In this document: one piece after another, positions 1 to 64,000 of the stretch
Layout of the letters: each line of letters opens with the position of its first letter
Numbering within the stretch: the stretch's first letter is position 1
Source of the DNA: a virus
Taxonomy: Duplodnaviria; Caudoviricetes
IMG/VR virus record: IMGVR_UViG_3300049182_000044
Span: 1 to 64,000 of that record
DNA length: 64,000 nucleotides
Reading direction: 5' to 3' (one strand)
Made by a program: the position numbers and the translations under genes
The notes under the pieces: generated by a model
Databases searched by the model: none
What the model was told of the DNA's origin: nothing
The model's input: only the letters and a program-made list of their open reading frames with translations

Positions 1-459
1 TTTTCTGGGGTTCAGGGAATTCCATGGCCGGACCTTCAGGCCGGATTTTCCACCAATGTCAGTGCATGTTTTCTCCATGCTGTCGTCCCATTGGTTTCAC
101 TTCGTTCAACCCATCCGTATCTTTTTCCCCTTTTCCTTTTCGCCAATAGCATAATTTTCAATGCCATCACGCGCTGCGAATGTTACTCGTCCTTCCATGA
201 TAAACTGGCCATATGTTCTGGAACTTCAGCCGTTTTGCGTTGTCCATGTCTGCCGGCTTACGCCTTCAGCCATTTGGACAGGCCCCACTTGTAACTGAAG
301 TTTACAGTACGTGTTTTGAATCCCTCAAATTTTGGGTGTCTGACCCCTGGGGACGGTTTTAGCCCTTGAACCCCCGGTAAAAATGCCTCGAAGTGCGGAA
401 AATGCCTTATACTGCCTCGTTCTAGACGACATTTTTTCAAAAATCTTTAAAATCCGAAT

Positions 460-467
460 CTGTAAAG
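460..467 (+). promoter_or_regulatory. Candidate phage promoter CTGTAAAG
   Basis: About 110 nt upstream of ORF 575; a mirror copy on the minus strand lies at 301-308. Confidence 0.4.
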
Positions 468-574
468 GGTACATGAATGCTTTAAAATCAATGAGTTACG
501 ATTGTTAATGTGACAACAAAGATTACACACAATCGCAAGTATGGAAACTGTCGCTGAGCGTAAAAGGGGAAGTA

Positions 575-1711
575 ATGTCAGCAAACGAAGGCCAGGAGAA
601 GGTCAAACGCGAGTACAAGTATCGCAGAAGACCTCCAGTAAGTGAAGAGTCGAAACAGACTCGGAGATACGCCAATGAAGTACGCAGGCTCTATAAAGGA
701 TTTTTTGTCGTGAAAGACTCAGCCACCTATGTGGACGAAAAGACTACACTAGCTCATAGCTGCCTTATTTGCGGCAGCACAGAAGTAGTGAAGCCGAAAA
801 CCGTGTTATCTGGTCGTGGTTGCAGTGAGTGCAAAACCACTGAAGAGCACATGAAGCTGCTAGCCGATCACATACAACGCTTGAAAGAAGTACACGATGG
901 GCAGTTCGAGCTTATAGGATTGCCACCACGCTTTACTGGGGCGAGTAAGGAAATGCACCGCTGTAAGGAATGCACGGGTCAGTTTATTGTGCGTCCCGGG
1001 GCTGTACTAATGCCTGACTTCAAATGCAGCTTCTGCGAGGACAATAAGAATCAAAAGCGCCAAGTACGAGCATATAAGAACAGACTAGAGCTTTTATACG
1101 GTGGGCAGATTCGCTTGACGCACAGATTGAACTTGCACGAGCCTGTGTCATATACTTGCTCTTGTAACGCGCAGCACCCAAGCATGTGGGTTGCGAGTAT
1201 CGAAGAAATGCTTTCGGGTAGCGGATGCCCGAAGTGCGGCAACGCAGTTGCAATGCCTAAGCTTGTGAATCCAGTGATGAAGAGGGGTAAAGGATTCATT
1301 CTACGCCGCTCACTTGAAGCCAAGGCGCTAAATGCAATCTCGGCAGAAGTACCCTCGTTATTGGATGTAGAAACGGCTTTGACTTACCCGATTCCGGTGA
1401 TCGGGAAGAAGCATGTGCCTGCATACTATCTAGTTAAGAAGAACAAGCTGGTTGACGTAACTACGCTAAAGCTCTTTGATGAAGCGCGACCTCGCTATGT
1501 TTCTCGCTATAGGAAAGCGAAAAAGCTAGGATACGAATACGCTCTGATTGTAATTGATGAGAAAAAAGATATTGTGGTGATGTTCAACAGTGAGGAATGG
1601 CTGGCCTCTGCTGACAAGAAGTTGCCGCTCAATTTGAGGGAAGACTTTGTGATCGGCCCTAAGAACGTTCGATGCAAAACGTTCAAAGGCGAGAAGGAAG
1701 GGAAGGTATAG
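575..1711 (+). CDS. Zinc-ribbon-repeat protein of homing-endonuclease type; C-terminal PD-(D/E)xK-like domain appears degenerate
   Basis: Repeated CxxC pairs (CLIC..CSEC, CKEC..CSFC, CSC..CPKC). The C-terminus HVPAYYLVKKNKLVDVTT aligns by eye with YFPDFYRPFSRTVIEVKS of ORF 45173-45982. Confidence 0.6.
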   Translation: MSANEGQEKVKREYKYRRRPPVSEESKQTRRYANEVRRLYKGFFVVKDSATYVDEKTTLAHSCLICGSTEVVKPKTVLSGRGCSECKTTEEHMKLLADHIQRLKEVHDGQFELIGLPPRFTGASKEMHRCKECTGQFIVRPGAVLMPDFKCSFCEDNKNQKRQVRAYKNRLELLYGGQIRLTHRLNLHEPVSYTCSCNAQHPSMWVASIEEMLSGSGCPKCGNAVAMPKLVNPVMKRGKGFILRRSLEAKALNAISAEVPSLLDVETALTYPIPVIGKKHVPAYYLVKKNKLVDVTTLKLFDEARPRYVSRYRKAKKLGYEYALIVIDEKKDIVVMFNSEEWLASADKKLPLNLREDFVIGPKNVRCKTFKGEKEGKV

Positions 1712-1802
1712 AAAAAAGAGTGGTCTGGGAGCCAAAGCGATAAAGGGGATAAATCGCAGCTCACCAGACCACTGAAAAATAAAACTAAGGAGGACTTACA
1801 AA

Positions 1803-1907
1803 ATGAATCAAACGCAAAAATCTAATGCGCAGACACAAGCACGCAGGAACAGTTTCAAACAGCCGAGTAGTGCGATAATGCATCAACATGCCGATGGGCG
1901 CTTATGA
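1803..1907 (+). CDS. Small 34-aa ORF, absent from the ORF track
   Basis: Strong Shine-Dalgarno AAGGAGG just upstream of ATG 1803; MNQTQKSNAQ...GRL then TGA. Confidence 0.45.
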   Translation: MNQTQKSNAQTQARRNSFKQPSSAIMHQHADGRL

Positions 1908-1993
1908 TTGGGAGCATTCGCCTATGACCATCATTCACGTCCTGCGTATTTTGAAATTATGATTTATGCCGTTTCGCGGCACACATCCATCAA

Positions 1994-3058
1994 TCAAATT
2001 CCCAATGCTGCTCTAGCTTCACGCACCAGTGACTTAGCACGCTTCACCTGAGGGTCGTTCATTTCAGACTCTTTCAAATACCTCTTCAAACCAGTTGTGA
2101 TATTGAACTTCGGAAGATCGCGGATCGTCAATTCAGCCGAACGCTCACCTTCTTCCTGCTCCATGTTGACCTTTACTGATTTCGCTGCACCCATCAAGTA
2201 GATGATGTTCGGGAAATCACGCATGATGTTCTTCGGAACAATCACGCCTTCGCCAGTTAGGATCTTGTAGCGAATGTTTTCGTCATGCGTCAATGTATCC
2301 CAATCGTCTGAGCTCTCGATTAACTTCGTCTCGAGCGTGAAGTCAGGATGTGAATTGACGAACTCGTGGTGCACAGACAGCTTACCGCCATTGACGTACT
2401 TCGCCGTGAAGTCCAAAAAGCCTTTCGGCAGCGCTTCACCGAAGTTCTTCTGATACAGTGATCCACAGTAGGCAAATCGTTTCGAGCGCAGGAACTGCTG
2501 TTGATGAATGTGGCCGGAGAAGATGAAGTCACCAGCCTGGCGTTTGAACTTTTCGTCATCACCATGCTTCAACGGACGCCCATTATCACCGATAGCACCT
2601 GCAACCTCGATGTGTGCAAACACCAGCGGTGGCTTAGGTGCCTCAAGCACTTGATTGTGCGGGAACGGCATGAAGCAGCAATTGATACCGTCGATCTTCT
2701 TCAGCGTAGGCTGGTAGAACAAGTGGAAGGTTTTGAAGAACCCACTATCAGCCAACACCTTCAGAACGTCCATCGACGTCTTTGTGGTGTGAGCAACGTC
2801 GTGATTGCCCAGCTGATAGTAGGTATGAATATGACCGTCGTATGTGAGCAGCAACGTGATGATCGAAATCAGCGTGTGCTCGTCCATACGAGGAACGTCG
2901 CTCATGTCTCCAGGAACGAAAACATGGGAGATGCCATGCTCTGCTGCATAGCGGTAGGGTTTGTGAATCTCAGCGATTTGCTTCTCAGTCGGATTGCGAA
3001 AGATTTTCGCCATGCCGTTTAAATGCCAATCGGATGTTACGATTCCTCTGAGTGCCAT
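1994..3058 (-). CDS. sbcD: SbcD/Mre11/gp47-like metallophosphoesterase recombination nuclease
   Basis: Calcineurin-like motifs SDWH, GD, GNHD, FAH, GHIH. Confidence 0.85.
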   Translation of the reverse strand: MALRGIVTSDWHLNGMAKIFRNPTEKQIAEIHKPYRYAAEHGISHVFVPGDMSDVPRMDEHTLISIITLLLTYDGHIHTYYQLGNHDVAHTTKTSMDVLKVLADSGFFKTFHLFYQPTLKKIDGINCCFMPFPHNQVLEAPKPPLVFAHIEVAGAIGDNGRPLKHGDDEKFKRQAGDFIFSGHIHQQQFLRSKRFAYCGSLYQKNFGEALPKGFLDFTAKYVNGGKLSVHHEFVNSHPDFTLETKLIESSDDWDTLTHDENIRYKILTGEGVIVPKNIMRDFPNIIYLMGAAKSVKVNMEQEEGERSAELTIRDLPKFNITTGLKRYLKESEMNDPQVKRAKSLVREARAALGI

Positions 3059-3090
3059 AGTATTCTCTAATGCGTTGATATATGCACTCT

Positions 3091-3098
3091 ATTTACAT
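3091..3098 (-). promoter_or_regulatory. Candidate phage promoter ATGTAAAT
   Basis: 33 nt upstream of sbcD. Confidence 0.55.
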
Positions 3099-3499
3099 TA
3101 TTGCTCGTGCTGACCTCTTGGCGTAATTGAAATGTCGATCAGCTTGAACCAACCTTCGATCTGCAAAGTGTACGCAGTTCGACCCAAGGGCTTCTTGCTA
3201 GGAGGGCCACCCACAGCTTGAGCATTTAGCACTCTACACAATGCCGCAACAAGCTCTTCTACTGAGGCTGCATCCTCTACCCAAGGTACTGCGATAATGT
3301 CGTAGTCACGCGCCTGAGTCCCGTGAACACCTATTGCATACCCATTATCCCTAGCTACTGATCGGATCAGATCAATGGGCGGATTGGCTGGCTCATGCCA
3401 AGCATCTGCTACTGTCCCATCCTTACAGCGAAAACATTCACGCTCGGGCGTCCCATACACTCGGGAGCCATTACAAATAGTACAAGGCTTCTTACTCAT
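3098..3499 (-). CDS. Hypothetical protein with N-terminal CxxC..CxxC and a minimal nucleotidyltransferase-like motif
   Basis: HGTQARDYDIIAVPW resembles GS..xDxD. Start moved to ATG 3499 because of ATGA coupling with the upstream gene. Confidence 0.45.
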   Translation of the reverse strand: MSKKPCTICNGSRVYGTPERECFRCKDGTVADAWHEPANPPIDLIRSVARDNGYAIGVHGTQARDYDIIAVPWVEDAASVEELVAALCRVLNAQAVGGPPSKKPLGRTAYTLQIEGWFKLIDISITPRGQHEQ

Positions 3500-3894
3500 T
3501 CTAAAAACTCCTTCCATTCAATAGGGAAGCTGCAACGTCTTGTAGCCCCACGAAACATTGGTGCGATCTCTCGATCCTTGTACCCAGCCAGTCCGCATCC
3601 GATTCGCGTGACGAAAAACATCAGCTCACGATTCTCTTTAGTGAATTGCCTGAAACGTTTCACCGCCGCTTTGATTTCACTCTTTGACAGAACGTTTAGT
3701 GAACCATCCTTAGTCGGTATGGCATAACAACGTCGCATCAATCCCTCACCTATACCTCGTCGTGCACCGTACTTACGTTTAGCGACTTCGGCGGCACCTT
3801 TACCGTGGCGACCAGCGGTGTTCGAGCCAAACACAAACACCTCGTCTTCCGCTGGCGCACATCCATCTACGTGGTAGCGATACCTGGTGAACAT
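3496..3894 (-). CDS. Macrodomain-like phage protein (FVFGSNxAGRHGxGAA family)
   Basis: VFVFGSNTAGRHGKGAA, YAIPTK, TRIGCGLAG: Gly-rich loops typical of macro-like folds. Confidence 0.6.
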   Translation of the reverse strand: MFTRYRYHVDGCAPAEDEVFVFGSNTAGRHGKGAAEVAKRKYGARRGIGEGLMRRCYAIPTKDGSLNVLSKSEIKAAVKRFRQFTKENRELMFFVTRIGCGLAGYKDREIAPMFRGATRRCSFPIEWKEFLE

Positions 3895-4100
3895 GGATCT
3901 TCAATGCGCAAGAAGGGGAGCTCTGTGACGACCATCTCGGTCTTACCTTCGGTGTTGCCGATAGGGTAAAGCTCGAGATTTCCATCTGGATTACGGCGCC
4001 GAATCACATCACCTGGTTCGAGGAAGTCTATGTAAGATTGTTTCCATGTGCCGTCAAGCTGCTTCACTTCGATAGTTATCGTTATGCTTGAGTCTCTCAT
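3867..4100 (-). CDS. Hypothetical protein
   Basis: 77-aa ORF in the operon, abutting both neighbours. Confidence 0.6.
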   Translation of the reverse strand: MRDSSITITIEVKQLDGTWKQSYIDFLEPGDVIRRRNPDGNLELYPIGNTEGKTEMVVTELPFLRIEDPCSPGIATT

Positions 4101-4101
4101 T

Positions 4102-4929
4102 TCAGTCCTCCACGATTAGCAAGGACATTGCTTCACCACGATTGCCTTGAATGGAGGCCTCGTAAGGCATATCCCATTCGACCATATCGGAACCGATGGT
4201 GACAGTCGGTACCTGACCCTCATTGACGCACAGAGTACCTAAGAAGGCCGGTGCGCCAAAGAAGACACAGGCATCGGGATCGATCACGCGATGCTCTGGC
4301 GTCCTGAAAGCGTCACTCATTACAGGCATGCCATACAGGTGCCCCATGTTACCGCGCATGACGTTTTCGATCTTCGAACTTGGATCGAACATGCTGCGAA
4401 TTTCGGGATTGGCAATAAGGTTGTCACTGTAGAAGCGAGAGCCCATGAGACACGCATACACAGGAATGTCGTTATCAGTTACGATAGAGCGAACCTGAGC
4501 AAGCAGTTGCCCAGTCACTTCATTACGCTTCACACGAACGATCCGACTAGCCTTGTTCTTGAACGCTAGGCTGACAAGACCCCGATCTTCTGACGCGAAC
4601 ATTTGCTCCTGAGCTGAAATGAATTGCTCTTCCATCTGCAGGCGCTTGTTCACACGGTTGCGCTCAAACTTCATCGACACGGTCTTTTCAGACGGCTGCG
4701 CCCCGGTCATGGGAATACGATTGAGAAGACGCCGAGCAAAGCCTTCATGCTCGGCCGTACTCACTAGCTCTTGTTGAGTGCAGATAGCAAACGTAGGGTG
4801 TGCGTAATCGACGATGCTGTAGAACACATCTTTGCTGATCGTGATGTTCTCTTTTTTCGCGAGCTTCTCTTCTTGCTGACGCGCTTGCAAGGTCTTGAAC
4901 ATCGTGTTTATGTCCGGCTGTTGATCCAT
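4102..4929 (-). CDS. Divergent major-capsid-protein-like paralog
   Basis: Segments EGFARRLLNR, ASEDR and GNMGHLYGMPVMSDAFRTPEHRVI match, from memory, conserved blocks of Lu11/PaBG/RSL1-type major capsid proteins. Confidence 0.6.
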   Translation of the reverse strand: MDQQPDINTMFKTLQARQQEEKLAKKENITISKDVFYSIVDYAHPTFAICTQQELVSTAEHEGFARRLLNRIPMTGAQPSEKTVSMKFERNRVNKRLQMEEQFISAQEQMFASEDRGLVSLAFKNKASRIVRVKRNEVTGQLLAQVRSIVTDNDIPVYACLMGSRFYSDNLIANPEIRSMFDPSSKIENVMRGNMGHLYGMPVMSDAFRTPEHRVIDPDACVFFGAPAFLGTLCVNEGQVPTVTIGSDMVEWDMPYEASIQGNRGEAMSLLIVED

Positions 4930-4941
4930 TTCTCTTCCTCC

Positions 4942-5223
4942 TTAACGTTTTATAACTGCTACTACCTTCCCTATCAGTTCAACTCCTGCATCGTGGATCA
5001 GTTGAGAAGGATCTGCACTGTTCGACAGCTGAACTTCTGGTAGCACTACCTCCGACTTGATCTGTTGCCTCGTCGTACTAACAACCACGCCTATGACGAT
5101 ATCGCTAATATCGTACTCTTGCGAAGCACCGAAGAAGTCAGCAGCAGCCTGTCGCAAGTCTCTACGTGAATACGATTGACCCGGATCGAGCGAGTCAATA
5201 AAACTGTTCAACAACGCTTTCAT
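4942..5223 (-). CDS. Hypothetical protein
   Basis: 93-aa ORF, ATGA-coupled to the upstream gene. Confidence 0.65.
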   Translation of the reverse strand: MKALLNSFIDSLDPGQSYSRRDLRQAAADFFGASQEYDISDIVIGVVVSTTRQQIKSEVVLPEVQLSNSADPSQLIHDAGVELIGKVVAVIKR

Positions 5224-6140
5224 GTTGCATCACTCCATGGATTCTCTTCGCTATTTCCACCCATGACAGTGTTGTCCGAAGTGTTTACGAAGAAGTGGGT
5301 TCCTGTTAAAACCTTTTGCGGCTGATGGCGAGTAGGATCAAGAGCTCGAATCGCAGCAAGCGTCTGCTGAATTTCCCGTTCCAGCATTTTCGAGTAGTAC
5401 ATCTCTACACTACGCTTACCGCCAGTCTTCTCTTCAGACGTGTAATCCACCATCATGCGGTATGGATCAGACATCTGAACACGCGCTTTCTCAAGGCGGC
5501 GTTGAGCGATGATGTTGCGAAGCTCTTGTAAGCGTGTCATCATACGCTCGAACAAGTTCGATGCTTTGCCGCGCACCTGATCCCAGATCACCTGAAGTGC
5601 CGCGTAATCATCTTGCGCATACGCTTTCTTAGCTTCGACAAATAATGCCTGGAGCTTAAGATCTGTTGTCTTATCAGGATGAGTCTTTGCCGCGATCTTA
5701 CGGAAGAGCTTTTTGACCTTTTCAGAGACCTTAACATGCTGTTCCTCCATCTGTTCGGACATACGCTTGTTATGCTGCTCGTTATGATAACGGTGCATGC
5801 GCTCGATCTCTTCGTCAGTCAACTCAGGACCGCTCGATTCCTTCTCTTCAGCTCCGTCAACCGTGTCGCCCATCATCTTTTTCAAGTAGACGAGTTCGAG
5901 CTCTTCTTTAAGCTCTTTCAGCTGGCGAAGAGTTTCAGAGTGTGCCTCCTGCAACTCCTCTTCCATGGCTGTAATCTTCGACTTGATAGACTCAAGTTCA
6001 TCCTGCAATGCTTGTGCCTCACGCTCGAGCCGCGCCTCTTCTGAACGCTGCAACTCCTCGTACTCTCGCGTAGGCTTCCACATTACAAGAGCACGGCAGT
6101 CGGAAAGCTGAAGCTTACCTTGATACAGTGCTAATGTCAT
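5220..6140 (-). CDS. Coiled-coil protein with a J-domain (DnaJ-like co-chaperone)
   Basis: KKLFRKIAAKTHPDK: HPD motif in J-domain helix context, with long heptad-rich flanks. Confidence 0.75.
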   Translation of the reverse strand: MTLALYQGKLQLSDCRALVMWKPTREYEELQRSEEARLEREAQALQDELESIKSKITAMEEELQEAHSETLRQLKELKEELELVYLKKMMGDTVDGAEEKESSGPELTDEEIERMHRYHNEQHNKRMSEQMEEQHVKVSEKVKKLFRKIAAKTHPDKTTDLKLQALFVEAKKAYAQDDYAALQVIWDQVRGKASNLFERMMTRLQELRNIIAQRRLEKARVQMSDPYRMMVDYTSEEKTGGKRSVEMYYSKMLEREIQQTLAAIRALDPTRHQPQKVLTGTHFFVNTSDNTVMGGNSEENPWSDAT

Positions 6141-6151
6141 TTAATTCCCCT

Positions 6152-7144
6152 TTACCACAAACCCTTTGATTGCTTGACCCGATCCTTCAGGTGTTTCTTG
6201 ATCTGCACGAGCGTCTCTTTCAATTCGTAACGCTTGCACAGCTTCTCGATGCGTTCCACATCAGGATCTTTGAACGCGCAGTTCTCAAGAGTCACCTTGT
6301 GCGGTATGTCGAGCTTGAGCTTAATCAACTTGCGGCCAAGCTTGTGCCACTTCTTCTTTTTCGCAGCTAACAGGTGTTCAACGACGACCGGAGTCTTTTT
6401 CGGCTTCTTGGGCTTTCCGTTCTTGCCCATTTCAGCTTTAGGGATCAGTTCATCAATACGAGCAAGCAGTTCTTTCAGCGTGCCGAATTGATTCAACCAT
6501 CCAGCAGCGGTCTTCGGACCGACCTTATCAACGCCTGGGATGTTATCGACCTTATCGCCAAGCAGCGTGAGGTAGTCGACGATCTGATCGGGACGTACGC
6601 CGTATTCAACACGAATGCCTGCCGGATCGAGTAGCTCACGTTCCTTTGCGGTCACAATGTTGACGTTCTTCGTCACCAGCTGTGCCATATCCTTATCGTT
6701 CGTGGAGATCAATACCTCGCAGCCTTGCGCTTCAAACTCAGTGGCCAACGTGCCCATGAAGTCGTCGGCCTCAACGCCCTTCTTACCCAGCAGACGGAAG
6801 CCCATCGCCTTCAGTATCTGGCGAATTGGCTTGAACTGCTGTTTGACCTTCTCGTAGTCGTCTGTCTCTTTCGACTTGACTCGCGACTCGGAGCGCTTGT
6901 ACTCTGGATACACTTCCGAACGCCAGCTAGTGCGGCCACCCTTATCAAAGATTACCACGACACGATCAGGCTTCAGCTCATTGATATCCTTGAGGATGAT
7001 GTTCAACGTGCCTTTGATTGCGTTCGTCGGGAAACCTTCTTTGGTGGTCAACGGCTCGACCGCCCAATAGCCGCGGTGTACGTAATTATTTCCGTCCACT
7101 AAAAGGACGCGCAGCCGTTTGATCTTCTTTTCTTTCTTAGCCAT
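6152..7144 (-). CDS. 5'-3' exonuclease / flap endonuclease (PolI N-terminal, T4 RNase H family)
   Basis: LLVDGNNY, FD, YK, EADD, STNDKD, LGDKVDNIPGV helix-hairpin-helix. Confidence 0.92.
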   Translation of the reverse strand: MAKKEKKIKRLRVLLVDGNNYVHRGYWAVEPLTTKEGFPTNAIKGTLNIILKDINELKPDRVVVIFDKGGRTSWRSEVYPEYKRSESRVKSKETDDYEKVKQQFKPIRQILKAMGFRLLGKKGVEADDFMGTLATEFEAQGCEVLISTNDKDMAQLVTKNVNIVTAKERELLDPAGIRVEYGVRPDQIVDYLTLLGDKVDNIPGVDKVGPKTAAGWLNQFGTLKELLARIDELIPKAEMGKNGKPKKPKKTPVVVEHLLAAKKKKWHKLGRKLIKLKLDIPHKVTLENCAFKDPDVERIEKLCKRYELKETLVQIKKHLKDRVKQSKGLW

Positions 7145-7152
7145 GACGGCTC

Positions 7153-7716
7153 CTATTTGTCAAAGTCTATTGCGTGATGCTTCCAGTCGAAGCTCAATGT
7201 ATTGCGCAACCATTCGGAGGTTAATCTACGGTCGTAGCGCATCTTGTACTGATACACTGTTGATCCGTACATGAATACCGTGCCGCTGGACAATGGCCTC
7301 AATACAGCGACGTTGAAGAACTCGCACAAGAAATCAATCTCGCAGGTCGAGAACCGTGCCTCAGCATTCGCCACCCAAGGATGCAAGTCCTTCGGTACAG
7401 GAACATATTGCCCCGTAGTGCCACTTAACACAGCACTCACATGCGCCCACTGCTTAAACGCCCCATCAAACAAGCGCTCAGCTAAATGCTGACGAAGCGA
7501 ATCTTGCTGCGTTGAGTCTAGCCCAACCGCGTAGTAGGGTATAACAGGGCGATGACCAGTCTGCAGCAGTCTAGCCTCTTCAACCGTGTGCGTAATGATC
7601 TGAATCATGCTTTTGATCTGCTCGACTATAGACGTTTTGCTGTAGATCAACCTAGTATCCTCACCGACGCCGAGGACTTTTGGAAAACTTGGAATATTTG
7701 GATTGGTGAAGATCAT
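7153..7716 (-). CDS. Hypothetical protein
   Basis: 187-aa ORF; GGAG RBS of the downstream gene lies at its end. Confidence 0.65.
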   Translation of the reverse strand: MIFTNPNIPSFPKVLGVGEDTRLIYSKTSIVEQIKSMIQIITHTVEEARLLQTGHRPVIPYYAVGLDSTQQDSLRQHLAERLFDGAFKQWAHVSAVLSGTTGQYVPVPKDLHPWVANAEARFSTCEIDFLCEFFNVAVLRPLSSGTVFMYGSTVYQYKMRYDRRLTSEWLRNTLSFDWKHHAIDFDK

Positions 7717-7907
7717 GATTGCTTCTGCTTATCAGTCGATTGTCTGTACGCATCCCATCTATGCGGGTGCGATTTTCCTAAGGGACGTTTTGAATCTACT
7801 GCAATGCACTGCTCGCCAGCTTGCACCAAACAAAAAGGGCATACGACTGATCGTACGCCCTCACGAAGGTCAGGCAAGCTTGGCCTGATGTAATCTGGTC
7901 GAGACAA
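7713..7907 (-). CDS. Small zinc-finger protein
   Basis: CPFC..AGEQC..SHPHR (CxxC-C-H). Confidence 0.55.
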   Translation of the reverse strand: MSRPDYIRPSLPDLREGVRSVVCPFCLVQAGEQCIAVDSKRPLGKSHPHRWDAYRQSTDKQKQS

Positions 7908-8193
7908 CTACGCCTCCGTCTTTTTTGGCCCCTGTAACCTTGTACACAGGCTTTCCGATTATGTGTACGATCTTTGCTACGAGGAGATTGTCGAATACGT
8001 TCTGAACAACCGTCTTCAGCGTCCTTGCGTCGAGGTCCGCATTGGGGAAGAACTGCTTGACGAAGATCATCACGCCTTCAATGTCTACCAAGGTGTCGGT
8101 CTCTGCGCCTTCTTTTACACCCAACGCTGTCTTCACCACAGAGCTCTTAATCTCTCTCGACACTGTGTTCACGATATTTTCGATACGGTCCAT
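7870..8193 (-). CDS. Hypothetical protein
   Basis: Start moved to ATG 8193 (MDRIEN), ATGA-coupled with the upstream stop. Confidence 0.6.
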   Translation of the reverse strand: MDRIENIVNTVSREIKSSVVKTALGVKEGAETDTLVDIEGVMIFVKQFFPNADLDARTLKTVVQNVFDNLLVAKIVHIIGKPVYKVTGAKKDGGVVVSTRLHQAKLA

Positions 8194-8501
8194 CACACTT
8201 CCTCCACTCTGAGAACAACCCGCTCGATTGCAGAACCATTGCGCACACAATGCCCTTTAAGCTCGAACTTGTCACCGATTTTACGCTGCATCATCAGTCG
8301 CTGGAACGTTGCTGCTACAAGTTGATCCTTATCCAGAACCTTTTTGTCTTGTACCGATGCAACGTTGTCCAGCTCTTTGAGAATGTCGCTCTTGAAAATG
8401 ATTCGCTCGCGGAAGCTAGCGTTCATCCCGCTTTTGAAGCGATCACTGATCTTGTAGGCTGTATCAAACAGCACTTCATCCGCGTCGAATTTACTGTCCA
8501 T
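8193..8501 (-). CDS. Hypothetical protein
   Basis: 102-aa ORF coupled on both sides. Confidence 0.65.
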   Translation of the reverse strand: MDSKFDADEVLFDTAYKISDRFKSGMNASFRERIIFKSDILKELDNVASVQDKKVLDKDQLVAATFQRLMMQRKIGDKFELKGHCVRNGSAIERVVLRVEEV

Positions 8502-9295
8502 TATGTGACCTCGACTGTTTGACAGGCTTCAGCTGGAGGAGTCTTGTCGTAGTCCTTCGATTTAGCTAGGACTGCCAGCATCTCATACTCCATAGCACGC
8601 AGACGCTGCAACTCAACCAGCTCACTGGTGATGAAACGCTTGCGTTCGTACATGGCTTGAATTACATGCGCTTCCCATGCTGCATCGAATAGCGCGTGAT
8701 GCTTGACATAGTACGCAGGACTCTTGGACGTCGCTTCACCTACCTCAGCGAACTCCCGTGCGGTACGAACATCGCGCTCGTCACGGAAGTAAATGTCCAG
8801 CTCAAGACCCATGTGATCGAAGGCATCACGAAGGATTGCGCAGTCGAATGTAGGAGCATTAGCCCAGACACGGCGTGGCTTCACCACCTTCAACCAAGCT
8901 GCGAGACGCGCAAACGTGTCGATCAACTTCTCACGATGACCGGCCGCTACCTCGAGCATGTTGTAGGACTGCTTCTCCCACCACTTGATCGTTTCAGGAT
9001 CATGCGTGAAGCCGTGACGCAACGTCTGATACAGCGACACCGGCGTGTAGAACAAGCCGACACTGTTTGGATTGGACAAGTCTTGGAACGTTTCGATAGG
9101 CATACGCCCATCTTTCAGGAACGCCCCTTGCTCTTCCGAGATAATGTCTTCTTGAGAAAGAAGAACAGTTGGATTGAAAGAGACAGCGCCGATACTCATG
9201 ATACCAGCCATCTTCTTCTTTGATCCAACCAAATCCAGGGTTTCGAGATCGAGGGATACTTCGGGTTGAATGCTCACTTCATTTTCCTTTCGCAC
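8501..9295 (-). CDS. DEDDh 3'-5' exonuclease (ExoVIII/Rv2179c-like)
   Basis: LDLET, WANAPTFD, RDVRT, HHALFDA. Confidence 0.85.
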   Translation of the reverse strand: MRKENEVSIQPEVSLDLETLDLVGSKKKMAGIMSIGAVSFNPTVLLSQEDIISEEQGAFLKDGRMPIETFQDLSNPNSVGLFYTPVSLYQTLRHGFTHDPETIKWWEKQSYNMLEVAAGHREKLIDTFARLAAWLKVVKPRRVWANAPTFDCAILRDAFDHMGLELDIYFRDERDVRTAREFAEVGEATSKSPAYYVKHHALFDAAWEAHVIQAMYERKRFITSELVELQRLRAMEYEMLAVLAKSKDYDKTPPAEACQTVEVT

Positions 9296-9590
9296 TACTC
9301 AGTGAGCATACACGCGAAATCTCGTTTCGGATGTTGAACTTCACTGGCTGGGGTTTTTCGATTTCTGCTTGAATAGGGTTTAGTACCTGTTCCGCAGTCA
9401 TAAGATTTGCTTTGTTCGTGGTTAAGTTCTTCCACTGTTTGCAGTCCTTGCAGCACTGCTTAACCGTGACGACGTTCTTGGGCTTGCGATTTGCCTCACA
9501 CGCATTCACCGACATGGTGGATAGTAGAGTAGGGCAATAGAAATACATTACTGACTTGACTTCGTTATTGGTGTTCTTAGCTTTGGGCAT
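9279..9590 (-). CDS. Cys-rich hypothetical protein
   Basis: Likely start MPKAK at 9590 with a GGGAG RBS; C..C..CCKDC. Confidence 0.6.
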   Translation of the reverse strand: MPKAKNTNNEVKSVMYFYCPTLLSTMSVNACEANRKPKNVVTVKQCCKDCKQWKNLTTNKANLMTAEQVLNPIQAEIEKPQPVKFNIRNEISRVCSLSSAKGK

Positions 9591-9616
9591 GTTATTGGTC
9601 TCCCTATACAATGTAT

Positions 9617-9624
9617 ATTTACAG
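9617..9624 (-). promoter_or_regulatory. Candidate phage promoter CTGTAAAT
   Basis: 27 nt upstream of ORF 9590. Confidence 0.55.
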
Positions 9625-9627
9625 ATA

Positions 9628-9849
9628 TTACGTGGATAAAAAGCTTGAAGAGTACACCACAACTGCATCACATTGCCCAGGAATTTTATGATTACCCAGT
9701 GAAAGGGCTTGGTCGAGAACGACATGCTGATTGTACGTGCGATACTGACGCCAAAACAGCAATCCAAATAATCCCACAGTGCAGATTAGGCCGGATAACA
9801 ACATGACGTTGCCCAGCCTAAACGAACTAGATACGATGTTAGGTTGCAT
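9628..9849 (-). CDS. Possible small membrane protein
   Basis: Hydrophobic stretch VMLLSGLICTVGLFGLLFW followed by basic residues; start uncertain. Confidence 0.35.
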   Translation of the reverse strand: MQPNIVSSSFRLGNVMLLSGLICTVGLFGLLFWRQYRTYNQHVVLDQALSLGNHKIPGQCDAVVVYSSSFLST

Positions 9850-9904
9850 GATGGTCTCCAAACGTAGACACATCAAATTACAGTACGCGACGCACAAATG
9901 AAAA

Positions 9905-9934
9905 TGGCCGGTGCAGCTTTCGCCGCACCGGCCA
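9905..9934 (-). terminator. Intrinsic terminator after recA
   Basis: 10-bp perfect stem TGGCCGGTGC/GCACCGGCCA followed by TTTT on the minus strand. Confidence 0.8.
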
Positions 9935-9939
9935 CTCGA

Positions 9940-11799
9940 TCAATCCTCGTCGTCGTTATCCGACGGCTTGGACTCTTCTTCCTCTTCAGCGCCACCTGCT
10001 TTCTTGGTAGCGAAGAACTTGTCTACGCCGCTACCCTTCTGCAGATCGTTGAAGCACCACTCGCGCAGATTGAACGGCTTGATTCCGAGATACTCGAAAA
10101 TCTTCTTCTGCTGTTCTTTCGATCCGACGATCAGCATCTTGAACTCGAGCCACGAAATTGCCTTCTTAGCTTCTTTGCCTTTGATAATGAGCTTGATCGA
10201 ATTGCGCTTGCCTGCACACTGGCCGGTATCAGCCAGGTAACGCCACGTATCCCACACGGGGTCGAAACCGCGTGCTTTGCCGTCACCGTCTTCGATCCAC
10301 AAACGCAGCCAGCCTTCCAGATTAGGAACGCTCAGCTTGTTCTTGTGGGCACGAACATGGATCATGCGATACTTGTCAACGCCACCGGACTTGCCTACCG
10401 ACTTCTCTTCGACGATCATGCCTTTGTCGGTCACACCAGGCGCCGAGTTCAGAACACGAGGCTGCATACGCAGACGAACATCGGAGTAGAACTTCGGTGC
10501 TTCACCGCACGGCTCGTATTCAGGATTACCATAAGTAACCATCGGAGCCTTACGCAGCTGATTCACCGCGACGATACAGATACGCTTCGCACGAAGCTTA
10601 CCCTTGATGCGCTTGATCTGTTCGGAGAACATACGCGCTTGCATCGCCATTGCCGAACCCGGATCATCAACGTCCTGCTTTTCAGGAAGCATAGCTGGCA
10701 ACGAATCGAGAATCACCAGAGCCTGCAAGTTGCCGTCCTTTGCGGGGACGCGATACTTGCCAGTCTTCTTGAAGTAGTTCTTGTCGAACTTGTCACCAAC
10801 GATCTTGACGTTGTTCTTGTTGACCTTGCCGTCCGGTTGATAGTGGTCGTACACATAGTACCACTGTTCGCCCATGAGGATCTTGTCCGGCAGTGTACGT
10901 TCCAGCTTCGCAACGTAATCGAAGAACTTCTCTGCAACGCCTTCAGCGTAGTAACGAACACGAGGAGGCACCGCCCACTTCGACGTCTTGGGATCACGAA
11001 CACCGAACACTTGCTCGATCGGCATCTTGATGCCATTGGTGCGCATGATGTTCTCAATGTACTCGGGCGAGGACGAGCCTTCGTAGTCCCAGTACGAAAT
11101 GACAGGAACTTCCGTGAGGAGAGCTGCCGTCATGAACGTCGATGCACCAGTCGATTTACACGACTGTTCACCACCGAAGAACGTGTACCAGCCTGGTACA
11201 AGACCGCTACCGAGAATCAGGTCGAGCTGCAAGTTACCCGTGCTGAGACGATCTTCAACTTGACCGAGCGATGTACCCGACAACTGGTAATCTTTCTCGA
11301 TGCCATCAAGTTCATCGTCGATGTGAGCCATAGGATTGAAGAACTCGATCTCAGAGCCAACGTCATCGTCGCCCTTCTTGCCCTTCTTTTTCTTGCCCTT
11401 CGGCTCGTCGTCTGCATCGTCATCGTCATCGGAGGATTCTTCATCCTTCGCCTTCTTGGACTTCTTGCCCTTCTTCGGCTCGTCATCCGCGTCTTTGGAC
11501 TTCTTGCCCTTTTTCTTCTTGGGCTCTTCATCCTCATCCTTGGATTTCTTCGACTTCTTTTCCTTCTTGGGCTTCTCGTCGTCCTTCGACTTCTTACCCT
11601 TCTTCGGTTCGTCGTCCTTTTCCTTCTTGGACTTCTTCACCTTCTTGGGTTCGTCATCGTCCTTCGACTTCTTGCTGCGCTTGGACTCTTTCTCGGTCTC
11701 AGCTTTCTTACCGCGCTTCGACTTCTTTTCCTCCGCTGCTTCGGACTTTTTACCCTTCTTCTTGGTATCAGCCTTCTCAGCTTTATCTTTGCGTGCCAT
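9940..11799 (-). CDS. recA: RecA/UvsX-like recombinase with a ~145-aa K/D/E-rich N-terminal extension
   Basis: LSTGNLQLDLILG, Walker A variant GGEQSCKST, Walker B VILDS, VNQLR, GEAPKFYSDVRL, KNK. Start moved to ATG 11799 (GGAG RBS). Confidence 0.88.
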   Translation of the reverse strand: MARKDKAEKADTKKKGKKSEAAEEKKSKRGKKAETEKESKRSKKSKDDDEPKKVKKSKKEKDDEPKKGKKSKDDEKPKKEKKSKKSKDEDEEPKKKKGKKSKDADDEPKKGKKSKKAKDEESSDDDDDADDEPKGKKKKGKKGDDDVGSEIEFFNPMAHIDDELDGIEKDYQLSGTSLGQVEDRLSTGNLQLDLILGSGLVPGWYTFFGGEQSCKSTGASTFMTAALLTEVPVISYWDYEGSSSPEYIENIMRTNGIKMPIEQVFGVRDPKTSKWAVPPRVRYYAEGVAEKFFDYVAKLERTLPDKILMGEQWYYVYDHYQPDGKVNKNNVKIVGDKFDKNYFKKTGKYRVPAKDGNLQALVILDSLPAMLPEKQDVDDPGSAMAMQARMFSEQIKRIKGKLRAKRICIVAVNQLRKAPMVTYGNPEYEPCGEAPKFYSDVRLRMQPRVLNSAPGVTDKGMIVEEKSVGKSGGVDKYRMIHVRAHKNKLSVPNLEGWLRLWIEDGDGKARGFDPVWDTWRYLADTGQCAGKRNSIKLIIKGKEAKKAISWLEFKMLIVGSKEQQKKIFEYLGIKPFNLREWCFNDLQKGSGVDKFFATKKAGGAEEEEESKPSDNDDED

Positions 11800-11881
11800 A
11801 CGTTTCTCCACATGCAATACGAAAATAGGGGAAAGGACTTTTACATCCAATCCCCTATGCGTTACTTCAAGGCGTCAACGA

Positions 11882-13405
11882 TTAGAACGGAACATCGTCG
11901 TCATCGTCATCGTCTTTCTTCTTTTTCTTCTTGTCGCCCTTACCGGACTTCTTGTCAGCCTTCTTGTCCGACTTCTTGTCCGACTTCTTGGATTCCTTTT
12001 CCTTGCCCTTTTTCTTCTTGGGCTCGTCATCCTCGTCATCGTCATCGTCATCGTCGTCATCGTCCGAGTCCTCGTCGTCCTCGTCTTCATCCTTCGACTT
12101 CTTGCCTTTGCCTTTGACTTCTACTTTGCCCTTGCCCTTTTTCTTGGGCTCGTCATCGTCATCGTCATCATCGTCGTCCGAGTCATCATCCTCGTCATCA
12201 TCCGAATCGTCCGAATCATCATCGTCTTCATCGTCATCATCAGAGTCGTCGTCATCCTCGTCATCGTCATCCTTCGAGGATTTCTTGCCGGCCTTCTTGT
12301 CCTTGCCTTTGCCTTTGGACTTCGGTTCGTCGTCTTCATCGTCGTCGTCCGAGTCATCATCCTCGTCATCGTCCGAGTCATCATCCTCGTCATCGTCCGA
12401 GTCATCCTTGGACTTCTTGCCTTTGCCCTTGGCCGGCTTAGCATCTTTCTTGCCTTTGCCCTTTGCCTTCGGCTCGTCTTCATCGTCGTCCTCGTCCTCG
12501 TCCGAATCATCGTCATCATCAGAATCATCGTCATCATCGTCGTCCGACGGCTTGCCCTTCTTGCCCTTGCCTTTGGGCTCTTCCTTCTTGCCCTTCTTTT
12601 TCTTCTTGCCGAGATCTTCATCATCATCATCATCATCGTCGTCATCGTCTCCGTCACCAGAGTCGAGGTCTTCCTGACCAACGATATGCATACGCTTCAG
12701 TTCAGCCTTTGCGTCTGCTTCAGTTTCGCGACCCAACTGATCGAGCAGTGCTTCGCTCAGTTCCCAGACCAGGTATGCCTTCTCTTCGTCTGTCAACGCC
12801 GACTTGTCACCGAGGTTGACTTGGTACTGCTCAGGGCCCTTCGCGTCCGGATCGTGCTTGACGTTGATGTCCACGCCGTACTTCTCATGCGAGACAGGGA
12901 ACGTCTTCGTGCCGTCCTTGGTCTTGTGCTTGTTCAGCTCTTTGAGGCCCTGGATCTTCGCCATCAACGAACTGGTGATACGCAGGACACGAACCGGAGT
13001 CCACGAATCGCTACCCATCTCTTTGTGGCCACTTTCCTTCTCACCCTTAGAAGGCTTGCCTTTCTTGGCCGGCGCGTCTTCCTGAGCAGCGCGCGAAATG
13101 ACGTTAGCCAGGTAGAACACTTCACCCTTGCCGCCCGACTCGAGATCGTCGTATGGGCACTTGACGCCCTTCTTCGCGCCTTCGGTTTCCGGATCGAACG
13201 ATACGCAAATCTTCGGGATCTTGATTTCGCGCTTGTCCTTGCCGGCGATGATGTTGATCCAGTGGCGCTTGACTGCGAGCATGTCAAGATCAAGAACGCG
13301 GATGGTAGTCCACTTGTTCTTGGGCAGCTTGATCATCTCGAGCAAGTCTTCCAGGCGTTGCGACTCACGACCAACGCGCGGTTTGGCATCTGCTAATTTA
13401 ACCAT
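11882..13405 (-). CDS. ssb: Single-stranded DNA-binding protein (gp32-like) with a ~260-aa mixed-charge tail ending DDDDDDVPF
   Basis: N-domain IRVL..RHW..C..CP; adjacent to recA; acidic C-terminus resembling the bacterial SSB-Ct DDDIPF. Confidence 0.75.
   Translation of the reverse strand: MVKLADAKPRVGRESQRLEDLLEMIKLPKNKWTTIRVLDLDMLAVKRHWINIIAGKDKREIKIPKICVSFDPETEGAKKGVKCPYDDLESGGKGEVFYLANVISRAAQEDAPAKKGKPSKGEKESGHKEMGSDSWTPVRVLRITSSLMAKIQGLKELNKHKTKDGTKTFPVSHEKYGVDINVKHDPDAKGPEQYQVNLGDKSALTDEEKAYLVWELSEALLDQLGRETEADAKAELKRMHIVGQEDLDSGDGDDDDDDDDDDEDLGKKKKKGKKEEPKGKGKKGKPSDDDDDDDSDDDDDSDEDEDDDEDEPKAKGKGKKDAKPAKGKGKKSKDDSDDDEDDDSDDDEDDDSDDDDEDDEPKSKGKGKDKKAGKKSSKDDDDEDDDDSDDDDEDDDDSDDSDDDEDDDSDDDDDDDDDEPKKKGKGKVEVKGKGKKSKDEDEDDEDSDDDDDDDDDDEDDEPKKKKGKEKESKKSDKKSDKKADKKSGKGDKKKKKKDDDDDDDVPF
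12347..12406. repeat. 24-bp tandem repeat inside ssb (2.5 copies; another copy at 12176-12199)
   Basis: GTCCGAGTCATCATCCTCGTCATC repeated, encoding D/E/S octapeptides. Confidence 0.85.
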
Positions 13406-13464
13406 TTTGTGTTCCTTAGTTGTAGTAACTCTTTGTTAAGGGTGACTGATAACGTCAATAATGC

Positions 13465-13472
13465 ATTTACAG
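13465..13472 (-). promoter_or_regulatory. Candidate phage promoter CTGTAAAT
   Basis: 60 nt upstream of ssb. Confidence 0.6.
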
Positions 13473-13483
13473 TATTGACGCAG

Positions 13484-13588
13484 CTATTGCAAGTAAGCGA
13501 TAATGCCTAGGACGATTCCGATAATGCAGAAGCCCAGGACTATCCATGGGAAGGGGTCAGGAGGTTCGTAATCGTTATGCGATCTCAT
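13484..13588 (-). CDS. 34-aa single-pass membrane peptide, absent from the ORF track
   Basis: MRSHNDYEPPDPFPWIVLGFCIIGIVLGIIAYLQ; fills the gap between neighbours. Confidence 0.55.
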   Translation of the reverse strand: MRSHNDYEPPDPFPWIVLGFCIIGIVLGIIAYLQ

Positions 13589-13757
13589 ACGTCCACTGGC
13601 CAATGCCCATTGCATTCACAAACTTGCGCTGGACTTGACGCAGCCACACCAGGTGGTACGTATGCCCTTGCGGACCTTTCTTGACGGCTACGACCGGATG
13701 CCACGCAAACCACTTGTGTGCATTGACTCGATCAGCTTTGAGTTGGATGCTTGCCAT
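13575..13757 (-). CDS. Hypothetical protein
   Basis: 60-aa ORF with a GAGG RBS; WFAWHPV motif. Confidence 0.6.
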   Translation of the reverse strand: MASIQLKADRVNAHKWFAWHPVVAVKKGPQGHTYHLVWLRQVQRKFVNAMGIGQWTYEIA

Positions 13758-14892
13758 TTTTCTTCAACCTCTTTTTCGGCTTGACTGCCGGAGTTTTTAA
13801 TAACTGCTGCTCCCTCATGGTCTTACGCATAAGACGCAGCTCCTTCTTTGAAAACACTTCGTCAATATCGAGATACAGACGAGCTAAACTACGAATGTCG
13901 GCACACTTAGCAAGATACCGGACAACCTCCATCTCTTGGCGTTGCTCCAGCTTTACCTCTGCACCCACATCACCAACAATGTAATCCTGAAGTGACGTTG
14001 CACCGTCTTCACCACTATCAGAACTAACAAGCTTGTCCAGACTGACACTAAAGTTCACGTCTCCACTTGAGTTCGTACCTTGTGCCATCTGCTTACGCTG
14101 CATTTGCGGAATGGAATAGGCGATACCGTATTCGTGGCCATGATCCGTATTGGAACACGTCTGAGCGTTCAGTACCCAGTAATTGATGTACGATGTAAGA
14201 GCACCTTTCGTGCAATCGTACTTGTCAACGGCCTTGGTAATCGCAGTCAGGAAGTTATGATACACATCCTTGAAGTCGAAGTTTTCACCCTTCATCTTGC
14301 AGAAGGCCTTCGCTTGTTTGTACGCCAGCTTCACATAGTTGCTGACGATAGAATTTCGGAACTCGTAAGCAAGCTCCAGGTAGTCTTGCGCGATGTTGAT
14401 TGTGGAGAACAACCGACTGCGCGAGTTACCTACGTTCTGCTCCAACGCCCTGAGCTTCATATCGAGCATGATACGTTCATGCCCAGTTGCAAGTAAGTAG
14501 CGTTGATAAAGCTCTGCGTAGCCTTCAGTCTCTTTCAAGAACTTGACTACGAAGTTGTAGACGAAACCACGCTCGATCTTTGAGTTGGTCAGGATGTGAA
14601 TCTTCTTGTCCCGATCATCTGTAATCAAACAGTGGCACAGTGAGGTCATGAACTCCTCACGCGGAAGCGCTGAGAGCTTCCGTTTGCGATTTCTCGCTGT
14701 CAGACCGAGTAAGTACACGATCTGAACATCAAACACGTCGCTAGTCTTTACCAGCGGTGCCAGAGATTCGTAGATAAGGAAGTCCAACACTTCCTGAATC
14801 TGTCCCCCTGTTAAATTGCTGGTCAAGTCCGCGTTCGTCGCCTTCGCTAGCTCTTCCGCTAGTGCTGGCTCTTTTGTTTTGCGGGCTTTCAT
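13732..14892 (-). CDS. Phage-encoded sigma70-family RNA polymerase sigma factor
   Basis: YVKLAYKQAK..KDVYHNFLTAITKAVDKYDCTKGALTSYINYWV matches region 2. VSLDKLV..DGATSLQDYI matches region 3. No clear region 4. Confidence 0.75.
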   Translation of the reverse strand: MKARKTKEPALAEELAKATNADLTSNLTGGQIQEVLDFLIYESLAPLVKTSDVFDVQIVYLLGLTARNRKRKLSALPREEFMTSLCHCLITDDRDKKIHILTNSKIERGFVYNFVVKFLKETEGYAELYQRYLLATGHERIMLDMKLRALEQNVGNSRSRLFSTINIAQDYLELAYEFRNSIVSNYVKLAYKQAKAFCKMKGENFDFKDVYHNFLTAITKAVDKYDCTKGALTSYINYWVLNAQTCSNTDHGHEYGIAYSIPQMQRKQMAQGTNSSGDVNFSVSLDKLVSSDSGEDGATSLQDYIVGDVGAEVKLEQRQEMEVVRYLAKCADIRSLARLYLDIDEVFSKKELRLMRKTMREQQLLKTPAVKPKKRLKKNGKHPTQS

Positions 14893-15076
14893 CTGTGGTA
14901 CCTTCGCCGTTTAGGATTCTTTGGGCAGACTCTATACGTCTCTCCCGTGCCTCATTCATCGCTTTCATTCTCTGAGGGCGATCCATTGTGTTCCAACTCT
15001 CAACGTCTTCTTTAGAGCGGAAACACGTAGTGCACGTTTGCGTCTGCACATCCATTTTACAGATACGTGTACACAT
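14741..15076 (-). CDS. DUF1289-like small Cys protein
   Basis: CTRICKMD..CTTCFRSKEDVESWNTM; GGAG RBS before ATG 15076. The 3' end overlaps the sigma gene. Confidence 0.55.
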   Translation of the reverse strand: MCTRICKMDVQTQTCTTCFRSKEDVESWNTMDRPQRMKAMNEARERRIESAQRILNGEGTTDESPQNKRASTSGRASEGDERGLDQQFNRGTDSGSVGLPYLRISGTAGKD

Positions 15077-15087
15077 CTTTCGGCTCC

Positions 15088-15534
15088 TCAACCGTCATAA
15101 TGCGTCATATCGTGCTTGATCTTGTTGGCACAAGTAGGGCACTGAAAGCCGTAAGCACGCTTCACCATCTTCCTGCATCCGAGGCGAAAGCAATACGGTG
15201 TCCAATCCGGATCAGAGCGTTGCTTGTAGTCCTCGAAGATTTCACCATCGACAACACCTACATTACCGTCAGGCGCGTCAATCTCTTTCCATTCGCCCTC
15301 GGTGTACTGGTAGTATTTGCGTTGATCGTTCCTGAACATGAGCTTGCCTTCCTCGATGGGAACAGGACCGACGGCTGCCCATCCATTGGAAGTCAACCGC
15401 TTAAACGAGCCATCACGCATGTCGATATACGTATGCCCAATCCTCGGAGAACGAATCATGTCAAACATATCTTTGAGTGGATCGTTCTCCCACTTGTAGT
15501 CGGGGTTCATCTTAGGACTGGTTGTCATTTGCAC
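15088..15534 (-). CDS. Hypothetical protein with C-terminal Zn ribbon
   Basis: CFRLGC..CPTC. Confidence 0.6.
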   Translation of the reverse strand: MQMTTSPKMNPDYKWENDPLKDMFDMIRSPRIGHTYIDMRDGSFKRLTSNGWAAVGPVPIEEGKLMFRNDQRKYYQYTEGEWKEIDAPDGNVGVVDGEIFEDYKQRSDPDWTPYCFRLGCRKMVKRAYGFQCPTCANKIKHDMTHYDG

Positions 15535-15680
15535 CTCGCTCTACGTTGTTTCTTTTTCTTGTTGAACCGTTTGCACTCAGCTCTTTTCCAGATAGGAAGC
15601 ATGCGCTGAACTTCTTCTAACCAACGCTTGTCCTCATGCTCGCAAATTGCTTGAAAAGCAACTTCTTCAGAATTGGTCAT
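15525..15680 (-). CDS. Small basic hypothetical protein
   Basis: Probable start MTNSEE at 15680 with a GGAG RBS. Confidence 0.5.
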   Translation of the reverse strand: MTNSEEVAFQAICEHEDKRWLEEVQRMLPIWKRAECKRFNKKKKQRRARCK

Positions 15681-15957
15681 CACGCTGCTCCTTTTCTTCA
15701 CGAGCTTTACGTAGAGCATCTTGCCGTGCACCGAAGCCTGCAGGCATAGGACGTACTGGAACCCAGATAGGAACCTTACCGATGTGGCTACGGATATAGC
15801 CTTGCTTCTTCATCAGCTCATTGTATTCAGCTAGGAGTAGCTCTTCTTGTGCTTTTCGGCGGGGACGCCATGACATCACATAGTAAAGACCCGCCCACCC
15901 AATAATGGGTATGGCGGCCTTCACCAGCAGCGACATAGCTTGTGGATCGTCACACAT
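15667..15957 (-). CDS. Membrane-anchored hypothetical protein
   Basis: N-terminal hydrophobic helix followed by WRPRRK. Confidence 0.55.
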   Translation of the reverse strand: MCDDPQAMSLLVKAAIPIIGWAGLYYVMSWRPRRKAQEELLLAEYNELMKKQGYIRSHIGKVPIWVPVRPMPAGFGARQDALRKAREEKEQRDDQF

Positions 15958-16445
15958 TATGCCCCCACTGGTTGCGCTGTCTTACTACGCGAACCCTTGG
16001 AAAGCATATGACGGAACAAGGGCGACAGGCCCTCGAGGTAGGGGTTGAGGTCCATGGGAATAGAACGCCCACGATAGAGATTCAGATTGAAGATCGAGCT
16101 TGGCTGATCTGTCATCTTCACAGTGAGTTCTTGCCATTCACCTGGAGAGTACTCGATGCAAGGCAGTCCAACTACGATAGGGCCATTGTTCGCCCGATCT
16201 GCGAGATCATTGTACCACCTTGCGAGCGCGTACTTGTCATCCTTCGGTTGGGCCGGATCGTTAGCGTGTACGAATGATGTGATCTGTGCTTTGGTGAGCG
16301 GATCAAGATTGATGCAAACGTTCGTATGCTTGTTCTTTGGCTTGAGAGCGTTCTCGATAATGCGGTTGACTTTCAGATCGCGAAAGCCATAAACATCACG
16401 CATCAGTTTAGCGAACACCTTCGGTGGGATAATCAATGTTGCCAT
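15957..16445 (-). CDS. Hypothetical protein
   Basis: 162-aa ORF in the operon. Confidence 0.7.
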   Translation of the reverse strand: MATLIIPPKVFAKLMRDVYGFRDLKVNRIIENALKPKNKHTNVCINLDPLTKAQITSFVHANDPAQPKDDKYALARWYNDLADRANNGPIVVGLPCIEYSPGEWQELTVKMTDQPSSIFNLNLYRGRSIPMDLNPYLEGLSPLFRHMLSKGSRSKTAQPVGA

Positions 16446-16459
16446 TTCTTATTCTTTCT

Positions 16460-16741
16460 TTAGCCCATACGAGCTAAGTCTTTAAGCTTCAGTACTTCGA
16501 CTGTCAGCTTGGGGTTGTCGATCAGACCTTGCAGCGTGTTCTTACCTTTCAGAATTTCCAGCTGATATTCCGTCTGGCCGTAGTCTTGCACGAGCTTGCG
16601 TGGCGACTCTGCACTGTTGAGAATCACCTTCTGATTGTCGAGGATAATGTACGGGAACTGGAACGCATCGATCTTGACCGTGTAGTGGTCAGGATGCGTG
16701 ATCTTCCCACCTGTGATGCGCAAATGAATATCTGTTTTCAT
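16460..16741 (-). CDS. Hypothetical protein
   Basis: Start moved to MKTDIH at 16741 (ATGA coupling). Confidence 0.6.
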   Translation of the reverse strand: MKTDIHLRITGGKITHPDHYTVKIDAFQFPYIILDNQKVILNSAESPRKLVQDYGQTEYQLEILKGKNTLQGLIDNPKLTVEVLKLKDLARMG

Positions 16742-17223
16742 CCCACGTCTTTCAAAGCGTCCAACATCTGGTTGCATACGTCTGCCACTCCCTTCTTGTA
16801 CACCTCGTTTGTGTAATGCCCAGGATCCTCTGCCCAATCGCCGTCACTCTGATCGACATGCCCATGCCCATCGAACTCCTTGGGAAGGTCGTCACGCAAC
16901 TGGTCGAGCGACTCTTTGACCAACTTGATGATCTCGTCTCTGTGCTCGCACATGCCTTTCAGCTTGCGGATGAGTTCCATCATCTGATCTTGAGTAGCAA
17001 GTATCTTAGCCGCGAAAGCTGGATCCATGAGGCCAGGCCTATCCGCAACCCGTACCCAAACGCCGTCACGCATGATGTACGTTTCATCAGGAGCTCGATC
17101 TACCTTGTACCGCTCCAGCAGGAACATATGGCCTTCGCGGAACTTCTCCGGATCGGCTTGGGGAAGCACCGGGCCTTTGAAGTTCTCGAAGTCACTGAGT
17201 TTGAATGCAGGTAACGTGTTCAT
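16738..17223 (-). CDS. Hypothetical protein
   Basis: 161-aa ORF abutting neighbours. Confidence 0.65.
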   Translation of the reverse strand: MNTLPAFKLSDFENFKGPVLPQADPEKFREGHMFLLERYKVDRAPDETYIMRDGVWVRVADRPGLMDPAFAAKILATQDQMMELIRKLKGMCEHRDEIIKLVKESLDQLRDDLPKEFDGHGHVDQSDGDWAEDPGHYTNEVYKKGVADVCNQMLDALKDVG

Positions 17224-17544
17224 TTAATCACCAGGCTTTCTGCCTTGCGGCCAGAAGTGCTTTTCAGCACAGCGAGGACAAAACACGAGTCTGCAATCCA
17301 AGCAGCGTATTTCATCCCGTGTTTCAAATATTGGGTATTTGCAGGTGGCACACCAGCGCATGTGAATATCCCTATACGCTTTCAATACCGCTTCAGTGAA
17401 CTTCCACTGTTCGGTTGGAATATTCGTGGGAACTTCTTGTCCGGTTTTCTTGTACGCCACACCCATGACATAGCGCTGATCTCGCCAGTCACCAGTCGGA
17501 CTATACTCACCATCACCCTGAGGGGTTGTGCCTTTGACTAACAT
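17224..17544 (-). CDS. Zn-finger protein
   Basis: CATC..CLDC..CPRCAEKH. Confidence 0.6.
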   Translation of the reverse strand: MLVKGTTPQGDGEYSPTGDWRDQRYVMGVAYKKTGQEVPTNIPTEQWKFTEAVLKAYRDIHMRWCATCKYPIFETRDEIRCLDCRLVFCPRCAEKHFWPQGRKPGD

Positions 17545-17987
17545 CAGTCGCCTCGGTCTTTAATCAACTTCAACACCGGCACCAGGTGACGGCACACGAG
17601 AGGCACATTACCTGGATTGCGCACGACCGCTGGTTCACCATTGGAGTGCTTGATTCTCGCTGCACCCCAAGTGCTCAAAGCGTATTCGCAGTAGAACAGG
17701 AAGAACTCACAGTCACAACTGACAATCACACGCTTCTGCCCAGCTACCTTGTTCTTTTCAGGATCAAGGCCAATGACATGGCACTTGTGCGGCTTGTGGC
17801 GTTGTGGAAACACCGTTTGGCAAATCGCTTGCAACGCTGTGTGCCCACCCTTCGTCTTCGCCTTACCGTACTTCTTGACCACAACTTGATCGCGTGCTTG
17901 CTCTTTGATGTATCGAGGTGTATTCTTCAACAGCCCAACTATGCTGAGTCCTTTCTCGATACGCGCTTTGTCAACGGGAGTTGCCAC
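17544..17987 (-). CDS. SWIM-type zinc-finger protein
   Basis: VSCDCEFF..VCRH = CxC(x)nCxH. Confidence 0.65.
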   Translation of the reverse strand: MATPVDKARIEKGLSIVGLLKNTPRYIKEQARDQVVVKKYGKAKTKGGHTALQAICQTVFPQRHKPHKCHVIGLDPEKNKVAGQKRVIVSCDCEFFLFYCEYALSTWGAARIKHSNGEPAVVRNPGNVPLVCRHLVPVLKLIKDRGD

Positions 17988-17999
17988 GATATTTCTCCA

Positions 18000-19397
18000 T
18001 TAGATATTCGGGTCTGAAATGCGAACAATATCGTCTTCACCGAGGTATGAACCATTCTGAACTTCGAGCACTACGAGGTCTTCACTACCCTCGTTAGCTA
18101 GGCTATGTACAAACCCAGCTGGAATGTCAGCGTACTGCCCAACATTCAATTCGATGCGCTGCAAGCTATCCTGCTTGAACGTGCTGCCAATCGTAACTAC
18201 CGCCTTACCTTTCAAAACCGTCCAGCGTTCATCACGCGACGTATGGTACTGCAGCGAAATAGCTTTGCCTGGCTTGATCGTGAGGCGTTTGACCTTAACG
18301 AATGGAAGCTCTTCAAGAATCTTGTAGGAGCCCCAAGGACGATCAACAACTTTGAGTTCAGTCAGTACATCAGGTGCCGACTTGTCGTTCTTCAAATTAT
18401 CAACCAAATCACGAACTTGATGCGTTTGACCCCTTGCTGAAATGAGAAGTGCGTCTTCAGTGTCAATAACGATCAGGTCGTGAACACCAATCAGTCCGAC
18501 TACTTTGTTCTTCGGTGCGCACACTGAGTTCATTGTGCAGCTAACTTCAACTACATGCTCCGCAGGAGTTAACTTATCAATCATCTGATCGAACACGCCA
18601 AGGTCGTTCCATTTGAAACGAGCTTCGAGTACCGTCAAGTCATCCAGATGCTCGAATACATCGTACTCGATTGAGGACATCTTAACGGCTGGGCCGTCCA
18701 TCATGTAGGTGCATTCTTCCGAATTGCCTGAAATCAGGTATCGCTCACTCGCACTGATCGGAATGTACTTGTGTACGTCTGCCATGAAGCGCTGTGCTGG
18801 GAAAGCTGTGATGCCGCTATTCCACAAAGCACCGCTTTGAATTAGTGTACGAGCTGTTGCCTCCAACGGCTTTTCGAGGAATGAATCCACGATGTGAACA
18901 CGCCCGTCATAGTCACAATCACGCTTGTATGTGATGTAACCGAACTGCGTCGAAACCGTCCAAGGCTTGATGCCCATGAGAGCGATCTCGTTACGCTGAT
19001 CCGCCAGACTGCAAATCATCTCTGCATCAAGCACCCACTGGTCAATAGGATCAATGTCGTGATCTGAAGCCATCAACAAGATGGTCGCGCTTGGATTGAG
19101 TTGAGATGCAGCAAGCGCAATATGCGTGGTCCCATTGTTGAACGGACCTACCATCCAGTTGACCCGCTTGCACTGACTACCCAGTTCAACTGCTTCACGG
19201 CGAGCCTGTTGGTACAGCTCTTGAGTGATCGCTACTACGATGAACGAACACTCCAACGCTGATGCGCGAATCAATGCCTTTTGAAACAGCGTCTGCCCGT
19301 CGCTCAAACGAATGAACTGCTTGGGATTTTGTACGCGCGAATACGGCCACAGTCTTTCTCCTTTGCCTGCGGCCATGATTACTGGAACGATATGCAT
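18000..19397 (-). CDS. manC: Mannose-1-phosphate guanylyltransferase / mannose-6-phosphate isomerase
   Basis: VIMAAGKGERLWPYSR..PKQF, ASDH, FLEKP, WNSG, SIEY, WNDLG; C-terminal cupin RPWG..ISLQYH..E.W..EVQNG.YLGEDDIVR. Confidence 0.95.
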   Translation of the reverse strand: MHIVPVIMAAGKGERLWPYSRVQNPKQFIRLSDGQTLFQKALIRASALECSFIVVAITQELYQQARREAVELGSQCKRVNWMVGPFNNGTTHIALAASQLNPSATILLMASDHDIDPIDQWVLDAEMICSLADQRNEIALMGIKPWTVSTQFGYITYKRDCDYDGRVHIVDSFLEKPLEATARTLIQSGALWNSGITAFPAQRFMADVHKYIPISASERYLISGNSEECTYMMDGPAVKMSSIEYDVFEHLDDLTVLEARFKWNDLGVFDQMIDKLTPAEHVVEVSCTMNSVCAPKNKVVGLIGVHDLIVIDTEDALLISARGQTHQVRDLVDNLKNDKSAPDVLTELKVVDRPWGSYKILEELPFVKVKRLTIKPGKAISLQYHTSRDERWTVLKGKAVVTIGSTFKQDSLQRIELNVGQYADIPAGFVHSLANEGSEDLVVLEVQNGSYLGEDDIVRISDPNI

Positions 19398-19411
19398 ATT
19401 GCGCTTTCTGT

Positions 19412-20518
19412 TTAGATTAAGTGTGAGTAGAGCGCCTCACCGTTAAAGAACTTATCAAGGTGCGGCTGATAGAGTTCCATCTTGTGACGCATGATTTCCT
19501 TTGTCTTTACAGCATGAACAATCCAGTCACACAGCTTCTGTTTGTTCCGACGATAGGAGTTCTCGTCGCTGGTCCACACGCTTGGGTACAGGAAGTCCTT
19601 GTGGTACATTTCACGATAGGACAACCGATTCGGCATCAACGGGATTGCACCGTGCAGCGTGCCCTCGTACATACTGATACCCAGGTTTTCATGCAACGAA
19701 CAGCTGAACACGAACTCCGAACGCTGCATCAGTTCATGATACGCACGCTTGTCGAGGCCGAGTTCCTGAGTACACACGAAGCGATAGTCGATCTTGGTCT
19801 CGAGTGTATCACGCAAGTCTTTGAACAACCACGGCTGCTTATCAGAATTGAGCCGATGCGGGAACAGGATGACGTTCTCTTTCTTCTTCGGATACTTGCT
19901 ATTGTACAGCTTGAGATCCTTAAGGTACTCCATCGGCCAGCCAACAACATACGAGCGCGTGTTCTTGCTACGCGGTTCCGGCTGAATGCCGAGAATCTTC
20001 TCGAACAGGCTGAGGTGATAAGCTGATGCGAAATAGTTCTTGTCGTAGGCGTAGTACATCGCCCGTTCAGCGCCATAGCTCCAACGCTTGTCCTTGATCG
20101 TGAAACCAAGGATATCTGTTTCGTCATACGAGCCTGCGTGCCACAAGCCATGCAGTTCTACGTTCAGCTCCATCAGGTCGATCATGTAGCGAATCTGGAG
20201 AACTACTGGATTCCAAGCATCAGTGATAACGATCTTGTCACCGTTCTTGATCGCACCGTCCTGAAACATCTTCGCGAGCTTTGCAAGCTGGGTCGACTTG
20301 TAGATATTGGTCGCCGCCCAATCGAGGAACTGACCAGGCGGTACCTTGTTTGTCACCTTTGCACCAGTAACTTGCTTGACTTGACCGAGATTACGGATGC
20401 ATGTCTTGCGATCAACGTTTTGCGCATGTTCGAGCAGTTGGCGCGGAACGAAACGGAACCACTCTGCACTGTACCGGGATTCGACCGGCTCAATCGGGAG
20501 GATGAATACGTTATGCAC
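19412..20518 (-). CDS. GT-B fold glycosyltransferase (GT4-like)
   Basis: ILFPHRLNSDKQP and SLHENLGISMYEG (Ex7E), PNRLSYREMY. Start moved to GTG 20518 with an AAGGAG RBS. Confidence 0.8.
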   Translation of the reverse strand: MHNVFILPIEPVESRYSAEWFRFVPRQLLEHAQNVDRKTCIRNLGQVKQVTGAKVTNKVPPGQFLDWAATNIYKSTQLAKLAKMFQDGAIKNGDKIVITDAWNPVVLQIRYMIDLMELNVELHGLWHAGSYDETDILGFTIKDKRWSYGAERAMYYAYDKNYFASAYHLSLFEKILGIQPEPRSKNTRSYVVGWPMEYLKDLKLYNSKYPKKKENVILFPHRLNSDKQPWLFKDLRDTLETKIDYRFVCTQELGLDKRAYHELMQRSEFVFSCSLHENLGISMYEGTLHGAIPLMPNRLSYREMYHKDFLYPSVWTSDENSYRRNKQKLCDWIVHAVKTKEIMRHKMELYQPHLDKFFNGEALYSHLI

Positions 20519-21014
20519 TTGCTTCTCCTTTGCCTTGCAGGAATACCGTATCGAAGCCTTTGACGCCTTCAAACTTCAACGTCGCACCGCACTCGCCGTC
20601 CTCATTGACTTCAATTTCAATGTCACGCATGTACCCATACTTGTCGAAGATCTTCTGCATGAGCTGTGCGGCAATCATTTCGCAGCTCTTGAAATCCAGA
20701 GGCAACTGCTTGTCTTCGTACAAGCCCATCAACCAGTTCTGGAACATATGGAACTCGATCTCACGATCATCGTGGAATACCTCAATCGTCACCCGGAACT
20801 TGAAGAGGTGACGATGTGGCGAAGCGAGATACTGCACTTCATCGGGAGCACCTGGATAACGATGAAGGCCATGCTTCTGGAACGTGACGAAGATCGTTGT
20901 CTTGATCTTCTGGATGTTGTTTGAGATCACGCGCTCAGCCATTGCTTTGGCCATTGCCTGGCGCTGCTCCAGCTCAGCTGGCGACGCCTGAGGAATATGT
21001 ACACCGTTCGTCAT
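20511..21014 (-). CDS. dpdL: QueD-like T-fold protein, probable DpdL-type (CDG decarboxylase)
   Basis: YLASPHRHLF = LxxxHRHxF; H..HRH metal site, SCE and EDG motifs; lacks the canonical QueD C-x3-HGH. Start 21014 with an AAGGAG RBS. Confidence 0.6.
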   Translation of the reverse strand: MTNGVHIPQASPAELEQRQAMAKAMAERVISNNIQKIKTTIFVTFQKHGLHRYPGAPDEVQYLASPHRHLFKFRVTIEVFHDDREIEFHMFQNWLMGLYEDKQLPLDFKSCEMIAAQLMQKIFDKYGYMRDIEIEVNEDGECGATLKFEGVKGFDTVFLQGKGEASA

Positions 21015-21015
21015 G

Positions 21016-21963
21016 TTACTCTCCTTGCTGTTGGCCGACGCTGGGAATCTCAGGAGCATCGACAGGTTTCTCTGCGCGAGGAATCGACTTCTCGCCCAGC
21101 TGGGAAGGTTGGCGGCCTTTAACAGTGCCGTCCAACATCAGGTCGTCGCGGAACACGTCTGTGTGCCAGATCTTGCCGTCAACGTGAGCCATCGTGCGAT
21201 CAGTATGGTACGAATTAGAACCGAAGATCCACTCCACACCGCCGATTGCATTGCACCAGAACTCGTCGTAGCCACGTTTGCCTTTCGGCCATTCGTTCAA
21301 CACCTGAAACATATCAGAATTGACTCGCAGCATGTCCGCCATGTACGCGCCGGTCGACTGCTTCGGCATCTTGAACGTAATCAACTGATCCGGAATCTCC
21401 TTCATCAGGTGATTTGGCAGGCAGCGAATGCCATTGACCTTCACGAACTCGAACATGTCTTCGAGTCCGAGCTTCGTGTCGTCCCAGTCTTCGTAGTCGC
21501 GATAATTGATAATGTCGAACTGACCGTACACGTACAGATGCGTATCAGGCTTGTCAGCCTTCGATGCCAGCTCGAACAGCTTGAGCGTCTTGTACGGGAT
21601 CATGTAATCGTCATCAACGTTCAAGTACCAGCAACGATCATTCTCAGACATGGTCCGGAAGGCACCGAAACGATTCTGCCATTCGTCGAACGTTTGCGCG
21701 ATCATCTTCGCTTTGCTGAACTCTGCTGGGTAGTTGATCCAGAGGAGCGCGTTCGTGGTCTGCTTTGCAAGGGCGAACAACAAGGCTTTACGAGTACGTT
21801 CAGCTTCATCCATGAACGACTCTTCCTTGTTGTACGCGATTGTGACTACAGCATTCTCCACATTCATCAAGATGTTAAATGTGGCAGCGTAAAGATCATG
21901 CACACGTTCGTTACCGACGCTGCACAACATTACGTGAATACGGCTGAAATCAGGATTGGTCAT
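21016..21963 (-). CDS. GT-A fold glycosyltransferase-like protein
   Basis: N-terminal VMLCS strand, YLNVDDDY (DxD), GYDE; embedded in the manC-dpdA operon. Confidence 0.55.
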   Translation of the reverse strand: MTNPDFSRIHVMLCSVGNERVHDLYAATFNILMNVENAVVTIAYNKEESFMDEAERTRKALLFALAKQTTNALLWINYPAEFSKAKMIAQTFDEWQNRFGAFRTMSENDRCWYLNVDDDYMIPYKTLKLFELASKADKPDTHLYVYGQFDIINYRDYEDWDDTKLGLEDMFEFVKVNGIRCLPNHLMKEIPDQLITFKMPKQSTGAYMADMLRVNSDMFQVLNEWPKGKRGYDEFWCNAIGGVEWIFGSNSYHTDRTMAHVDGKIWHTDVFRDDLMLDGTVKGRQPSQLGEKSIPRAEKPVDAPEIPSVGQQQGE

Positions 21964-21979
21964 TTGGATCTTTCAGTGA

Positions 21980-22225
21980 TTAACGACGGTTACGTTTCTT
22001 GCTGGCCTTAGCCATCTTCTTGCGCTGCTTGTCCTTGCCCGGGTCGCGCCACTTCTTGTTGTTGCCCACGCGCACCCACATTTCGTCGGGGCCGAGAACA
22101 TCATCGGGACCAACTGCTTGTGCTTCCGGTTCGGCTTCATTACGATCAGGCCCTTCAGTGCTTGTGCCGCCATGAGCTTCTTTGAAGTCCATTTCGTTCA
22201 TGTCGTTCAGTGTGCGATGTTCCAT
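21980..22225 (-). CDS. Hypothetical protein with basic C-terminus
   Basis: 81-aa ORF between dpdA and the GT-A gene. Confidence 0.55.
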   Translation of the reverse strand: MEHRTLNDMNEMDFKEAHGGTSTEGPDRNEAEPEAQAVGPDDVLGPDEMWVRVGNNKKWRDPGKDKQRKKMAKASKKRNRR

Positions 22226-22227
22226 GA

Positions 22228-23886
22228 TTACTTCTTTCCTTTCTTCAGTTTGACCTTCTTTTTACCTTTGACCTTCACAGCCTTCGTCGAATCAATCGAG
22301 ACCTCTTCGTCTTTGATGACCTTCTTGGCTTTCTTTCCGGCCTTCTTATCCTTTACAGCAGCCTTCTTGTCTTGAGCTTCGACCTTCTTCGGCTTCTTTG
22401 GTTTGCCGTCGCCGCCGTTGTTCAGGTCTTGCACGACGCTCTCCATCGCTGATATACGAGCCAGCACACGCTTCTTCTTTTCGTCGAATGTCTGCAATTC
22501 ATTGCCTGCGTTGTCATCACCCGTAGTGGTCTCACCCGTAACAGGGAACAGCGAGTTGGTCAGCGTGATCGGCTTCTCAGAAGTGATCTCCAGGATATTG
22601 CGGTAACGCTTACGCGCCACTTCAATGCCCTTCTCAGTCGCAACGTCGATGAAGTCCATCGCTTGTTTGACAGACTGCAGCTTCGGATGGCTCTTCAACT
22701 GTGTGTACACCAGCTCGTTGTATTCCTTGCTGGTCAACGAATCGGCTGCCTCTTGCAACTGCTTCGAGTAACGCGTCATTTCGATTGCGTTGTGGATCGA
22801 CAGTAGTTCCAGCGTGAAACGATTAGCACCAAAAGCCAGAATGTCAGTGTACTTCAATGCCTTGCAAACCTCGCACTGACATGGCAGCAGCTTCTGAGTA
22901 TTCGGGATTGATCCACGTGAGCCGATCGGGATACGCTTCGATGTGTGATACAGGTCGAACTGGAAGTGGTATGCCTTGTTCGACGCCGACTGAATGTGCG
23001 ACGTAGAGTCAGACGTGATGTGTGGCTTCCAAGTGGAATTGGCGAGCTTCACCAGAACCGGAATGTGCAGCGAACCGAAAACACCCAGCATGTGATATTG
23101 CTTGTATTTCTGTCCGGTGTTCACCAAGTCCCAGATGATGTCCACACCGCCTAACAAACCTTGGCGGTACAAACCACCGACCGCGCAACGAGGCAGACGC
23201 TTGTCTTCAACGATCTTACGATACGCACGACGTTGATTGATATTGTGACCGTGAAAGATGTTCAGCAGCTCCACACCCTTCGCACGCTCGAGCATGATCT
23301 CGGTCGAAGCCTTCTGAAGCTTCGCCGCACGATCAATGATCTCGTCATTAGCGACCGAAAGCGGAAGATCGAGTACCATGCCGGCGTCTGCATTCTGATT
23401 GTAGAACTCAACCAGATCTGCAGGGCTAATGGCTCCGATCATGTCACGCGCCATCTGAAGTCCACCGGAGTCGGACAAAACATTGATACGTTGATCATCG
23501 GGAATGCGGGAAGGAGTACGGGGATTGACCGTGCCCTTCGAGTGCGCGAAGTTCGTCATGATGTATTCGATACCTAGACGCTTGCACACTGAATCGTTGA
23601 ACAGGTTGAAGTCGTAGAACTCGTCAAAGGATTCGCCGTATGGATAGAATGCATCCATCATATCGTTATTGCGAACGATCACGATCTCACGATCAGGACA
23701 AACGAACCAGATATGCGTACTCGTTTGTTCCTTGATCGTGATCTTGTGCGGGTCACCACCTTTGTACTTGATGTAGACTGCGAGACCGCCGAAGCTGCGA
23801 AACAGCGCTGCAGCTGCGACGAATGAGTACCCATGATCCGGGCACGGAGGAGAAGTGTATTTTGTTTTGGTAGATTTGTCGGACAT
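22228..23886 (-). CDS. dpdA: tRNA-guanine-transglycosylase-fold base-exchange enzyme, probable DNA-acting DpdA, with Lys-rich tail
   Basis: SDSGGLQ, MVLD, VGGL, HMLG, SDSTS and Zn site CQCEVC..HN. DNA versus tRNA substrate is inferred from context. Confidence 0.75.
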   Translation of the reverse strand: MSDKSTKTKYTSPPCPDHGYSFVAAAALFRSFGGLAVYIKYKGGDPHKITIKEQTSTHIWFVCPDREIVIVRNNDMMDAFYPYGESFDEFYDFNLFNDSVCKRLGIEYIMTNFAHSKGTVNPRTPSRIPDDQRINVLSDSGGLQMARDMIGAISPADLVEFYNQNADAGMVLDLPLSVANDEIIDRAAKLQKASTEIMLERAKGVELLNIFHGHNINQRRAYRKIVEDKRLPRCAVGGLYRQGLLGGVDIIWDLVNTGQKYKQYHMLGVFGSLHIPVLVKLANSTWKPHITSDSTSHIQSASNKAYHFQFDLYHTSKRIPIGSRGSIPNTQKLLPCQCEVCKALKYTDILAFGANRFTLELLSIHNAIEMTRYSKQLQEAADSLTSKEYNELVYTQLKSHPKLQSVKQAMDFIDVATEKGIEVARKRYRNILEITSEKPITLTNSLFPVTGETTTGDDNAGNELQTFDEKKKRVLARISAMESVVQDLNNGGDGKPKKPKKVEAQDKKAAVKDKKAGKKAKKVIKDEEVSIDSTKAVKVKGKKKVKLKKGKK

Positions 23887-23937
23887 GAATTAACCCCTTT
23901 ACTTCACGGATGGATATGCGGTGTAATTATGTCCAAC

Positions 23938-23945
23938 ATTTACAG
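23938..23945 (-). promoter_or_regulatory. Candidate phage promoter CTGTAAAT
   Basis: 52 nt upstream of dpdA, at the head of the modification operon. Confidence 0.6.
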
Positions 23946-23947
23946 TT

Positions 23948-24889
23948 TTACTGTTTGGGTAGTCTCATGCCAGGCGGCCTATCAAACCAAGTCAACTTGA
24001 GAAACTCCTTTAATTGCCGTGGATTGAAGCATAGATGGCCCTTTGAAAGAGGGCATGGTGTGTACGAGTCGTAGTGCTCCTTGTAGAACTCGTAGGAATC
24101 ACAGGGCTTCTGCGCCACAATGTCCATGAGCCCTTTGAACGTCGTAACCGCCAGCACTTCATCCCATTGACGATCCCACTTCTTGATCTTCTTGAGATAC
24201 CGAGCCTTCTCCTTCTTTGAGATAGGCTTACCTGTTGCGTACACTACGTCCATAGGACTGTCACGCGAAACATACATCAAGATCCATCCACTGATCTTAA
24301 TGTCGAACATCAACTCGATCAATGCGCAGTACGCCCTGATCTGTGCCACGTTGTGATGGTACGGGAGCATCCCGTGAGACTTCTGAGATTGAATGATTCG
24401 TGCGGAGCTCGTCTTATAGTCGATGACGTAGTACTCTCCGTTCTTGGAGCGCCATATGCCATCCAAATGGCCAGACACATTCTTGAATGCCTTGACGGTA
24501 AGTTCTTCATAGTTCATTCGCCCTTTGCAGATCGGGCACTTGTTCTTTCTCGATATGGCGCGGAAGCCCTTGCAGCCCGGCGTCCGGCATTTCCACTGAC
24601 CGTAAATCTGACCGGCCCGACCCATCCAATCCTGCATAAGCTCGTGAGCTACCGTCCCGACCTCCACGTAATAGCGACCGCTCATGTCAATGTCTTTCTT
24701 AACGTGGGCGGTCATCTGCTTGTAAGCATGCTTCAGCGGGCAGTATGGGAATCCAGATACACGTAACCGTTCTTCGTGAGTCCGCTCGTCTTCTACTTGA
24801 GTGGCTACGGCATCTAGATAGTATTGTTTGAATTCTTTTAGCACTCCCGCCATGTTCACGGTGGCGAATGCAGGTAAATGTCGTGCCAT
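23948..24889 (-). CDS. Cas4/RecB-like PD-(D/E)xK exonuclease
   Basis: YCPLK, GTVAH, GHLDG, IDYKT, QIRAY and a C-terminal Cys cluster; extra CxxxxC..CPIC insert. Confidence 0.8.
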   Translation of the reverse strand: MARHLPAFATVNMAGVLKEFKQYYLDAVATQVEDERTHEERLRVSGFPYCPLKHAYKQMTAHVKKDIDMSGRYYVEVGTVAHELMQDWMGRAGQIYGQWKCRTPGCKGFRAISRKNKCPICKGRMNYEELTVKAFKNVSGHLDGIWRSKNGEYYVIDYKTSSARIIQSQKSHGMLPYHHNVAQIRAYCALIELMFDIKISGWILMYVSRDSPMDVVYATGKPISKKEKARYLKKIKKWDRQWDEVLAVTTFKGLMDIVAQKPCDSYEFYKEHYDSYTPCPLSKGHLCFNPRQLKEFLKLTWFDRPPGMRLPKQ

Positions 24890-24906
24890 TTTTTTAGGCC
24901 TCAGAA

Positions 24907-24914
24907 CTGTAAAT
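24907..24914 (+). promoter_or_regulatory. Candidate phage promoter CTGTAAAT
   Basis: 45 nt upstream of ORF 24959; a divergent TGTAAAA at 24936-24942 points into the Cas4-like gene. Confidence 0.6.
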
Positions 24915-24958
24915 AACGCATATACATTAACATCTTTTTACACATTCTGGAGGGTCAA

Positions 24959-25360
24959 ATGGCTCAAGGAATTGATGGATTTACCGCAGGAGTTTTGATC
25001 GGTGCGGTGAAGACGAAACCGGACCTCGATCAGGTTTGCGAGTTGGTGAAGAGCCTATCAAACAGCTCGGATCGGCCGAGCGACGAGGACATTCAGAAGA
25101 TCTTCGCAGAGGCTCAACGCCGTTTCAAGCCGAGGGACTTGGTAAAGATCGATCATACAGATTACGTCGGAACCATTGCCGGGTACAACACATCCACAGG
25201 CGGCTTTTACCCAGGCTGGAGATTTCCAGTTTATGTAAAGATTGATGGAAGCTGTTTTGAGGACAAGGAATCACGAACATTCGAGTACGTGCTCGATCAG
25301 GTGTTACCGCTTAGCGTAGGACCTGTTTATCAACCTTTCTCATTAGGAGAACAAGCATGA
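24959..25360 (+). CDS. Hypothetical protein
   Basis: GGAGG RBS; first gene of a divergent unit. Confidence 0.7.
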   Translation: MAQGIDGFTAGVLIGAVKTKPDLDQVCELVKSLSNSSDRPSDEDIQKIFAEAQRRFKPRDLVKIDHTDYVGTIAGYNTSTGGFYPGWRFPVYVKIDGSCFEDKESRTFEYVLDQVLPLSVGPVYQPFSLGEQA

Positions 25361-25692
25361 CAGTCGGATATGTTGAACCCACCCGGGACTTGATGGTCTT
25401 GAGTTTCCACATTAAGGGCTACAAGACAGAGCGCGACGGCATCCAGGTACGTGTTATGGGTGCAGATGATGTCTACATCCATCATGCTGGAGCCACATCT
25501 TCCATATCTCTCACGATCAACAACATCTTGGTGGGTAACAAATTGACAGCTGCGGATGTCATTTCGATCAGCGGTGATGTAACGGGTATGCGAGATGCTG
25601 GAAGCTGGGACTTCTGGATGTTTTGTCGCAATCCATATTACGTTAATCCTGCGGCTGCAATGGCCGCTCTTGATACAAACTACAGCAGGTAA
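25357..25692 (+). CDS. Hypothetical protein
   Basis: AGGAG RBS, ATGA coupling. Confidence 0.65.
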   Translation: MTVGYVEPTRDLMVLSFHIKGYKTERDGIQVRVMGADDVYIHHAGATSSISLTINNILVGNKLTAADVISISGDVTGMRDAGSWDFWMFCRNPYYVNPAAAMAALDTNYSR

Positions 25693-25694
25693 TC

Positions 25695-26732
25695 ATGGCG
25701 AAGAAAGAGGAAGAAGTCGATCACCGCGATAACTTCCAGATCATTTCGGACGAGATCACGCGATTCGGTGGCCGTCAGAAAGCCACAGCTGATTCTCGCT
25801 TCATTTGCTGTCCGCTGCCTGAGCATGGCGGCGTAGACAAGACACCGTCACTTGGTGTCTACATGCAAATCGAAGGGAAGATACCACTAGGGTTCTTTCA
25901 CTGCTTTGGGTGCGGTACAAAGGGGCCCTGGAACAAGCTGGCAGAAGCCGCGGGCTTGCAGCCGATTAAAGACTGGAAGAAGAATTCGACGGTAGCCGCA
26001 GAGACGATTCTCACGAAAGATGTAGAGGAAGGCTTGCTTGGTGAAGAAGGGCTGACCTTCAAGAGCATCTTGAAGAAGATGCGTTGCGAAGAGGCTCAAC
26101 GCTGGCCAATCACAATGGACTGGCGTGGCTTCAGCGGCCAATTGGTTTATGCCGTTGGTGGTCACATCATCAACGATGAATACGCTGAATCAATAGGCGT
26201 TCTGTTCCCGATTAAGATCAATGGGAAGGTACGCGGCGGTGTGAAAGCAATCTACGAACGTAAAAGCGACAAGCAGCGAGCGTATGACAACATGAAGGGC
26301 ACTTGGGTCAAGAAGTACGGACTGTTCCCTTATATGTACGCCGCGAAGATGATTCGCAAGCTCAAGCTCAAGTTTGTATTCATCGTTGAAGGTCCCCGTG
26401 ATGCGTTACGCCTTTGCTCGTTAGGCATTCCCGCATTAGCGATATTGGGCGCGACCTCAATGTCGGAAGTGAAAGCGTTGTTGGTAGCAAACTTGGGTGT
26501 CACGCACGCCTACATCATGTCCGATAACGACAAGGGCGGTGATGTTATGGCAAAGACTGCCAAGAAGTTTTTGAAGAAGGCTGACGCACTGAAAGTGCAA
26601 AGGCTGAAGCTGCCGCGCAAGAAAGACGCGAACGGCAAACTGATAAAAATGGACCCGGGAAACATGCCGAAGAAGATCGTTAAACGGGTAATGGAATTCC
26701 TTAAGGAGGAACATGATTTTGAGCCAGACTAA
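25695..26732 (+). CDS. dnaG: DNA primase (Zn-binding domain plus TOPRIM)
   Basis: CCPLPEH..DKTPS..HCFGC; IVEGPRDA; DND.GG. Confidence 0.88.
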   Translation: MAKKEEEVDHRDNFQIISDEITRFGGRQKATADSRFICCPLPEHGGVDKTPSLGVYMQIEGKIPLGFFHCFGCGTKGPWNKLAEAAGLQPIKDWKKNSTVAAETILTKDVEEGLLGEEGLTFKSILKKMRCEEAQRWPITMDWRGFSGQLVYAVGGHIINDEYAESIGVLFPIKINGKVRGGVKAIYERKSDKQRAYDNMKGTWVKKYGLFPYMYAAKMIRKLKLKFVFIVEGPRDALRLCSLGIPALAILGATSMSEVKALLVANLGVTHAYIMSDNDKGGDVMAKTAKKFLKKADALKVQRLKLPRKKDANGKLIKMDPGNMPKKIVKRVMEFLKEEHDFEPD

Positions 26733-26925
26733 CCCCAACTTCCAGCAAGTGGAACGCAATTCCCCGATCATGGGAGCCTTCGCTGAAATGATGCAACGCT
26801 TTCGTCTCGCAGTGCTTGAGCAGTCGGTGAGTATGCCTCTCGGTACTGTCGGTACGTCCGACCAAGGCAATGGCGTCCTGTACCACAAGCGCTCCTTCGA
26901 CTACGAACTGGAAGGTGGTGTGTAA
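26713..26925 (+). CDS. Hypothetical protein
   Basis: AAGGAGG RBS. Confidence 0.6.
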   Translation: MILSQTNPNFQQVERNSPIMGAFAEMMQRFRLAVLEQSVSMPLGTVGTSDQGNGVLYHKRSFDYELEGGV

Positions 26926-27137
26926 TGCAAACATTCGGCATTGCAGCGGAACCGTATCAGATGATGTGCGGTGATTACAAGGAAGAACTCGTGGCGTTGC
27001 ATGGCCCGAACGGCCACATTGCTTCTGGCTTGCGCGTCGATCAAGCAAAGCCAATCATGGAAGAACTGAATCGTTTGCATAAGCAAACAGAAGGGAATTG
27101 CGATGTGGTTTCCCCGTCCGCAGAAGAGCACTTCTAA
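26925..27137 (+). CDS. Hypothetical protein
   Basis: TAATG coupling. Confidence 0.6.
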   Translation: MQTFGIAAEPYQMMCGDYKEELVALHGPNGHIASGLRVDQAKPIMEELNRLHKQTEGNCDVVSPSAEEHF

Positions 27138-27366
27138 CATCGACTGGCCGAAATTCATTGCGCTCTGCCTGGTTCTCGCACTCATTTTACTCCTCACAGT
27201 TGCCCTCACGGAGTACTACAAAAACAAAGAAAAGATCGCTAAGGAAACGGCTGAAGTAGCTAGTGATTGCAGCGTAATAGGCGATGTGCTTGACAGTGCT
27301 CACGGTGGTGCCGTTGAGCTGCGTAAAATCTACAAATGCCCGGATGGCTTGATTCGCATTCGATAA
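27103..27366 (+). CDS. Single-pass membrane protein
   Basis: FIALCLVLALILLLTVALTEYY; two Cys in the soluble part. Confidence 0.6.
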   Translation: MWFPRPQKSTSNIDWPKFIALCLVLALILLLTVALTEYYKNKEKIAKETAEVASDCSVIGDVLDSAHGGAVELRKIYKCPDGLIRIR

Positions 27367-27376
27367 GGAGAACGAG

Positions 27377-27619
27377 ATGGCAGTCACATTTATGGAGGGC
27401 GAATTGCTCGGCAGTCAGATCATGCGCGTAGAACTTGAATGCAAGCGCGTGATCGAGTTCAATGTACAGCACATCTCACCGGATAATCGCCAGTGGGTGG
27501 GTGAGCGTATTGAGGCTCAGGTGAACCACATCGTGTCACTTGAACGCCAGGCGGCCGTCGAAGAACACAAAAACGCTGTCTACGATCTGATTAAACCAAC
27601 TACAAAGAGACTGTTATGA
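27377..27619 (+). CDS. Hypothetical protein
   Basis: AAGGAG RBS. Confidence 0.65.
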   Translation: MAVTFMEGELLGSQIMRVELECKRVIEFNVQHISPDNRQWVGERIEAQVNHIVSLERQAAVEEHKNAVYDLIKPTTKRLL

Positions 27620-28263
27620 AGGCTGAGATTTTAGGCTCGGTGAACGCCGTGCAATGGCATAACCATGGTGATCATCCCGATGTGCAGAAAGCATACGCGC
27701 GCTTGCTGTTCAACAAGGCTGGTACGCACTATATGCTGATTCATCCCCGCCATTGCAAGGATCACTGGATTCCGATTGATCCTTCGATTCACGCCGAATC
27801 ACGCATGGAAGAAGAGATCGACGAGAGCAAGACGTTCGAGTTGAAGCTGGACGAGCAGATTTACGGTGATGCAAAGGTCGTGGACTTCGTGTCACGCGCT
27901 CTAACTGCATACGGACAAACGATTGACCAGTATTTCCCAACCGGCACAATCAAGGCATTGCGCCCCGATTCGTCGATCAAGCTCTCTACAAACTGGGTAG
28001 TAAAGCCCGGTGATTGGATTGTGGACTTCGAGGATGGTACGCGTCACGTCTATACTGATGCAAACTTCCAGAAACGCTACCGCATTGTTCCTGATGTGAC
28101 CGATGCACAACTGCTGGACTTCATTTCGGAATGCATCCTATACGAAGACAGCAATGGGTTGCAGAAGGGATGGCGTGTGGGAGTAAGTGAAGTGGCGTTT
28201 ATGCCTGGTGAAACATTCCGGGAAGCTATCATCAATCGCATGAAGAAGGCAGGGCGGCTGTAA
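27616..28263 (+). CDS. Phage protein with PGDW motif
   Basis: VKPGDWIV..F..RY. Confidence 0.65.
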   Translation: MKAEILGSVNAVQWHNHGDHPDVQKAYARLLFNKAGTHYMLIHPRHCKDHWIPIDPSIHAESRMEEEIDESKTFELKLDEQIYGDAKVVDFVSRALTAYGQTIDQYFPTGTIKALRPDSSIKLSTNWVVKPGDWIVDFEDGTRHVYTDANFQKRYRIVPDVTDAQLLDFISECILYEDSNGLQKGWRVGVSEVAFMPGETFREAIINRMKKAGRL

Positions 28264-28271
28264 AAGAGAAT

Positions 28272-28302
28272 GGGCGAGCAACTTTTACGTTGACTCGCCC
28301 TT
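28272..28302. terminator. Hairpin between convergent genes
   Basis: GGGCGAG-CAAC / GTTG-A-CTCGCCC stem. Confidence 0.6.
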
Positions 28303-28308
28303 CCTTGT

Positions 28309-28692
28309 CTATGCCTTTGCTTCGACAACGCCGTCCTCACCCATCGAACGTATCACGTTCATGTACGTTGCACTGATGACTGCAACATATATCTCTTTCA
28401 TACTGTCCGGCACACGATGCTTGTCCCAGAACTGATTGCGTGTAGTCAAATACAAGTAACGCGAATCTGGGAACAACGCCAGCGTCTTGCGAATCGGCGC
28501 GTACAGCTTCTCAATCAAGTCAGTAGGTGTTTCATTGTGTTCGATCTCCACCTTGACTTCAAACTCTACTGCGAAGATCTTCCCCGATCCAATATCCCAG
28601 ATCGCACCTTCACTTGGCTTCAACACCCGCACTGTTGCGCCAGTAAGATCCTTTGGGAACACTGGCAGATTCCCCAACGTATAATCAGGCAT
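28309..28692 (-). CDS. Hypothetical protein
   Basis: Probable start MPDYTL at 28692 with an AAGGAG RBS. Confidence 0.65.
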   Translation of the reverse strand: MPDYTLGNLPVFPKDLTGATVRVLKPSEGAIWDIGSGKIFAVEFEVKVEIEHNETPTDLIEKLYAPIRKTLALFPDSRYLYLTTRNQFWDKHRVPDSMKEIYVAVISATYMNVIRSMGEDGVVEAKA

Positions 28693-28712
28693 TTCATTCT
28701 CCTTGAACAGAT

Positions 28713-28746
28713 AAAAAAGGGCGAACAACCGTTAAGCTGTCCGCCC
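28713..28746 (-). terminator. Intrinsic terminator
   Basis: Minus strand GGGCGGACAGC-loop-GTTGTTCGCCC-TTTTTT; the G-U pairs only form on this strand. Confidence 0.75.
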
Positions 28747-28781
28747 TAAAACCCTTTGGGAGGGATTAAACCGATTTGTGC

Positions 28782-29384
28782 TTACACAAGCATTTCAGCT
28801 GCCTTAGCCTTCACACGCGGGAACTGGCTGTTGTCAGCGATATACTTGAAGTCGGCTTGCGACATGCTGGACTCGTTGTTGCGCATCGTGGTCAAGACCT
28901 GATCTTCGTCCATGCCAGGTGCAGCAGCCAGATTCAGTGCAAAGCCGGAAACGCTACCATCGCCTTCTGCGACTGCACGTTGTGCTTCGGACGGCATCGC
29001 CTCTACTTCCGTGGTCAGTTCTTGTGCACGGCTGTAAATCTTCTGTGCTTCTTTCTGAGCATCCGGCTGTTCCATGGTGGCCATCGCTTGCTCTTCATGA
29101 ACCAGCTTCAGCATGCCCATCGCAATCATGCGGCGGAACGTCGGGCTGCCCAGGATCGCCTTGCGAGTTGCCTGAGTGGTCAGATCAATCGGAATCCAGG
29201 TAACGGGAACCGAAACAACGATCGTCTGGCCTTGGCCGTCAGACATGGTCATGTTGACGTTGCCCTTTGGATTTGTGTTGTTGAGCACCCAGACCGAAGA
29301 TCCTTTCGAGTTTTCGAGGTCTGCAATTGTCAACGGCTTTGCTTTTGCGACTGCTGCTTTTACTTGGCCTTGGTTGTTGTTCAT
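28782..29384 (-). CDS. Conserved phage hypothetical protein
   Basis: 200-aa ORF with AAGGA RBS and its own terminator. Confidence 0.75.
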   Translation of the reverse strand: MNNNQGQVKAAVAKAKPLTIADLENSKGSSVWVLNNTNPKGNVNMTMSDGQGQTIVVSVPVTWIPIDLTTQATRKAILGSPTFRRMIAMGMLKLVHEEQAMATMEQPDAQKEAQKIYSRAQELTTEVEAMPSEAQRAVAEGDGSVSGFALNLAAAPGMDEDQVLTTMRNNESSMSQADFKYIADNSQFPRVKAKAAEMLV

Positions 29385-29976
29385 TTTGACTTCCTTCCTT
29401 AAGTTGTTTAATGAGAGTCTCGTATTTCATACGAGTGAGATTCAACAGCGCATGTACAGGAAACTGAGAAACTTCCCCGCCCTTTTTCTTCACAAACTTC
29501 TTGTACACCTTTTTGGATGTTAGATACGGCCACATCCAGTTTTGGAACTGGAGTTTTCGTATGCGTAACGGATACTCTTCTTCCAGCTTTTCAACCATCT
29601 TACCGGAGTAAGACTTTTCCTTCGGCTTATAGTTCTCCCGAATGTACTCGACTAGCGAGTTCAAAATCAGGATCGCCTTCACCCGCATGATAGCCTTCTT
29701 ACGCTTGATCGAAACCAATCGAGTACTGACCTTCACGCCACTGAACTTGTACAGGTGCAGCTCAGCATCACTAATGATCTTGTTCCCAATCGGCTGAACG
29801 CGGTCGATTGCCAAACATTTGTGCTTCGTTACTTCGGTATAGTTTTTGCAGGTCCGGATCGTGCACTCGTAGAACTTAAATCCCTCCACGTAAATGCACG
29901 AATTGACTTTTTGGTCAGCTGGGAACACAGGTATTACCCTCCGTTCCTCTGATCCATTTTTCTTCTGCACTTCCAT
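29239..29976 (-). CDS. Basic hypothetical protein
   Basis: 245-aa ORF; 3' end overlaps the next gene. Confidence 0.65.
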   Translation of the reverse strand: MEVQKKNGSEERRVIPVFPADQKVNSCIYVEGFKFYECTIRTCKNYTEVTKHKCLAIDRVQPIGNKIISDAELHLYKFSGVKVSTRLVSIKRKKAIMRVKAILILNSLVEYIRENYKPKEKSYSGKMVEKLEEEYPLRIRKLQFQNWMWPYLTSKKVYKKFVKKKGGEVSQFPVHALLNLTRMKYETLIKQLKEGSQNEQQPRPSKSSSRKSKAVDNCRPRKLERIFGLGAQQHKSKGQRQHDHV

Positions 29977-29987
29977 CTAAGCGTCCT

Positions 29988-30518
29988 TTACATGGTCGCA
30001 GCTAGACCCTTTTTGAATTTACCATACCCTGACTCCAGAAACTCGAATGGCTTAACATCGAGATACACTGACGCGCCGTAAATACTTATATTCGCGGCGT
30101 CGATCCTGTGAGGAACCAACTCTGATTCCTTATACAATGCATCCAGATCTTGCACTCGATTGAAAGCGTTCTTCCATTGTGCTGCAGTCAACAGCATCAA
30201 GTCCTCTACCTCGAACTCCGAAAGCACTCCGAGCATGAACGAAACCAACTCGCCTGTGTTACCGCCCATGCGTCCCCGGTTCATAAACCGTTCTGCGACG
30301 ATGACGTCCACATCGTACTTGGCGATCAGCCCACCGATCTCTGCCTTGAATGCTTCCTTCTGACTGATAAGTGCTCCAGTCAAATCCGTTACCGTGTTCT
30401 CAATCATCCCCGTCTCGTGAAACCGATAACGAAACGGAAGTTTGAGCTTCACTTCTGTGACTGCAAACGCGAAATTGCTTTTTCCAGGGTCGAGCCCGAG
30501 AATGGTGAAAGATTTCAT
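29988..30518 (-). CDS. ruvC: RuvC-like Holliday junction resolvase
   Basis: ILGLDPG, VAE, HRIDA acidic triad. Confidence 0.75.
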   Translation of the reverse strand: MKSFTILGLDPGKSNFAFAVTEVKLKLPFRYRFHETGMIENTVTDLTGALISQKEAFKAEIGGLIAKYDVDVIVAERFMNRGRMGGNTGELVSFMLGVLSEFEVEDLMLLTAAQWKNAFNRVQDLDALYKESELVPHRIDAANISIYGASVYLDVKPFEFLESGYGKFKKGLAATM

Positions 30519-30595
30519 GTTGTTCTCCTTTCACCCACATTACAAAAGACAACCTTGAATTTGAACACCTACAGATTGCCTCTCGAATACAATGT

Positions 30596-30603
30596 CTTTA
30601 CAG
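30596..30603 (-). promoter_or_regulatory. Candidate phage promoter CTGTAAAG
   Basis: About 78 nt upstream of the ruvC-like gene. Confidence 0.45.
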
Positions 30604-30657
30604 TATCTGAGTGGCAATTTTCGTAATTTCCTTGTATCAACCACATGGGAATTCATC

Positions 30658-31767
30658 ATGGGAATCAAGAGTGGAACACCTAGAATTAAAAGGGTTCACG
30701 CTAAAAACTACATCAGCAAACAAGCTGATGCTCGTCTTAAGGAAGCAGTACGTCCTTATCAAGAGATGGGAAAGCAAGCGTTGGGTGTGGACTCATTTGA
30801 AGTAAAATATTACCAGCAGACGAAATCAACTACGATCTGCACATGCAAACAGACCACGCTGTTCCAGCATCACGCTTCAGTTGTTGAGCCGAGCCGCAAT
30901 GTGCCAGTCACGTTGGCGAAGAACGACAGCATAATCGAAGAGACAGTTAGCATCGACTATGATCGTCCACTGTTCGGCTTCCATTCCGAACGTGAATTGC
31001 AAGATGAGCCAACAACTCTCGGCGATGAATTTGACTTTGTTGACGAGGAAGATGGCAGCAGCGGAGGCCAGCCTGCGACACTGGACAACTTGTTTGCCGC
31101 CGGCACAGACTGCGGCATCTGCTACAAGACTGGCTTCGTACCCGGCTACTCGGCATATGGCTTTGAACGGCATGTTTTGGCGACGCACAACATCGCTGAT
31201 GTTTATGGCTACCACATGGACGTAACGAGCGCACCGCACAAGATGAGGCGTCTCGACATGCGCGAAGGCTACGTTGACTTTGAAGTGGATGTACCTCGCT
31301 ACTTCAAAGACGTTAATGTGTCTGTGCGTAACAACACTGACATTCTGCCGGACACGCTGTACACCATCCTCGGACAAGACGATCGTCTGACATTTAACGA
31401 AGTGAAGTTGAATGCTGGGAAGAAGATGGTGGTGCGCGTATTGGCAGCAGAGTTTACCCACGTAGTCATTGAGTTTGACCTCGGCACAGAGAAACTTCTC
31501 GCCAATCTTGCTCAAATGACCAAGACCGTGGACTGGACGTTGTTCGATACACTGGGCAATATCAACATCATTCTGCCGATGACTATCAGTTCGGTAAACG
31601 CAAACGATGTTATCTATGTACCGAAACGTCAAGCACTGTTTAAGATCACGGATGTAACTTATTTGCGCACTGCAGATGAGCGAAATCTGGATTGGAGCGT
31701 GAACACTCGTGTGCTTCAACCACAAGAAGCGCTGGGTCGTATCAGCAAATCATTTAAACTGTTCTAA
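30658..31767 (+). CDS. Probable virion neck/head-completion protein
   Basis: Start of the plus-strand late block; CTC..CGIC; beta-rich C-terminus. Function inferred. Confidence 0.4.
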   Translation: MGIKSGTPRIKRVHAKNYISKQADARLKEAVRPYQEMGKQALGVDSFEVKYYQQTKSTTICTCKQTTLFQHHASVVEPSRNVPVTLAKNDSIIEETVSIDYDRPLFGFHSERELQDEPTTLGDEFDFVDEEDGSSGGQPATLDNLFAAGTDCGICYKTGFVPGYSAYGFERHVLATHNIADVYGYHMDVTSAPHKMRRLDMREGYVDFEVDVPRYFKDVNVSVRNNTDILPDTLYTILGQDDRLTFNEVKLNAGKKMVVRVLAAEFTHVVIEFDLGTEKLLANLAQMTKTVDWTLFDTLGNINIILPMTISSVNANDVIYVPKRQALFKITDVTYLRTADERNLDWSVNTRVLQPQEALGRISKSFKLF

Positions 31768-32036
31768 TTGATGCAAAGGAGAGGAAAATGAAGAAGTCTT
31801 TGCTGTAATCTGACAAATCGCGTTGCATTTATGCTACAAACTGTGCCAAATCGGTCAATCGAACACGTTTGGCACACGTTTGTCATGCACATTGTTGAGA
31901 TCAAAAGTGTGTATTTTGTAGCGCAGCATAATAATTTTTTGATGTGATTTCAAAAGACATTTTGAGTCATACACACATCAGATCTGAACTGTGTTGATTT
32001 AATTCTCATTTCAATTTCCTAACAAGGAGTAACACC

Positions 32037-32942
32037 ATGGCAATCCAACGCCGCCTGAAGAACGTGGCTGACACGTCCATCGCAAAGAAACGCAAGAAGA
32101 AAAAGACCGACGCCAAGTCGATCGCCGCTCGCAAGAAGGCAAAAGCTTACCGCATGAAGAACAAGGGCAAGCTGAAGGTCGCGCGCAAGAAGCGCGAGAT
32201 GAAGAAGACGGCCGCTGAAAAAGCGTTCGAGAAGAAGCACAAGGAAATCGTTGCCGAGAAGCTGCACGGCAAGAAGAAGAAGGCCAAGAAGGCAGGCAAG
32301 GTCGCCGCTGGTGATGCCAAGGGCGCACGCGCCAAGGCAAAGGAAGAGCGTCTGAAGGCCAAGGCAGCGAAGAAGGCCGCTGCTGAAGCCAAGAAGAAGG
32401 CAGCCGCTGCCAAGAAGGAACTCGCCAAGGCTCACAAGGCTGCGAAGAAGTCCCTGGTCACCAAGCACAAGCAAGCGCTGAAGAAGCTCGTCGGCGATCA
32501 CAAGAAGAAGTTGTCCTCGCTCGGCGGCAAGGCCAAGACGGCGAAGAAGTCGGTTGCCAAGAAGGCCAAGGTCGTTGTGAAAGCAGCGAAGAAGACCGCT
32601 AAGGTCGCTGTCAAGAAGGCGAAGAAAGTAGCCAAGAAGGCAGCAGCCGCTCCGGCAGCTAAGGCACCGAAGGCCAAGAAGGCGAAGAAGGCAAAAGCAG
32701 CTAAGGCTGCTAAGCCGGCAGCCAAGAAGGCCAAGGCACCGAAGGCCAAGAAGGCAGCTAAGGTAGCAAAGGCACCGAAGGCTAAGAAGGCCAAAGTCGC
32801 CAAGGCACCGAAGGCCAACAAGGTCCCGAAGGCAGCCAAGAAGGCAGCTAAGAAAGTCGCTTCCAAGACCACGACCAAGAAGGTCGGTCTGAAGAAGAAG
32901 ACCGCAAAGCCGCTCGCTAAGAAGGCACGTCCGCATCTGTAA
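32037..32942 (+). CDS. Histone H1-like Lys/Ala-rich DNA-binding protein 1
   Basis: Almost entirely K/A/P repeats (KAPKAKK, AAKKA); AAGGAG RBS. Confidence 0.8.
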   Translation: MAIQRRLKNVADTSIAKKRKKKKTDAKSIAARKKAKAYRMKNKGKLKVARKKREMKKTAAEKAFEKKHKEIVAEKLHGKKKKAKKAGKVAAGDAKGARAKAKEERLKAKAAKKAAAEAKKKAAAAKKELAKAHKAAKKSLVTKHKQALKKLVGDHKKKLSSLGGKAKTAKKSVAKKAKVVVKAAKKTAKVAVKKAKKVAKKAAAAPAAKAPKAKKAKKAKAAKAAKPAAKKAKAPKAKKAAKVAKAPKAKKAKVAKAPKANKVPKAAKKAAKKVASKTTTKKVGLKKKTAKPLAKKARPHL

Positions 32943-32977
32943 TCTCAGGTCGGAAAGCTGAATAAGCGATCTTAATG

Positions 32978-33020
32978 AAATGGGCCCAAATGTTTAATCG
33001 CATTTCGGGCCCATTTTTGT
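32978..33020 (+). terminator. Hairpin terminator between the H1-like genes
   Basis: AAATGGGCCC / GGGCCCATTT plus T-run. Confidence 0.7.
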
Positions 33021-33043
33021 ATCTACACTCAATCGAGGCAAAC

Positions 33044-34006
33044 ATGGCAACGAAGAAAACCGCAGCAAAGAAACCCGCTGCAAAGAAGAAAGCTGCGGCG
33101 AAGAAGCCAGCAGCCAAGAAAACCACTGTGAAGAAAGTGGCGAAGAAGACCACAGCCAAGAAGACTGCGGCGAAGAAACCGGCAGTGAAGAAGGCCAAGC
33201 CTGCTGCAAAGAAAGCTGCACCGGCTAAGAAGAAGCGCAAGCTGAAGGGCGTTAACGATCTGAGCATCGTCAAACAACGTGCCAAGGGCAAGAAGAAAGG
33301 CGCAGCTGCAGTCAAAGCTCGTCTGAAGAACAAGCAATACCGCCTGAAGAACAAGGCGAAGATCAAGCAGAAAGCCAAGGTCCGCAAGGCCAAGATGACG
33401 GCGGCGGAAAAGGCTTTCAACAAGAAGCACAAGGAAGTCATCAAGAAGCATCACGCCAAGACCAAGGGCAAGATCGCTAAGCTGAAAGAAAACCACACCG
33501 CCAAGATCGCGAAGCTGAAAGCCAAGAAGCAGACGCCGAACGTCAAGGCAAAGATCCAGGCTACGAAGGCCAAGCACACCGAGAAGGTCACGGCGCTGAA
33601 GCAGGCTCACGAGAAGAAGAAAGAATCGCTCCTTTCCAAACTCGGCGGCCTGGCTAAGAAGGCTGTGAAGACCGGAACAAAGGCGGTCAAGAAGGCCCTG
33701 AACATGGGCAAGAAGACCAAGAAGGTCAAGATCGACAAAGGCTTCAAGAACGTCACTCCGAAACAAGGCGCTAAGGCGAACAAGGCTCGTAAGGCCAAGC
33801 TTGGCGCGAAGAAAGTTCCGACCGTGAAGAAACGTTCTGCAAAAGAACTTGAGTCGTTCGAGGGATCGCCGCGCAAGAAGTCCAAGATCTCAAAGATCGT
33901 TCCGAGCAAAAAGGGCTCTAAGAAGGTCACGAAGGTAGTCAAGAAAGCAGCGAAGAAAGTCTCGCTGAAGAAGGCTAAGAAGCCGGCCAAGAAGTCCAAG
34001 AAGTAA
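33044..34006 (+). CDS. Histone H1-like Lys/Ala-rich DNA-binding protein 2
   Basis: Starts MATKKTAAKKPAAKK (GAGG RBS); shares the core YRxKNKxKxK..TAAEKAFxKKHKE with protein 1. Confidence 0.8.
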   Translation: MATKKTAAKKPAAKKKAAAKKPAAKKTTVKKVAKKTTAKKTAAKKPAVKKAKPAAKKAAPAKKKRKLKGVNDLSIVKQRAKGKKKGAAAVKARLKNKQYRLKNKAKIKQKAKVRKAKMTAAEKAFNKKHKEVIKKHHAKTKGKIAKLKENHTAKIAKLKAKKQTPNVKAKIQATKAKHTEKVTALKQAHEKKKESLLSKLGGLAKKAVKTGTKAVKKALNMGKKTKKVKIDKGFKNVTPKQGAKANKARKAKLGAKKVPTVKKRSAKELESFEGSPRKKSKISKIVPSKKGSKKVTKVVKKAAKKVSLKKAKKPAKKSKK

Positions 34007-34021
34007 CCAACGGAGGTCACC

Positions 34022-34213
34022 ATGGCCTATAAAACCGTTCGTGTGAAAACACGTAAGTTGACGCCGATGCAGAGCATCACCCGGCGACGCAAGTTCATCG
34101 CAAAGTTGCAACGCAGTAAAGACCCACGTAAAGTGGAGAAGATTGCGTTCCACAATGCTGCGATCAAATCGTTGCAGGCGAAGATGCGTCTGAAGAACCA
34201 AAAGCGTAAGTAG
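34022..34213 (+). CDS. Small highly basic protein
   Basis: 63 aa, K/R-rich; GGAGG RBS. Confidence 0.7.
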   Translation: MAYKTVRVKTRKLTPMQSITRRRKFIAKLQRSKDPRKVEKIAFHNAAIKSLQAKMRLKNQKRK

Positions 34214-34219
34214 TAACGT

Positions 34220-34252
34220 AGGGACCCATATCTAAACGGTATGGGTCCTTTC
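34220..34252 (+). terminator. Intrinsic terminator
   Basis: AGGGACCCATA / TATGGGTCCTT-T. Confidence 0.75.
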
Positions 34253-34271
34253 GTCATTTGAGGTCGAAAAA

Positions 34272-34631
34272 ATGAACGCACATCCTGAATTTCCTGTCGC
34301 CCTGAAGTACAACACTTTGCAGTTTGCAGCGAATGTGCTGATGCATATCCGTGGCCGTGAAGATACCGAAATGGGCACAATCGGTGAGCAGATGCTGGAA
34401 CTGCTTTCTTCTTTCCGCCGAGTGCGACCCGAATACATCGACGAGTTCTATGAACTCCTAACCGGCCTGTGCACCTACCTGATTAAATACTCTGGACTCG
34501 CAGAATCCTGCTCGAAGTCCGGTGCGTACAAAGCACGCCGTCTCGAGTGTTTGGCCACAATCAAAACGCTTATTCAAGGTATCGAAAAGCAAGAAGATGT
34601 GATGAAACTGCTCCGGAATATGCGTCGCTAA
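34272..34631 (+). CDS. Hypothetical protein
   Basis: GAGG RBS. Confidence 0.65.
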   Translation: MNAHPEFPVALKYNTLQFAANVLMHIRGREDTEMGTIGEQMLELLSSFRRVRPEYIDEFYELLTGLCTYLIKYSGLAESCSKSGAYKARRLECLATIKTLIQGIEKQEDVMKLLRNMRR

Positions 34632-34741
34632 TCTGTCCAAAAACGGGCCTTATTGGTGCTCCGTATGTCTGCGGTTTTGCAAGCGAAAATGTAATTTGAA
34701 TGTATAGTTTCAACAAATACCAGCATCTATAAGGTCCTATA

Positions 34742-36142
34742 ATGAAGGCGAAATCTGCATTAGACACGATGGAACGCATTCGCAAGGCTCGTAGCCTGAA
34801 CGACGTTGTATCCATCGTCCGCGACATTGCAAAGAACGTCGTTGCACAGCAAAAGAGTGTGACGAAAATGGGTGTATCCCTATCCGCCGGCAAGAAAATC
34901 AAAGACGAGACACTTGACATTGACCACACTGGCAAGAAGCCGGTTCGTGTGCGAGTCGGATCGAAGAAAAAGAAGGGTTCTGCACCTTTGAGTAGCGGAG
35001 CCAAGCTGGAGGGTTTCAAAGCTCCTCCTGCCGGACAAGTCAAAGAACACATGGAAGTCGTGCACCAGTTGCATGACAACGTAAAGCAACTGGAAGCCGC
35101 TCGTGCGCTGATCGAGCAGGCGTTTTCCCGTTCTGCGAAGAAGGATGTTGCCTTGAAGGGTATTGATGCCCTGATTAAGGACAGCACCAAGATCGTGAAC
35201 AACGCTTACGACATGATGGAAGAAATCTCGAAAAAGCACATTCCTGAAGAACTCGAAGAGATGAATCAATCTCTGTTCGACTTCTTGCTCGAGGCTGTTC
35301 CACAAGACAAGTACGCCAACATCATCCAGGGCACCTACGTGACTCTGCGTGAAACGGATTCCTCAGTTGCTCCTGCTGGCAAAGGTCCGAGTAAGCTGAA
35401 GATGAATACGGACTTCGTGTTCTCGTGCTACAACGTTCTCGAAAATCTGGAAGCCAGCGATGGCTACTTCTTCCCGAAATACGTACTGGTGCTGACCGGC
35501 GTGGTCGACCACCGTACCAAGGAAGGAAAGCCACATAGCGTCCTGCGTTACTTCCTGAATGCTTTGCCGGATTTCCGCGAGCCAGGAAAATACGATCTGG
35601 GCGCTGAAGTGCGGGACGAAGCGGACATGATGCATCGTGCGTCCCTCCTGCTTGCTCACAATTCCGTAGTCGTTCCGTTTGAACGTAAACCGATGCCACT
35701 CACCGATTCCGATGTGAAGACCAAAGGCTTCCACGGCATCCCGAACGTAGCTCGCGCTTATGTAGATGACGATCAACTGTGCGTCGTGGTCAAGAAGGGC
35801 AAGGCCAATACGGCTAACATTCAGAAGATTCAGACTGAAGTGATGTCTCTTCTGACTGCTGTCATCCGCACACCGAAGAAGGTCAAAGAAGCGGGGCCGA
35901 CGGGTAAGGGTGGTACTGTATTCAAATCCGCAGGTCGCGGCTCGGTCATTCTGCCGGCGCGTCCGGTGAAGGAAGGCGACAACACGGTTCTCAAGTTCTC
36001 GCTAATCCCTAACATCCCGGAAACCGATGCACAGCAGAAGTACACGGTCAATGTGGCTAAGCTGAAAGATCTGCAGGAGATGCTGGAACTGCCTGATGAC
36101 GTTATGTCCGAAGTCAAGAAGGCCTTGAAGCATCACATCTAA
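34742..36142 (+). CDS. Probable virion (head) protein with VSLSA motif at residues 45-49
   Basis: 466-aa ORF in the late block. Confidence 0.55.
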   Translation: MKAKSALDTMERIRKARSLNDVVSIVRDIAKNVVAQQKSVTKMGVSLSAGKKIKDETLDIDHTGKKPVRVRVGSKKKKGSAPLSSGAKLEGFKAPPAGQVKEHMEVVHQLHDNVKQLEAARALIEQAFSRSAKKDVALKGIDALIKDSTKIVNNAYDMMEEISKKHIPEELEEMNQSLFDFLLEAVPQDKYANIIQGTYVTLRETDSSVAPAGKGPSKLKMNTDFVFSCYNVLENLEASDGYFFPKYVLVLTGVVDHRTKEGKPHSVLRYFLNALPDFREPGKYDLGAEVRDEADMMHRASLLLAHNSVVVPFERKPMPLTDSDVKTKGFHGIPNVARAYVDDDQLCVVVKKGKANTANIQKIQTEVMSLLTAVIRTPKKVKEAGPTGKGGTVFKSAGRGSVILPARPVKEGDNTVLKFSLIPNIPETDAQQKYTVNVAKLKDLQEMLELPDDVMSEVKKALKHHI

Positions 36143-36154
36143 AGTTTGGCTGAG

Positions 36155-36205
36155 AATGCTCGATACTTCTGCGCTATCAAGTGTAAGCGGTATCGAGCAT
36201 TTTTA
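36155..36205 (+). terminator. Intrinsic terminator
   Basis: AATGCTCGATAC / GTATCGAGCATT-TTT. Confidence 0.7.
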
Positions 36206-36226
36206 CCATGGGTCATGGAGTTCTAA

Positions 36227-37408
36227 ATGCAACATCGTCAACAGGTGGTGAACTTCCGAACGTCAGAGTTTCCTCTGTCGGGAGCATTTGCACCTTTCCT
36301 ACTCAAGCCGAGGATGACGTACATCAACATCGGTGACCTCTTTGAATATGTCGCTGATCTGCTCTGGCACACAACTGGCGTCTTGACCAATCGCGTTGAC
36401 TTCACACTCGTCAACGCTTTCTCGCCCTTCACCGGATTCTCATACGGCTCTCACCCCATCCCGCCTAAACTTGCTTGGCCGACTGGGAAGAGCCTTATCC
36501 TTACCTTTGCGATCAGTGCGATCGACCCGTACACTGAAACGACAGAGCTGAAACTGAATCAAACGGCACGGCTGAGCAACAAGCATACTCGCTGGAGCTA
36601 TAGAGACGGTGCGCAGGACTATGTTTCGATTTCGGTGGACACCACAGTCGGTGCAGAGCTTGGCATTCGCTACCCCAAATTCAATGAGCTGCAATACATC
36701 TACAACTTGATCGGTGCAATGTCGAAGTCTATGGTTCGCCGTCAGACGGTTTATCGCAGCCCGAACGAGTCGTATGAAGAGCTGCACGAAAGCTATTCTC
36801 TGGTGAATTTGCATTCGCGCATTTTCAACATGCCGATCAAGAACTTGTTCAATCAGATTCCGTACCACTTGTGGGTGTTCAATGGCAACCTCTGGCGTTT
36901 GGCACCTAATGTCATCCCCCAGCGTTTGATTACCCCTCAGGCAGCCCTGTACTTCTTCATGTATCTGAGCGATGTAACTCGCTTCTCGCGCTGTGTCGGC
37001 GACGTGACGATGAAACGTCTCGGTCTCGAACTTGGAACTACGGAAGAAGGCATCGTCGGTCTGCTGACCAAGAGCGTGCTGAATATGGTGCAAATGATTA
37101 AGACTCCGGGCGACCGTGATCTGTCTGATCTGGAATTGCTTGCACCAGCGGTCCTTCAGGCGCTCCTGATTACAGGCAGCTCGACGATCAAGACACGTTC
37201 CTCATATCGTGCAGATCTCATTGCAAGTACAAAGATGTTGATCGAGGACCTTCAGGCACGCGAGAACGATCTCGGGCACTTGTTTATGCCGCCACGCGAA
37301 ACAGCACGCAAACTCATTTTAGAGGATCGCAACTACATTCGGATGATCGAGAACGCAATGGTGTTCCCTCAGTCGGATTTAGATAGCGATCCAATGGAGG
37401 TATCATGA
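36227..37408 (+). CDS. Hypothetical protein (late block)
   Basis: 393-aa ORF with GGAG RBS. Confidence 0.7.
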   Translation: MQHRQQVVNFRTSEFPLSGAFAPFLLKPRMTYINIGDLFEYVADLLWHTTGVLTNRVDFTLVNAFSPFTGFSYGSHPIPPKLAWPTGKSLILTFAISAIDPYTETTELKLNQTARLSNKHTRWSYRDGAQDYVSISVDTTVGAELGIRYPKFNELQYIYNLIGAMSKSMVRRQTVYRSPNESYEELHESYSLVNLHSRIFNMPIKNLFNQIPYHLWVFNGNLWRLAPNVIPQRLITPQAALYFFMYLSDVTRFSRCVGDVTMKRLGLELGTTEEGIVGLLTKSVLNMVQMIKTPGDRDLSDLELLAPAVLQALLITGSSTIKTRSSYRADLIASTKMLIEDLQARENDLGHLFMPPRETARKLILEDRNYIRMIENAMVFPQSDLDSDPMEVS

Positions 37409-38550
37409 TTCACTATGCGATTGACGGAGCCGTACTTGCGGTGACGCAGAAGTTCATTGACGAGGACTCGGAACAGCCTTTGCTTGCCGCTCCTGGGTAT
37501 CCTCAAGTCAAACTGATTGATGCGGAAAAGAATCGCCTGAGTTCTACTATCGGTAGCCCGACCGCTATCCCAGGTGAATGGAGTGCCAATATCTCTATTC
37601 CGAATCTGGGAGTTGCTGACAAGACTGAGCTACGTTTGATCTGGCGTTTTCTCACCACCGATAACGAGCGCATTGTCGAGAAGGATGTGGTGGTTGTCGA
37701 GCCGCGTGTGGAGTCTCGCGTTTCGGATATCGTTGCGGTGTTCGGTGATCAGAAATTCGCACTGACGTTGCCCGTGTACTTCGGTGGCACAGATACGGCT
37801 GAGTATTATCTGTATCGTGACAACGATATGATTCTGAGTGCCCCAGGTAACCTGGCTGACACCGCGCTCTATCAACGCACTACAACGGTTGACCGTACCA
37901 ATTTCCTACTTCCTCTGAATGTGCCGAATCCTTCGCTTCAAGCCTATCTGGTACGTGTCGATGTGGTGCCATGTGGCGTCGGTCACAAGAAGACGTTCAC
38001 GTACAAGTTGTGGGCGGTGACTCCTCAAATCATGAAGGGCATGTCCTTCTTGGAGGACTTCCTGAATAAGGCAAAAATCGAGAACACGATCCCCGAATTG
38101 CAGTACACGGATGGCGACTTGATTAACTATCTCGAACGCGGTCTGAATCTGTTCAACATGGTAGGCTCTATGCCCACCGCCTTCACCGGCACGAACATGC
38201 AGGGTGTGCTGTTTGATGCATGGGTGACCTGTGCTTCGTACTATGCGCTGGGCGCTCAATTGATGGCTGAGGGCGCATTGGCATTCGATTTCAGTGGTCA
38301 AGGTATTTCGCTGAACGTTGATCGTACCCCGCAGCTTGACTCTGCGCTGGGGCGTATTGAGAGCATGATCGACAGCCGCATCGTCCCGCTCAAGAAAGCT
38401 CTGCAAACTCAGGGCGTTACCAGTGGTGACGGTTCTGTGGGTAAGACCACAATGCGTAATTCAGCTAATCTCGGAACACTCGGACTGACGAATGCTGCGA
38501 CAACTCGTATCCGCGGTGTGCAGAACACCTTCGTCGGCAAGAGGTGGTGA
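37405..38550 (+). CDS. Probable head-tail adaptor/neck protein
   Basis: Ig-like N-terminal half; C-terminal YTDGDL..L..GL..FN and FDFSGQG.SL.VDR resemble head-tail connector proteins. Confidence 0.5.
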   Translation: MIHYAIDGAVLAVTQKFIDEDSEQPLLAAPGYPQVKLIDAEKNRLSSTIGSPTAIPGEWSANISIPNLGVADKTELRLIWRFLTTDNERIVEKDVVVVEPRVESRVSDIVAVFGDQKFALTLPVYFGGTDTAEYYLYRDNDMILSAPGNLADTALYQRTTTVDRTNFLLPLNVPNPSLQAYLVRVDVVPCGVGHKKTFTYKLWAVTPQIMKGMSFLEDFLNKAKIENTIPELQYTDGDLINYLERGLNLFNMVGSMPTAFTGTNMQGVLFDAWVTCASYYALGAQLMAEGALAFDFSGQGISLNVDRTPQLDSALGRIESMIDSRIVPLKKALQTQGVTSGDGSVGKTTMRNSANLGTLGLTNAATTRIRGVQNTFVGKRW

Positions 38551-38783
38551 TGAGTTCTCTTTGGGAAAGTCCTTCGATTGTCCCAGCGTTATACAAACAG
38601 TTTGGCTGGAAGAAGTCCAGTCAGACTGAAAAGAGTTACAGCATTACAGAGCGTACAGATGGACAGTACGAAGTGAATGTAGACATATTTAGAAGCTTAG
38701 GTGGCTGTCTTGTTGAGGCTGGCCATCAGCATAAAGTATGCCGCAGTTTGACTGAAGCTCAGTCCTATTTAAAACGTTTATGA
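38544..38783 (+). CDS. Hypothetical protein
   Basis: 79-aa coupled ORF. Confidence 0.5.
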   Translation: MVMSSLWESPSIVPALYKQFGWKKSSQTEKSYSITERTDGQYEVNVDIFRSLGGCLVEAGHQHKVCRSLTEAQSYLKRL

Positions 38784-38790
38784 GGCTAAC

Positions 38791-40092
38791 ATGCCATTAG
38801 TTTATGTCCCCCGCAAAAAGAAGCTCGCTCAGATCATTCAAGAGCTATTCGTTAATGCGTCCTCTGTAGGAGCTTTCGGTACTGCGCTGAATGTGCCAGT
38901 CCCGTCAGGCGTGCAGAACGGCGACCTGCTGATTATGTGTATCACAGCAGCCTCTGCCTATACCGACCCGGTCGGCTGGACGCTGGTGTCAGCCTACACC
39001 TGGTCCTATGGATATCATAGCCGGATCTACAAGCGTACAGCCAGCAACGAGCCTGCAGCTTATTCGGTGGTTCCCTCTCAGACTGAGAGCCTCGGAACGA
39101 TCATGGCGTACCGTGGGAAGACAGAGGTGGACGTCGTAGGAACATGGAGTGAGGGCTTGCAGAACTTGGCTATGTCGAGTATAACTACTACGGTGCCAGA
39201 CACGATCCTCATTTCCTATGCTGCAGATCGTTCGCCAACTAGCCCTTCAGCCCCTGCTGGAATGACCTCCCGCGCAGCCTATGCAGGAACATATCTGGGT
39301 TTCCGCGCATCCGATCAAACTCTCGGTGCCGCTGGAGCAACCGGAACACGAAGTGCGGTCGGAGGCACTCAATACAACAGCGCAGGCATCTTGTTTGCGT
39401 TGAGGGGCGGTTTCGACCCATACTGGAATAAGGTAGTCGCGTTGCTGCATCTGGACGGCGCTAACGGCTCCTCGGTGTACACAGACTCGTCGTCACTTGC
39501 TAAGTCCTATAGTTCTCTTGGATCGACGCTGCTGCTCTCAACTACTCAAAAGAAATTTGGCGCTTCCAGTTTACGTACTGCTAATTCAGGAGCTATAGCT
39601 ACCTCTAACCGGGACGGCGCTTTCGATTTCGGCACGGAAGACTTCACGATTGAATTCCAGCATTTCTACGTCCCTGGTGAAGCTGCATCTTATGGTACAT
39701 TCTTCGATATCGGTAGTCAGAAGCTGTCAGTTCAGTTCGGAAATGACACCTCTAAGATGCTCTTCTACGCTTCCGGCGGAGGCGTAACTGGACTGTCGGA
39801 CGGCGTAGGTGTCGCACACGGAATGGTAGCGAATACATGGAATCACGTGGCTGCAGTTCGGCATGGCTCAAACGCATATTTGCTCATTAACGGCGTGAAG
39901 CAGGTCATTTCCACTAACGTATCAGGGTCTATCATTGGTTCCACTGCCTCCAGTACAGTGGCGGCTATCGGCAATTACAGTGGTGGCCAAACATATTCAC
40001 CTGGCGGCTATATGGACGAAGTTCGAGTTACGAAGGGCGTCGCTCGTTACACTGCAGATTTCTCGGTCCCGTCAGCTGCTTTCACTGCGTAA
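38791..40092 (+). CDS. Virion protein with C-terminal LamG/concanavalin-A-like domain
   Basis: LLHLDG..DFTIE..WNHVAAVR..YMDEVRVTKGVARY. Confidence 0.8.
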   Translation: MPLVYVPRKKKLAQIIQELFVNASSVGAFGTALNVPVPSGVQNGDLLIMCITAASAYTDPVGWTLVSAYTWSYGYHSRIYKRTASNEPAAYSVVPSQTESLGTIMAYRGKTEVDVVGTWSEGLQNLAMSSITTTVPDTILISYAADRSPTSPSAPAGMTSRAAYAGTYLGFRASDQTLGAAGATGTRSAVGGTQYNSAGILFALRGGFDPYWNKVVALLHLDGANGSSVYTDSSSLAKSYSSLGSTLLLSTTQKKFGASSLRTANSGAIATSNRDGAFDFGTEDFTIEFQHFYVPGEAASYGTFFDIGSQKLSVQFGNDTSKMLFYASGGGVTGLSDGVGVAHGMVANTWNHVAAVRHGSNAYLLINGVKQVISTNVSGSIIGSTASSTVAAIGNYSGGQTYSPGGYMDEVRVTKGVARYTADFSVPSAAFTA

Positions 40093-40196
40093 TAGTTGCA
40101 GAACCAAGCAAAACATCGTAATTTTCATGCATAGGAAAGCGCATCCTATTAAACATCCTATGCATAGTAAACTCAATCCTTATAAGGAGCAAGAAA

Positions 40197-41069
40197 ATGA
40201 AGAATTCCCGTTCGCAAGGCACGATGCGTGCTGTTATTGCTGGCGCACGTACCGGTGAGCCAGTTGTTGAAGTCAAGAGCTACGCACTGGCTGGTGCGGG
40301 TATGGCTCGCGTCCTCGTGGAAGTGACCCACACGGAAGAATCTCGCAAGGACCCGTCCGTGATCGCATCCGCAATCCGCGCCCGTCTCGACAACAAGATG
40401 GAAGCTGTTGCAGGCTCCTTCACCACCGTCGAGAAAGGCTCCTTCGTTGAACGCATCACCGGCATCGTTTCGACGATTCGCAAGGCGATTCCGGTCACCG
40501 AAGAGAACATGAAGGGCTTCCGTGCTACGGCTGCCAATATGTTCATGGACGAAGAGAAGGAAATGTGGGCACTCCACAAGACCCAAGCAGGCCAGATTCT
40601 GGTCCAGACCACCGGCATCGGCGACGATATGTCCCTGGTCAATCTGCTTGATTCCTGCTCCAGCGCTGGCTTCCGCAACAGCCCTGACTACGGCCGTCTG
40701 AGCGCCATGGCTTCGGCTACCGCTACTCAAGTTCAAGGTGGCGATTTCGTCTCCTACGTGAACTTCGACAACTCGATCGGCCTGGGCTTTGTCGTGGCTA
40801 CCGCTGCTGACACCGACGACATTCTGGTACTGCCGCACGGCGCCGAAGAAGCAGAAGCAATCAAGCGCGCTGCTGTCACCCAGATCCATGCACAAGACGA
40901 GTTCCCGGCTCACGAGCTGACCTCGGAAGAGCAAGTCGAGCAAGTCGTGGCATCGGCACGTGGCGTGTCGGTTGAAGACCTCCTGTCGTTCTACAAGAAG
41001 GTGTTCGCACGTAACGCCAAGTTCTATGACCTGTTTGCCGCCCGCGTCCGTAGCCATCAGTTCATGTAA
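40197..41069 (+). CDS. Probable abundant capsid-associated structural protein
   Basis: AAGGAG RBS, strongly biased codons, own terminator. Confidence 0.55.
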   Translation: MKNSRSQGTMRAVIAGARTGEPVVEVKSYALAGAGMARVLVEVTHTEESRKDPSVIASAIRARLDNKMEAVAGSFTTVEKGSFVERITGIVSTIRKAIPVTEENMKGFRATAANMFMDEEKEMWALHKTQAGQILVQTTGIGDDMSLVNLLDSCSSAGFRNSPDYGRLSAMASATATQVQGGDFVSYVNFDNSIGLGFVVATAADTDDILVLPHGAEEAEAIKRAAVTQIHAQDEFPAHELTSEEQVEQVVASARGVSVEDLLSFYKKVFARNAKFYDLFAARVRSHQFM

Positions 41070-41091
41070 TCGGCAAGTGCAATAAATCGAG

Positions 41092-41118
41092 TGGCCGGGA
41101 AACCGGCCATTCCTTTTA
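41092..41118 (+). terminator. Intrinsic terminator (GAAA tetraloop)
   Basis: TGGCCGG-GAAA-CCGGCCA followed by TTCCTTTT. Confidence 0.75.
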
Positions 41119-41148
41119 TGGAGCATTGAAAACATTCGGAATTTTAAC

Positions 41149-41871
41149 ATGGCCAAGATCCTTATTTCTCTTTCAGCTGCGGCTGACCCTAGCTGGAAGA
41201 AAAGCAAATGGTTTCCTAAGAAGGTCCCTAGTGGTGAATCTGCAACTAAGCTTGCCTACGATAATATGCTGAAGGAAGCTCTGCAATCGTTTCCGGCACC
41301 TATTATTAAGCTTCTTCAAACTCAGGGCGTACACGTCGGTGGTAATTCCGTGTTCGACGCAATTCCTGATTTCATGTATGATTTTGAAGAGGCGGCTGCA
41401 GACTGGTTGTTTGAGGTATCGCTCGAAAACTTCTACAAAAACATTACTACGACTGGCAAGTTCTTCACAAAGTTGCACACGCAACTCTCCAAGTGCATGA
41501 AGACCTGGGCGGCTTACAATAAGTTGAATATCGACAGTAAGTATCCCGAATACTCTGCAGCAGTTAAGAAGATCAAGATGCCAGTTATTTCCATATCTTC
41601 TGACAACTCGCTAGCACCAAAAACTATTTCGTATGAGCCGGAGCTTGGAGCATCTTACGTGCAGATGTTTGCTAACGGTAAGCTGGCGGAACAGTTTGGT
41701 TTTGATTCCAGGGCAGCAAATTCTGCAGATCTTGCAGTAGCTAATGCTTTCTTGCTTCTCGTATCGCGAACCGAAAGAGGATATTTTCAACTGTTCACCG
41801 ACACATGGCGTTTCAAGAGCACACTTGCGGCGCCAAAGCCTGCGTCGAAAAAAGACTATACAAACTTTTAG
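41149..41871 (+). CDS. Putative internal head protein (MAKILISLSA)
   Basis: N-terminal motif shared with neighbours. Confidence 0.55.
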   Translation: MAKILISLSAAADPSWKKSKWFPKKVPSGESATKLAYDNMLKEALQSFPAPIIKLLQTQGVHVGGNSVFDAIPDFMYDFEEAAADWLFEVSLENFYKNITTTGKFFTKLHTQLSKCMKTWAAYNKLNIDSKYPEYSAAVKKIKMPVISISSDNSLAPKTISYEPELGASYVQMFANGKLAEQFGFDSRAANSADLAVANAFLLLVSRTERGYFQLFTDTWRFKSTLAAPKPASKKDYTNF

Positions 41872-41882
41872 AGAGCTTGATA

Positions 41883-42029
41883 ATGAAAACCGCTCTTTTG
41901 ATGGTAACGTGGCAGAAGCACTTCATCGAAGCCGTGTTTGGCCCGTATGTCGCAATGACAGAGGCCATGATGTCTATCGTGATGAAAAACGCGATTTCCC
42001 GCACGGCGCAATTGCTCAAACCTACGTGA
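41883..42029 (+). CDS. Small hypothetical protein
   Basis: 48-aa ORF starting MKTALL. Confidence 0.35.
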   Translation: MKTALLMVTWQKHFIEAVFGPYVAMTEAMMSIVMKNAISRTAQLLKPT

Positions 42030-42175
42030 TTCTGCGTCGTACCTGAACCCCTGTGCGTCGTTTGACAGATCGTGAACTTTGTGATATACTGGAATCGTGA
42101 AGGAGCTCTGCACCGCGTCGTTCAGGACCTTCAGGTTTGCGAAATTCACCAACCATCAAATTCAGGGAGTTCATC

Positions 42176-42799
42176 ATGGCACGCAAAGCACAACCGAAGA
42201 GCAGCAATAAGCGCTACTTCATCGTTGATGATCTGGCTAAGGTCATCCACTACGGCCCGTTCAACAGCTTTAAAGAAGGCGGTGCAGAATGGGACAGGCT
42301 TGAGGCCGAGTGGGTTGCTGCAAACCCCAGGCCCAAGCGTAAAAATCTGCCTCACGCATATCCGCTGTGCTTGGTTCCCGAACATGACCTCGACAAAGAG
42401 TTCAAGTTCGCTAAGGGCGTGAAGCGCGTGAAGCTGCGTCTGCCGATTCATTTGACCACGAAGTCCGGCTTCAACGTGATGCAGTACGGGGCCGAGGTTG
42501 AAGTCGATTTCGCCAGCATGGACTACGTTGGTCGCATCGACTACACGGACCTCGAAAAGGTGTTCGACCTGCGCAAAGGCGTTCCTGTCAGGCTGTTTGA
42601 TTCGACGCGCTTGTTCATGCGCGGTACACCTGAGAAGATTCTCCCGGCGTTGCAGACGATGTTGAACAATACGCCGAAAACATTTACCGCGCTGAGCAAG
42701 CTGAACTTCACTAGAAACTTCGTGAAAGCGCTTTTCACTTACGTCGGCGATTTGCAGGCAGCGATCAATGCTGTTCAGCAGTACGTCGATAGCGAATAA
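42176..42799 (+). CDS. Hypothetical protein
   Basis: Start moved to MARKAQ at 42176 (GGGAG RBS). Confidence 0.7.
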   Translation: MARKAQPKSSNKRYFIVDDLAKVIHYGPFNSFKEGGAEWDRLEAEWVAANPRPKRKNLPHAYPLCLVPEHDLDKEFKFAKGVKRVKLRLPIHLTTKSGFNVMQYGAEVEVDFASMDYVGRIDYTDLEKVFDLRKGVPVRLFDSTRLFMRGTPEKILPALQTMLNNTPKTFTALSKLNFTRNFVKALFTYVGDLQAAINAVQQYVDSE

Positions 42800-42811
42800 T
42801 AGAAGTAAATA

Positions 42812-42819
42812 CTGTAAAA
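42812..42819 (+). promoter_or_regulatory. Candidate phage promoter CTGTAAAA
   Basis: 66 nt upstream of ORF 42885. Confidence 0.5.
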
Positions 42820-42884
42820 AGACGGTGCAAACGCACTGTTTCACCCCGTTTTCCACAACAAACCTTTCATAGAAAGACCATACC

Positions 42885-43679
42885 GTGAACGCTAAAGTCA
42901 TCGTTTCCCTGTCCGCTTCCAGCAACAACTTCCTGAACAACGACAATCATCTGAACGTCGCCAAGGTTCAGGAACTGAATGGCAAGATCAAGGAAGCTCT
43001 CAAGGAACTCCCGACCGTCAATGAAAAAGGCAAGGCAATCAAGCCGCCGAAGCCGCTCACCACTTACACGATCAAGCGTAAGGCCAAGATCGTCAAGTTC
43101 GACAGCGCGCTCAACAACGCTGGCAACCTGACATACCTGGCACGTCGCGCAATCCCGGTTAAGGAATGCAAGCGCCTGACCGAACGCGGTGCAGTTCGCA
43201 ACCTCGACATCCTGACCGTGTACGACAAGGAAGTCATCGGCGACAAGCTGTACAAGCAGTGCAAGGAAGCAATGGCGGCAATGAAGACCCACATGGGCCG
43301 TGCCGACAAGACCAAGGAATCGGTCAAGAAGGAAAAGCTGGTCATTCGTGATGCCAATAACAAGGAATTCGCTCGTGGCGTCGCTGCATTCAAGAAATTC
43401 CTGAAGGCAGCAGGCGTTGACCTGGGCAAGGACCTCGTTGAATCGTCCGGCGGCATGGGTGGCAAGGCTGTGCTGTTCCGCCTCGACAAAGAGACGGTTG
43501 TCAGCATCGGTCGTTCCGACACCTCGAAGTTCAAGGCTGCAAAGAAGGCAGCTGAAGAAGCGGGCGACGAAGGCGACGACGAAGATGTGAAGCCGGCCAA
43601 GAACGTCAAGAAGGTCAAGAAAGACGGCGACAAGAAGAAGGTCAAGAAGAACGGCCTGAAGAAGAAGTCCAAGAAGTAA
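42885..43679 (+). CDS. Putative internal head protein (MNAKVIVSLSA) with acidic-then-basic tail
   Basis: GTG start; N-terminal motif; tail DEGDDED..KKKSKK. Confidence 0.6.
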   Translation: MNAKVIVSLSASSNNFLNNDNHLNVAKVQELNGKIKEALKELPTVNEKGKAIKPPKPLTTYTIKRKAKIVKFDSALNNAGNLTYLARRAIPVKECKRLTERGAVRNLDILTVYDKEVIGDKLYKQCKEAMAAMKTHMGRADKTKESVKKEKLVIRDANNKEFARGVAAFKKFLKAAGVDLGKDLVESSGGMGGKAVLFRLDKETVVSIGRSDTSKFKAAKKAAEEAGDEGDDEDVKPAKNVKKVKKDGDKKKVKKNGLKKKSKK

Positions 43680-43695
43680 TAACTGATAGCCGGCG

Positions 43696-43723
43696 AGGGA
43701 ACGTGTTCATTCACGTTCCCTTT
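43696..43723 (+). terminator. Intrinsic terminator
   Basis: AGGGAACGTG / CACGTTCCCT-TT. Confidence 0.75.
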
Positions 43724-43742
43724 CCTGCGTTATGGAGCAATC

Positions 43743-44021
43743 ATGTCTAAGATTCAGATTAGCATCGGTAGTGTAGGGCGCATCAAGAATGCAAAAATCC
43801 GCATACCTATCGGTCGCGATTTCTCTTCGATCTTCAAACGTGTGCAGAACCAAGCTGCGATCATGCAGAATGCTGGCGCACAGATGAAGGAAGACCTTGT
43901 TACGTTGACCAAAGCCGCCACGCCTCAGGCGATGACTTCCGAGGAAGTTGATAATTTATTGGCATCGTTGGATGAGGTCGAGAAGTATCTTAAGCTTGCT
44001 CGTTCCAAAGTCAAACAATAA
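43743..44021 (+). CDS. Hypothetical protein (MSKIQISIGS)
   Basis: GGAG RBS; variant N-terminal motif. Confidence 0.65.
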   Translation: MSKIQISIGSVGRIKNAKIRIPIGRDFSSIFKRVQNQAAIMQNAGAQMKEDLVTLTKAATPQAMTSEEVDNLLASLDEVEKYLKLARSKVKQ

Positions 44022-44041
44022 CCCACTAATTGGAGTAGCTC

Positions 44042-44719
44042 ATGACTAAGAAAGCTAAAGTAATCGTCGCAAAGACCAAACCCGCAGCCACAAAGAAAGC
44101 AAAGGTGTTGATCGCAACTTCGGCTGCCAAGAAAGCACCTAAGCCTGCAACCAATGCACAGCACGGAACCTTGATGGGCGTGTATGCCGACCTGGAACAG
44201 ATTCATGAAGAGCTCGAGGACAGCCTCGACAACGTGTCTGATCTGATGGACGAAGTTGAGGCATTGAAAGAAGGCACCTTCACTACTGAAGGCGCTAAGG
44301 CTTTCATCGCCAAGCTGAAAGATGCAATGAAGACCGTGAAGCCTATGATCTCGGCATCGCGCAACCTCGAAAAGGCCCTTATCAAGGCACGTGACGTTGG
44401 CACGAAGAGCGAGATCAAGCCCACTGAAACTGGAGGCGATGCAAACGTCCCGGTGGGTGACGACAGTGACAAAGCCTCGCCTCAAGGCGACATATACACT
44501 GTATACTCCACACTCGGCAACGATGACATTAACTCGATCGTTCGCGCCAAGTCGAAGGCCGAGGCGAAGAAAAAAGCAAAAGATCTGGTCGCGGGCACCG
44601 TGCAATCTGTGATGAAAATGGCTGAGCATGAGATCGAAGGCCAAGGCATTACTGCGAAGCACATTGCACGTATGGACAGCAAAGGCTTTTACGAGTATCG
44701 ACGCGACGGTGGCATTTAA
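44042..44719 (+). CDS. Coiled-coil protein with duplicated TKKAKV[IL][VI]A leader
   Basis: GGAG RBS. Confidence 0.65.
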   Translation: MTKKAKVIVAKTKPAATKKAKVLIATSAAKKAPKPATNAQHGTLMGVYADLEQIHEELEDSLDNVSDLMDEVEALKEGTFTTEGAKAFIAKLKDAMKTVKPMISASRNLEKALIKARDVGTKSEIKPTETGGDANVPVGDDSDKASPQGDIYTVYSTLGNDDINSIVRAKSKAEAKKKAKDLVAGTVQSVMKMAEHEIEGQGITAKHIARMDSKGFYEYRRDGGI

Positions 44720-44734
44720 ACAGCTGAGGCCTAT

Positions 44735-45163
44735 ATGACCAAGAAGATCAAAATCATGGTGTCGCAATCGAAGTCGAAATTCGGCACCGCTTGGGCTGTC
44801 ATTCGTGACCCCAGCAATGGCAAGTACCTTATCTGTCGCCGTGGCCCTACTGCTAACAACGCGGGTCAGTGGGGCTTCCCTGGTGGCGGAGTGGATGAAG
44901 GTGAGATGCACATCGAGGCCTGCGCTCGTGAAACCTGGGAAGAAATTCAGGTCCGGCTCGCTGTGAAGAACTTTCATGCTGTCGCGCATAGCCCTGACTC
45001 TGCGGTCATCTGGTTCGAGGTATTCAAGCTCGTTCAGCCAAAGGCTACGGAAGAAGTCGATCAGTTCAAGTGGGTACACCCGTATGACCTATACAAGTAC
45101 ACCTTGCACAAGAGCATCAAGGACTATTTCAAGGCACTTCGCTTAGGTGCAAAGACTCTCTAA
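44735..45163 (+). CDS. Nudix hydrolase
   Basis: WGFPGGGVDEGEMHIEACARETWEEIQ is a Nudix box. Confidence 0.9.
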   Translation: MTKKIKIMVSQSKSKFGTAWAVIRDPSNGKYLICRRGPTANNAGQWGFPGGGVDEGEMHIEACARETWEEIQVRLAVKNFHAVAHSPDSAVIWFEVFKLVQPKATEEVDQFKWVHPYDLYKYTLHKSIKDYFKALRLGAKTL

Positions 45164-45172
45164 GGAAGCATC

Positions 45173-45982
45173 ATGCGAAAACTTTCTCAAGCAGACTACG
45201 AGGCAAAGCTGAAAACGATAGTTCCTACTATCGAATGTCTCGGTCTCTACAAGTCGTCTGCTAAGAAGGTCAAGCACGCCTGTACCGTTTGTGGCTACTG
45301 CTGGGATGTGGTTCCGTCCTCATTCCTGCATCGTGGTTACGGCTGTCCAAAGTGCAACGGTACAGGTGGCAATGGTGGTATGCAAGAGGGCATTTACGTT
45401 GACCGTTTGTTTGAAGTCAACCCAAACATCCTGTTCATCGGCCCTTTTGTGTCAACTGACAGGGACGCTTTGCATAACTGCTTGCAGTGCGGTGAAGACT
45501 TCGAGATACTTCCTGCAAACGCTTTACGTGGTCGCGGGTGTTCGTCATGTTCTACTGAAAACCGTTCTGCATTTGGCAATGCATGGAAGACTCACGAAAG
45601 CACAGGTATGCGAGTACAAGGATTTGAGACCTTTGCACTCGACTATTTGAAAAAGAGCTTGCACGATTTCAGGCACTACACCTTCAAAATAAGCGAAGGC
45701 AAGCCTGTCATCCAGTATGTCGAGAATGGGAAAACTCGCAAATACTTTCCTGACTTCTATCGCCCCTTTAGCAGGACGGTTATCGAAGTGAAATCAACGT
45801 ACACCTTCTTAGGCACGAAAGAGATGTTTCAAAACATCAGTGCCAAAAGGCAAGCCTGCGTAACACAAGGATACAAATTCAAGCTGTTGCTTATGAGTCG
45901 CACTGGTAGGCGCTTGAAGGTGCCGATCAATTGGTGGCTCATGCCTTACGAGGAATTACACGCAAAGGTTTATCATGCTTAA
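45173..45982 (+). CDS. Putative free-standing homing endonuclease (Zn-ribbon repeats plus PD-(D/E)xK)
   Basis: CTVC..CPKC, CLQC..CSSC, YFPDFY..IEVKS. Confidence 0.7.
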   Translation: MRKLSQADYEAKLKTIVPTIECLGLYKSSAKKVKHACTVCGYCWDVVPSSFLHRGYGCPKCNGTGGNGGMQEGIYVDRLFEVNPNILFIGPFVSTDRDALHNCLQCGEDFEILPANALRGRGCSSCSTENRSAFGNAWKTHESTGMRVQGFETFALDYLKKSLHDFRHYTFKISEGKPVIQYVENGKTRKYFPDFYRPFSRTVIEVKSTYTFLGTKEMFQNISAKRQACVTQGYKFKLLLMSRTGRRLKVPINWWLMPYEELHAKVYHA

Positions 45983-46607
45983 GAAGAAAGACTCCTCAGG
46001 GCTTGGGAAGAAAAAGAAAGTCAGCACCGAAATGGTGGTGGTTGATTCTAGCAAGCCTGTAGAAAAGAAGAAAAAGAAACTGAAGGCACATTCGCCTAAA
46101 GCAATCGAAAAGGCAAAGAACAAGTTGGTTGCGAAAGAGGCAGAAATCGAGCAAGAGCTTCAAACGCTGGAAATTCCAAAAGGTCGGACGCCGGATGAAC
46201 GCCGAATGCTTGAAGAGTATTCGCGCATGCTGTACATGAACTCCCAACTGATTAAGCGGATGAAAAAGAAGCTTAAGGAGAACTTGAACAGCAAGGACAT
46301 CTATGCGTTGTCAACTCTCATGAGTCAGCAGCGCGAAGTGATTGCCGATATTCGTTCCGTGTCTGATATGTCAGGTCAGGTTGCGACGTTGGAAGCGAAT
46401 ATGTTGCAACCCATGGTGCGTAGCATCGGCCAGAACATGCTCGATTCGTTCTACCAATTGCGCAAGCTTATTATCGAGACCTCGAAGCCGAACGAAACGC
46501 AATTCGCATTACAGAAGCTGGACGAGATCACCAAAGAGCAGGGCAAGTTCCTGCACATGCAGTACGGTGATGCGGTCGGCAAGATCAGTCAAATCATGAT
46601 GGGATAA
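45975..46607 (+). CDS. Helical protein with basic N-terminus (terminase small subunit is possible but unsupported)
   Basis: Lys-rich N-terminus, coiled-coil core. Confidence 0.4.
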   Translation: MLKKKDSSGLGKKKKVSTEMVVVDSSKPVEKKKKKLKAHSPKAIEKAKNKLVAKEAEIEQELQTLEIPKGRTPDERRMLEEYSRMLYMNSQLIKRMKKKLKENLNSKDIYALSTLMSQQREVIADIRSVSDMSGQVATLEANMLQPMVRSIGQNMLDSFYQLRKLIIETSKPNETQFALQKLDEITKEQGKFLHMQYGDAVGKISQIMMG

Positions 46608-46610
46608 ATC

Positions 46611-46973
46611 ATGGCTAAACTTCATGTAGCACTTGCATCACAGCCCGAGCACAAATTCACGGGCTCGATCAAACTTCCCGGTATGACTCCTTTCTATTTC
46701 AATACAAAGGCCGTATCGGACAAGCAGGCAAAGAACAATGGCGTGGCTCAATTCGCCCGCAAGTTGAATATGTCAGTGGCGAACTTGCAGCGTCACATGA
46801 AGGACTATAAGCCGAAGATTGACATTTCGATGACTGAAGAGGCAAAGCCACCGAAAGAGGCTAAGCCCAAGCAACCCAAGCCTACGAAGGTCAAGATCGA
46901 TCACGAAGAAGCTCCAAAGGCTCCTATAATCGTAGCACCGAAGAAAGACAACCCGCAAGGCTCTTTATTCTAA
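46611..46973 (+). CDS. Hypothetical protein (MAKLHVALAS)
   Basis: Variant N-terminal motif; P/K-rich tail. Confidence 0.6.
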   Translation: MAKLHVALASQPEHKFTGSIKLPGMTPFYFNTKAVSDKQAKNNGVAQFARKLNMSVANLQRHMKDYKPKIDISMTEEAKPPKEAKPKQPKPTKVKIDHEEAPKAPIIVAPKKDNPQGSLF

Positions 46974-46985
46974 CTGGAAGACATC

Positions 46986-48275
46986 ATGAAAGTTCAAATC
47001 AGCCTCTCGGCCACCTCCTTTGAAAAGGGTGACCGCATCATTGCCAAGATCGCTAAAAACGAATGGCACACTGGAACCGTAACACGCGCTGGGGCTAAAC
47101 TTGGTTTGAAATTCGATGACGGCGCAACTGCGACTGTCGATCCCGAAGACTTTAAACTGGTCAAGAAGTTGACTACCGATAAGGTCTCGAAGAAACCTTT
47201 GACCGACGTTCAGGCAAAGCCATTGTTCGCCAAGGTAAAGAAAGAAAAGGCGACAAAGGATCCGAAGCCGGGTAAGAAGGTAAAGGTCGATGTGTCGGCT
47301 CTCCCCAGCGAGAAGCAGCAGAAGACTACGACCGTCGATCTCGACGCTCCGAACTACGATGACTGGATCAGCAAGTTCACCAAAGAGAAGGCTCAGAAGC
47401 AAATCGAAAAGCTGAAAGCCAAGATCGAAAAGATCAATGCAGCGGGGATGCGTGGTGCTCGCAAGTACGAAGACGCAGGTCCTATGGACCTCGCTTGGGA
47501 GAAGGCACAGCCTCTGCAAAACCAAGTAGACTTGCTTGAGTTCTGGCTGAAGAATCCGAAGAAGCAACCGCCGAAGGAAATGATTGCTGCATTCAACGAG
47601 CACCAAAGCCGTGAGCAGCGTAGTAAGCAATTCAAAGCACAACGCAAAGAGGCTGCTAGCAAGTTCCCTAGCTTGATTGGCAAGACCATCCAGTTCCAGA
47701 GCAAACGTGGGCTAATCGAAGCAGTCGTTATCAAGCAGTTGCCTGGTAAGTGGAGCGACAAGCCGCGTTACAAAGCACAGGAAGAAGGCAGGGGCACATG
47801 GACTGTGTCTCATGATCTGGTGCTGAAGGTGATTGACAAGGGCACGAATGCCAACTTGAAGAAGATCAACGAAGCTGCGGACAACAAGAAGGCATTGGCT
47901 AAACTGCTCAAAGAGAGCATCGGCGGTGAGATCACTTGGACCTCGTCCCGCCTGAACAAATCGGTGAAGGGTAGACTTACAGCAGTCGGACCTTCCAAGG
48001 TCAAAGCTACTGCGTTGGACAGTGGCGGTGATTGGAAGATTCCGCTCAACTTAATTACCCACGTAGGCGGCCAGCCGCTCGATAAGGGCATTGCAGGCTT
48101 GAAGCCGGCTAAGCCGTTGGTGGAGTCTGGACTGTTCATGGTTTATGACCGTCAAGGCAAACCGTTGATGAATAAGCCGGGTACGAAAGCAGAAGCGGAA
48201 AAGGCTTCTATGGAATACCTGAAGAACAACATGCGTCCGGGTGTCATGACTATGACGCGACCAGTCTACAAGTAA
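46986..48275 (+). CDS. Putative head protein (MKVQISLSA) with three SH3/Tudor/KOW-like beta modules
   Basis: KGDRIIA..W.TG.V..KFDDG; IGKTIQF..W.V; IGGEITW..W.IP. Confidence 0.5.
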   Translation: MKVQISLSATSFEKGDRIIAKIAKNEWHTGTVTRAGAKLGLKFDDGATATVDPEDFKLVKKLTTDKVSKKPLTDVQAKPLFAKVKKEKATKDPKPGKKVKVDVSALPSEKQQKTTTVDLDAPNYDDWISKFTKEKAQKQIEKLKAKIEKINAAGMRGARKYEDAGPMDLAWEKAQPLQNQVDLLEFWLKNPKKQPPKEMIAAFNEHQSREQRSKQFKAQRKEAASKFPSLIGKTIQFQSKRGLIEAVVIKQLPGKWSDKPRYKAQEEGRGTWTVSHDLVLKVIDKGTNANLKKINEAADNKKALAKLLKESIGGEITWTSSRLNKSVKGRLTAVGPSKVKATALDSGGDWKIPLNLITHVGGQPLDKGIAGLKPAKPLVESGLFMVYDRQGKPLMNKPGTKAEAEKASMEYLKNNMRPGVMTMTRPVYK

Positions 48276-48279
48276 TATC

Positions 48280-48588
48280 ATGGCACGTTTTCGTCCTGTA
48301 GGCCCGAAGCGTCCGTCAGTCGTTGCAAAGATCAGGCGCACAAAGACTCAGGCCTATGGGACGAAAGACCAGTGGGCTGTAATGTCAGCGGCATGTATTG
48401 CACGAGACGGGCATCGCTGTAAGCAATGCGGCAACCCGTCTCGTCCCGGCAATAGACTGAACGCGCATCACATTATCCCAGTTGCAAAGGGTGGCAAAAC
48501 CGTTCTCTACAATCTCAAAACACTGTGCGAAACGTGTCACTCGAAACAACCCGGGCATGGGCACATGCTTCGCAGACATAGACACTGA
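48280..48588 (+). CDS. HNH endonuclease
   Basis: RDGHRCKQCG..HHIIP..GG..NL..LCETCH. Confidence 0.9.
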   Translation: MARFRPVGPKRPSVVAKIRRTKTQAYGTKDQWAVMSAACIARDGHRCKQCGNPSRPGNRLNAHHIIPVAKGGKTVLYNLKTLCETCHSKQPGHGHMLRRHRH

Positions 48589-48721
48589 AAGGCATCACCA
48601 TGGCTGTACCCAAGACACTTAACTCATGACGACGTATGGGCTCCCTCGAAAGACGGAGCCTGTCCTCGTTTATGCGCCAATAAATATAATTTAAAGTATC
48701 GAACCACTAAGAGGATTCCTT

Positions 48722-49573
48722 ATGGATGCCCAGGCAATCACAGGGCGTATGTTGACCTCGCTGAGTGCAGACAAGCACACTATGATCCGGCATTACTTGT
48801 TAGCCTTCGGGATCACTAATGCCGGCAGCGATAAACTTCCGCCCGTATTCAAAGAGAAGCACCAGCCAGAATGGGAAGCGTTCACACGCGAGTTTGAGCT
48901 GAGCGTTCCTCGTGCAACGAAAGAGAAGATCGCCCTGTACCGCGTACTGGAGTTTGTGCGCTACATGAAACATATGGGCATCAACCCATTCCAAGGAGCG
49001 TTTAAGCATCCTGCTGAAGCGAAGATTGCTAGCAAGGGTGTCGATCCGGTCAAGGTGTACGAGAAGCTGCTTGAATCGAGTATGTTCGACGTTGCGCGGT
49101 CGATTTCGAGACTGGCTCACAAGACGCATTTGCTTTTGCAGATGAAGATCGCGAAGTCAGTGTCAGATGTGAAGGCGAAGAACGGGCAGTATGTTCTTAC
49201 AACAGCGTTCATTCTTAAACCTCAACGCAAAGATGACACTTTGGACGGGGTCTTGACAAACATGCGTGGTCTGTTGTATAATGACAGTAAAGTGCCAGTT
49301 CAACTCACTGAGCGCAAGCAAGCCCTGCCAAAGACCTCCCGCGCAAAACCCAAGATTCAAAATAGCAAAGCTGAAGTGCTGCTCCGAAGCGAATCCTTCA
49401 TGGGATGGTATCCGCTGTCCAAGAACGATCACTTCGTTGCGTACTTGATCCGCGCACGGGAAGACCTGCTTGTGTTCAAAGTCAAAGTGGCACTTGATGT
49501 AGACGTAAACCTAGGCTCTTCTACCAAGCAGACAATCATGCGTCTTTGGACGAAGGCGTTTAAATCAATTTAA
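48722..49573 (+). CDS. Putative head protein (LTSLSA)
   Basis: GAGGA RBS; SLSA at residues 13-16. Confidence 0.55.
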   Translation: MDAQAITGRMLTSLSADKHTMIRHYLLAFGITNAGSDKLPPVFKEKHQPEWEAFTREFELSVPRATKEKIALYRVLEFVRYMKHMGINPFQGAFKHPAEAKIASKGVDPVKVYEKLLESSMFDVARSISRLAHKTHLLLQMKIAKSVSDVKAKNGQYVLTTAFILKPQRKDDTLDGVLTNMRGLLYNDSKVPVQLTERKQALPKTSRAKPKIQNSKAEVLLRSESFMGWYPLSKNDHFVAYLIRAREDLLVFKVKVALDVDVNLGSSTKQTIMRLWTKAFKSI

Positions 49574-49580
49574 TGTAAAT
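49573..49580 (+). promoter_or_regulatory. Candidate phage promoter ATGTAAAT
   Basis: 22 nt upstream of the 49602/SNF2 unit. Confidence 0.5.
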
Positions 49581-49601
49581 CGAAGGAAATGGGCATTCAC
49601 C

Positions 49602-50045
49602 ATGAATGAGAAAATCAGAAGTACCATCGAAAAGATCTCGGCTCTTTCGTTTAACGCTCGCGTGATCGCTGATCGCCTCGGGGTTAAGGGTTCGGCCAAA
49701 CAGGTATCTACCAGTGCGGGTGTCGAGGACGTTAATACGCTCAAGGATCAGATCATTACGCTCAACAAAGAAGTCGATGCATTGCGCGACCTCATTGATG
49801 ACGAGCATGATGCAGTCTTCACCGACGAACAGGCAAGCACATTCACCGCGGCTTTCGAGAAGAGCCTCGCTGATTTGCCGCATGTGGTCATCAGCTCGGT
49901 GTACACAGCAGAATACTTGAAGGCAAACCCGCGTAACATTCGTTACCTGATCTGCCTGACTCTGGTGAACACGTTCACCACTCGCAACCTTGTGCCGATG
50001 CCTTTGTGGTACACGGTCATCGCAAACAACGGTTCTCTTAATTAA
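49602..50045 (+). CDS. Hypothetical protein
   Basis: 147-aa ORF directly upstream of the SNF2 gene. Confidence 0.65.
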   Translation: MNEKIRSTIEKISALSFNARVIADRLGVKGSAKQVSTSAGVEDVNTLKDQIITLNKEVDALRDLIDDEHDAVFTDEQASTFTAAFEKSLADLPHVVISSVYTAEYLKANPRNIRYLICLTLVNTFTTRNLVPMPLWYTVIANNGSLN

Positions 50046-50057
50046 CAGGGAAGAACA

Positions 50058-53000
50058 ATGAACAACAGTTCCATTCATGAGGCAAGTGCTCTCGGCAATG
50101 CACTCGAGGGCGGTGAAGGCATGACTCCTCTGGAGCGTGCTCAGACTTCACTCTCGAACACTTCGTTCGAGGCGTTGTTGCCTATTCAGCTCGATCCGGA
50201 TTCACAAGTTGCAAAGGACTACGACCAGGTATTCTACCCGCGTCGTAAGCCGCTGAAAGGTGCGTTCACCAATCGCGGTATGTATCCTGAACTGGCGAAA
50301 TACCTCGCCGAAGTCAGCGGCTATCTCAATGCGGTGTTCAGCCAAGCTCGTTACCTGCTCAGTGAAGCACCTCTGCTGGCTACGATGCCGAAAGATGCGA
50401 CGATGGCGATGACCACTCGCCACCTCGATACGGTCATCAAACGCATCGACAAAGACAACATCAACATCGCGCAAAAGGCGTTCATCGAATCCGTTAGCAG
50501 CGGTAAGGCTCACATCATCAAGCCGTCCAACCGTTACAAGAACGGCTTCGATGTGATCTACAGTGGCTTGCCGACGTTTGGTGGTGCGAAGGGTACCGCG
50601 ATCTCTCTGCAGCCCGGTGCCGGTGGCATCAATCACGCTTTGCCGGAAAGCACTCGTGACGCAGGCTGGCGTGGTATGCGTGAAGAAGGCGGCTCGTTGA
50701 CACTCGAAATAGGCAAGCGTTCGCTCACTATGTGCCGCGAACTCATTACCGACCTCTTCGAGGACGCAAACATCGGTACGCTGGCCACCGCGCACAATCG
50801 TCACACGAAGATCCTCCCGCTTGACTTTGACTTCCGTAAGGTTGTTGGTGATGCGGTTGATGCAATGAAGGGCCTTGGCGTTGACATGCGCCCTCTCGCA
50901 GACATCCCGAAGGTGGACCCGCTGCTGTTCAAAGGTCTCGGTAAGTACTTCTCTATCGTAGCCATCTACGAAGCCAACCACAACATCGTTCGCAAGCGTT
51001 TGATCGACGAAACCCAAACGCCTGAGAACTACAACATGAACGAGGACTTCCTCGCGATGCAGCCGAACATCGGCTTCTCTATCGTGATGCACCTCCCGCA
51101 GGAAATCGTTTCGTTCATCACCCAGACGAAGCCGAGTGATCGCGTTCCTCTCGCAGCACTCAATACCTGGGTGTCTGCATGGTCGCGCGCTCTGTTGAAG
51201 ATTCCGAAAGCGAAGGCCAAGAAGGGCGAGCGTGTTACCGTTATGGGCAGCCCGCGATATGTCCTGCCTGCATCGACAACAACTGCACTGATCGAGCGTC
51301 GTAAGCAGCTGGGCTTCTTCACTGAGGAAGGTCGTACTAACGAAGACAACCTCTATGTGTCGAATGTCGGTACGTTGAACTTCTGCCCGAAGTCGTCTGA
51401 TCTGGCGATGGAGAACGCTCGCAATTACGAGCGCCTGCTGGAGGAAGCACTTCAGTTGTCTTTCGACGCGGGTACTCCGCTCAATGCTTCTCAGATGGGT
51501 GAAACGAATCCGGTATTCGGCCTCGTGCATCCTGAATATCGTGAGAAGATTGCAGGCTTGAAGTCGCAACTCAAGCGTTACGCCGGTGCTGTGCAGACCT
51601 ACAGCTGGGATTACAACTGCATTCTGACCAGTGCTATGAGTGACCCGGACAAGCTGATCGCTACCAATCTGGCCGGTGCTGCAAAGCCTGATGAACTGTC
51701 CGTCGCAGATTACCTGCGTAAGCCGTTCGCACAGTCTATGATGCTTCTGTTCCCCGACTCGAAGGCAGACGTAGTTGACGAATCGGATCCGATGAAGAAG
51801 GTCACTGCTGACGGCAAGACCGAAAGCAAGACCAAGCCGGCTACGATGGCCACTTACGGTCACGGCGGTTCTGCCACTCCGATGCTGCGTACCTCGGTGT
51901 TTCAGAACGCGAAGAAGCTGTACACCTACCTGCTTCAAGACAAAGCTGTACCTTCATTTCAAGAGCTGGTCGATAAAGCTGCTCAAGACCTAAACGTCAA
52001 GAACTTGGAGACAGACGAGCACGTAGCACCGTATGAGAAGAATCTTTTCAACGGCCTGCTCACAGCGGATCTGAAGGTGTCTCCTGTACTTAATCCGGCA
52101 ACGTCCTCTCCTCAGCGTCAAGTTGACGCGATCTGGACGATGCTGGAACGAGCTATTCGTGACTCTTCCGGCTTTCCTGGCTCGAATCTGGCGCGGCATT
52201 GTTATGCAACTGGTGAGAACATCGACGAGAACGATCACTTCTTCAACCCGGAGCATTTCACACTGGCCGAGTTCAAGAACGTCTACAAGTATTTCGGTGG
52301 GCGTATTTTCTACCATGCGATGCAGGCACTGGCGCATGCTGATCGCAAGAAGCTGATGGTGATCAACCTCGAAAACCCGCAGCCGCAAGTGAACTTCACT
52401 GCACTCGTGAACGAGGTAATACCGCTTGCTGTCATGCTCAGCAAGTACGTCCCGCAGTCGGAACAGATCTACACGAAGGCAGACGAACTGGCAGAGAAGA
52501 ACAAGCGCAACACTTCGATCACGGCTGATGACATCCATGTGCCGGGCTCGAAAGGTCCGAATGCTCAAACAGGCGATCCGGGCTTCCAATTGTTCCCGCA
52601 CCAGATCGAAAGTCACCAATACCTGCGTAATGCTCCTCGCTTCGCTGTGCTGGACATTGCACCGGGCGGTGGTAAGACCATTGCAGTTCTGTCTGATATT
52701 GCGAACTTGGTTCGTGATAAGAAGTGCACGAAGCCGTTGATCGCATGCCCGAATGGCCTGGTACGTAACTGGGTTGAGGACATGCACAAGATCACCCAGG
52801 GCAAGTGGAATATCATCCCGATCACCACTTCAATCTATCGTACCTGGGGTGACGAGCGTCTGACCAAGATGATTCACAATGCACCGCGAAACACTATCGT
52901 GGTCGTCGGCTTGTCAGTTCTCAAGCTGCAGAAGTATCCGGTCGTTATCGGCAATCACGTTGAAGTCGTCTCCGGTACGCTGGAGTTCATCAAGAAGTTC

Positions 53001-55832
53001 GGCTTCGACTACGTTGCACTGGACGAATCGCATCGCGTTAAGAACCCGAAGACTGCTGTCCACAAAGCTGTTAAGCAATTGTGTACCGCATCGTCGGTCA
53101 AGTACATTCGTTTGGCCACTGGTACGCTGATCTCGAACAAGCTGACAGACGTAGTTGGTCAGGCAGCGATGTTCTCGTCGCAGATTTTCCGTACACCGGA
53201 AGAGTACGAAGCAGCGAACAGCGAACAGATCGGCGACACTAAGGTGTGGACGTGGAAGAAAGAGACGCCGCGTCTTGCGCGTGAACAGTTGTCGCGCCAC
53301 TCAGCAGTCATTACGTTCAAGCGTAAAGAGTGGGCATTCATGCTCCCAGTACCGAAAGAGAAGTTCATCGCGGTTGCCCTTAGCAAGTCTGAGAAGGAAG
53401 GCGGCGATGCTCACCAGCTGATGTACGATGCAATTCTCAAGCAGACCCTCGAGGAGTTGAAGAAGGACGAGGACGTCATGAAGTTGCTGAAAGGCGATGA
53501 TGACGACGAGAATGGTGACGACGACGAGAACGGTGACGAAGACAACGGGCCGTTGATGCCTGAAGACCTCGATGATGCCACGATGGCTGAACTTGAAATG
53601 TCGCTGCGCCCGTACTTGCAGCGTCTAGAGATGATGCTTGTCGATCCGTTGGGCGACCCGTTCGGTGAAGTGTACTTCAAGGGCATGAAGCGCGGTGACT
53701 TTGTCTCCAATAAGGTGCTGAGGGTTATCGAGCGTATCAAGCTCAACTTCATTGACTTCCATTGGGAGAAGGGCAAGGTATACAGCAAGAAGGGTGTTGA
53801 CGAACAAGGCAACGACCTCGACCTGTGTGACTTCAATGGCAAGCGTTATGCGTTGATGCCGCCACCCAATGTCAATCCTCTGGATCGTGAAGCGTACTAT
53901 GCACCGTACAAGTCGATCATTGAGCCGGACAAGGATCCACGTTGGAAGGAAGAGCCTCGTGGTAAGGTCATTGTGTTCTGCCGCTACACCCGTTCGGTGA
54001 ATGCGATCTTCCATGCACTTGAGCAGTTGAGTCCTACACTCGCTAAGATGGCAGTACGCTTCCACGGCGAGATCAAGGACAAGTGGGCCAACCTCGATGC
54101 GTTCAAGTCTACGCCTATCAGCAAGAACAAAGGCGTACAGATCCTGATCGCAAACGAGCAAGCTATCTCTGAAGGCCACAACCTGCAGATGGCATCCCGC
54201 TTGATTCGTGTTGAATCGCCCTGGGCACCAGGTGAGCTCGATCAGTCGTCTGCTCGTATCTTCCGTCCTGATCCGACTGGGGCATTCACACGCGAAAACG
54301 TGTACCTTGATTGGGTGATGGCGAACGGTTCGATGGAAGTCGCTAAGATGGGTCGTTTGATCTCGAAGATGCTGACGAAAGCTCAGTTCGACGAGGCCGG
54401 CAATCCACTGTACGAAGCTCTCAACGAGTATCAGTTGGCACCGATTTCGATGTCGCTGGAGACAATCGCATCGACGCCGCTGCTGTCTGATATTGAGGAG
54501 TACACCAGCGCATACGGCGACCTCGCAAGTATCATGAGTTCAGAGTTCCGTGAGATGCGTGCTACGCGTCCTGCGAAGATGTTCTCTATCGAGCCGGAGC
54601 CGATGCTGGAAGATGCGAAGATCATCGACTACGTACCGTATGTCCCGAACATGCGTGTGCCGGATCGTAACAACTTCGGTCTGATTGCATTGCCTGAGTT
54701 CTTGCAAGACACGGAGAACGAAGAAGCAGTCGAGATCCTTAGCGACCCGAAGAAGTTGATCGGTATGTATGCACATACTGAAATGGGTAATGGTACGATC
54801 ACGAATGTAACGTTCCGTACCAGCAAGGATAATCCGAATGCCCCGAAGCGTATCATTCGTGTTGAGGTAACGCTTGCAGGCAGCGAAGAGAAGTACGAAG
54901 GTGACCCGTCAATGATTCACATGGCGACAAACCTGACCGCTGAAACAATCAAGAACTTCCAAGTCAAAGCCAAGGTCGCGACGAAGAAGGACAAGGAACG
55001 TGCTGAGAAGTTGCGCAAGAAGGCAGCATTGAAGGCGGAAAAGGAAGCAAAAAAGATCGCACGGCAGAAGAAGCGTGAGAAGGAATCGCTTAAGAAGCTG
55101 AAGGAGATCGAGAAGCTGAAGGACAAGAAGGGCAAGGTGTCGGCACCTAAAAAACCAAAGGTTGAAGAGCCTGAGGAAGACGAGGATGATGATGTTGAAG
55201 ATAACACCAGCGTCGAGCTTTACCCGGTTGTGTACAACGGCTTCCTCGCACTCGAAGCGATTCCTGAAGACGAAGACCTGAATCTGAAGAAGTATGGGTT
55301 TAAGCCTTTCGGCGATTATGCGTACATTGGTATCAAGGACTATGTGACGTTCGATGCGGTAATGAAAGCGCTCACGAAGAAATTCAAGATCGCCAAACCC
55401 GTGTTGAAGCGCTTGGAGTTGCTGCACGATTCGTTCCAGACGGGTCGTGGCCGCAAGTTCGACGTTGCACAAGCACCGATCAGCGAGTTCAAGAACTTCT
55501 ACCGACTGAGCCACACAATGGCTAAGAAGGATGAAGAGACTGGTAAGGTCGAACTCAAGATCTATCCGGTCATCATGAACGGCCAGTTGATGCTGACAGT
55601 AGACTTGGCGACCAACCCGATTGTTCGCAAACTCCTGAACAAGACGATTCCGAAGTCCAAGTCCAAGTTCCAATTGGCGCATGGACTCGATGTGCAGTTC
55701 TTTAAGTCCAAGGCTGAAATGAAAACCGTCTTCAAGAAGATGGTGGCCGGCGGCATCGAGATCACGAATCGTAAAGAGTACGAGAAGGAGTTCGAGGCTC
55801 TCAAGCTGAAGCAGGACAAGGTCAAGAAGTAA
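50058..55832 (+). CDS. Giant SNF2/SWI2-family helicase-like ATPase (DarB-like)
   Basis: Walker A APGGGKT, LDESH, ATGT, HG.I, SEGHNLQ, PWAPGELDQSSARIFR. Confidence 0.85.
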   Translation: MNNSSIHEASALGNALEGGEGMTPLERAQTSLSNTSFEALLPIQLDPDSQVAKDYDQVFYPRRKPLKGAFTNRGMYPELAKYLAEVSGYLNAVFSQARYLLSEAPLLATMPKDATMAMTTRHLDTVIKRIDKDNINIAQKAFIESVSSGKAHIIKPSNRYKNGFDVIYSGLPTFGGAKGTAISLQPGAGGINHALPESTRDAGWRGMREEGGSLTLEIGKRSLTMCRELITDLFEDANIGTLATAHNRHTKILPLDFDFRKVVGDAVDAMKGLGVDMRPLADIPKVDPLLFKGLGKYFSIVAIYEANHNIVRKRLIDETQTPENYNMNEDFLAMQPNIGFSIVMHLPQEIVSFITQTKPSDRVPLAALNTWVSAWSRALLKIPKAKAKKGERVTVMGSPRYVLPASTTTALIERRKQLGFFTEEGRTNEDNLYVSNVGTLNFCPKSSDLAMENARNYERLLEEALQLSFDAGTPLNASQMGETNPVFGLVHPEYREKIAGLKSQLKRYAGAVQTYSWDYNCILTSAMSDPDKLIATNLAGAAKPDELSVADYLRKPFAQSMMLLFPDSKADVVDESDPMKKVTADGKTESKTKPATMATYGHGGSATPMLRTSVFQNAKKLYTYLLQDKAVPSFQELVDKAAQDLNVKNLETDEHVAPYEKNLFNGLLTADLKVSPVLNPATSSPQRQVDAIWTMLERAIRDSSGFPGSNLARHCYATGENIDENDHFFNPEHFTLAEFKNVYKYFGGRIFYHAMQALAHADRKKLMVINLENPQPQVNFTALVNEVIPLAVMLSKYVPQSEQIYTKADELAEKNKRNTSITADDIHVPGSKGPNAQTGDPGFQLFPHQIESHQYLRNAPRFAVLDIAPGGGKTIAVLSDIANLVRDKKCTKPLIACPNGLVRNWVEDMHKITQGKWNIIPITTSIYRTWGDERLTKMIHNAPRNTIVVVGLSVLKLQKYPVVIGNHVEVVSGTLEFIKKFGFDYVALDESHRVKNPKTAVHKAVKQLCTASSVKYIRLATGTLISNKLTDVVGQAAMFSSQIFRTPEEYEAANSEQIGDTKVWTWKKETPRLAREQLSRHSAVITFKRKEWAFMLPVPKEKFIAVALSKSEKEGGDAHQLMYDAILKQTLEELKKDEDVMKLLKGDDDDENGDDDENGDEDNGPLMPEDLDDATMAELEMSLRPYLQRLEMMLVDPLGDPFGEVYFKGMKRGDFVSNKVLRVIERIKLNFIDFHWEKGKVYSKKGVDEQGNDLDLCDFNGKRYALMPPPNVNPLDREAYYAPYKSIIEPDKDPRWKEEPRGKVIVFCRYTRSVNAIFHALEQLSPTLAKMAVRFHGEIKDKWANLDAFKSTPISKNKGVQILIANEQAISEGHNLQMASRLIRVESPWAPGELDQSSARIFRPDPTGAFTRENVYLDWVMANGSMEVAKMGRLISKMLTKAQFDEAGNPLYEALNEYQLAPISMSLETIASTPLLSDIEEYTSAYGDLASIMSSEFREMRATRPAKMFSIEPEPMLEDAKIIDYVPYVPNMRVPDRNNFGLIALPEFLQDTENEEAVEILSDPKKLIGMYAHTEMGNGTITNVTFRTSKDNPNAPKRIIRVEVTLAGSEEKYEGDPSMIHMATNLTAETIKNFQVKAKVATKKDKERAEKLRKKAALKAEKEAKKIARQKKREKESLKKLKEIEKLKDKKGKVSAPKKPKVEEPEEDEDDDVEDNTSVELYPVVYNGFLALEAIPEDEDLNLKKYGFKPFGDYAYIGIKDYVTFDAVMKALTKKFKIAKPVLKRLELLHDSFQTGRGRKFDVAQAPISEFKNFYRLSHTMAKKDEETGKVELKIYPVIMNGQLMLTVDLATNPIVRKLLNKTIPKSKSKFQLAHGLDVQFFKSKAEMKTVFKKMVAGGIEITNRKEYEKEFEALKLKQDKVKK

Positions 55833-55841
55833 TTGAAGCAC

Positions 55842-55863
55842 GCCACGGCCTTCGGGTCGTGGC
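55842..55863 (+). terminator. cUUCGg hairpin after the SNF2 gene
   Basis: GCCACGGCC-TTCG-GGTCGTGGC; weak U-tract. Confidence 0.55.
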
Positions 55864-55881
55864 TCTAACGGAGAATCCATC

Positions 55882-56217
55882 ATGCAAGTCACTAAGTCAC
55901 AACTGGAACGTCAACAGTTGATCCTCAAAGCCCTCGGTTTCTACTTCGGTAAGCTGGACGGCATTTGGGGCCCTATGTCAATTGAGGCGAAGAAGAAGTA
56001 CGAAGCCGATGCTTCGTTCCGTCCAGGGATCCCGAACAACGGTATGCCTTTCGGTGAGCGTCCGCCTTATCCGGCAGGCATCACTCTCGATCATGCAACT
56101 GGCCTTCTGCATCATCCGCGGATCGATCTGCATACTCTTCCTACCGCAGCGCCTCAGCCTTCTGAGGAAGAGCTGGAGCAACTTACCGCTCCTGACACGG
56201 ACACAGGCAACGAGTAA
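55882..56217 (+). CDS. Peptidoglycan-binding-domain protein
   Basis: QLILKALGFY.G.LDGIWGP.S..A (PG_binding_1 pattern). Confidence 0.7.
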   Translation: MQVTKSQLERQQLILKALGFYFGKLDGIWGPMSIEAKKKYEADASFRPGIPNNGMPFGERPPYPAGITLDHATGLLHHPRIDLHTLPTAAPQPSEEELEQLTAPDTDTGNE

Positions 56218-56235
56218 TCCTCTATCCCACCACCC

Positions 56236-56258
56236 AAAGGCGGCCTCGTGTCGCCTTT
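56236..56258 (+). terminator. Hairpin terminator
   Basis: AAAGGCGGC-CTCGT-GTCGCCTTT. Confidence 0.6.
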
Positions 56259-56294
56259 CCTCACCTTTAGGCTCTCTTCGCCCCAAACGCAAAA

Positions 56295-56302
56295 CTGTAA
56301 AT
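56295..56302 (+). promoter_or_regulatory. Candidate phage promoter CTGTAAAT
   Basis: 35 nt upstream of polA, just after a terminator. Confidence 0.6.
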
Positions 56303-56336
56303 ACGATATGCGTGATTTAATGCGTTGAGAGAACCT

Positions 56337-59300
56337 ATGCCTGCCTATAAATATACAACCTTTGAGTATCAGTTCGGAGGCTCGTTTGCAGAGGTGTCTG
56401 ATTCCTACGGCTATGTCAAACTCCCGTATCGTCAAGAGGCGAATACGAAGAAGATATTGTTCGTTCTGGATTTCGTACCTACTGAGGACTTGAAGTCGGG
56501 GAAATTGTTATCGGGTGAGACCGGTGACATCCTTGAGAACTTGATGATCGTAGCAAAAGATGTTTTCCTCAAGGATCAGTACGAGCCATTTTCATGGCTC
56601 GCCTGCACCTTTAACGCATTTCGGACGATGGGGAAGTCCAAGCAGTTTCAAGATCAAGCACGAGAAGCTTTCGCAGACCGTGTTAAGGCTTTGATTGTCA
56701 AATACAAGCCGGATGTAGTTGTTGCATTCGGAGCACAGCCGATACGTGCATTGCTCCCCAAGAAGGTAGAACTGAGCCGTGGCCGCCTAGCCAACTGGTA
56801 TGGTGTGCCGATCAAATCGACCATCAAGACCGACAAGGGCGAGCACAAGTGTCGCATCATGCCTACACTGTCTCTCAATCCACTATCGAGTGGTGACAGT
56901 GCAGCACCTTCGATCATGGGTTACATGGCTCGCAATCTTGCGAATGCAATAAATGGCAAGCTGATGTACGCCATTGACGCAGACGAGATTGAGAATCACA
57001 AGTCCGTGCTGATCGACACGATCAAAAAGTTCGACAAGATGATGGACATGCTCGCTGAGCAGAAAGTCGTCTCAATCGACACGGAGGACGAAGGCCTGCT
57101 CAAGGTCACCAACCGAGTGCTGACAGTTCAGTTCGCGAAGTGTACCAAGTTCGGTTACGTGCTTCCATACCTGCACAAGGACACACCGTTCGATGGCAAG
57201 GAACTGAATTACATCCAGCAACGCTTGTGTGCCTTCTTTGAGGGCGAGAACAAGAACGACTATCACGTTTATGCCAACGCGCAGTTCGACTTGAACGTGA
57301 TGCGTACTGCGTTCAAGACATCCTACATGGCGAATCGAGTGTGGGATATCTTCGCAGGTGAGTATGGCCTGGACGAGAACATGAAGTTCCTCCAAGCAGT
57401 CACCGGCGACTATTACTACTCGTTGGGTAATCTCTCGACGCAGTACGGCTTCGACGGCTATTTGAAGGCAGCGTTCGGTAAGGAAGATCGTAAGAACATA
57501 TCCAAGCATGATCTGAATGACGACCTCGTTCGATACATGACACTGGACGTTGTGGTGCCGTTTGCAATTCACCTGAAGCAGCAAGAGCAGGCAATACGGC
57601 TCGGACACGGCAAGTACAACTCGTTGGTGAGTGAGCAGTTGAGTGACTTGATTCACGGCTTCTCGCGTATGGAAACAGTAGGCTCCGGCTTGGATGTCAA
57701 CTACTTGTTCCACTTGCGCACACCTGCATCGCCAATCGAGAAGGTCATTAACGAAATGACCTCGGACTTGATGAACACTCCGGCGGTCAAAGAAGCGAAC
57801 AAACTGCTGCTCAAGAAGGAAGGCATTCCCGAGAAGATGGGTGGCTGGGCAGCACAAGGAGCAACGACGCAGAAGTTCTCGTTGCGTACCGATGCTCACA
57901 AGAAGCTGCTGTTCTTCAATGTGCTTGGCCTCGAACCGATTTCGTTCGGTAAGGCAAAGGAAGGCGGCCAAGGCGCTGGTAAGCTCGACAAGCACTTCCA
58001 GAAGCATTACGAGAACATACCCGAAGTCAAGATGTACACAGCGTTGGGTAAGGCGAAGAAGCTCAAGACTGCATACGTCAACAACTTCCTCAAGCTGCTG
58101 GCATCAGACGCCGACTTCAAGTCAGACTATCGCATTCGACCCAACTACAACTATTTGGGCGTTGTGACGGGACGTACCTCAGCGTCAGATCCGAACTTGC
58201 AACAGATTCCGGCACACTCGGAGCTGGGCAAGCACATCAAGCGTTTGTTCGTTGCACGCCCAGGCTTCCTCTACATCAAGGTCGACTATCGCGTACACGA
58301 AGTTCGTGGTTGGGGTTTGATCTCGTTCGACCGCGCATTGGCCTCGGTGTTCCAGGCAGCAAAGAACTTGCGCGATGCGTATCGTCTGCATCCTACCGCA
58401 GAGATGGCCAAGCGTTTGAAGTATGAGGCAGACATTCACATTATCAACGCAGCCTACTTCTTCACGGTTGCAATTGAGAAGGTGGACAAGCCGCTGCGTA
58501 ATGCTGTTAAGGGTGTTATCTTCGGTTTGATTTATCAGATGTCGATTAAGTCCTTGGCAAAGACGCTGAACAAAGAGCTGGAGTTCACGAAGAAGCTGGT
58601 GAAGGACTTCAACAAGCGTTTCCCGGCAGGTATGAAGTGGATCGAGACTTGCAAGAAGTTTGCGCAAGAGCATCTGTACTACGAGAATCCACTGGGCTTC
58701 CGTCGTCACTTGTGGGGCTATCTCCTGCCAGAGTCTACGCAAAACGGCAGCAAAGTACACGCAGAGATGGATCGCCGTGCAGTGAACTCACCGATTCAAG
58801 GTATGTGTGCGCAGTTCATGGCAATCGGTTCGCGTCAGCTCGACAAGATGGTGTTCGATCTGCGTAAGGCCAAGAAGCGTGTGATGAAGCTGTTCATCAA
58901 CAACTCGGTGCATGACTCGCTCGAAAACGAAGTGGCGTACAAGGACTTCATCCTCGGACTGGACTACGTCGAACAGGCGTTGACCACCAAGGTGCGTGAA
59001 GAGGTAGCACGCCGTCATGGTTTCGAGTTCGTAGTTGACCTCGAGATCGACTTTGAAATCGGTGCAGCGCTGTCGCAAGTGCAAGCATGGGACTTCTCGG
59101 TGCCTGAATTGGAGCGTATCGTCAAAGATGCTCTGGTCTTCCAACGTGACGAACTGAAGTACGATGTGAACGTTGACAGTGCTTTGAAGAAGATCTTCAG
59201 CCAGAAGGAGGACATGCCGACTTGGATGACGAAGCAGATCAAGAACATCGGCTACAAGTTCGACTACGAAAAGACTCCTGAAGAGCGCGCTGCAGAAGCG

Positions 59301-59420
59301 AAGGCTAAGGCAAAGGCTGAAGCGAAAGCCAAGGCAGAAGCCGAAGCAAAGGCCGAGGCTGAAGCTAAAGCGAAAGCAAAAGATGGAAAAGGAAAGGAAG
59401 AAAAAGCTAAGAAGAAGTGA
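56337..59420 (+). CDS. polA: Family A DNA polymerase with N-terminal UDG-like domain and 3'-5' exonuclease
   Basis: SIDTE, NAQFD, YMTLD; TGRTSASDPNLQQIP, VDYRVHEVR, RNAVKGVIFGLIY, VHDS. N-terminus KILFV..PDVVVAFG is UDG family 4-like. C-terminus is an AEAKAK repeat. Confidence 0.92.
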   Translation: MPAYKYTTFEYQFGGSFAEVSDSYGYVKLPYRQEANTKKILFVLDFVPTEDLKSGKLLSGETGDILENLMIVAKDVFLKDQYEPFSWLACTFNAFRTMGKSKQFQDQAREAFADRVKALIVKYKPDVVVAFGAQPIRALLPKKVELSRGRLANWYGVPIKSTIKTDKGEHKCRIMPTLSLNPLSSGDSAAPSIMGYMARNLANAINGKLMYAIDADEIENHKSVLIDTIKKFDKMMDMLAEQKVVSIDTEDEGLLKVTNRVLTVQFAKCTKFGYVLPYLHKDTPFDGKELNYIQQRLCAFFEGENKNDYHVYANAQFDLNVMRTAFKTSYMANRVWDIFAGEYGLDENMKFLQAVTGDYYYSLGNLSTQYGFDGYLKAAFGKEDRKNISKHDLNDDLVRYMTLDVVVPFAIHLKQQEQAIRLGHGKYNSLVSEQLSDLIHGFSRMETVGSGLDVNYLFHLRTPASPIEKVINEMTSDLMNTPAVKEANKLLLKKEGIPEKMGGWAAQGATTQKFSLRTDAHKKLLFFNVLGLEPISFGKAKEGGQGAGKLDKHFQKHYENIPEVKMYTALGKAKKLKTAYVNNFLKLLASDADFKSDYRIRPNYNYLGVVTGRTSASDPNLQQIPAHSELGKHIKRLFVARPGFLYIKVDYRVHEVRGWGLISFDRALASVFQAAKNLRDAYRLHPTAEMAKRLKYEADIHIINAAYFFTVAIEKVDKPLRNAVKGVIFGLIYQMSIKSLAKTLNKELEFTKKLVKDFNKRFPAGMKWIETCKKFAQEHLYYENPLGFRRHLWGYLLPESTQNGSKVHAEMDRRAVNSPIQGMCAQFMAIGSRQLDKMVFDLRKAKKRVMKLFINNSVHDSLENEVAYKDFILGLDYVEQALTTKVREEVARRHGFEFVVDLEIDFEIGAALSQVQAWDFSVPELERIVKDALVFQRDELKYDVNVDSALKKIFSQKEDMPTWMTKQIKNIGYKFDYEKTPEERAAEAKAKAKAEAKAKAEAEAKAEAEAKAKAKDGKGKEEKAKKK

Positions 59421-59694
59421 CGGCCCAAGGGTTGTGCATCATAAACGAGAGCCTTTCGACGTATTCATCGCACGTCCTAGCAAGTGGTCGAATCCATTTC
59501 GCATAGGCGTGCATGGTACTCGCAAAGAAGTGATTCAAATGTACCGTGAATGGATCGTGCAGCAGCCAGAACTTATGGCCAGTCTGCATGAGCTTCGTGG
59601 GAAGACTCTTGGATGCTGGTGCCACCCTAAGCGTTGTCACGGCGAAGTGCTAGTCGAATTAGCTAATCGCCCAATCGCTCCCTGGCTAAGATAA
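59383..59694 (+). CDS. DUF4326 protein
   Basis: DVFIARPSKWSNPF..LRGKTLGCWCHPKRCHGEVL. Confidence 0.85.
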   Translation: MEKERKKKLRRSDGPRVVHHKREPFDVFIARPSKWSNPFRIGVHGTRKEVIQMYREWIVQQPELMASLHELRGKTLGCWCHPKRCHGEVLVELANRPIAPWLR

Positions 59695-59698
59695 TCTT

Positions 59699-61057
59699 AT
59701 GAGACAACTACATACTGAAAAAGATGGTATCACTTACATCGACGACATACCGTTCAATGAAGTGAAATGGTACTACATGGCTCCAGTTCCGGATCGCGCT
59801 GCGTTGCAAGAGCCGCCAGAAGGCACTGAGTTCGCCATGTGCAACGATATGTCGAAACGCACGACCCATCCTGGAAGCTTCTTCGTCTGGATTTATCAGA
59901 ACGGGAAGTGGTCTGATATTTCGATTGAAATCGTCCGCAACATCCCCGATTTCATGTCGTACAACGCTGGCGAATGCCCGTGTGGGATCAAACGGCATAC
60001 CGGCATGATCGCTGGGCCTGCGGTACACAACACCGGCCCTCGCGGTACGTTCGGAGGACTGATTCACATCGACGATGCATGGGCATGCGGTCAGGATCAG
60101 ATGTGTAAAGAGAACGTAGATAACACCCGAACAAAGGAACCACAAATGACAATGCCGAGTGATGAAGAACTCGAATTGAACGAGCCGGAAAAGCGTCTGC
60201 GCATCTCCGAAGCATTTTACTCCATCGAAGGTGAAGGCCCGCTTACTGGTGTGCCTACCGTTTTCATCCGCACGTTCGGATGTAACTTCACCTGCTCCGG
60301 TTTCAGCAATCCGACTGGTCAGAAGGTCATTCCGATCAAGATCGACACTTTGCAGAAATTCAAATCGACGGTCGGTTGCGATTCCATCTATTCGTGGCAT
60401 CCGGATTACAAAGACCTCTCTCAGTGGCATACGATCTCGCAACTGGCATCGCACGTAGTTGAAGGATTGCTGCCCGGCGGCAAGGTATTGAATCCCCGCA
60501 CAGGTCAATCGCCCATCCTTTCGTTGACGGGCGGTGAACCGACAATGCACCAGGACGCGATCATTCAGTTGATTAACCATCCGATGATGCAGGACTTCGA
60601 CAAGCTGCTGATCGAAACCAATGCGGCATTCCCGTTGAAGGACGAGTTCATCGAAGGCCTCAATGTGTGGAAAGAGAAGGGTCGTGAGCGTCTTATTATC
60701 TGGGCCTGTTCGCCTAAGCTGAGCATTAGTGGTGAACCGCGTCACAAGGCGATTCGCCCGGAGATCATCGCCGCTCAAATGCAGGTGCGCGATAGTCTCC
60801 ACTATCTCAAGTTCGTTAGTGACGGGTCTACGGAGTCGTTTGAGGAAATCGTTGACACTGTAAAAGAGTACAATGATTACTTGTCGAACTTCATGATGGA
60901 ACTCGATCCGCATTCGATCTACGTCATGCCGATGGGTGCCACCCACGAACAACAAATGGAGATACAGCGCAAGGTCGCAGACAAGTGCCTCGAATACGGG
61001 TACAGCTTCTGCATTCGCGCTCACTGCTTCGTCTATAACAATGAGGTAGGGACATAA
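59699..61057 (+). CDS. queE: 7-carboxy-7-deazaguanine synthase (radical SAM) with a 149-aa N-terminal extension or internal start at 60146
   Basis: ISEAFYSIEGEG..GVPTVFIRTFGCNFTC..GCDS, LTGGEP, IETN, CSPK, LKFV, YVMP. Confidence 0.88.
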   Translation: MRQLHTEKDGITYIDDIPFNEVKWYYMAPVPDRAALQEPPEGTEFAMCNDMSKRTTHPGSFFVWIYQNGKWSDISIEIVRNIPDFMSYNAGECPCGIKRHTGMIAGPAVHNTGPRGTFGGLIHIDDAWACGQDQMCKENVDNTRTKEPQMTMPSDEELELNEPEKRLRISEAFYSIEGEGPLTGVPTVFIRTFGCNFTCSGFSNPTGQKVIPIKIDTLQKFKSTVGCDSIYSWHPDYKDLSQWHTISQLASHVVEGLLPGGKVLNPRTGQSPILSLTGGEPTMHQDAIIQLINHPMMQDFDKLLIETNAAFPLKDEFIEGLNVWKEKGRERLIIWACSPKLSISGEPRHKAIRPEIIAAQMQVRDSLHYLKFVSDGSTESFEEIVDTVKEYNDYLSNFMMELDPHSIYVMPMGATHEQQMEIQRKVADKCLEYGYSFCIRAHCFVYNNEVGT

Positions 61058-61545
61058 TGCCAGTCGATGACGTTGAGTTAGAGGACATGACCGTTGCGGA
61101 GAAGAAGCTCTTTTTCGATGGGGCCCCTTTCTCAGCGCATCGCATCATTTTGTCGACTGGTCTGTCATTGGCCATGAACTCGCTCACGCCGAAATTCTTG
61201 CCGATGTTTCAGACCGAACAGGCGGATATGATGGAGCAGTTTTGTAAGGTGGCGTTGAAGGTAGATAAGCGTCACTGGGACTTTTTCGATTTGTTGATCG
61301 AGACCTTCCACTTGTTCTACAACTGCTTATCTATGTCAACAGGCCCGATTGAGCCTGCAGTGCGAGAGCGTTTAATCATCGTCTATAACGAGCGCCTGAC
61401 GATGAACTTCTATGTCTCTCCTGACAAGGCATTGACGTTAATGGCAGACCTGCTTCCCATCGAAGTGTATCAAGATCCTTACCGCACGGATAAGTTCAAA
61501 GCATCCCGTGTGGCATTTGAATCAATTCTCAACCCCGTACATTGA
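61057..61545 (+). CDS. Hypothetical protein
   Basis: TAATG-coupled to queE. Confidence 0.7.
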   Translation: MPVDDVELEDMTVAEKKLFFDGAPFSAHRIILSTGLSLAMNSLTPKFLPMFQTEQADMMEQFCKVALKVDKRHWDFFDLLIETFHLFYNCLSMSTGPIEPAVRERLIIVYNERLTMNFYVSPDKALTLMADLLPIEVYQDPYRTDKFKASRVAFESILNPVH

Positions 61546-61554
61546 AAGACCAAC

Positions 61555-62754
61555 ATGACTCTCAAGATCGCATTGAACGAGGATATCAAGAAATTCTCGT
61601 TCTCCATGGCTGCAAAAGACCTCGATGCAGCGATCTCCCGTGCAGGCAACGTGATCGCATCTGCCGGCTCTAATGTGAAGAACTTTATCCTTGCAGGCAG
61701 CGAAGGCAAGGTGCTTCTATTAGCATATAACCCCGACACCTACGTACTGATGCGCCTAAATGGCAAGTCGAAGGGTGAAGGCTCGTTCGGCTTCTCGAAC
61801 ACGACGCTCCAGGGCGTTATCAAAGGCCGTGGTGACATGGAGTTCGAGTTCAACGGTTCGGAGTTCGAGTTCAAACAAACCAAGGGCAAGTACGCCGGCA
61901 AGATTCTCACGACGCCTGTTACGTCCGATCAGATTTCGATCATCAATACCAAGTTCGCAGAGATCAAGAAGAAGTCCAAGGACAAAGAGAAGCTCAAGCT
62001 GCATGCTCCGGCGCCTTCGGTTCTCCCGCGTGATGTGCTGAACGTCCTGAAAGAAGGTGTTCGCCTCACGGGCATCAAGGATGTGTACACTGATACTGCG
62101 CTGCTGAACTACATGCAGCTGAACGAGAAGGGCATCTTGACTGTTTCAGCGTTCGACAATCATCACTTCGGCTACTACAAGTGCAAGGTGGACGCAGGCG
62201 GCATGACGTTCAAGGCAGCGCTCCCGTCGTCCCACTTCCTTATCATCGACCGCATGGTTGAGGGCACTGAAGCAACGTTCCATGTTATGAACGAGAGCAT
62301 TCGCGTCGAAGGCGAGGACTTCACTCTGATCCTCCCAGGCACTCAGGCAGACGAAAAGAGCTTCGGCCTGATCGCGTCGTACATCAAGGAACTGGACAAG
62401 GCAGACTTCGCAGCGACCTACGATAATGACAAGCTGCTTTCGGTCGTGGACAATCTGTTCACACTGCATTCGGTGAACACTTCGTTCGAGATCAGTCACA
62501 AAGCCAAGGGCACGAATTTGCGCGTTGACTTTAACACCGCAAATGGCTCGGCGAACGATGCCGTGAAGGTTGCTCCAACGGTGTCGAACGACATTAAGGC
62601 GAAGGTCGAGCCGAAGATTCTGAAGGACATCCTTGGTCTGTTCAAAGGCCAGAAGGAAGCTACATTCAGCGTCATCAAAGACAAGGTGATTCGCCTCGAC
62701 GCGAAGACCAAGTCGAATGCAACGGTCACACTCGTTAGTGCGCTGTCCAGCTAA
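61555..62754 (+). CDS. dnaN: DNA sliding clamp (beta-clamp/DnaN-like)
   Basis: About 400 aa with a three-repeat alpha/beta pattern; SAFDNHHF resembles ATDGHRL and EPKILKDIL resembles NxxYLxDxL. Confidence 0.65.
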   Translation: MTLKIALNEDIKKFSFSMAAKDLDAAISRAGNVIASAGSNVKNFILAGSEGKVLLLAYNPDTYVLMRLNGKSKGEGSFGFSNTTLQGVIKGRGDMEFEFNGSEFEFKQTKGKYAGKILTTPVTSDQISIINTKFAEIKKKSKDKEKLKLHAPAPSVLPRDVLNVLKEGVRLTGIKDVYTDTALLNYMQLNEKGILTVSAFDNHHFGYYKCKVDAGGMTFKAALPSSHFLIIDRMVEGTEATFHVMNESIRVEGEDFTLILPGTQADEKSFGLIASYIKELDKADFAATYDNDKLLSVVDNLFTLHSVNTSFEISHKAKGTNLRVDFNTANGSANDAVKVAPTVSNDIKAKVEPKILKDILGLFKGQKEATFSVIKDKVIRLDAKTKSNATVTLVSALSS

Positions 62755-62756
62755 TC

Positions 62757-63377
62757 ATGAGTGGCCAACGCCGCGTACAAGGTGCCGATGGTAACCCCGT
62801 CGGCATTCATCCAGATAGCACAGGCTGGACAGAAACCTATCCGAAAGCCGTATCGGAGGGCATATCCGAGTGGGTGCAGAAATCACAAACCGGCCTAAAC
62901 GAAAACTACCCGATTATTGGCAGAGAAGCTGCCGCAAAATGGATGCACCAGATGAAAGCACAAATCGAACCCGGAAGCACGACGCTGTATTCTGAAAAGG
63001 GCCGCCTCGAAGTTGATCCTAAGACCTTCGATTGGCCGATTGACACCTCTAAGGCAGAAGTGAGCCTCAACGTATCCGTTGAAATGCTGGCCGAAGCCCC
63101 GTGCGATCATGAGCACAAGGAAGGCGAAGAACACCACCATGGCACCACCACGATCCGTTACGCAATCAGTGACGATGGTAAGCTCGTATTCGAGACAGTA
63201 CCACCCGGTGGTTCGTTTGCGGTGACATTCCCGTATTCGCATCCTGAAGAGCGCCACATGCAGCATCAAATCAATGAGCTTCGCCGCATCAATAAGGTGC
63301 GTCCGGCTATTGATCGCAGCAAGGTGAAGGCGAAGAAGAAACAAGCAGCAGCATCACGAAAGCGAAACAGGAAATGA
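62757..63377 (+). CDS. Hypothetical protein
   Basis: 206-aa coupled ORF with a His cluster and basic tail. Confidence 0.65.
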   Translation: MSGQRRVQGADGNPVGIHPDSTGWTETYPKAVSEGISEWVQKSQTGLNENYPIIGREAAAKWMHQMKAQIEPGSTTLYSEKGRLEVDPKTFDWPIDTSKAEVSLNVSVEMLAEAPCDHEHKEGEEHHHGTTTIRYAISDDGKLVFETVPPGGSFAVTFPYSHPEERHMQHQINELRRINKVRPAIDRSKVKAKKKQAAASRKRNRK

Positions 63378-63802
63378 GTTCACCTATTAAGTTCGATGAC
63401 AAGTTCGTGTTGCCGCATTACTCGACCAACAAGTTTATTCCACTTGGGCAACAACGCGGTAACAAAGGCATCACGCACACGTTGTTTCTAGGTAAGCAGC
63501 CGATTCATGCATCGTTCTTTGTAGGTGAACCAGTGACTATTACTGGTTACTGCTCGTATCGGCTGTTGTTCAACAATAACGAGAGCCTGCTGACAGGTGT
63601 TCTATTCCTGTCACCCAGTGCTCAAACAGTAGTGTCAGACTACACTCTTTCAGTAGGCAACAATCCCGCAGCGTTGCCTGAACACTTCGAGCCGTCCTTC
63701 ATCCTTGAGAACTCTGGCATCTTGGTATTCAAGGGTTCCGACAGCTCGATCCTCGCGATACCGAGTGAAGTGGATTCGTCGCTGCTAATCAAAACGGAGT
63801 AA
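63374..63802 (+). CDS. Hypothetical protein
   Basis: ATGA-coupled. Confidence 0.65.
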   Translation: MSSPIKFDDKFVLPHYSTNKFIPLGQQRGNKGITHTLFLGKQPIHASFFVGEPVTITGYCSYRLLFNNNESLLTGVLFLSPSAQTVVSDYTLSVGNNPAALPEHFEPSFILENSGILVFKGSDSSILAIPSEVDSSLLIKTE

Positions 63803-63805
63803 CAA

Positions 63806-64000
63806 ATGGCAGTTAGTCGAGACGTAGAATCGGTAGTGAAGGCAATGAAACGCGACAAGCGCTACAAACGCTTGAAAGAGGCGTTCGATACATTGCCCAT
63901 CTATCAACTCAAGATCGGGGCGTTGAACGATGAGCTGGCGAATTTGCACAAGATTCGTGAGATCAGACGGTTGAACGTCGCCGATCCTGCCTTCGTTGAT
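63806..64000 (+). CDS. Partial helical protein running off the window edge
   Basis: GGAG RBS; MAVSRDVESVVKAMKRDK.. with no stop before 64000. Confidence 0.6.
   Translation, partial: MAVSRDVESVVKAMKRDKRYKRLKEAFDTLPIYQLKIGALNDELANLHKIREIRRLNVADPAFVD

Follow-up and report, generated by a model that had tools for sequence, protein, structure and literature searches.

The window, which is the whole 64,000-nt stretch of DNA analysed here, covers the first 64 kb of the complete 281,566-bp genome of a soil jumbo phage belonging to the Lu11/PaBG/Y3 lineage, in which Lu11 shares with our phage ~73 reciprocal-best-hit genes and ~37% identity in the sigma factor. No gene for an RNA polymerase came to notice in this phage, and, to our knowledge, the lineage is described as having none of its own; the phage should therefore need the host core enzyme. 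The window carries a sigma factor gene (sigma1) and two recurrent motifs, class A (TGTAAA) and class B (TAATTT) (Table 1). As the earlier note on this DNA had proposed, replication and DNA-modification genes lie behind class A, together with recombination genes (PHROG, Pfam): the units concerned encode an SbcD-like nuclease, exonucleases, RecA/UvsX, SSB, primase, helicases, and DNA polymerase with its subunit, and further ones comprise ligase, topoisomerase, clamp loader, the ManC-containing unit, and the sigma gene's own unit. Gene starts were taken from a crude gene caller made for this analysis, gene functions for the functional split were assigned by PHROG and Pfam, and sites were scored by PWM per 22-mer with a threshold of 9.

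Table 1. Motif sites and associated genes in the window (core, position of the short motif; exact, MTGTAAAT copy)
Feature	Position	Strand	Sequence	PWM	Remarks
Class A, earlier near-match 460	455..476	+	CGAATCTGTAAAGGGTACATGA	19.0	~107 nt before ORF 575-1711
HNH endonuclease-like ORF	575-1711				PHROG match
Class A, exact, core 3091	3082..3103	-	ATGTAAAT	22.4	Before metallophosphatase gene
Metallophosphatase (SbcD-like) gene	1994-3058				Pfam Metallophos; orthologue also behind class A in Lu11, Y3, PaBG
Class A, exact, core 9617	9608..9629	-	CTGTAAAT	16.6	Heads 9590 to exonuclease genes
Exonuclease genes	8501-9295, 6152-7144				PHROG exonuclease matches
Weak class A variant	11839..11846	-	ATGTAAAA	below 9	40 nt before RecA/UvsX-like gene
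RecA/UvsX-like gene	likely ATG 11799				RecA by Pfam and PHROG
Class A, exact, core 13465	13456..13477	-	CTGTAAAT	16.7	60 nt before SSB gene
SSB gene	11882-13405				
sigma1 gene	13732..14892	-			386 aa; residues ~7-254, regions 1.2 and 2 with the non-conserved region; 248-307, disordered linker; 311-361, three-helix tail (conserved)
Class A	15046..15067	-	CGTATCTGTAAAATGGATGTGC	14.2	~160 nt before sigma gene start
Class A, exact, core 23938	23929..23950	-	CTGTAAAT	21.3	Heads ManC-containing unit
ManC-containing unit	23886 to 18000				Last gene ManC, GDP-mannose synthesis (ManC domains found)
Class A, exact, core 24907	24902..24923	+	CTGTAAAT	18.9	Heads unit from 24959 to primase-like gene
Primase-like gene	25695-26732				PHROG DNA primase
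Class A variant	24927..24948	-	GTGTAAAA	15.0	46 nt before ORF 23948-24889
PD-(D/E)XK nuclease-like ORF	23948-24889				Pfam PDDEXK_1
Class A, core 30596	30587..30608	-	CTGTAAAG	22.1	Before resolvase gene
Holliday-junction resolvase gene	29988-30518				PHROG match
Class B	30616..30637	+	AATTTTCGTAATTTCCTTGTAT	18.0	20 nt before gene 30658-31767
Class B, earlier near-match 34689	34684..34705	+	CGAAAATGTAATTTGAATGTAT		Before gene 34742-36142
Class B	40111..40132	+	AAACATCGTAATTTTCATGCAT	20.8	Before gene 40197-41069
Class A, core 42812	42807..42828	+	CTGTAAAA	21.1	Before gene 42885-43679
Class B	48679..48700	+	AATAAATATAATTTAAAGTATC	18.5	Before gene 48722-49573
Class A, exact, core 49573	49568..49589	+	ATGTAAAT	16.1	Before 49602-50045 and helicase gene
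Helicase gene	50058-55832				1924 aa; PHROG DNA helicase
Class A, exact, core 56295	56290..56311	+	CTGTAAAT	20.1	Before DNA polymerase gene
DNA polymerase gene	ORF 56325-59420, likely ATG 56337				PHROG; orthologue behind class A in Lu11, Y3, PaBG
Sliding-clamp-like gene	61555..62754	+			phrog_947 processivity factor, E = 2.7e-15; in polymerase transcription unit

The repeated element CTGTAAAT is, on sequence evidence, a real promoter-like signal before DNA-replication genes. All seven exact MTGTAAAT sites known from the earlier note were recovered, along with an eighth copy at 29032(+) that is absent from its list and lies inside a coding region. These 8 matches compare with 2.75 ± 1.8 in shuffled sequences (8 was reached in 1/100 shuffles), and the non-coding DNA, which makes up 9.5% of the window, holds 7/8 of them (binomial P = 5e-7). 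The seven non-coding copies all stand upstream of a gene and point into it, as had been observed, at 22-92 nt before the next start as called, and class A in general is found 20-110 nt before gene starts. The genome-wide comparison that had been suggested placed 24/43 CTGTAAA copies in intergenic DNA, with 8.7% of the genome being non-coding (P = 5e-15), and the orientation check found 21/22 copies between same-strand genes in the sense direction (P = 1e-5). An unbiased k-mer count over the whole genome likewise returned TGTAAA, CTGTAAA, and ACTGTAAA as the top intergenic-enriched words. The near-matches listed earlier were a more mixed set: every string is present, and those at 11839(-), 24936(-), 30596(-), and 42812(+) are followed by starts at 40-78 nt, but 11839 scores poorly, 301(-) faces the end of the record and so has no identified gene ahead of it, and 34689(+), ATGTAATT, was rejected as a class A member in favor of the TAATTT motif.

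Class A has the shape of a -10 element. Its consensus is aAAAC-TG-TAAAT-a, and 7 nt further on an A is conserved. At 14-19 bits of information, it exceeds the other motifs in strength and conservation; taken as a sigma-70-family element, it would place TG at -14/-13, TAAATA at -12 to -7, and the conserved A at +1. A -35-like block was found with neither class A nor class B; each consists of one block, with a conserved purine where +1 would canonically fall. The TATA-like tetramer reported downstream of several sites survives as a weak g.A/GTA signal, but the sole consistent feature there, across four genomes, is the A 7 nt after the motif. Together, the motif data support the view that class A behaves like a phage-specific, -10-only promoter. 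No mapped transcription start sites or expression data were found for this phage or any relative; we therefore infer promoters from position, and for both motifs this reading is highly probable. The same lack of mapped starts leaves some room for class A as an RNA or DNA signal (processing, part of a terminator, replication, or packaging) or a by-product of stop codons (CTG-TAA-A), which we regard as very improbable. At 6/43 CTGTAAA sites, the upstream gene ends on the TAA of the motif, but at the other 37 this TAA does not act as a stop codon; the motif stands before genes and not after them, its conserved A is spaced as in a promoter, distinct T-rich terminator words come before it, and the divergent pairs 24902(+)/24927(-) and 30587(-)/30616(+) point outward. 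Additionally, class A is kept before orthologous genes though the flanking sequence is not conserved.

The class A motif is not new, as it was already predicted in Lu11, whose GenBank record annotates it as a "putative middle/late promoter" (JQ768459; Adriaenssens et al. 2012). The Lu11 features have the same core, aaaaCTGTAAAT, with GTA ~5 nt later, are likewise intergenic and gene-oriented, and occupy the same spots before orthologous genes, among them those for the SbcD-like nuclease, SSB, and DNA polymerase. Where the Lu11 authors recognized one middle/late class, however, the late virion genes carry the separate TAATTT motif, both here and in Lu11 as re-analysed by us. Class A is the top or a near-top intergenic word in Lu11, Y3, PaBG, PhiXhv-15, and GR7B. 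Promoter class is kept between reciprocal-best-hit orthologues (class A, Fisher P of 3e-5 to 4e-4; class B, 1e-6 to 0.02), and switching of class between orthologues is almost nil.

Virion genes follow class B and not class A, contrary to the earlier suggestion that the TGTAAA regulon includes late genes too. The class B consensus is ATcg-TAATTT-a, with TAATTT at -12 to -7 and a purine at +1. In the whole genome, 24/55 TAATTT copies are intergenic (P = 5e-12) and 20/22 are in the sense direction, and the motif is found and co-oriented in every genome examined. Behind it lie the connector region and the genes of fibres, a baseplate wedge, and a virion structural protein, as well as two tail-sheath genes. 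Among the sites in the window, the one at 40111 lies downstream of connector and baseplate-like genes (PHROG head-tail connector/baseplate matches, 37405-40092), and the gene that follows the site at 30616 has an orthologue behind class B in Lu11, Y3, and PaBG. The 22-mer from 34684 scores 15.9 with the class B PWM and 17.8 with that of class A, and is placed in class B because its core is TAATTT at 34692.

The product of ORF 13732-14892 is a genuine sigma-70-family protein, as judged from its sequence and a structural model. Pfam Sigma70_r2 matches the protein of the window at E = 8e-4 and 36/36 homologues, and the whole genome contains one Pfam region 2 match and no region 4 match. The model aligns over residues 7-254 with sigma-70 residues ~95-450 (Z 12-15.7), Y235, W239, and N242 correspond to sigma-70-family positions in region 2.3-2.4, and the aromatic residues used in -10 melting are kept. 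The protein had been described as having sigma70 regions 2-3 only; region 2 is real, but the sole trace of region 3 is an IPxxQKK stretch resembling region 3.0. Pfam regions 3 and 4 were found in 0/36 homologues at E <= 1, which bears out the absence of a recognisable region 4, and sigma1 could therefore serve -10-only promoters only. Its PaBG orthologue, gp118 ("RpoD subfamily sigma-70"; phrog_17569 family), is 39% identical and lies in the same sigma-SSB-RecA synteny; in the PaBG paper, its function comes from HHpred only, and no promoter or missing regions are named (PMC7412058).

The supply of sigma1 bears on what it reads. Its gene lies downstream of class A in seven genomes (this phage, Lu11, Y3, JA11, PaBG, PhiXhv-15, and GR7B), and in Y3 and JA11 CTGTAAA is placed 41 nt ahead of the sigma start; CTGTAAA also occurs at the equivalent sigma/SSB interval in Lu11, Y3, and JA11, and the SSB orthologue is behind class A in Lu11 and PaBG. 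Within 4-6 kb upstream of sigma1, no sigma-70-type site of at least 10/12 was found in 5/6 genomes scanned, and the sixth, GR7B, has a 10/12 site 3.6 kb upstream. On the strand of sigma1, the window has two 9/12 sigma-70-like sites at 1-2 kb upstream, and the density of such sites around its sigma1 is no higher than in shuffles. With sigma1 behind class A and no such site upstream in 5/6 genomes, the most economical scheme is a cascade, which as a whole has in our view an even chance of being right. Class A would be the -10-type core of the lineage's middle-gene promoters and class B a second -10-type promoter used by virion genes, and a handful of near-consensus sigma-70 promoters would mark early genes. 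Host sigma-70 would read the early promoters, an early product (a protein resembling PaBG gp112 is one candidate) would enable RNA polymerase to read class A, and sigma1, made from a class A promoter, would then read the class B late promoters as T4 gp55 does. The assignment of class B to sigma1 comes from regulatory logic alone and is tentative, falling a little short of an even prospect.

T4 gp55 recognises a -10-only promoter and is activated via the sliding clamp, and T4 late transcription combines the gp55 sigma, the promoter TATAAATA, the gp33 co-activator, and the gp45 sliding clamp. Our phage resembles this system in its -10-only promoter with no -35 element, its sigma factor without region 4 among replication genes, and its phage-encoded sliding clamp. 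In contrast to the minimal gp55 (~185 aa), sigma1 has a sigma-70-like region 1.2 and a non-conserved region, no gp55-family match was found in Pfam or PHROGs searches, and the TGTAAAT class here serves replication genes instead of late genes. A further difference is the clamp here, which the PaBG paper (PMC7412058) puts in the bacterial beta type. The earlier note had sigma1 itself reading class A, as gp55 reads TATAAATA, which would imply positive autoregulation and leave class B to another factor such as the gp112-like protein. This pairing draws on the strength and conservation of class A, on the match of class A, TGTAAATA, to the T4 late promoter at 7/8 positions, and on the fit between a motif without a -35 block and a sigma without region 4. 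Region 3.0 contacts the TG of extended -10 promoters, and on an interpretive reading the IPxxQKK stretch of sigma1 is kept at the region 3.0 place. The sigma gene and class A also occur together in 6/6 genomes examined, but class B and the gp112-like gene co-occur just as well. Sigma1 reading TGTAAAT from behind a class A site would leave its first molecules without an obvious source, which favors the T4 logic of a middle product reading the late class; read-through, weak undetected early promoters, or injected protein could provide them. For T4 gp55, SPO1 gp28, and gp33/34, the characterised phage sigmas known to us, expression comes in each case from the promoter class before the one they read. 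Thus, the pairing of sigma1 with class A is rather unlikely, and the T4-like cascade is somewhat likelier.

A single factor for both classes is less plausible still. Sigma1 might read class A and class B alike, with another layer controlling the timing, for example an anti-sigma against host sigma-70, a co-activator, or the replication or modification of the DNA, and it is the single Pfam-recognisable sigma in the genome. The motifs share T-12, A-11, a purine at +1, TAnnnN hexamers, and equal start-site spacing, and some regulatory regions hold both in tandem (e.g., genome 221152-221517). However, they differ at most positions (TG-TAAATA versus cg-TAATTT), and they are conserved separately in genomes that diverge strongly and hardly ever switch between orthologues, which suggests two distinct readers; we consider this option decidedly improbable.

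The proposed cascade has a logic like that of SPO1 (host sigma-A, then gp28, then gp33/34), in which each class is read by the factor of the preceding class, and the counts are also alike, with three classes here (sigma-70-like, A, and B) and two sigma-like candidates from the phage. The sequences are unrelated, however, and the second factor here is a candidate only. The promoters of our phage are single blocks, whereas those of SPO1 middle and late genes combine a -35 with a -10 part. The second candidate, the gp112-like protein (genome 216699-217892), counts as no more than a lead for a sigma role: it is backed by language-model neighbours, and a weak HHpred match was reported for PaBG gp112 (PMC7412058), but searches with Pfam and PDB profiles gave no match, and its profile does not resemble that of sigma1. 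Since the two sigma-like genes and the two motifs all occur in 6/6 genomes examined, phage distribution cannot separate the pairings. A sigma-70-type promoter (TTGACA-17-TGaTATACT) stands at the head of the gp112-like unit in this phage, and the corresponding units have a 12/12 sigma-70 consensus in GR7B and 10/12 sites in Y3 and PaBG.

The TGTAAA-core element (class A) is a conserved, oriented feature of intergenic DNA in this phage and is predicted, from its sequence and placement, to work like a -10-only phage promoter. The earlier note had listed seven exact [CA]TGTAAAT sites in the window; all seven were recovered, along with an eighth copy that lies within a coding region. Eight copies compare with 2.75 expected and were reached in 1 of 100 shuffles, and seven of them fall in non-coding DNA, which makes up 9.5% of the window (P = 5e-7). 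The near-matches listed beside them all exist as strings, of which one points at no gene, one is weak and one belongs to another motif (see table). Genome-wide, an unbiased comparison of gaps and genes placed TGTAAA, CTGTAAA and ACTGTAAA at the top of the k-mer list. Intergenic positions account for 24 of the 43 CTGTAAA copies (P = 5e-15), so the motif is not equally common in coding DNA, and 21 of 22 copies between same-strand genes lie in the sense direction (P = 1e-5). Many of the nominally coding copies sit at gene junctions, and in six cases the upstream gene ends on the motif's own TAA.

The class A consensus forms one block, aAAAC-TGTAAA-t-a, with a conserved A 7 nt beyond the block; taking this A as +1 puts TG at -14/-13 and TAAATA at -12 to -7. 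An extended -10 sigma-70 promoter (TGnTATAAT) differs in having TG at -15/-14 and T at -7, where class A has A or G, and on the position of TG and the base at -7 we rejected class A as a promoter of that type. The sites share the features of the Lu11-type class A promoter, namely the core CTGTAAAT, an A-rich 5' flank, an intergenic location, co-orientation with the gene and retention upstream of orthologues.

The 281,566-bp record (51% G+C), an IMG/VR virus whose bases 1-64000 form the window, is rated complete by CheckV, and genes were called with a codon-usage model and gap filling, 389 in all, over 91% of its length. The sole public sequencing run containing this DNA is a soil metagenome, probably its source; no RNA run for this genome was found among public sequencing runs, and 7 kb of the window, searched as nucleotides against a phage collection, matched nothing. 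At the protein level, it is related to the RNA-polymerase-less jumbo phages Lu11, PaBG, Erwinia Y3/Alexandra and Dickeya JA11/JA29, with which it shares 37–40% identity in the sigma factor and the gene order sigma-SSB-RecA. The class A element is already known in this group, being the same as the prediction made by the Lu11 annotators in 2012, whose GenBank record marks stretches of 16 nt, aaaaCTGTAAAT-N5-GTA, as "putative middle/late promoter". In our re-analysis of the whole Lu11 genome, 46 of the 48 copies of CTGTAAAT are sense or co-oriented. Among intergenic words, that of class A ranks first or close to first in Y3 (27 intergenic copies versus 1.8 expected) and PaBG (11 versus 0.6), as does TGTAAAT in Xanthomonas phage PhiXhv-15 (17 versus 0.2) and Vibrio phage GR7B (27 versus 1.5).

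A second oriented intergenic word, TAATTT (class B), stands out in every genome compared. Its context in the window's genome is aaATcgTAATTTa, its usual position is 20–50 nt ahead of a start codon, and 24 of 55 copies are intergenic (P = 5e-12), with 20 of 22 in the sense direction. When the conserved purine 7 positions past the hexamer is taken as +1, TAATTT sits at -12 to -7; together with the TG and TAAATA of class A, this makes both classes look like -10-only elements of the sigma-70 family. No -35-like second block was found upstream of either class, only terminator remnants. One site scores as class B on both strands because its core, CGTAATTACG, is palindromic.

Features in the genome discussed in the text (positions up to 64,000 lie in the window)
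Feature	Position (strand)	Observation
Sigma1, sigma-factor ORF	13732-14892(-)	
Gene for gp112-like protein	216699-217892(-)	phrog_19229, function unknown
Three tandem promoter types	221152-221517(-)	366 nt; TTGACA-17-TGaTATACT, then aaaaCTGTAAATA, then gaTAATTTA
Processivity-factor homologue (clamp)	61555-62754	within polymerase unit
Eighth [CA]TGTAAAT copy	29032(+)	within coding region
Near-match	301(-)	points at no gene
Near-match	11839	weak
Near-match	34689	ATGTAATT; TAATTT motif
Class A sites	78385, 78597, 79459, 79711, 88387, 89879	few real ORFs callable in 78-90 kb
Class B on both strands	229342	GTTAATCGTAATTACGTGTTTC; between divergent-looking sites
Perfect sigma-70 sites	235933(-), 264962(-)	TTGACA-17-TATAAT, 12 of 12; small-gene region 231-265 kb
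Near-consensus sigma-70-type site	42062-42090(+)	TTGACA-17-TATACT; ahead of gene 42176-42799, in an otherwise late-looking block
Three genes behind class B sites	32037-36142(+)	301, 343 and 466 aa
Long antisense ORFs	9898-12117(+), 11336-13396(+)	739 and 686 aa; antisense to the real RecA/UvsX and SSB genes

The two classes precede different sets of genes. Class A sites stand before genes for nucleases and recombination (SbcD-like phosphoesterase, two exonucleases, RecA/UvsX, PD-(D/E)XK nuclease and Holliday-junction resolvase), for replication (SSB, primase, a 1924-aa helicase, DNA polymerase, a second helicase and a polymerase subunit), and for NAD-dependent ligase, the topoisomerase II large subunit, clamp loader, the sigma factor and a unit ending in ManC. 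Genes for two tail-sheath paralogues, two fibre proteins, a baseplate wedge protein, a virion structural protein and a structural-module ATPase have class B sites before them, as do those around the head-tail connector. Among annotated genes, none for replication has class B alone, and none for the virion has class A as its nearest promoter-like site. The earlier note's inclusion of replication genes in the TGTAAAT regulon fits these sites, but its extension of the regulon to late genes is not supported, as virion genes follow TAATTT. The class is kept between reciprocal-best-hit orthologues (Fisher P 3e-5 to 4e-4 for class A and 1e-6 to 0.02 for class B), with only 0–2 orthologue pairs switching class per genome comparison. 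The three genes in the window at 32–36 kb have the highest codon-usage scores in the window, a strongly positive AT skew and no Pfam or PHROG match; they likely encode abundant virion proteins.

Near-consensus sigma-70 promoters are few, with nine intergenic sites, eight of them co-oriented. The two perfect sites are probably early promoters, and a hint that the host's sigma-70 has E. coli-like specificity. Overall, the programme looks like one of early, middle and late stages, in which host sigma-70 would serve early genes, class A middle genes and class B late genes.

The sigma factor encoded in the window (sigma1) is a member of the sigma-70 family without a recognisable region 4. Its match to phrog_17569 "RNA polymerase sigma factor" has E = 3e-98, and its family, which includes Lu11_0170, PaBG gp118 and more than 200 metagenomic homologues on long contigs, was already annotated as "RpoD-like" in PaBG and others. 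The match of sigma1 itself to Pfam Sigma70_r2 is weak (E = 8e-4, under the curated cut-off), and the same domain was found in 36 of 36 aligned homologues (best E = 2.3e-7); the match in sigma1 is the one region 2 match in the whole genome. Pfam regions 3 and 4 (the latter as Sigma70_r4 and r4_2) were matched in none of the 36 homologues at E ≤ 1, and Sigma70_r4/r4_2 had no match across the genome. The description of sigma1 as having sigma70 regions 2-3 only therefore holds for region 2 and for the lack of a recognisable region 4, and finds no Pfam support for region 3. In the AlphaFold model (mean pLDDT 73), a helical domain at 26-245 is predicted with confidence, 248-307 is disordered and three C-terminal helices span 311-361. 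Residues 7-254 of the model align with about 95-450 of sigma-70, covering region 1.2, the non-conserved region and region 2 (Z 12–15.7, rmsd 3.6–4.5, 220–236 residues aligned). Invariant or nearly invariant Y235, W239 and N242 align with Y430, W434 and Q437 of sigma-70 and stand at the positions of the -10-melting aromatics. Region 2, which serves core binding as well as recognition and melting of the -10 element, is present in sigma1.

The conserved tail of sigma1, ADIxGLARLYLDIDExFSxKExRxM, comprises three helices and about 55 residues, which is too short for regions 3 and 4 together; it could be a very divergent remnant of region 4, the helix-turn-helix that recognises the -35 element and binds the flap. 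It had no sequence or fold match: the C-terminal profile gave only chance matches against PDB sequences, Foldseek of the C-terminal model against the PDB gave nothing below E = 5, and the best VIA-wide Z was 4. The missing sigma-4 fold match is uninformative because the C-terminal model is of low confidence. Many sigma1 homologues end in QLG(L/Y/F/I)xP (alignment columns 401-415), resembling the beta-clamp-binding QLxLF. As a clamp-binding feature of the family, QLG(L/Y/F)xP was rejected, since several members, including the protein in the window, do not have it. Co-folding of the C-terminal 131 residues with the clamp scored 0.00, which indicates neither binding nor its absence, and nothing else in the analysis linked the clamp to sigma1.

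The sigma1 gene lies downstream of class A in every genome examined, at ~160 nt here and 41 nt in Y3 and JA11, and within class-A-headed operons in Lu11, PaBG, PhiXhv-15 and GR7B. Sigma-70-type sites of at least 10 of 12 were absent within 4–6 kb upstream of sigma1 in five of the six genomes scanned; in AT-rich GR7B, which has many such sites, one lies 3.6 kb upstream. Near the gene in the window, the density of sigma-70-like sites does not exceed that of shuffles; the only two that share its strand are 9-of-12 sites 1–2 kb upstream. In characterised cascades (T4 gp55; SPO1 gp28 and gp33/34), the phage sigma factor is made from the preceding promoter class. By this logic, sigma1, whose gene is behind class A, would be made in the middle stage and be expected to read class B, the late class, a pairing to which we give a nearly even chance. 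The pairing proposed in the earlier note, sigma1 reading class A, draws on the match of TGTAAATA to the T4 late consensus at seven of eight positions and on the higher information content of class A, but the gene's own place behind class A speaks against it, and we consider it rather unlikely.

The gp112-like protein (Lu11_0178 in Lu11) is a candidate reader of class A. It is a homologue of PaBG gp112 (E = 2e-39), which, as reported by Evseev et al., matches a sigma weakly in HHpred (PMC7412058). Viral Sigma70_r2 clusters make up 32 of its 100 protein language-model neighbours, and its central stretch, DLxxEL...NYLKR...N..NII, resembles a sigma region 2 that has diverged very far. Searches of the protein with Pfam, PDB phmmer and PDB profiles gave no match, hhalign against the sigma1 family gave a probability of 0.2%, and its identity as a sigma was thus not confirmed. 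The stretch with three tandem promoter types heads a unit encoding a 669-aa protein, an HNH protein, topoisomerase, the gp112-like protein and DnaB. In GR7B, the equivalent unit carries a sigma-70 promoter that matches at 12 of 12, and in Y3 and PaBG it carries sites that match at 10 of 12. By tblastn, PhiXhv-15 had appeared to carry sigma1 without the gp112-like gene, an exception dismissed when an HMM found the gene there (E = 6e-20); the CTAATTT motif is also present in that phage. All six genomes examined contain both proteins and both motifs, so the pairing cannot be read from their distribution; that sigma1 reads both classes seems quite improbable.

The prevailing view is that jumbo phages lacking an RNA polymerase of their own redirect that of the host through phage sigma factors, and we know of no promoter-factor pair tested in the Lu11/PaBG lineage. 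One doubtful possibility is that this widespread RNA-polymerase-less clade (jumbo phages of Pseudomonas, Erwinia, Dickeya, Xanthomonas and Vibrio, and soil relatives) runs a conserved programme of three steps on the host core with two -10-only classes, each with its own phage factor, the gp112-like protein, as an early and very divergent sigma-like factor, reading aaaCTGTAAAT and a sigma-70-derived sigma without region 4 reading cgTAATTTa late promoters. If true, these phages would have arrived at a gp55-like solution by way of a full-length RpoD ancestor. No gp55 homology of sigma1 was found, with phrog_17569 and phrog_351 the only PHROGs matches and Sigma70_r2 the only Pfam match, and its sigma-70-like architecture with a non-conserved region is unlike the T4 gp55-type system. 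T4 gp55-type promoters also serve late genes, whereas TGTAAAT here precedes replication and recombination genes and TAATTT virion genes.

This analysis adds the division into two classes along functional lines, the persistence of that division from the Xanthomonas and Vibrio phages through to the Lu11 group, and the conserved siting of the sigma gene within units headed by class A; our literature search, of incomplete coverage, found no paper describing the class A motif, the two-class split or the sigma gene position. For one uncultured phage and five relatives, this gives a map of two oriented motifs with a clean replication/virion split, which corrects the notion of a single motif for all non-early genes and turns a vague "middle/late promoter" annotation into a model testable in cultured relatives. 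Though unsurprising in kind, the map is of use to annotators and in designing phage expression systems. As a minor observation, the stretch carrying the two long antisense ORFs has a strongly negative AT skew in a genome of 51% G+C, and these ORFs are probably a codon-bias artefact, though unusually long.

Follow-up and report, generated by a model that had tools for sequence, protein, structure and literature searches.

Gene organization of the locus

The window, that is, the whole 64,000-nucleotide stretch of DNA analyzed here, belongs to the 281,566-bp (∼282-kb) genome of a jumbo phage. An SSB gene and a recombinase gene, both on the minus strand, were confirmed at the positions given in the preliminary description, with a phage sigma-factor gene upstream and an exonuclease-like gene downstream (Table 1). 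The start of the recombinase was assigned to ATG 11799, which is preceded by a GGAG Shine-Dalgarno sequence and agrees with homologues opening with MAR; TTG 11850 was dropped on these grounds.

Relatives were 68 non-redundant PaBG/Lu11-like genomes gathered via the recombinase alignment. The SSB gene lay directly upstream of the recombinase gene in all 68, and the order sigma factor, SSB, recombinase was kept in the annotated regions of PaBG (cultured on P. aeruginosa PAO1) and Lu11 (cultured on P. putida). The annotated SSB and recombinase of these two phages (PaBG gp117/gp116 and Lu11 gp176/gp177) are orthologous to those of our phage and identically ordered, and their SSB cores are 47% (PaBG) and 44% (Lu11) identical to its own. 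At the position corresponding to the exonuclease-like gene, the relatives' gene was assigned to PF16473 (Rv2179c-like). Megablast of the region against phage records returned no match, the PaBG genome paper mentions neither SSB nor recombinase, and our literature search found no paper describing the SSB tail or the recombinase extension.

Table 1. Features of the SSB-recombinase locus, in window coordinates
Feature	Position	Strand	Description and basis
Exonuclease-like gene, downstream of recombinase	8501..9295	minus	phrog_255 exonuclease, E 3e-33
Recombinase ORF	9940-11850	minus	619 aa from ATG 11799
RecA/UvsX-like recombinase core (predicted)	9943..11367	minus	Pfam RecA and phrog_97; AlphaFold2
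Recombinase N-terminal extension	11368..11799	minus	144 aa, net +20, six DDEPKK(G)KK(SK)-type units; translation and motif scan
SSB-recombinase intergenic spacer	11800..11881	minus	GGAG ribosome-binding site ahead of ATG 11799, read from sequence
SSB gene	11882-13405	minus	507 aa
SSB tip DDDDDDDVPF	11885..11914	minus	translation; resembles bacterial SSB C-terminal DDDIPF
SSB C-terminal block-polyampholyte tail	11885..12676	minus	residues 244-507, 264 aa; translation and kappa
SSB core, T4/RB69 gp32-type fold (predicted)	12677..13405	minus	residues 1-243; phrog_15004 and AlphaFold2/Foldseek
Phage sigma-factor gene, upstream of SSB	13732..14892	minus	phrog_17569, E 3e-98

Predicted folds of the SSB and the recombinase

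The SSB core matched phrog_15004, annotated as single strand DNA binding protein, with an E value of 4e-88. This was the sole match, as a Pfam search with the SSB yielded no family at E ≤ 1, the gp32 model included. The AlphaFold2 model of the core had a pLDDT of 89.8, and its best six Foldseek matches were all RB69/T4 gp32 chains (top E 4e-6, probability 1.00, TM ∼0.5). As modeled, the core is of the T4 gp32 type, with an OB fold and inserted subdomains. A homotetrameric OB SSB of the PF00436 type was ruled out, the protein having no Pfam match and a gp32-like predicted fold. At a possible zinc-binding His/Cys cluster of the core, C83-P84 is near-invariant; most relatives carry CPYC, and the protein of this phage carries CPYD, with one Cys fewer.

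The recombinase scored 66.1 bits against Pfam RecA PF00154 (cut-off 27) and matched phrog_97 (UvsX-like recombinase) with an E value of 7e-45. The AlphaFold2 model of its core had a pLDDT of 83.6, and the K and T of its Walker A motif, GGEQSCKST, were invariant in the homologue alignment. By family match, the protein is predicted to be a recombinase of the RecA/UvsX type, with putative strand-exchange activity. Its C-terminal end is acidic (SDNDDED), and 104 of 119 homologues carry at least four D/E among their last eight residues.

The N-terminal extension had previously been described as occupying the position of the normal N-terminal helix, a view that our analysis did not bear out. The alignment with E. 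coli RecA begins at the STG-L-LD motif, which is preceded by ∼40 core residues. AlphaFold2 modeled a helix at core residues 18-28 (∼11290-11322), with the low pLDDT expected of a monomer, and an IEKDY segment resembles IEKQF of RecA. Judging from alignment and model, the RecA-type oligomerization helix is retained directly after the extension, which precedes it and does not replace it.

Charge patterning and a shared acid-Pro-Lys unit

The alternation of D/E/S and K/G blocks along the C-terminal ∼260 aa of the SSB, reported in the preliminary description, was confirmed. The 264 aa of the tail comprise 139 D/E, 63 K/R, 21 S, and 21 G, arranged as five long D/E/S tracts and a short acidic tip interleaved with K/G blocks, and Pro marks every acid-to-base junction. 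The charged fraction is 0.77 and the net charge −76 (−0.29 per residue). Kappa was 0.58, whereas shuffled versions averaged 0.17 (z 15.7) and none of 500 attained the observed value. An acidic C-terminal protein-interaction domain of the gp32 kind is present, much enlarged and broken by lysine blocks; the A domain of T4 gp32, in contrast, is purely acidic and only ∼50 aa long.

Equally accurate was the attribution of ∼145 N-terminal aa of DDEPKK-type units to the recombinase (144 aa, six units). This extension has a charged fraction of 0.72 and a kappa of 0.30, compared with 0.13 for shuffled sequences (z 4.9). That both proteins carry the same unit was confirmed as well. In a six-frame translation of the whole genome, the strict motif [DE][DE][DE]?[EK]PK[KGAS] had 10 matches, all confined to the SSB tail (4) and the recombinase extension (6), the common element being the acid-Pro-Lys junction. 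The repeat periods nevertheless differ, being ∼43-47 aa with long acid tracts in the SSB and ∼12-18 aa in the recombinase.

Matching between the two regions was also seen at the level of short peptides. Cognate SSB/recombinase pairs had a 4-mer sharing of 0.070, compared with 0.043 for non-cognate pairs (permutation p 4e-4, uncorrected for shared ancestry), and the pair of this phage scored highest of all. Arg fraction and Pro and Val content correlated between SSB tail and recombinase arm (rho 0.57-0.66), and did not correlate positively with GC. The idea that the two regions had recently exchanged DNA was set aside as unsupported, since their best common stretches, 29 nt at 83-86% identity, are what the same short peptide and codon usage would be expected to produce.

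DNA-level tandem repeats were found in both regions alike, and the likeness could stem from slippage-prone GA-rich codons instead of selection for matching. On one reading, the two regions would work independently in cis, their units resembling each other through common composition and repeat slippage. The SSB tail would fold onto its own DNA-binding groove and onto neighboring SSBs, tuning ssDNA affinity and cooperativity, and the recombinase arm would be a histone-H1- or SPKK-type accessory tail that binds DNA; being lysine rich, it could simply bind DNA. For the SSB tail, there are parallels in gp32, gp2.5, and E. coli SSB, where an acidic tail and DNA compete for the OB fold (PMC10359462, PMC7584906). 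Many unrelated proteins of this genome also bear lysine-rich tails, and in some relatives the arm includes KRGRP-like AT-hook strings. We nevertheless consider independent action somewhat unlikely, for it leaves unexplained the confinement of the strict unit to two adjacent genes, the better matching of cognate than of non-cognate pairs, and the retention of acid residues within a DNA-binding arm.

Conservation among relatives

The expectation that charge patterning would be conserved in related phages held for the SSB and failed for most recombinases. All 68 relatives have a charge-blocky SSB tail (median kappa 0.61, minimum z 6.2). Recombinase extensions of at least 25 aa occur in 50 of them and are net basic in every case, as are those of at least 25 aa in metagenomic homologues (96/96), but most of the relatives' extensions are basic without blockiness (median z 1.0). 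The matched blocky pattern is limited to the subclade of this phage. In its nearest relative, L083, the recombinase core is 88% identical and the extension units are rewritten, with the pattern kept. PaBG and Lu11 SSB tails bear DDEPKKGKK- or DDKPKKKKK-type units, although at 147-164 aa they fall short of the acidic 264-aa tail described here and are close to neutral; the recombinase arms of both phages (∼35-44 aa, basic) lack acid-Pro-Lys repeats. A shared K-rich/DEEVDVS/K-rich peptide was matched in 6 of the 50 relatives' recombinase arms and was rejected as a general feature of the arm.

The tip varies as well. Of the 68 related tails, 11 terminate in acidic residues and then [IV]PF, and 23 others in a run of acidic residues with W or F; 14 members of the SSB family alignment end in [IV]PF. 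Many relatives' SSBs end in W-DDDDE or basic residues, unlike the DDDIPF-type tip of E. coli SSB.

Both regions range widely in length, from 72 to 277 aa for the SSB tails and from 0 to 148 aa for the recombinase arms, and assemblies frequently break within these repeats. Such behavior is compatible with neutral low-complexity expansions that have no specific role, or with poly-acid DNA mimics directed against host nucleases or defense. We regard either as very improbable: the genes lack defense-related surroundings, and charge pattern, junction Pro, and tip persist across 68 diverged genomes despite sequence turnover, which argues for selection.

Comparison with known systems

A close parallel is the gp32-UvsX pair of T4/RB69, which shares the gp32-type core with an acidic C-terminal docking region and a RecA-family partner with an acidic disordered C terminus. 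T4 UvsX, however, lacks a basic N-terminal arm, which the recombinase described here possesses. In T4, UvsX is docked by the gp32 A domain, and this domain, like the tail of T7 gp2.5, tunes ssDNA affinity and cooperativity. Another partner docked by the A domain is Dda (PMC11551737).

E. coli SSB resembles the phage protein in its folded DNA-binding domain, long disordered linker, and acidic-aromatic tip (DDDIPF, compared with DDDVPF here). It differs in being a PF00436 OB tetramer instead of having a gp32-type fold and in its Gly/Gln/Pro-rich linker, which in the phage protein is a charge-block polyampholyte. Nucleolar and chromosomal proteins of the Ki-67/NPM1/nucleolin type likewise have long disordered regions in which acid tracts are set apart from lysine blocks, but they show no homology and are eukaryotic and phosphorylation regulated, whereas the present proteins are bacteriophage DNA-transaction proteins.

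Discussion

We tentatively favor, at a little short of even chances, a multivalent electrostatic coupling of the recombinase to SSB-coated ssDNA via the matched disordered regions. The acidic C-terminal docking domain of a gp32-type SSB, equivalent to the T4 gp32 A domain, would have been lengthened into a disordered block polyampholyte with an SSB-type acidic-aromatic tip at its end. An ordinary RecA/UvsX-type ATPase would have gained a net-basic disordered N-terminal arm of acid-Pro-Lys units while keeping its helix and acidic tip. We infer that this arm uses its lysine blocks to engage, in a multivalent, salt-sensitive manner, the long acid tracts in the SSB tails coating ssDNA, as the lysine blocks of neighboring SSB tails would do. 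Through these contacts, recombinase would become locally more concentrated on ssDNA covered by SSB, and hand-over from SSB to recombinase filament in recombination-dependent replication might thereby become easier. At high density, the same contacts may yield condensate-like foci.

Coupling is favored by the predicted folds, the beyond-chance charge segregation, the restriction of the motif to two genes, their linkage, and the cognate matching; against it stands the occurrence of the blocky matched arm in one subclade only, the arms of PaBG and Lu11 being short and basic. A predicted complex of the recombinase core with the last 40 SSB residues scored 0.00 in a run without controls and speaks neither for nor against binding. 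A search of the genome with the UvsY family (Pfam PF11056) gave no match, and as control genomes were equally silent, absence of a mediator is not implied.

The preliminary description went further and proposed that the matched regions bring SSB and recombinase together in a shell-less replication or recombination compartment. As taken up here, the model has the regions drive phase separation of this compartment or partition into it, and other phage DNA enzymes would gather there as well. The two precedents on which the description drew are sound. Charge blockiness governs the condensation of nucleolar proteins (PMC9106583), and phase separation of E. coli SSB depends on its linker and tip, the droplets enriching weak SSB partners (PMC7584906). 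Moreover, T4 gp32 and UvsX each condense in vitro in PEG buffer and form multiphase droplets once mixed (PMC11951158). The very high kappa and charged fraction of the SSB tail, seen family-wide, match the charge features of condensate-forming block polyampholytes, as do the charged fraction and kappa of the recombinase arm. Elsewhere in this genome, the topoisomerase II large subunit and a pair of PC4-like ssDNA-binding proteins bear similar acid-Pro-Lys or Lys-rich tails, and two strongly basic Ala/Lys-rich proteins (32037-34006) could act as polycations. Even so, a compartment of this kind appears unlikely to us. With a net charge of −76, the SSB tail is disfavored for self-coacervation unless partners neutralize the charge, so that condensation would require polycationic partners; the T4 droplets required PEG (PMC11951158); and most relatives lack the blocky recombinase arm. 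The same observations follow from direct recruitment by charge, or from DNA binding and nothing more.

A broader version would have a charge code common to PaBG/Lu11-like phages, in which the SSB tail is a scaffold that assembles with basic clients into a shell-less electrostatic condensate for replication and recombination. Its clients would be the net-basic arms or tails of the recombinase, the two PC4-like proteins, topoisomerase II, and histone-H1-like proteins, and the three lysine tRNAs of the phage would support the making of lysine-rich proteins. We consider this quite unlikely.

If the two regions pair as electrostatic coupling would have it, they would constitute a natural, genetically linked scaffold-and-client pair. 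Such a pair could inform the design of recombinase/SSB combinations for isothermal amplification, the performance of which is affected by condensates of T4 UvsX and gp32 (PMC11951158). It would also provide a bacterial-virus model of charge-block physics, hitherto mostly the province of eukaryotic nucleoli. For the phage itself, coupling would mean that a patterned charge code, in place of a folded mediator of the UvsY kind, brings the recombinase to SSB-coated ssDNA.

Gene layout and protein identities

The phage contig is a single molecule of 281,566 bp, and the window covers its first 64 kb. The 507-aa SSB matched phrog_15004 (annotation, single-strand DNA binding protein; E = 4e-88), and no Pfam match to it was found. 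Its first 243 residues, the core, gave a confident fold prediction (pLDDT 89.8), and a structural search with this core returned the RB69 and T4 gp32 cores as top matches (E = 4e-6, probability 1.00). The 636-aa ORF that follows scored 66 bits against Pfam RecA (cut-off, 27) and matched phrog_97 (E = 7e-45); judged from sequence similarity, it is a RecA/UvsX-type recombinase. Since a GGAG ribosome-binding site lies just before the ATG at 11799 and homologues start with MAR, we took this codon as the translation start, which gives a product of 619 aa.

Features discussed in the text (positions in the window or, where marked G000:C1, in the whole phage contig)
Feature	Position	Strand	Remarks
Sigma-factor gene	13732-14892	-	Followed by small ORF
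Small ORF	13575-13757	-	Between sigma-factor gene and SSB
SSB ORF, 507 aa	11882-13405	-	phrog_15004 match
Recombinase ORF, 636 aa	9940-11850	-	After SSB ORF
552-aa protein of deazaguanine gene cluster	22228-23886	-	DEEV-type peptide between lysine runs
Ala/Lys-rich extremely basic protein, 301 aa	32037-32942	+	Histone-H1-like AKKA and KKPAA repeats
Ala/Lys-rich extremely basic protein, 343 aa	32975-34006	+	Histone-H1-like AKKA and KKPAA repeats; adjoins 301-aa protein
Helicase, 1924 aa (phrog_21391)	50058-55832	+	Internal Lys/Glu-rich segment near residue 1650, then acid block
Three lysine tRNAs	G000:C1 79748-80187		Beside tmRNA
Topoisomerase II large subunit	G000:C1 223896-226097	-	Acid-Pro-Lys or Lys-rich C terminus
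PC4-like ssDNA-binding protein (PF02229)	G000:C1 235378-235824	-	C-terminal tail with acid-Pro-Lys units
Peptidase-like protein	G000:C1 271327-272430	-	DEEV-type peptide between lysine runs
PC4-like ssDNA-binding protein (PF02229)	G000:C1 280313-280738	-	C-terminal tail with acid-Pro-Lys units

Charge blocks of the SSB tail and the recombinase arm

The preliminary description had the C-terminal ~260 aa of the SSB alternating between acid/Ser and Lys/Gly blocks, and this was borne out. In the tail (residues 244-507; 139 D/E, 63 K/R), five long acid tracts, in which Ser is frequent, and a short acidic tip alternate with Lys/Gly blocks, with Pro present at every acid-to-base junction. The charge segregation measure kappa was 0.58, compared to 0.17 in shuffles, far beyond chance (z = 15.7). 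The protein ends in DDDDDDDVPF, closely similar to the C-terminal peptide DDDIPF of E. coli SSB.

On the recombinase, the ~145 N-terminal residues of such units were likewise found: the arm, comprising the first 144 residues, has a net charge of +20 and six DDEPKK(G)KK(SK)-type units (kappa 0.30 versus 0.13 in shuffles; z = 4.9). That it stands in place of the normal N-terminal helix proved wrong. The alignment to E. coli RecA starts at the conserved STG-L-LD motif, which ~40 residues precede, and the AlphaFold2 model has a helix at core residues 18-28, indicating that the arm was added ahead of a normal recombinase.

All 10 occurrences of the strict unit in a six-frame translation of the whole genome fell within the tail and the arm; a looser pattern had 39 matches, 11 of them in these two regions and one further in the SSB core. 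Only the acid-Pro-Lys junction, not the whole repeat, is common to both, and the repeat periods differ (~43-47 aa in the SSB, ~12-18 aa in the recombinase).

Conservation among relatives

By SSB core identity, the nearest cultured phages were PaBG (47%) and Lu11 (44%), followed in similarity by Erwinia, Dickeya, Burkholderia, Rhizobium, and Xanthomonas jumbo phages. The arrangement sigma factor-SSB-recombinase recurs in PaBG and Lu11, and their SSB tails carry DDEPKKGKK- or DDKPKKKKK-type units, whereas their recombinase arms are short, basic, and without repeats, unlike that of the window.

The sample, 80 IMG/VR loci surrounding homologues of the recombinase plus another four contigs, gave 68 non-redundant genomes. 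In these, the SSB gene is the immediate upstream neighbour of the recombinase gene. SSB tails (72-277 aa) were strongly blocky in all 68 (median kappa, 0.61; minimum z, 6.2). Recombinase extensions of at least 25 aa occurred in 50 genomes and were net positive in every case. Among the 114 closest metagenomic recombinases with an alignable N terminus, the median arm was 78 aa, arms of at least 25 aa were net positive in 96 of 96, and 33 arms held three or more acid-Pro-basic units (e.g., EEKPARRSRK). An acidic C-terminal tip was present in 104/119 recombinase homologues scanned.

The longest arms among the 68 genomes were those of the window (144 aa) and of L083, its closest relative (148 aa). 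The recombinase cores of the two are 88% identical, and the arm units are rewritten with their pattern preserved, which suggests that the pattern, not the sequence, is under selection. Neutral expansion or DNA mimicry appears improbable to us.

In two close relatives (Logan contigs L084 and L085), the assemblies break inside the SSB tail, indicating that its low-complexity repeat fragments short-read assemblies; full-length genes of the family are probably under-represented. Many homologous recombinases of 850-1070 aa (P0058, P0069, P0073, and others) have intein or homing-endonuclease domains in the core (PF14528, PF03161, PF14890); no such insertion was found in the window's recombinase.

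Similar tails and basic proteins elsewhere in the genome

The tail units of the PC4-like proteins, e.g., DDDGTPKKVKK and DEDEDEPKPKKKK, resemble those of the SSB and recombinase. Neither Ala/Lys-rich protein had a PHROG match, and nowhere else in the window is the AT skew as strong as in their region (0.525). The three lysine tRNAs (anticodons CTT, TTT, and TTT) are the only tRNA genes of the genome, which fits the heavy lysine demand, mostly for AAG codons, of its many Lys-rich proteins. The peptide [IV]-x-DEEV[DS][VI][DS], with lysine runs on both sides, is common to three unrelated proteins, namely, the 552-aa protein, the peptidase-like protein, and the topoisomerase II large subunit; the PaBG recombinase arm contains the similar GDVEIDVS. 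This peptide may be a docking motif.

Possible coupling of SSB and recombinase

In 22 genomes with arms of at least 40 aa, 4-mers common to tail and arm scored higher in cognate than in non-cognate pairs (0.070 versus 0.043; permutation p = 4e-4), the window pair scoring highest (0.281). Tail and arm were also correlated in their Arg fraction and in their content of Pro and Val (rho, 0.57-0.66), and these correlations did not track GC content. Because the test takes no account of shared ancestry, cognate matching is suggestive only. Independent roles in cis, with the tail serving SSB autoregulation and the arm binding DNA, seem to us rather unlikely.

The best-supported reading, which we advance tentatively and as nearly an even prospect, is an electrostatic coupling of SSB and recombinase that would enlarge a known arrangement. 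The acidic domain of gp32 docks partner proteins (PMC11551737), and the linker and tip of E. coli SSB make its binding cooperative, drive phase separation, and enrich partners (PMC7584906). Between the acid tracts of the tail and the lysine blocks of the arm, many weak, complementary contacts could form, which would concentrate recombinase on SSB-coated ssDNA.

The stronger proposal of the preliminary description, that both proteins partition into a shell-less condensate compartment, we consider unlikely. Charge blockiness does control nucleolar protein condensation (PMC9106583), and T4 gp32 and UvsX form droplets in vitro, each alone, and multiphase droplets when mixed; however, these droplets required PEG (PMC11951158), and the SSB tail of the window is strongly net acidic.

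We found no description of a charge-block SSB tail or recombinase arm in the literature; the PaBG genome paper mentions neither protein, and such tails go unmentioned in a comparative jumbo-phage survey. What appears to be new, besides the restriction of the strict unit to the SSB and recombinase genes, is the within-genome matching of tail and arm, and the clade-wide occurrence of a matched basic arm on the recombinase that adjoins the SSB.

Follow-up and report, generated by a model that had tools for sequence, protein, structure and literature searches.

We found that a run of genes on the minus strand of an uncultured jumbo phage (282-kb genome, CheckV completeness 100%) may be the tailoring cassette of a phage 7-deazaguanine DNA modification, giving glycosylated 7-deazaguanine in virion DNA; we give this reading about an even chance. 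It is based on the identities and folds of the gene products, the absence of QueC, the exchange of the cassette for QueC and the linkage of GT-B with DpdL. The window, that is, the whole stretch of 64,000 nucleotides that was analysed, carries the run at 18000-23886 in the replication and early region, in the order TGT/DpdA-like enzyme, small open reading frame (ORF), GT-A, DpdL, GT4 GT-B and full-length ManC (Table 1). The preliminary description had proposed one packed minus-strand unit here, downstream of a sequence element, with QueE elsewhere in the window, and all three points stood: the ORFs were found in their places, a copy of CTGTAAAT precedes the first gene, and QueE was located. 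With the likely starts chosen (ATG at 21014 for DpdL and GTG at 20518 for GT-B, the called gene P0006), the intergenic gaps from DpdA down are 2, 16, 1, -8, 14 and 12 nt.

Table 1. Features of the cassette and its surroundings in the window.
Feature	Position	Strand	ORF span	Length (aa)	Evidence or remark
p147 backbone gene	17544..17987	-			phrog_18980; downstream edge of insertion
ManC, mannose-1-phosphate guanylyltransferase and type II PMI cupin fusion	18000..19397	-	18000-19397	465	Pfam
GT4-type GT-B glycosyltransferase	19412..20518	-	19412-20572	368	AF2 pLDDT 92.4
DpdL, T-fold QueD paralogue, proposed CDG decarboxylase	20511..21014	-	20511-21059		phrog_17812, E 4e-32
GT-A-fold putative glycosyltransferase	21016..21963	-	21016-21963	315	AF2 pLDDT 81.5
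Small ORF	21980..22225	-	21980-22225	81	Acidic N-terminus, basic C-terminus
DpdA-like TGT-superfamily base-exchange enzyme	22228..23886	-	22228-23886	552	NCBIfam TgtA, E 3.7e-7
CTGTAAAT promoter-like element (extended A-CTGTAAAT)	23938..23945	-			52 nt upstream of DpdA start
PD-(D/E)XK (Cas4-like) nuclease	23948..24889	-			PF12705, phrog_1706; conserved upstream backbone neighbour
Divergent QueE (7-carboxy-7-deazaguanine synthase)	59699..61057	+		452	tblastn to phage-annotated QueE

Pfam recognises only ManC in the cassette, while profile searches or predicted folds were needed to place the other four gene products and confirmed the earlier fold calls; every motif quoted at that time was found, with its residues invariant in the family alignments. 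For the first gene, the TGT fold is borne out by the TgtA match and by alignment of the family profile with ArcTGT 1iq8 of the PDB (E 4.9e-7), in which the DSG..Q/LD.P catalytic block and the CxCxxC zinc block align. The protein carries SDSGGLQ at aa 138-144, MVLD at 170-173, CQCEVC at 336-341 and H365; PF01702 is present in some of its homologues, and orthologues occur in the NCTB, PpuM, GR7B and BCSR5 phages. The C-terminal tRNA-binding domains of ArcTGT are absent from it, and a Lys-rich tail (about aa 480-552) is found there instead. Such tails are typical of non-specific DNA binding.

The GT-B (Ex7E) assignment agrees with the predicted structure, for which Foldseek returned BshA, MshA, glycogen synthase and PglA from the PDB with probability 1.0; the E-x7-E motif is ENLGISMYE, and the family has more than 7000 homologues. 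Among Swiss-Prot structures the first rank was taken by tRNA-queuosine alpha-mannosyltransferase (QTMAN), with six orthologues in the top 15, and GDP-mannose-dependent PimC-type enzymes came next. GT-B resembles QTMAN in structure alone: the identity is 17%, the E-values lie near those of other GT4 enzymes, and no QTMAN-specific Pfam domain was detected in it. The other putative glycosyltransferase, with NVDDDY, likewise keeps its GT-A assignment, since all top PDB and Swiss-Prot fold matches are GT-A enzymes (TM 0.37-0.48). Its DDD motif is invariant in what is a new small family, with only 12 members among 5.8 billion proteins. ManC had been called complete, and it has three Pfam domains above cut-off (PF00483, NTP_transferase; PF22640, ManC_GMP_beta-helix; PF01050, MannoseP_isomer) and aligns with TIGR01479 across the full length, though the score of 288.7 bits is below the equivalog cut-off of 372.95. 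It also matches the Thermotoga GMP 2x5s in the PDB (E 2.7e-29). Sugar-nucleotide genes are not conserved among the nearest cassette-bearing relatives: contigs L014 and L097 have none, and L015 has an unrelated SDR dehydratase/epimerase.

The pathway encoded by this phage stops at 7-carboxy-7-deazaguanine (CDG). FolE and QueD are encoded elsewhere in the genome, away from the cassette, and QueE lies directly downstream of DNA polymerase I. The latter has an N-terminal extension of roughly 165 aa and matches the NCBIfam QueE models and Fer4_12 weakly, while tblastn links it to PA5oct (E 2e-24), X1 (2e-46) and contig L006 (8e-46). QueC is absent from the genome both by HMM and by tblastn with the QueC of relatives. 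The T-fold protein of the cassette carries LASPHRHLF, which matches the DpdL motif LxxxHRHxF as defined in PMC10516641. It shares 55% identity with the DpdL of ACP17 and 31% with that of phiST, and is distinct from the genome's own QueD. The former label "QueD-like" was therefore right as to fold and motif, and on motif and identities it can be made more exact as DpdL, the proposed CDG decarboxylase.

Phage NCTB, Pseudomonas phage vB_PpuM-Voja-6 and Vibrio phage vB_VcorM_GR7B resemble this phage in their orthologous DpdA (30-34% identity), in FolE and in the common order primase / PD-(D/E)XK / ... / DpdA / p147 / ... / sigma. However, all three have QueC, located elsewhere in their genomes, and no DpdL, GT-B or GT-A, whereas here the GT-A/DpdL/GT-B(/ManC) block is inserted between DpdA and p147. 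Homologues of p147 stand directly after DpdA in NCTB and after the cassette in L014, L015 and L009, and the nuclease is syntenic in NCTB, L014, L015, L097 and Voja-6. In the contig whose DpdA is nearest to that of this phage (69% identity), the slot of GT-A/DpdL/GT-B/ManC is taken by two QueC-like genes, and the glycosyltransferase cassette occupies the same slot in L014, L015, L097 and a fourth contig. Judged from gene content and order, the cassette substitutes for QueC in one slot. In L014, L015 and L097, GT-A follows DpdA directly; the small ORF between them here is thus not conserved in relatives, gave no match in family searches, and is possibly not a gene.

A check on the co-occurrence of manC, glycosyltransferase genes, dpdL and dpdA had been suggested. 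Among 80 IMG/VR GT-B loci, which are top-scoring, dominated by related marine phages and so not independent samples, DpdL was found in 77 (median gap 262 nt), a DpdA type in 73, FolE in 60 and QueE in 53. GT-B (25-43% identity) and DpdL (44-57%) are also paired in five cultured lineages, namely ACP17, PA5oct, Phosso, BCSR5 and X1/BUDD, where the pair stands within a cluster of FolE, QueE and DpdA, and none of which has QueC above the family cut-off. In ACP17, DpdA, GT-B, DpdL and QueE are contiguous. Unlike the present phage, these five have no GT-A or ManC, and most carry other DpdA types (three sequence types occur among phages with the pair). The DNA of PA5oct resists restriction enzymes in a manner that suggests some form of modified G (PMC12191111). 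Taken together, the exchange with QueC, the position of GT-B beside DpdL and the structural match to QTMAN make a link of the glycosyltransferases to the deazaguanine pathway well supported at the level of sequence and predicted structure.

We propose that FolE, QueD and QueE would make CDG, and that DpdL and two glycosyltransferases would be used in place of QueC, the route of which leads to preQ0. The ArcTGT-like DpdA would put the deazaguanine base into phage DNA in exchange for guanine, GT-B would attach a sugar, with GT-A acting before or after, and ManC would provide GDP-mannose, which probably serves as donor in at least one of these steps. The glycosylated base in virion DNA would then block host nucleases. 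Since two glycosyltransferases and ManC stand in QueC's place after DpdA, the DNA of this phage probably carries a sugar-bearing purine. Of the preliminary interpretation, the gene and fold assignments and the deazaguanine link held; we infer the action on DNA bases, the order of steps, the acceptor atom, mannose as the sugar, and whether one sugar or a disaccharide is added.

Known systems agree with this scheme in part. QTMAN (GTDC1, in animals) would be its precedent in nucleic acid by analogy, standing first among the reviewed structures that match GT-B: it has the same GT4 GT-B fold and transfers mannose from GDP-mannose onto a 7-deazaguanine nucleoside, but in tRNA and not DNA, and it shares only 13-17% identity with GT-B. 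In QTMAN the sugar is added to a hydroxyl on the cyclopentenediol ring of queuosine, a structure that this phage has no means of making. A hydroxyl is the acceptor used by known DNA and RNA glycosyltransferases. Neither dDG (C7 unsubstituted) nor dCDG (carboxylate) gives an obvious one, so that the sugar would have to be joined through an uncommon bond (ester, N2- or C-glycoside) or to some unknown intermediate. The genome yielded no hydroxylase. In T4-type systems, such as that of glucosyl-hydroxymethylcytosine, phage GT-B and GT-A enzymes decorate 5hmC or 5hmU after replication against restriction; the target there is a hydroxymethyl pyrimidine, whereas the enzymes here are linked to a purine pathway. 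No published description of a sugar-bearing 7-deazaguanine DNA base was found in the literature. Cellulophaga phage phiST is similar in having FolE, QueD, QueE, a DpdL with LxxxHRHxF and an adjacent TGT-superfamily enzyme without QueC, but it has no GT-B, GT-A or ManC, its DpdA3 (259 aa) has no BLAST similarity to the zinc-motif enzyme here, and it makes plain dDG (Cui, Hutinet et al., NAR 2023, PMC10516641).

The phiST result bears on another reading, which we consider unlikely: GT-B (here with GT-A) may act with DpdL on a free base or nucleotide intermediate in a biosynthetic, carrier or transient glycosyl step, so that the base ending up in DNA carries no sugar (dDG or another small derivative), or else DpdA may insert a pre-glycosylated base. 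GT-B and DpdL are nearly always adjacent or overlapping while the DpdA type varies, which fits two enzymes handling one small substrate in turn; in the model of Cui et al. (PMC10516641) DpdL works on the free base, and the ACP17 reconstitution without GT-B failed. However, since phiST makes dDG without GT-B, DpdL needs no glycosyltransferase, and decarboxylation would not require glycosyl transfer. To devote a sugar-nucleotide gene and a second glycosyltransferase to a transient step would also be costly, and the closest reviewed structural analogue of GT-B works on a polymer.

Slightly less probable still is that the glycosyltransferases and ManC serve structural proteins, the host envelope or exopolysaccharide, or another base such as a 5-hydroxymethyl-pyrimidine, and merely share an early operon with dpd. 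GT4 and GT2-like folds are generic, the accessory sugar genes differ among relatives, and ManC, uncommon at full length in phages, is classically an exopolysaccharide/LPS gene. On the other hand, GT-B lies inside dpd clusters in 77 of the 80 top-scoring loci and in five cultured lineages unrelated to one another, every GT-A context examined also has GT-B and DpdL, and QueC gives way to the cassette in one slot. For the pyrimidine option, the genome has a single gene of the thymidylate synthase family, which passes the equivalog model for true ThyA, and hence nothing points to a hydroxymethylase.

That the TGT-like enzyme modifies phage or host tRNA as a translational device is very improbable: among proteins with a solved structure or a curated model, its sequence can be related only to the tRNA transglycosylases of archaea, and the closest GT-B analogue works on tRNA, but it has the Lys-rich tail in place of the tRNA-binding domains, its gene is flanked by those for primase, nuclease and replication in the manner of phage DpdA genes, PA5oct with the same DpdL and GT-B set has restriction-resistant DNA, and the phage 7-deazaguanine systems characterised so far all act on DNA (PMC10516641).

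The element upstream of the cassette recurs in the phage. There are 6 copies of CTGTAAAT in the window against 1.26 expected, a count reached in none of 100 shuffles, and 17 genome-wide, most of them lying 23-64 nt ahead of a gene start. It may serve as a promoter, and it also precedes FolE and the DNA polymerase I-QueE gene run.

The window covers the opening 64 kb of an IMG/VR record, a jumbo phage of 281,566 bp with a completeness rating of 100%. Its gene run consists of six minus-strand ORFs, encoding in order the DpdA/TGT-like protein P0001, a small ORF, the glycosyltransferase GT-A, DpdL, the GT4-type glycosyltransferase GT-B and ManC. With likely start codons, the spacings between them are 2, 16, 1, -8 and 14 nt, and the tightly packed unit of the preliminary description is thus borne out. 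All motifs quoted there were found, and each is invariant in family alignments. Pfam and PHROGs gave no name to any of the four non-ManC proteins of the run, and no cultured phage genome was matched when the region was searched by megablast.

Positions of the features in the window, in the whole genome and in related loci
Feature	Source	Position	Strand	Remark
Gene run, P0001 to ManC	window	23886 to 18000	-	six ORFs
C-terminal tail of DpdA	window	22228-22440	-	Lys/Ala/Val-rich, ~70 residues
Sigma-like protein	window	13732-14892		phage-encoded
DNA polymerase I	window	56325-59420		upstream of QueE
DUF4326 gene	window	59383-59694		upstream of QueE
QueE, divergent	window	59699-61057	+	~165-aa N-terminal extension
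A-CTGTAAAT sites	window	9617, 13465, 23938, 24907, 56295		
A-CTGTAAAT sites	genome	96751; others		
FolE	genome	~96.8-97.5 kb		
QueD	genome	~105.0-105.7 kb		
Thymidylate synthase	genome, outside the window	274637-275743	-	368 aa
p147 homologue after GT-B	L009 (Logan SRR19603261)	2001-3905		split by intein
Stand-alone cupin	L034 (IMGVR_UViG_3300047552_001046)	4894-5211		106 aa
DpdL, longer form	L015 (GCA_043726795.1, JAYSKB010000315.1)	13110-13961		283 aa

Genes of the 7-deazaguanine pathway up to CDG (7-carboxy-7-deazaguanine) lie elsewhere in the genome. FolE passes equivalog models, QueD is present, and the QueE that had been placed elsewhere in the window was confirmed by tblastn with phage QueE, PF04055 having missed it. 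The N-terminal extension of this QueE has no family match. QueC, the branch from CDG to preQ0, is absent from the genome both by HMM and by tblastn with the QueC of relatives (best E 0.13). With FolE, QueD and QueE present and QueC absent, the phage can be predicted to make CDG, not preQ0. The DpdA operon, FolE and the DNA polymerase I-QueE run are each preceded by an A-CTGTAAAT site, which confirms the element described upstream of the gene run and suggests, from sequence, that the three are co-regulated. The genome has 17 such sites, most of them on the coding strand at 23-64 nt before a gene start, and the window contains 6 against 1.26 expected. The element looks like a putative phage-specific promoter class; searches of 13300-25000 for terminators and for sigma-70 promoters gave results at or below chance.

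That the glycosyltransferases are part of the deazaguanine pathway is argued most strongly by what occupies one slot in a common backbone. The phages NCTB, Voja-6 and GR7B share the order primase, PD-(D/E)XK nuclease, ..., DpdA, p147, ..., sigma factor (p147 being a backbone gene); all three carry FolE and QueC and are without DpdL, GT-B and GT-A. Our phage and four related metagenomic contigs carry an insertion of GT-A, DpdL and GT-B precisely at the DpdA-p147 junction. Two QueC-like genes fill this slot in the contig whose DpdA is closest (69% identity, same Lys-rich length). Judged by gene order, then, the cassette takes the place of QueC where the pathway branches at CDG. Related phages with different slot contents were seen in Logan contigs of the neighbouring accessions SRR23086401 and SRR23086375, DpdA being followed by two QueC-like genes in one and by GT-A/DpdL/GT-B in the other; therefore, both slot variants exist in nature. 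An atlas search with p147 found uncharacterised viral clusters only, a minority of them with a SWIM finger. In one related locus (L009), the intein that splits the p147 homologue carries a LAGLIDADG endonuclease domain.

P0001, the first protein of the run, is 552 aa long and is not itself matched by PF01702 of Pfam. Nevertheless, the call of a TGT fold is upheld: NCBIfam TgtA matches its zinc region (E 3.7e-7), PF01702 is present in four among 67 homologues, and a profile from 34 homologues finds the Pyrococcus ArcTGT 1iq8 with E 4.9e-7. Such a profile was needed since phmmer of DpdA against the PDB matched nothing. The aligned part is precisely the catalytic DSG..Q/LD.P block and the CxCxxC zinc block, and D139, D173, C336, C338, C341 and H365, which align to these ArcTGT blocks, are invariant or nearly so in the 34 homologues. 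These matches place P0001, as a predicted member, in the TGT superfamily. It lies outside the DpdA3 subfamily of the phiST type (BLASTP against phiST CGPG_00065 gave no match at E<=1) and groups with the TGT-like proteins of NCTB, Pseudomonas putida PpuM, Xanthomonas/Erwinia jumbo, Vibrio GR7B and Burkholderia BCSR5 phages; the ACP17/X1 and PA5oct/L006 proteins (L006 being a further locus) form two other groups. The C-terminal tail is histone-H1-like, is common to the two closest homologues (556-560 aa) and is missing in most family members (~470-520 aa).

The gene described as QueD-like does encode a QueD-like T-fold with LxxxHRHxF, but it is more specifically DpdL and distinct from the genome's own QueD, which retains the Cys/HG form. 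Its LASPHRHLF replaces CxxxHGH and aligns with the DpdL of phiST (31% identity) and of ACP17 (55%). The LxxxHRHxF signature defines DpdL, a proposed decarboxylase that would turn CDG into 7-deazaguanine (Cui, Hutinet et al., PMC10516641), and in our genome it co-occurs with DpdA, FolE, QueD and QueE without QueC. The only DpdL phage with a known product is phiST, which makes dDG, the deoxynucleoside of 7-deazaguanine (PMC10516641); unlike our phage, phiST has DpdL without GT-B. When the DpdL and DpdA of ACP17 were expressed in E. coli without GT-B, no dDG was formed (PMC10516641), a failed reconstitution for which a role of GT-B in the pathway may account.

Both glycosyltransferase calls are upheld by predicted structure. 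The GT-B model (pLDDT 92.4) has the two-Rossmann GT4 fold with E-x7-E, of which E277 and E285 are invariant in the family alignment, and Foldseek relates it with probability 1.0 to BshA, MshA, PglA and glycogen synthase. Against Pfam Glycos_transf_1 it scores 13.2 bits, below the gathering cut-off of 26.4, and 37 of the 45 family members match this domain weakly (best 3.9e-6). In a Swiss-Prot fold search the first rank was taken by the Drosophila tRNA-queuosine alpha-mannosyltransferase (QTMAN), which moves mannose from GDP-mannose onto queuosine in tRNA; the first 15 ranks include six QTMAN orthologues, with GDP-mannose-dependent PimC-type enzymes third and fifth. This likeness is a lead, not membership: it is structural only, with 13-17% identity and E-values at most two orders of magnitude from other GT4 enzymes, and no QTMAN-specific Pfam domain is among the matches of the GT-B family. 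For GT-A (pLDDT 81.5), the top matches in both fold libraries are all GT-A enzymes, though with modest TM scores of 0.37-0.48, nucleotidyltransferases of similar fold come lower in the list, and the invariant DDD117-119 corresponds to the acidic DxD metal/nucleotide-sugar motif. The family counts 12 proteins out of 5.8 billion, and tblastn against phages gave no match. Its gene was seen only beside GT-B and DpdL, including a second phage lineage (Logan contigs L098/L099), where DpdL-GT-A-GT-B stand in this order with a carbamoyltransferase and a dCMP deaminase nearby. Within 8 kb, the queries used did not detect DpdA in that lineage, where a nearby protein of unknown family (518-539 aa) is a candidate.

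Homologues of GT-B number more than 7000, and marine phage contigs carry many of them. The preliminary description proposed looking for co-occurrence of manC, GT, dpdL and dpdA, and among 80 top-scoring IMG/VR loci with a GT-B homologue, which are partly related and hence not independent, DpdL is found in 77 (median gap 262 nt), a DpdA type in 73, FolE in 60 and QueE in 53; manC is not kept in the nearest relatives that have the cassette. Five independent cultured lineages with three different DpdA sequence types also carry the GT-B/DpdL pair: ACP17 (contiguous DpdA-GT-B-DpdL-QueE), X1 (GT-B-TGT-DpdL-QueE), PA5oct, Phosso and BCSR5, none with QueC above cut-off. Across 9 genomes compared here, QueC and the cassette excluded each other. 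Since the pairing is very common, its product, whatever it may be, should be abundant in nature. The DNA of PA5oct resists cutting at G-containing restriction sites, which points to a modified G (PMC12191111).

We consider it a real possibility, if somewhat short of probable, that the virion DNA contains a glycosylated 7-deazaguanine, here mannosylated and possibly with two sugars added by the GT4 enzyme and the new GT-A, that PA5oct, ACP17 and thousands of marine phages carry a simpler sugar, and that at the branching from CDG the cassette and QueC can stand in for each other. That the DNA really bears a sugar on a deazapurine we hold to be possible to a similar degree, rather less than likely. 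The glycosyltransferases may instead act with DpdL at the free-base stage. They may also glycosylate something other than deazaguanine, against which stand their tight and repeated linkage to dpd genes and the want of a hydroxymethyl-pyrimidine route. T4-like glycosylation of hmC or hmU was rejected, as no 2OG oxygenase was found and the sole TS-family gene is a true ThyA, passing TIGR03284 with 261.7 bits against a cut-off of 108.35. The ThyA models match it in three separate stretches, so this thymidylate synthase carries insertions. Finally, the TGT-like enzyme may act on tRNA, but the PA5oct restriction phenotype and the context of the enzyme, namely the replication-gene neighbourhood, the Lys-rich tail and the pathway genes in the genome, point to putative guanine exchange in DNA.

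To our knowledge, the glycosylated DNA bases known so far are all pyrimidines and the known phage 7-deazaguanines all have small substituents; our literature search found no report of phage DNA in which 7-deazaguanine is glycosylated, mannosylated or hexosylated. A sugar-decorated deazapurine, if true, would be the first purine of any DNA to carry a sugar and a new class of hypermodification, with bearing on restriction and CRISPR evasion, on modification-dependent nucleases targeting such DNA, on the sequencing of environmental phage DNA and on enzymatic DNA labelling. While 7-deazaguanine modification of phage DNA is already known and the window adds to that kind, new here are a locus at which nature has cleanly exchanged QueC for the cassette, a second, previously unseen glycosyltransferase family (GT-A), and a neighbouring GDP-mannose gene, which points to a candidate donor. 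The core prediction is directly testable in cultured PA5oct, ACP17, BCSR5, X1 and Phosso.

ManC, the last ORF and the only one recognised by Pfam, is complete as described: PF00483, PF22640 and PF01050 are above cut-off and cover the full length as NTP_transferase, ManC beta-helix and PMI cupin, with AGKGER (GxGxR-like) and FLEKP visible and a match to the Thermotoga GMP of the PDB (E 2.7e-29). TIGR01479 matches it end to end with 288.7 bits, under the equivalog cut-off of 372.95 for mannose-1-P/GTP specificity, and its PMI activity is uncertain since the cupin metal motif is partly altered. For mannose as the sugar speak this adjacent ManC, the QTMAN/PimC-like fold of GT-B and a PMI-type cupin between DpdA and GT-B in a further locus (L034). 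It counts against mannose that, in the nearest relatives with the cassette, either a sugar-nucleotide gene is missing or the one present codes for an unrelated SDR dehydratase/epimerase; hence, the donor may be host-supplied and vary among phages. The two glycosyltransferase folds suggest two transfers; they do not prove a disaccharide. As C7 is bare in dDG and has only a carboxylate in dCDG, the CDG deoxynucleoside, the sugar would need an ester, an N2-glycoside, a C-glycoside or an intermediate not yet imagined. Among natural products, pyrrolopyrimidines such as huimycin and dapiramicin contain N2-glycosides. A search of the genome for a hydroxylase able to provide the sugar with an acceptor (2OG-FeII_Oxy_5, _3) found none. 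GDP-mannose-derived sugars are not supported as a conserved feature, because the SDR of L015 and of marine loci is an NDP-sugar dehydratase/epimerase of generic type rather than Gmd. The L034 cupin, whose neighbouring DpdA is of the ACP17 type, most resembles the ManC PMI domain (TIGR01479 E 3.8e-21). At L015, DpdL is the N-terminal part of a longer protein with an uncharacterised C-terminal extension, and it is placed after the SDR gene, not between the two glycosyltransferases.
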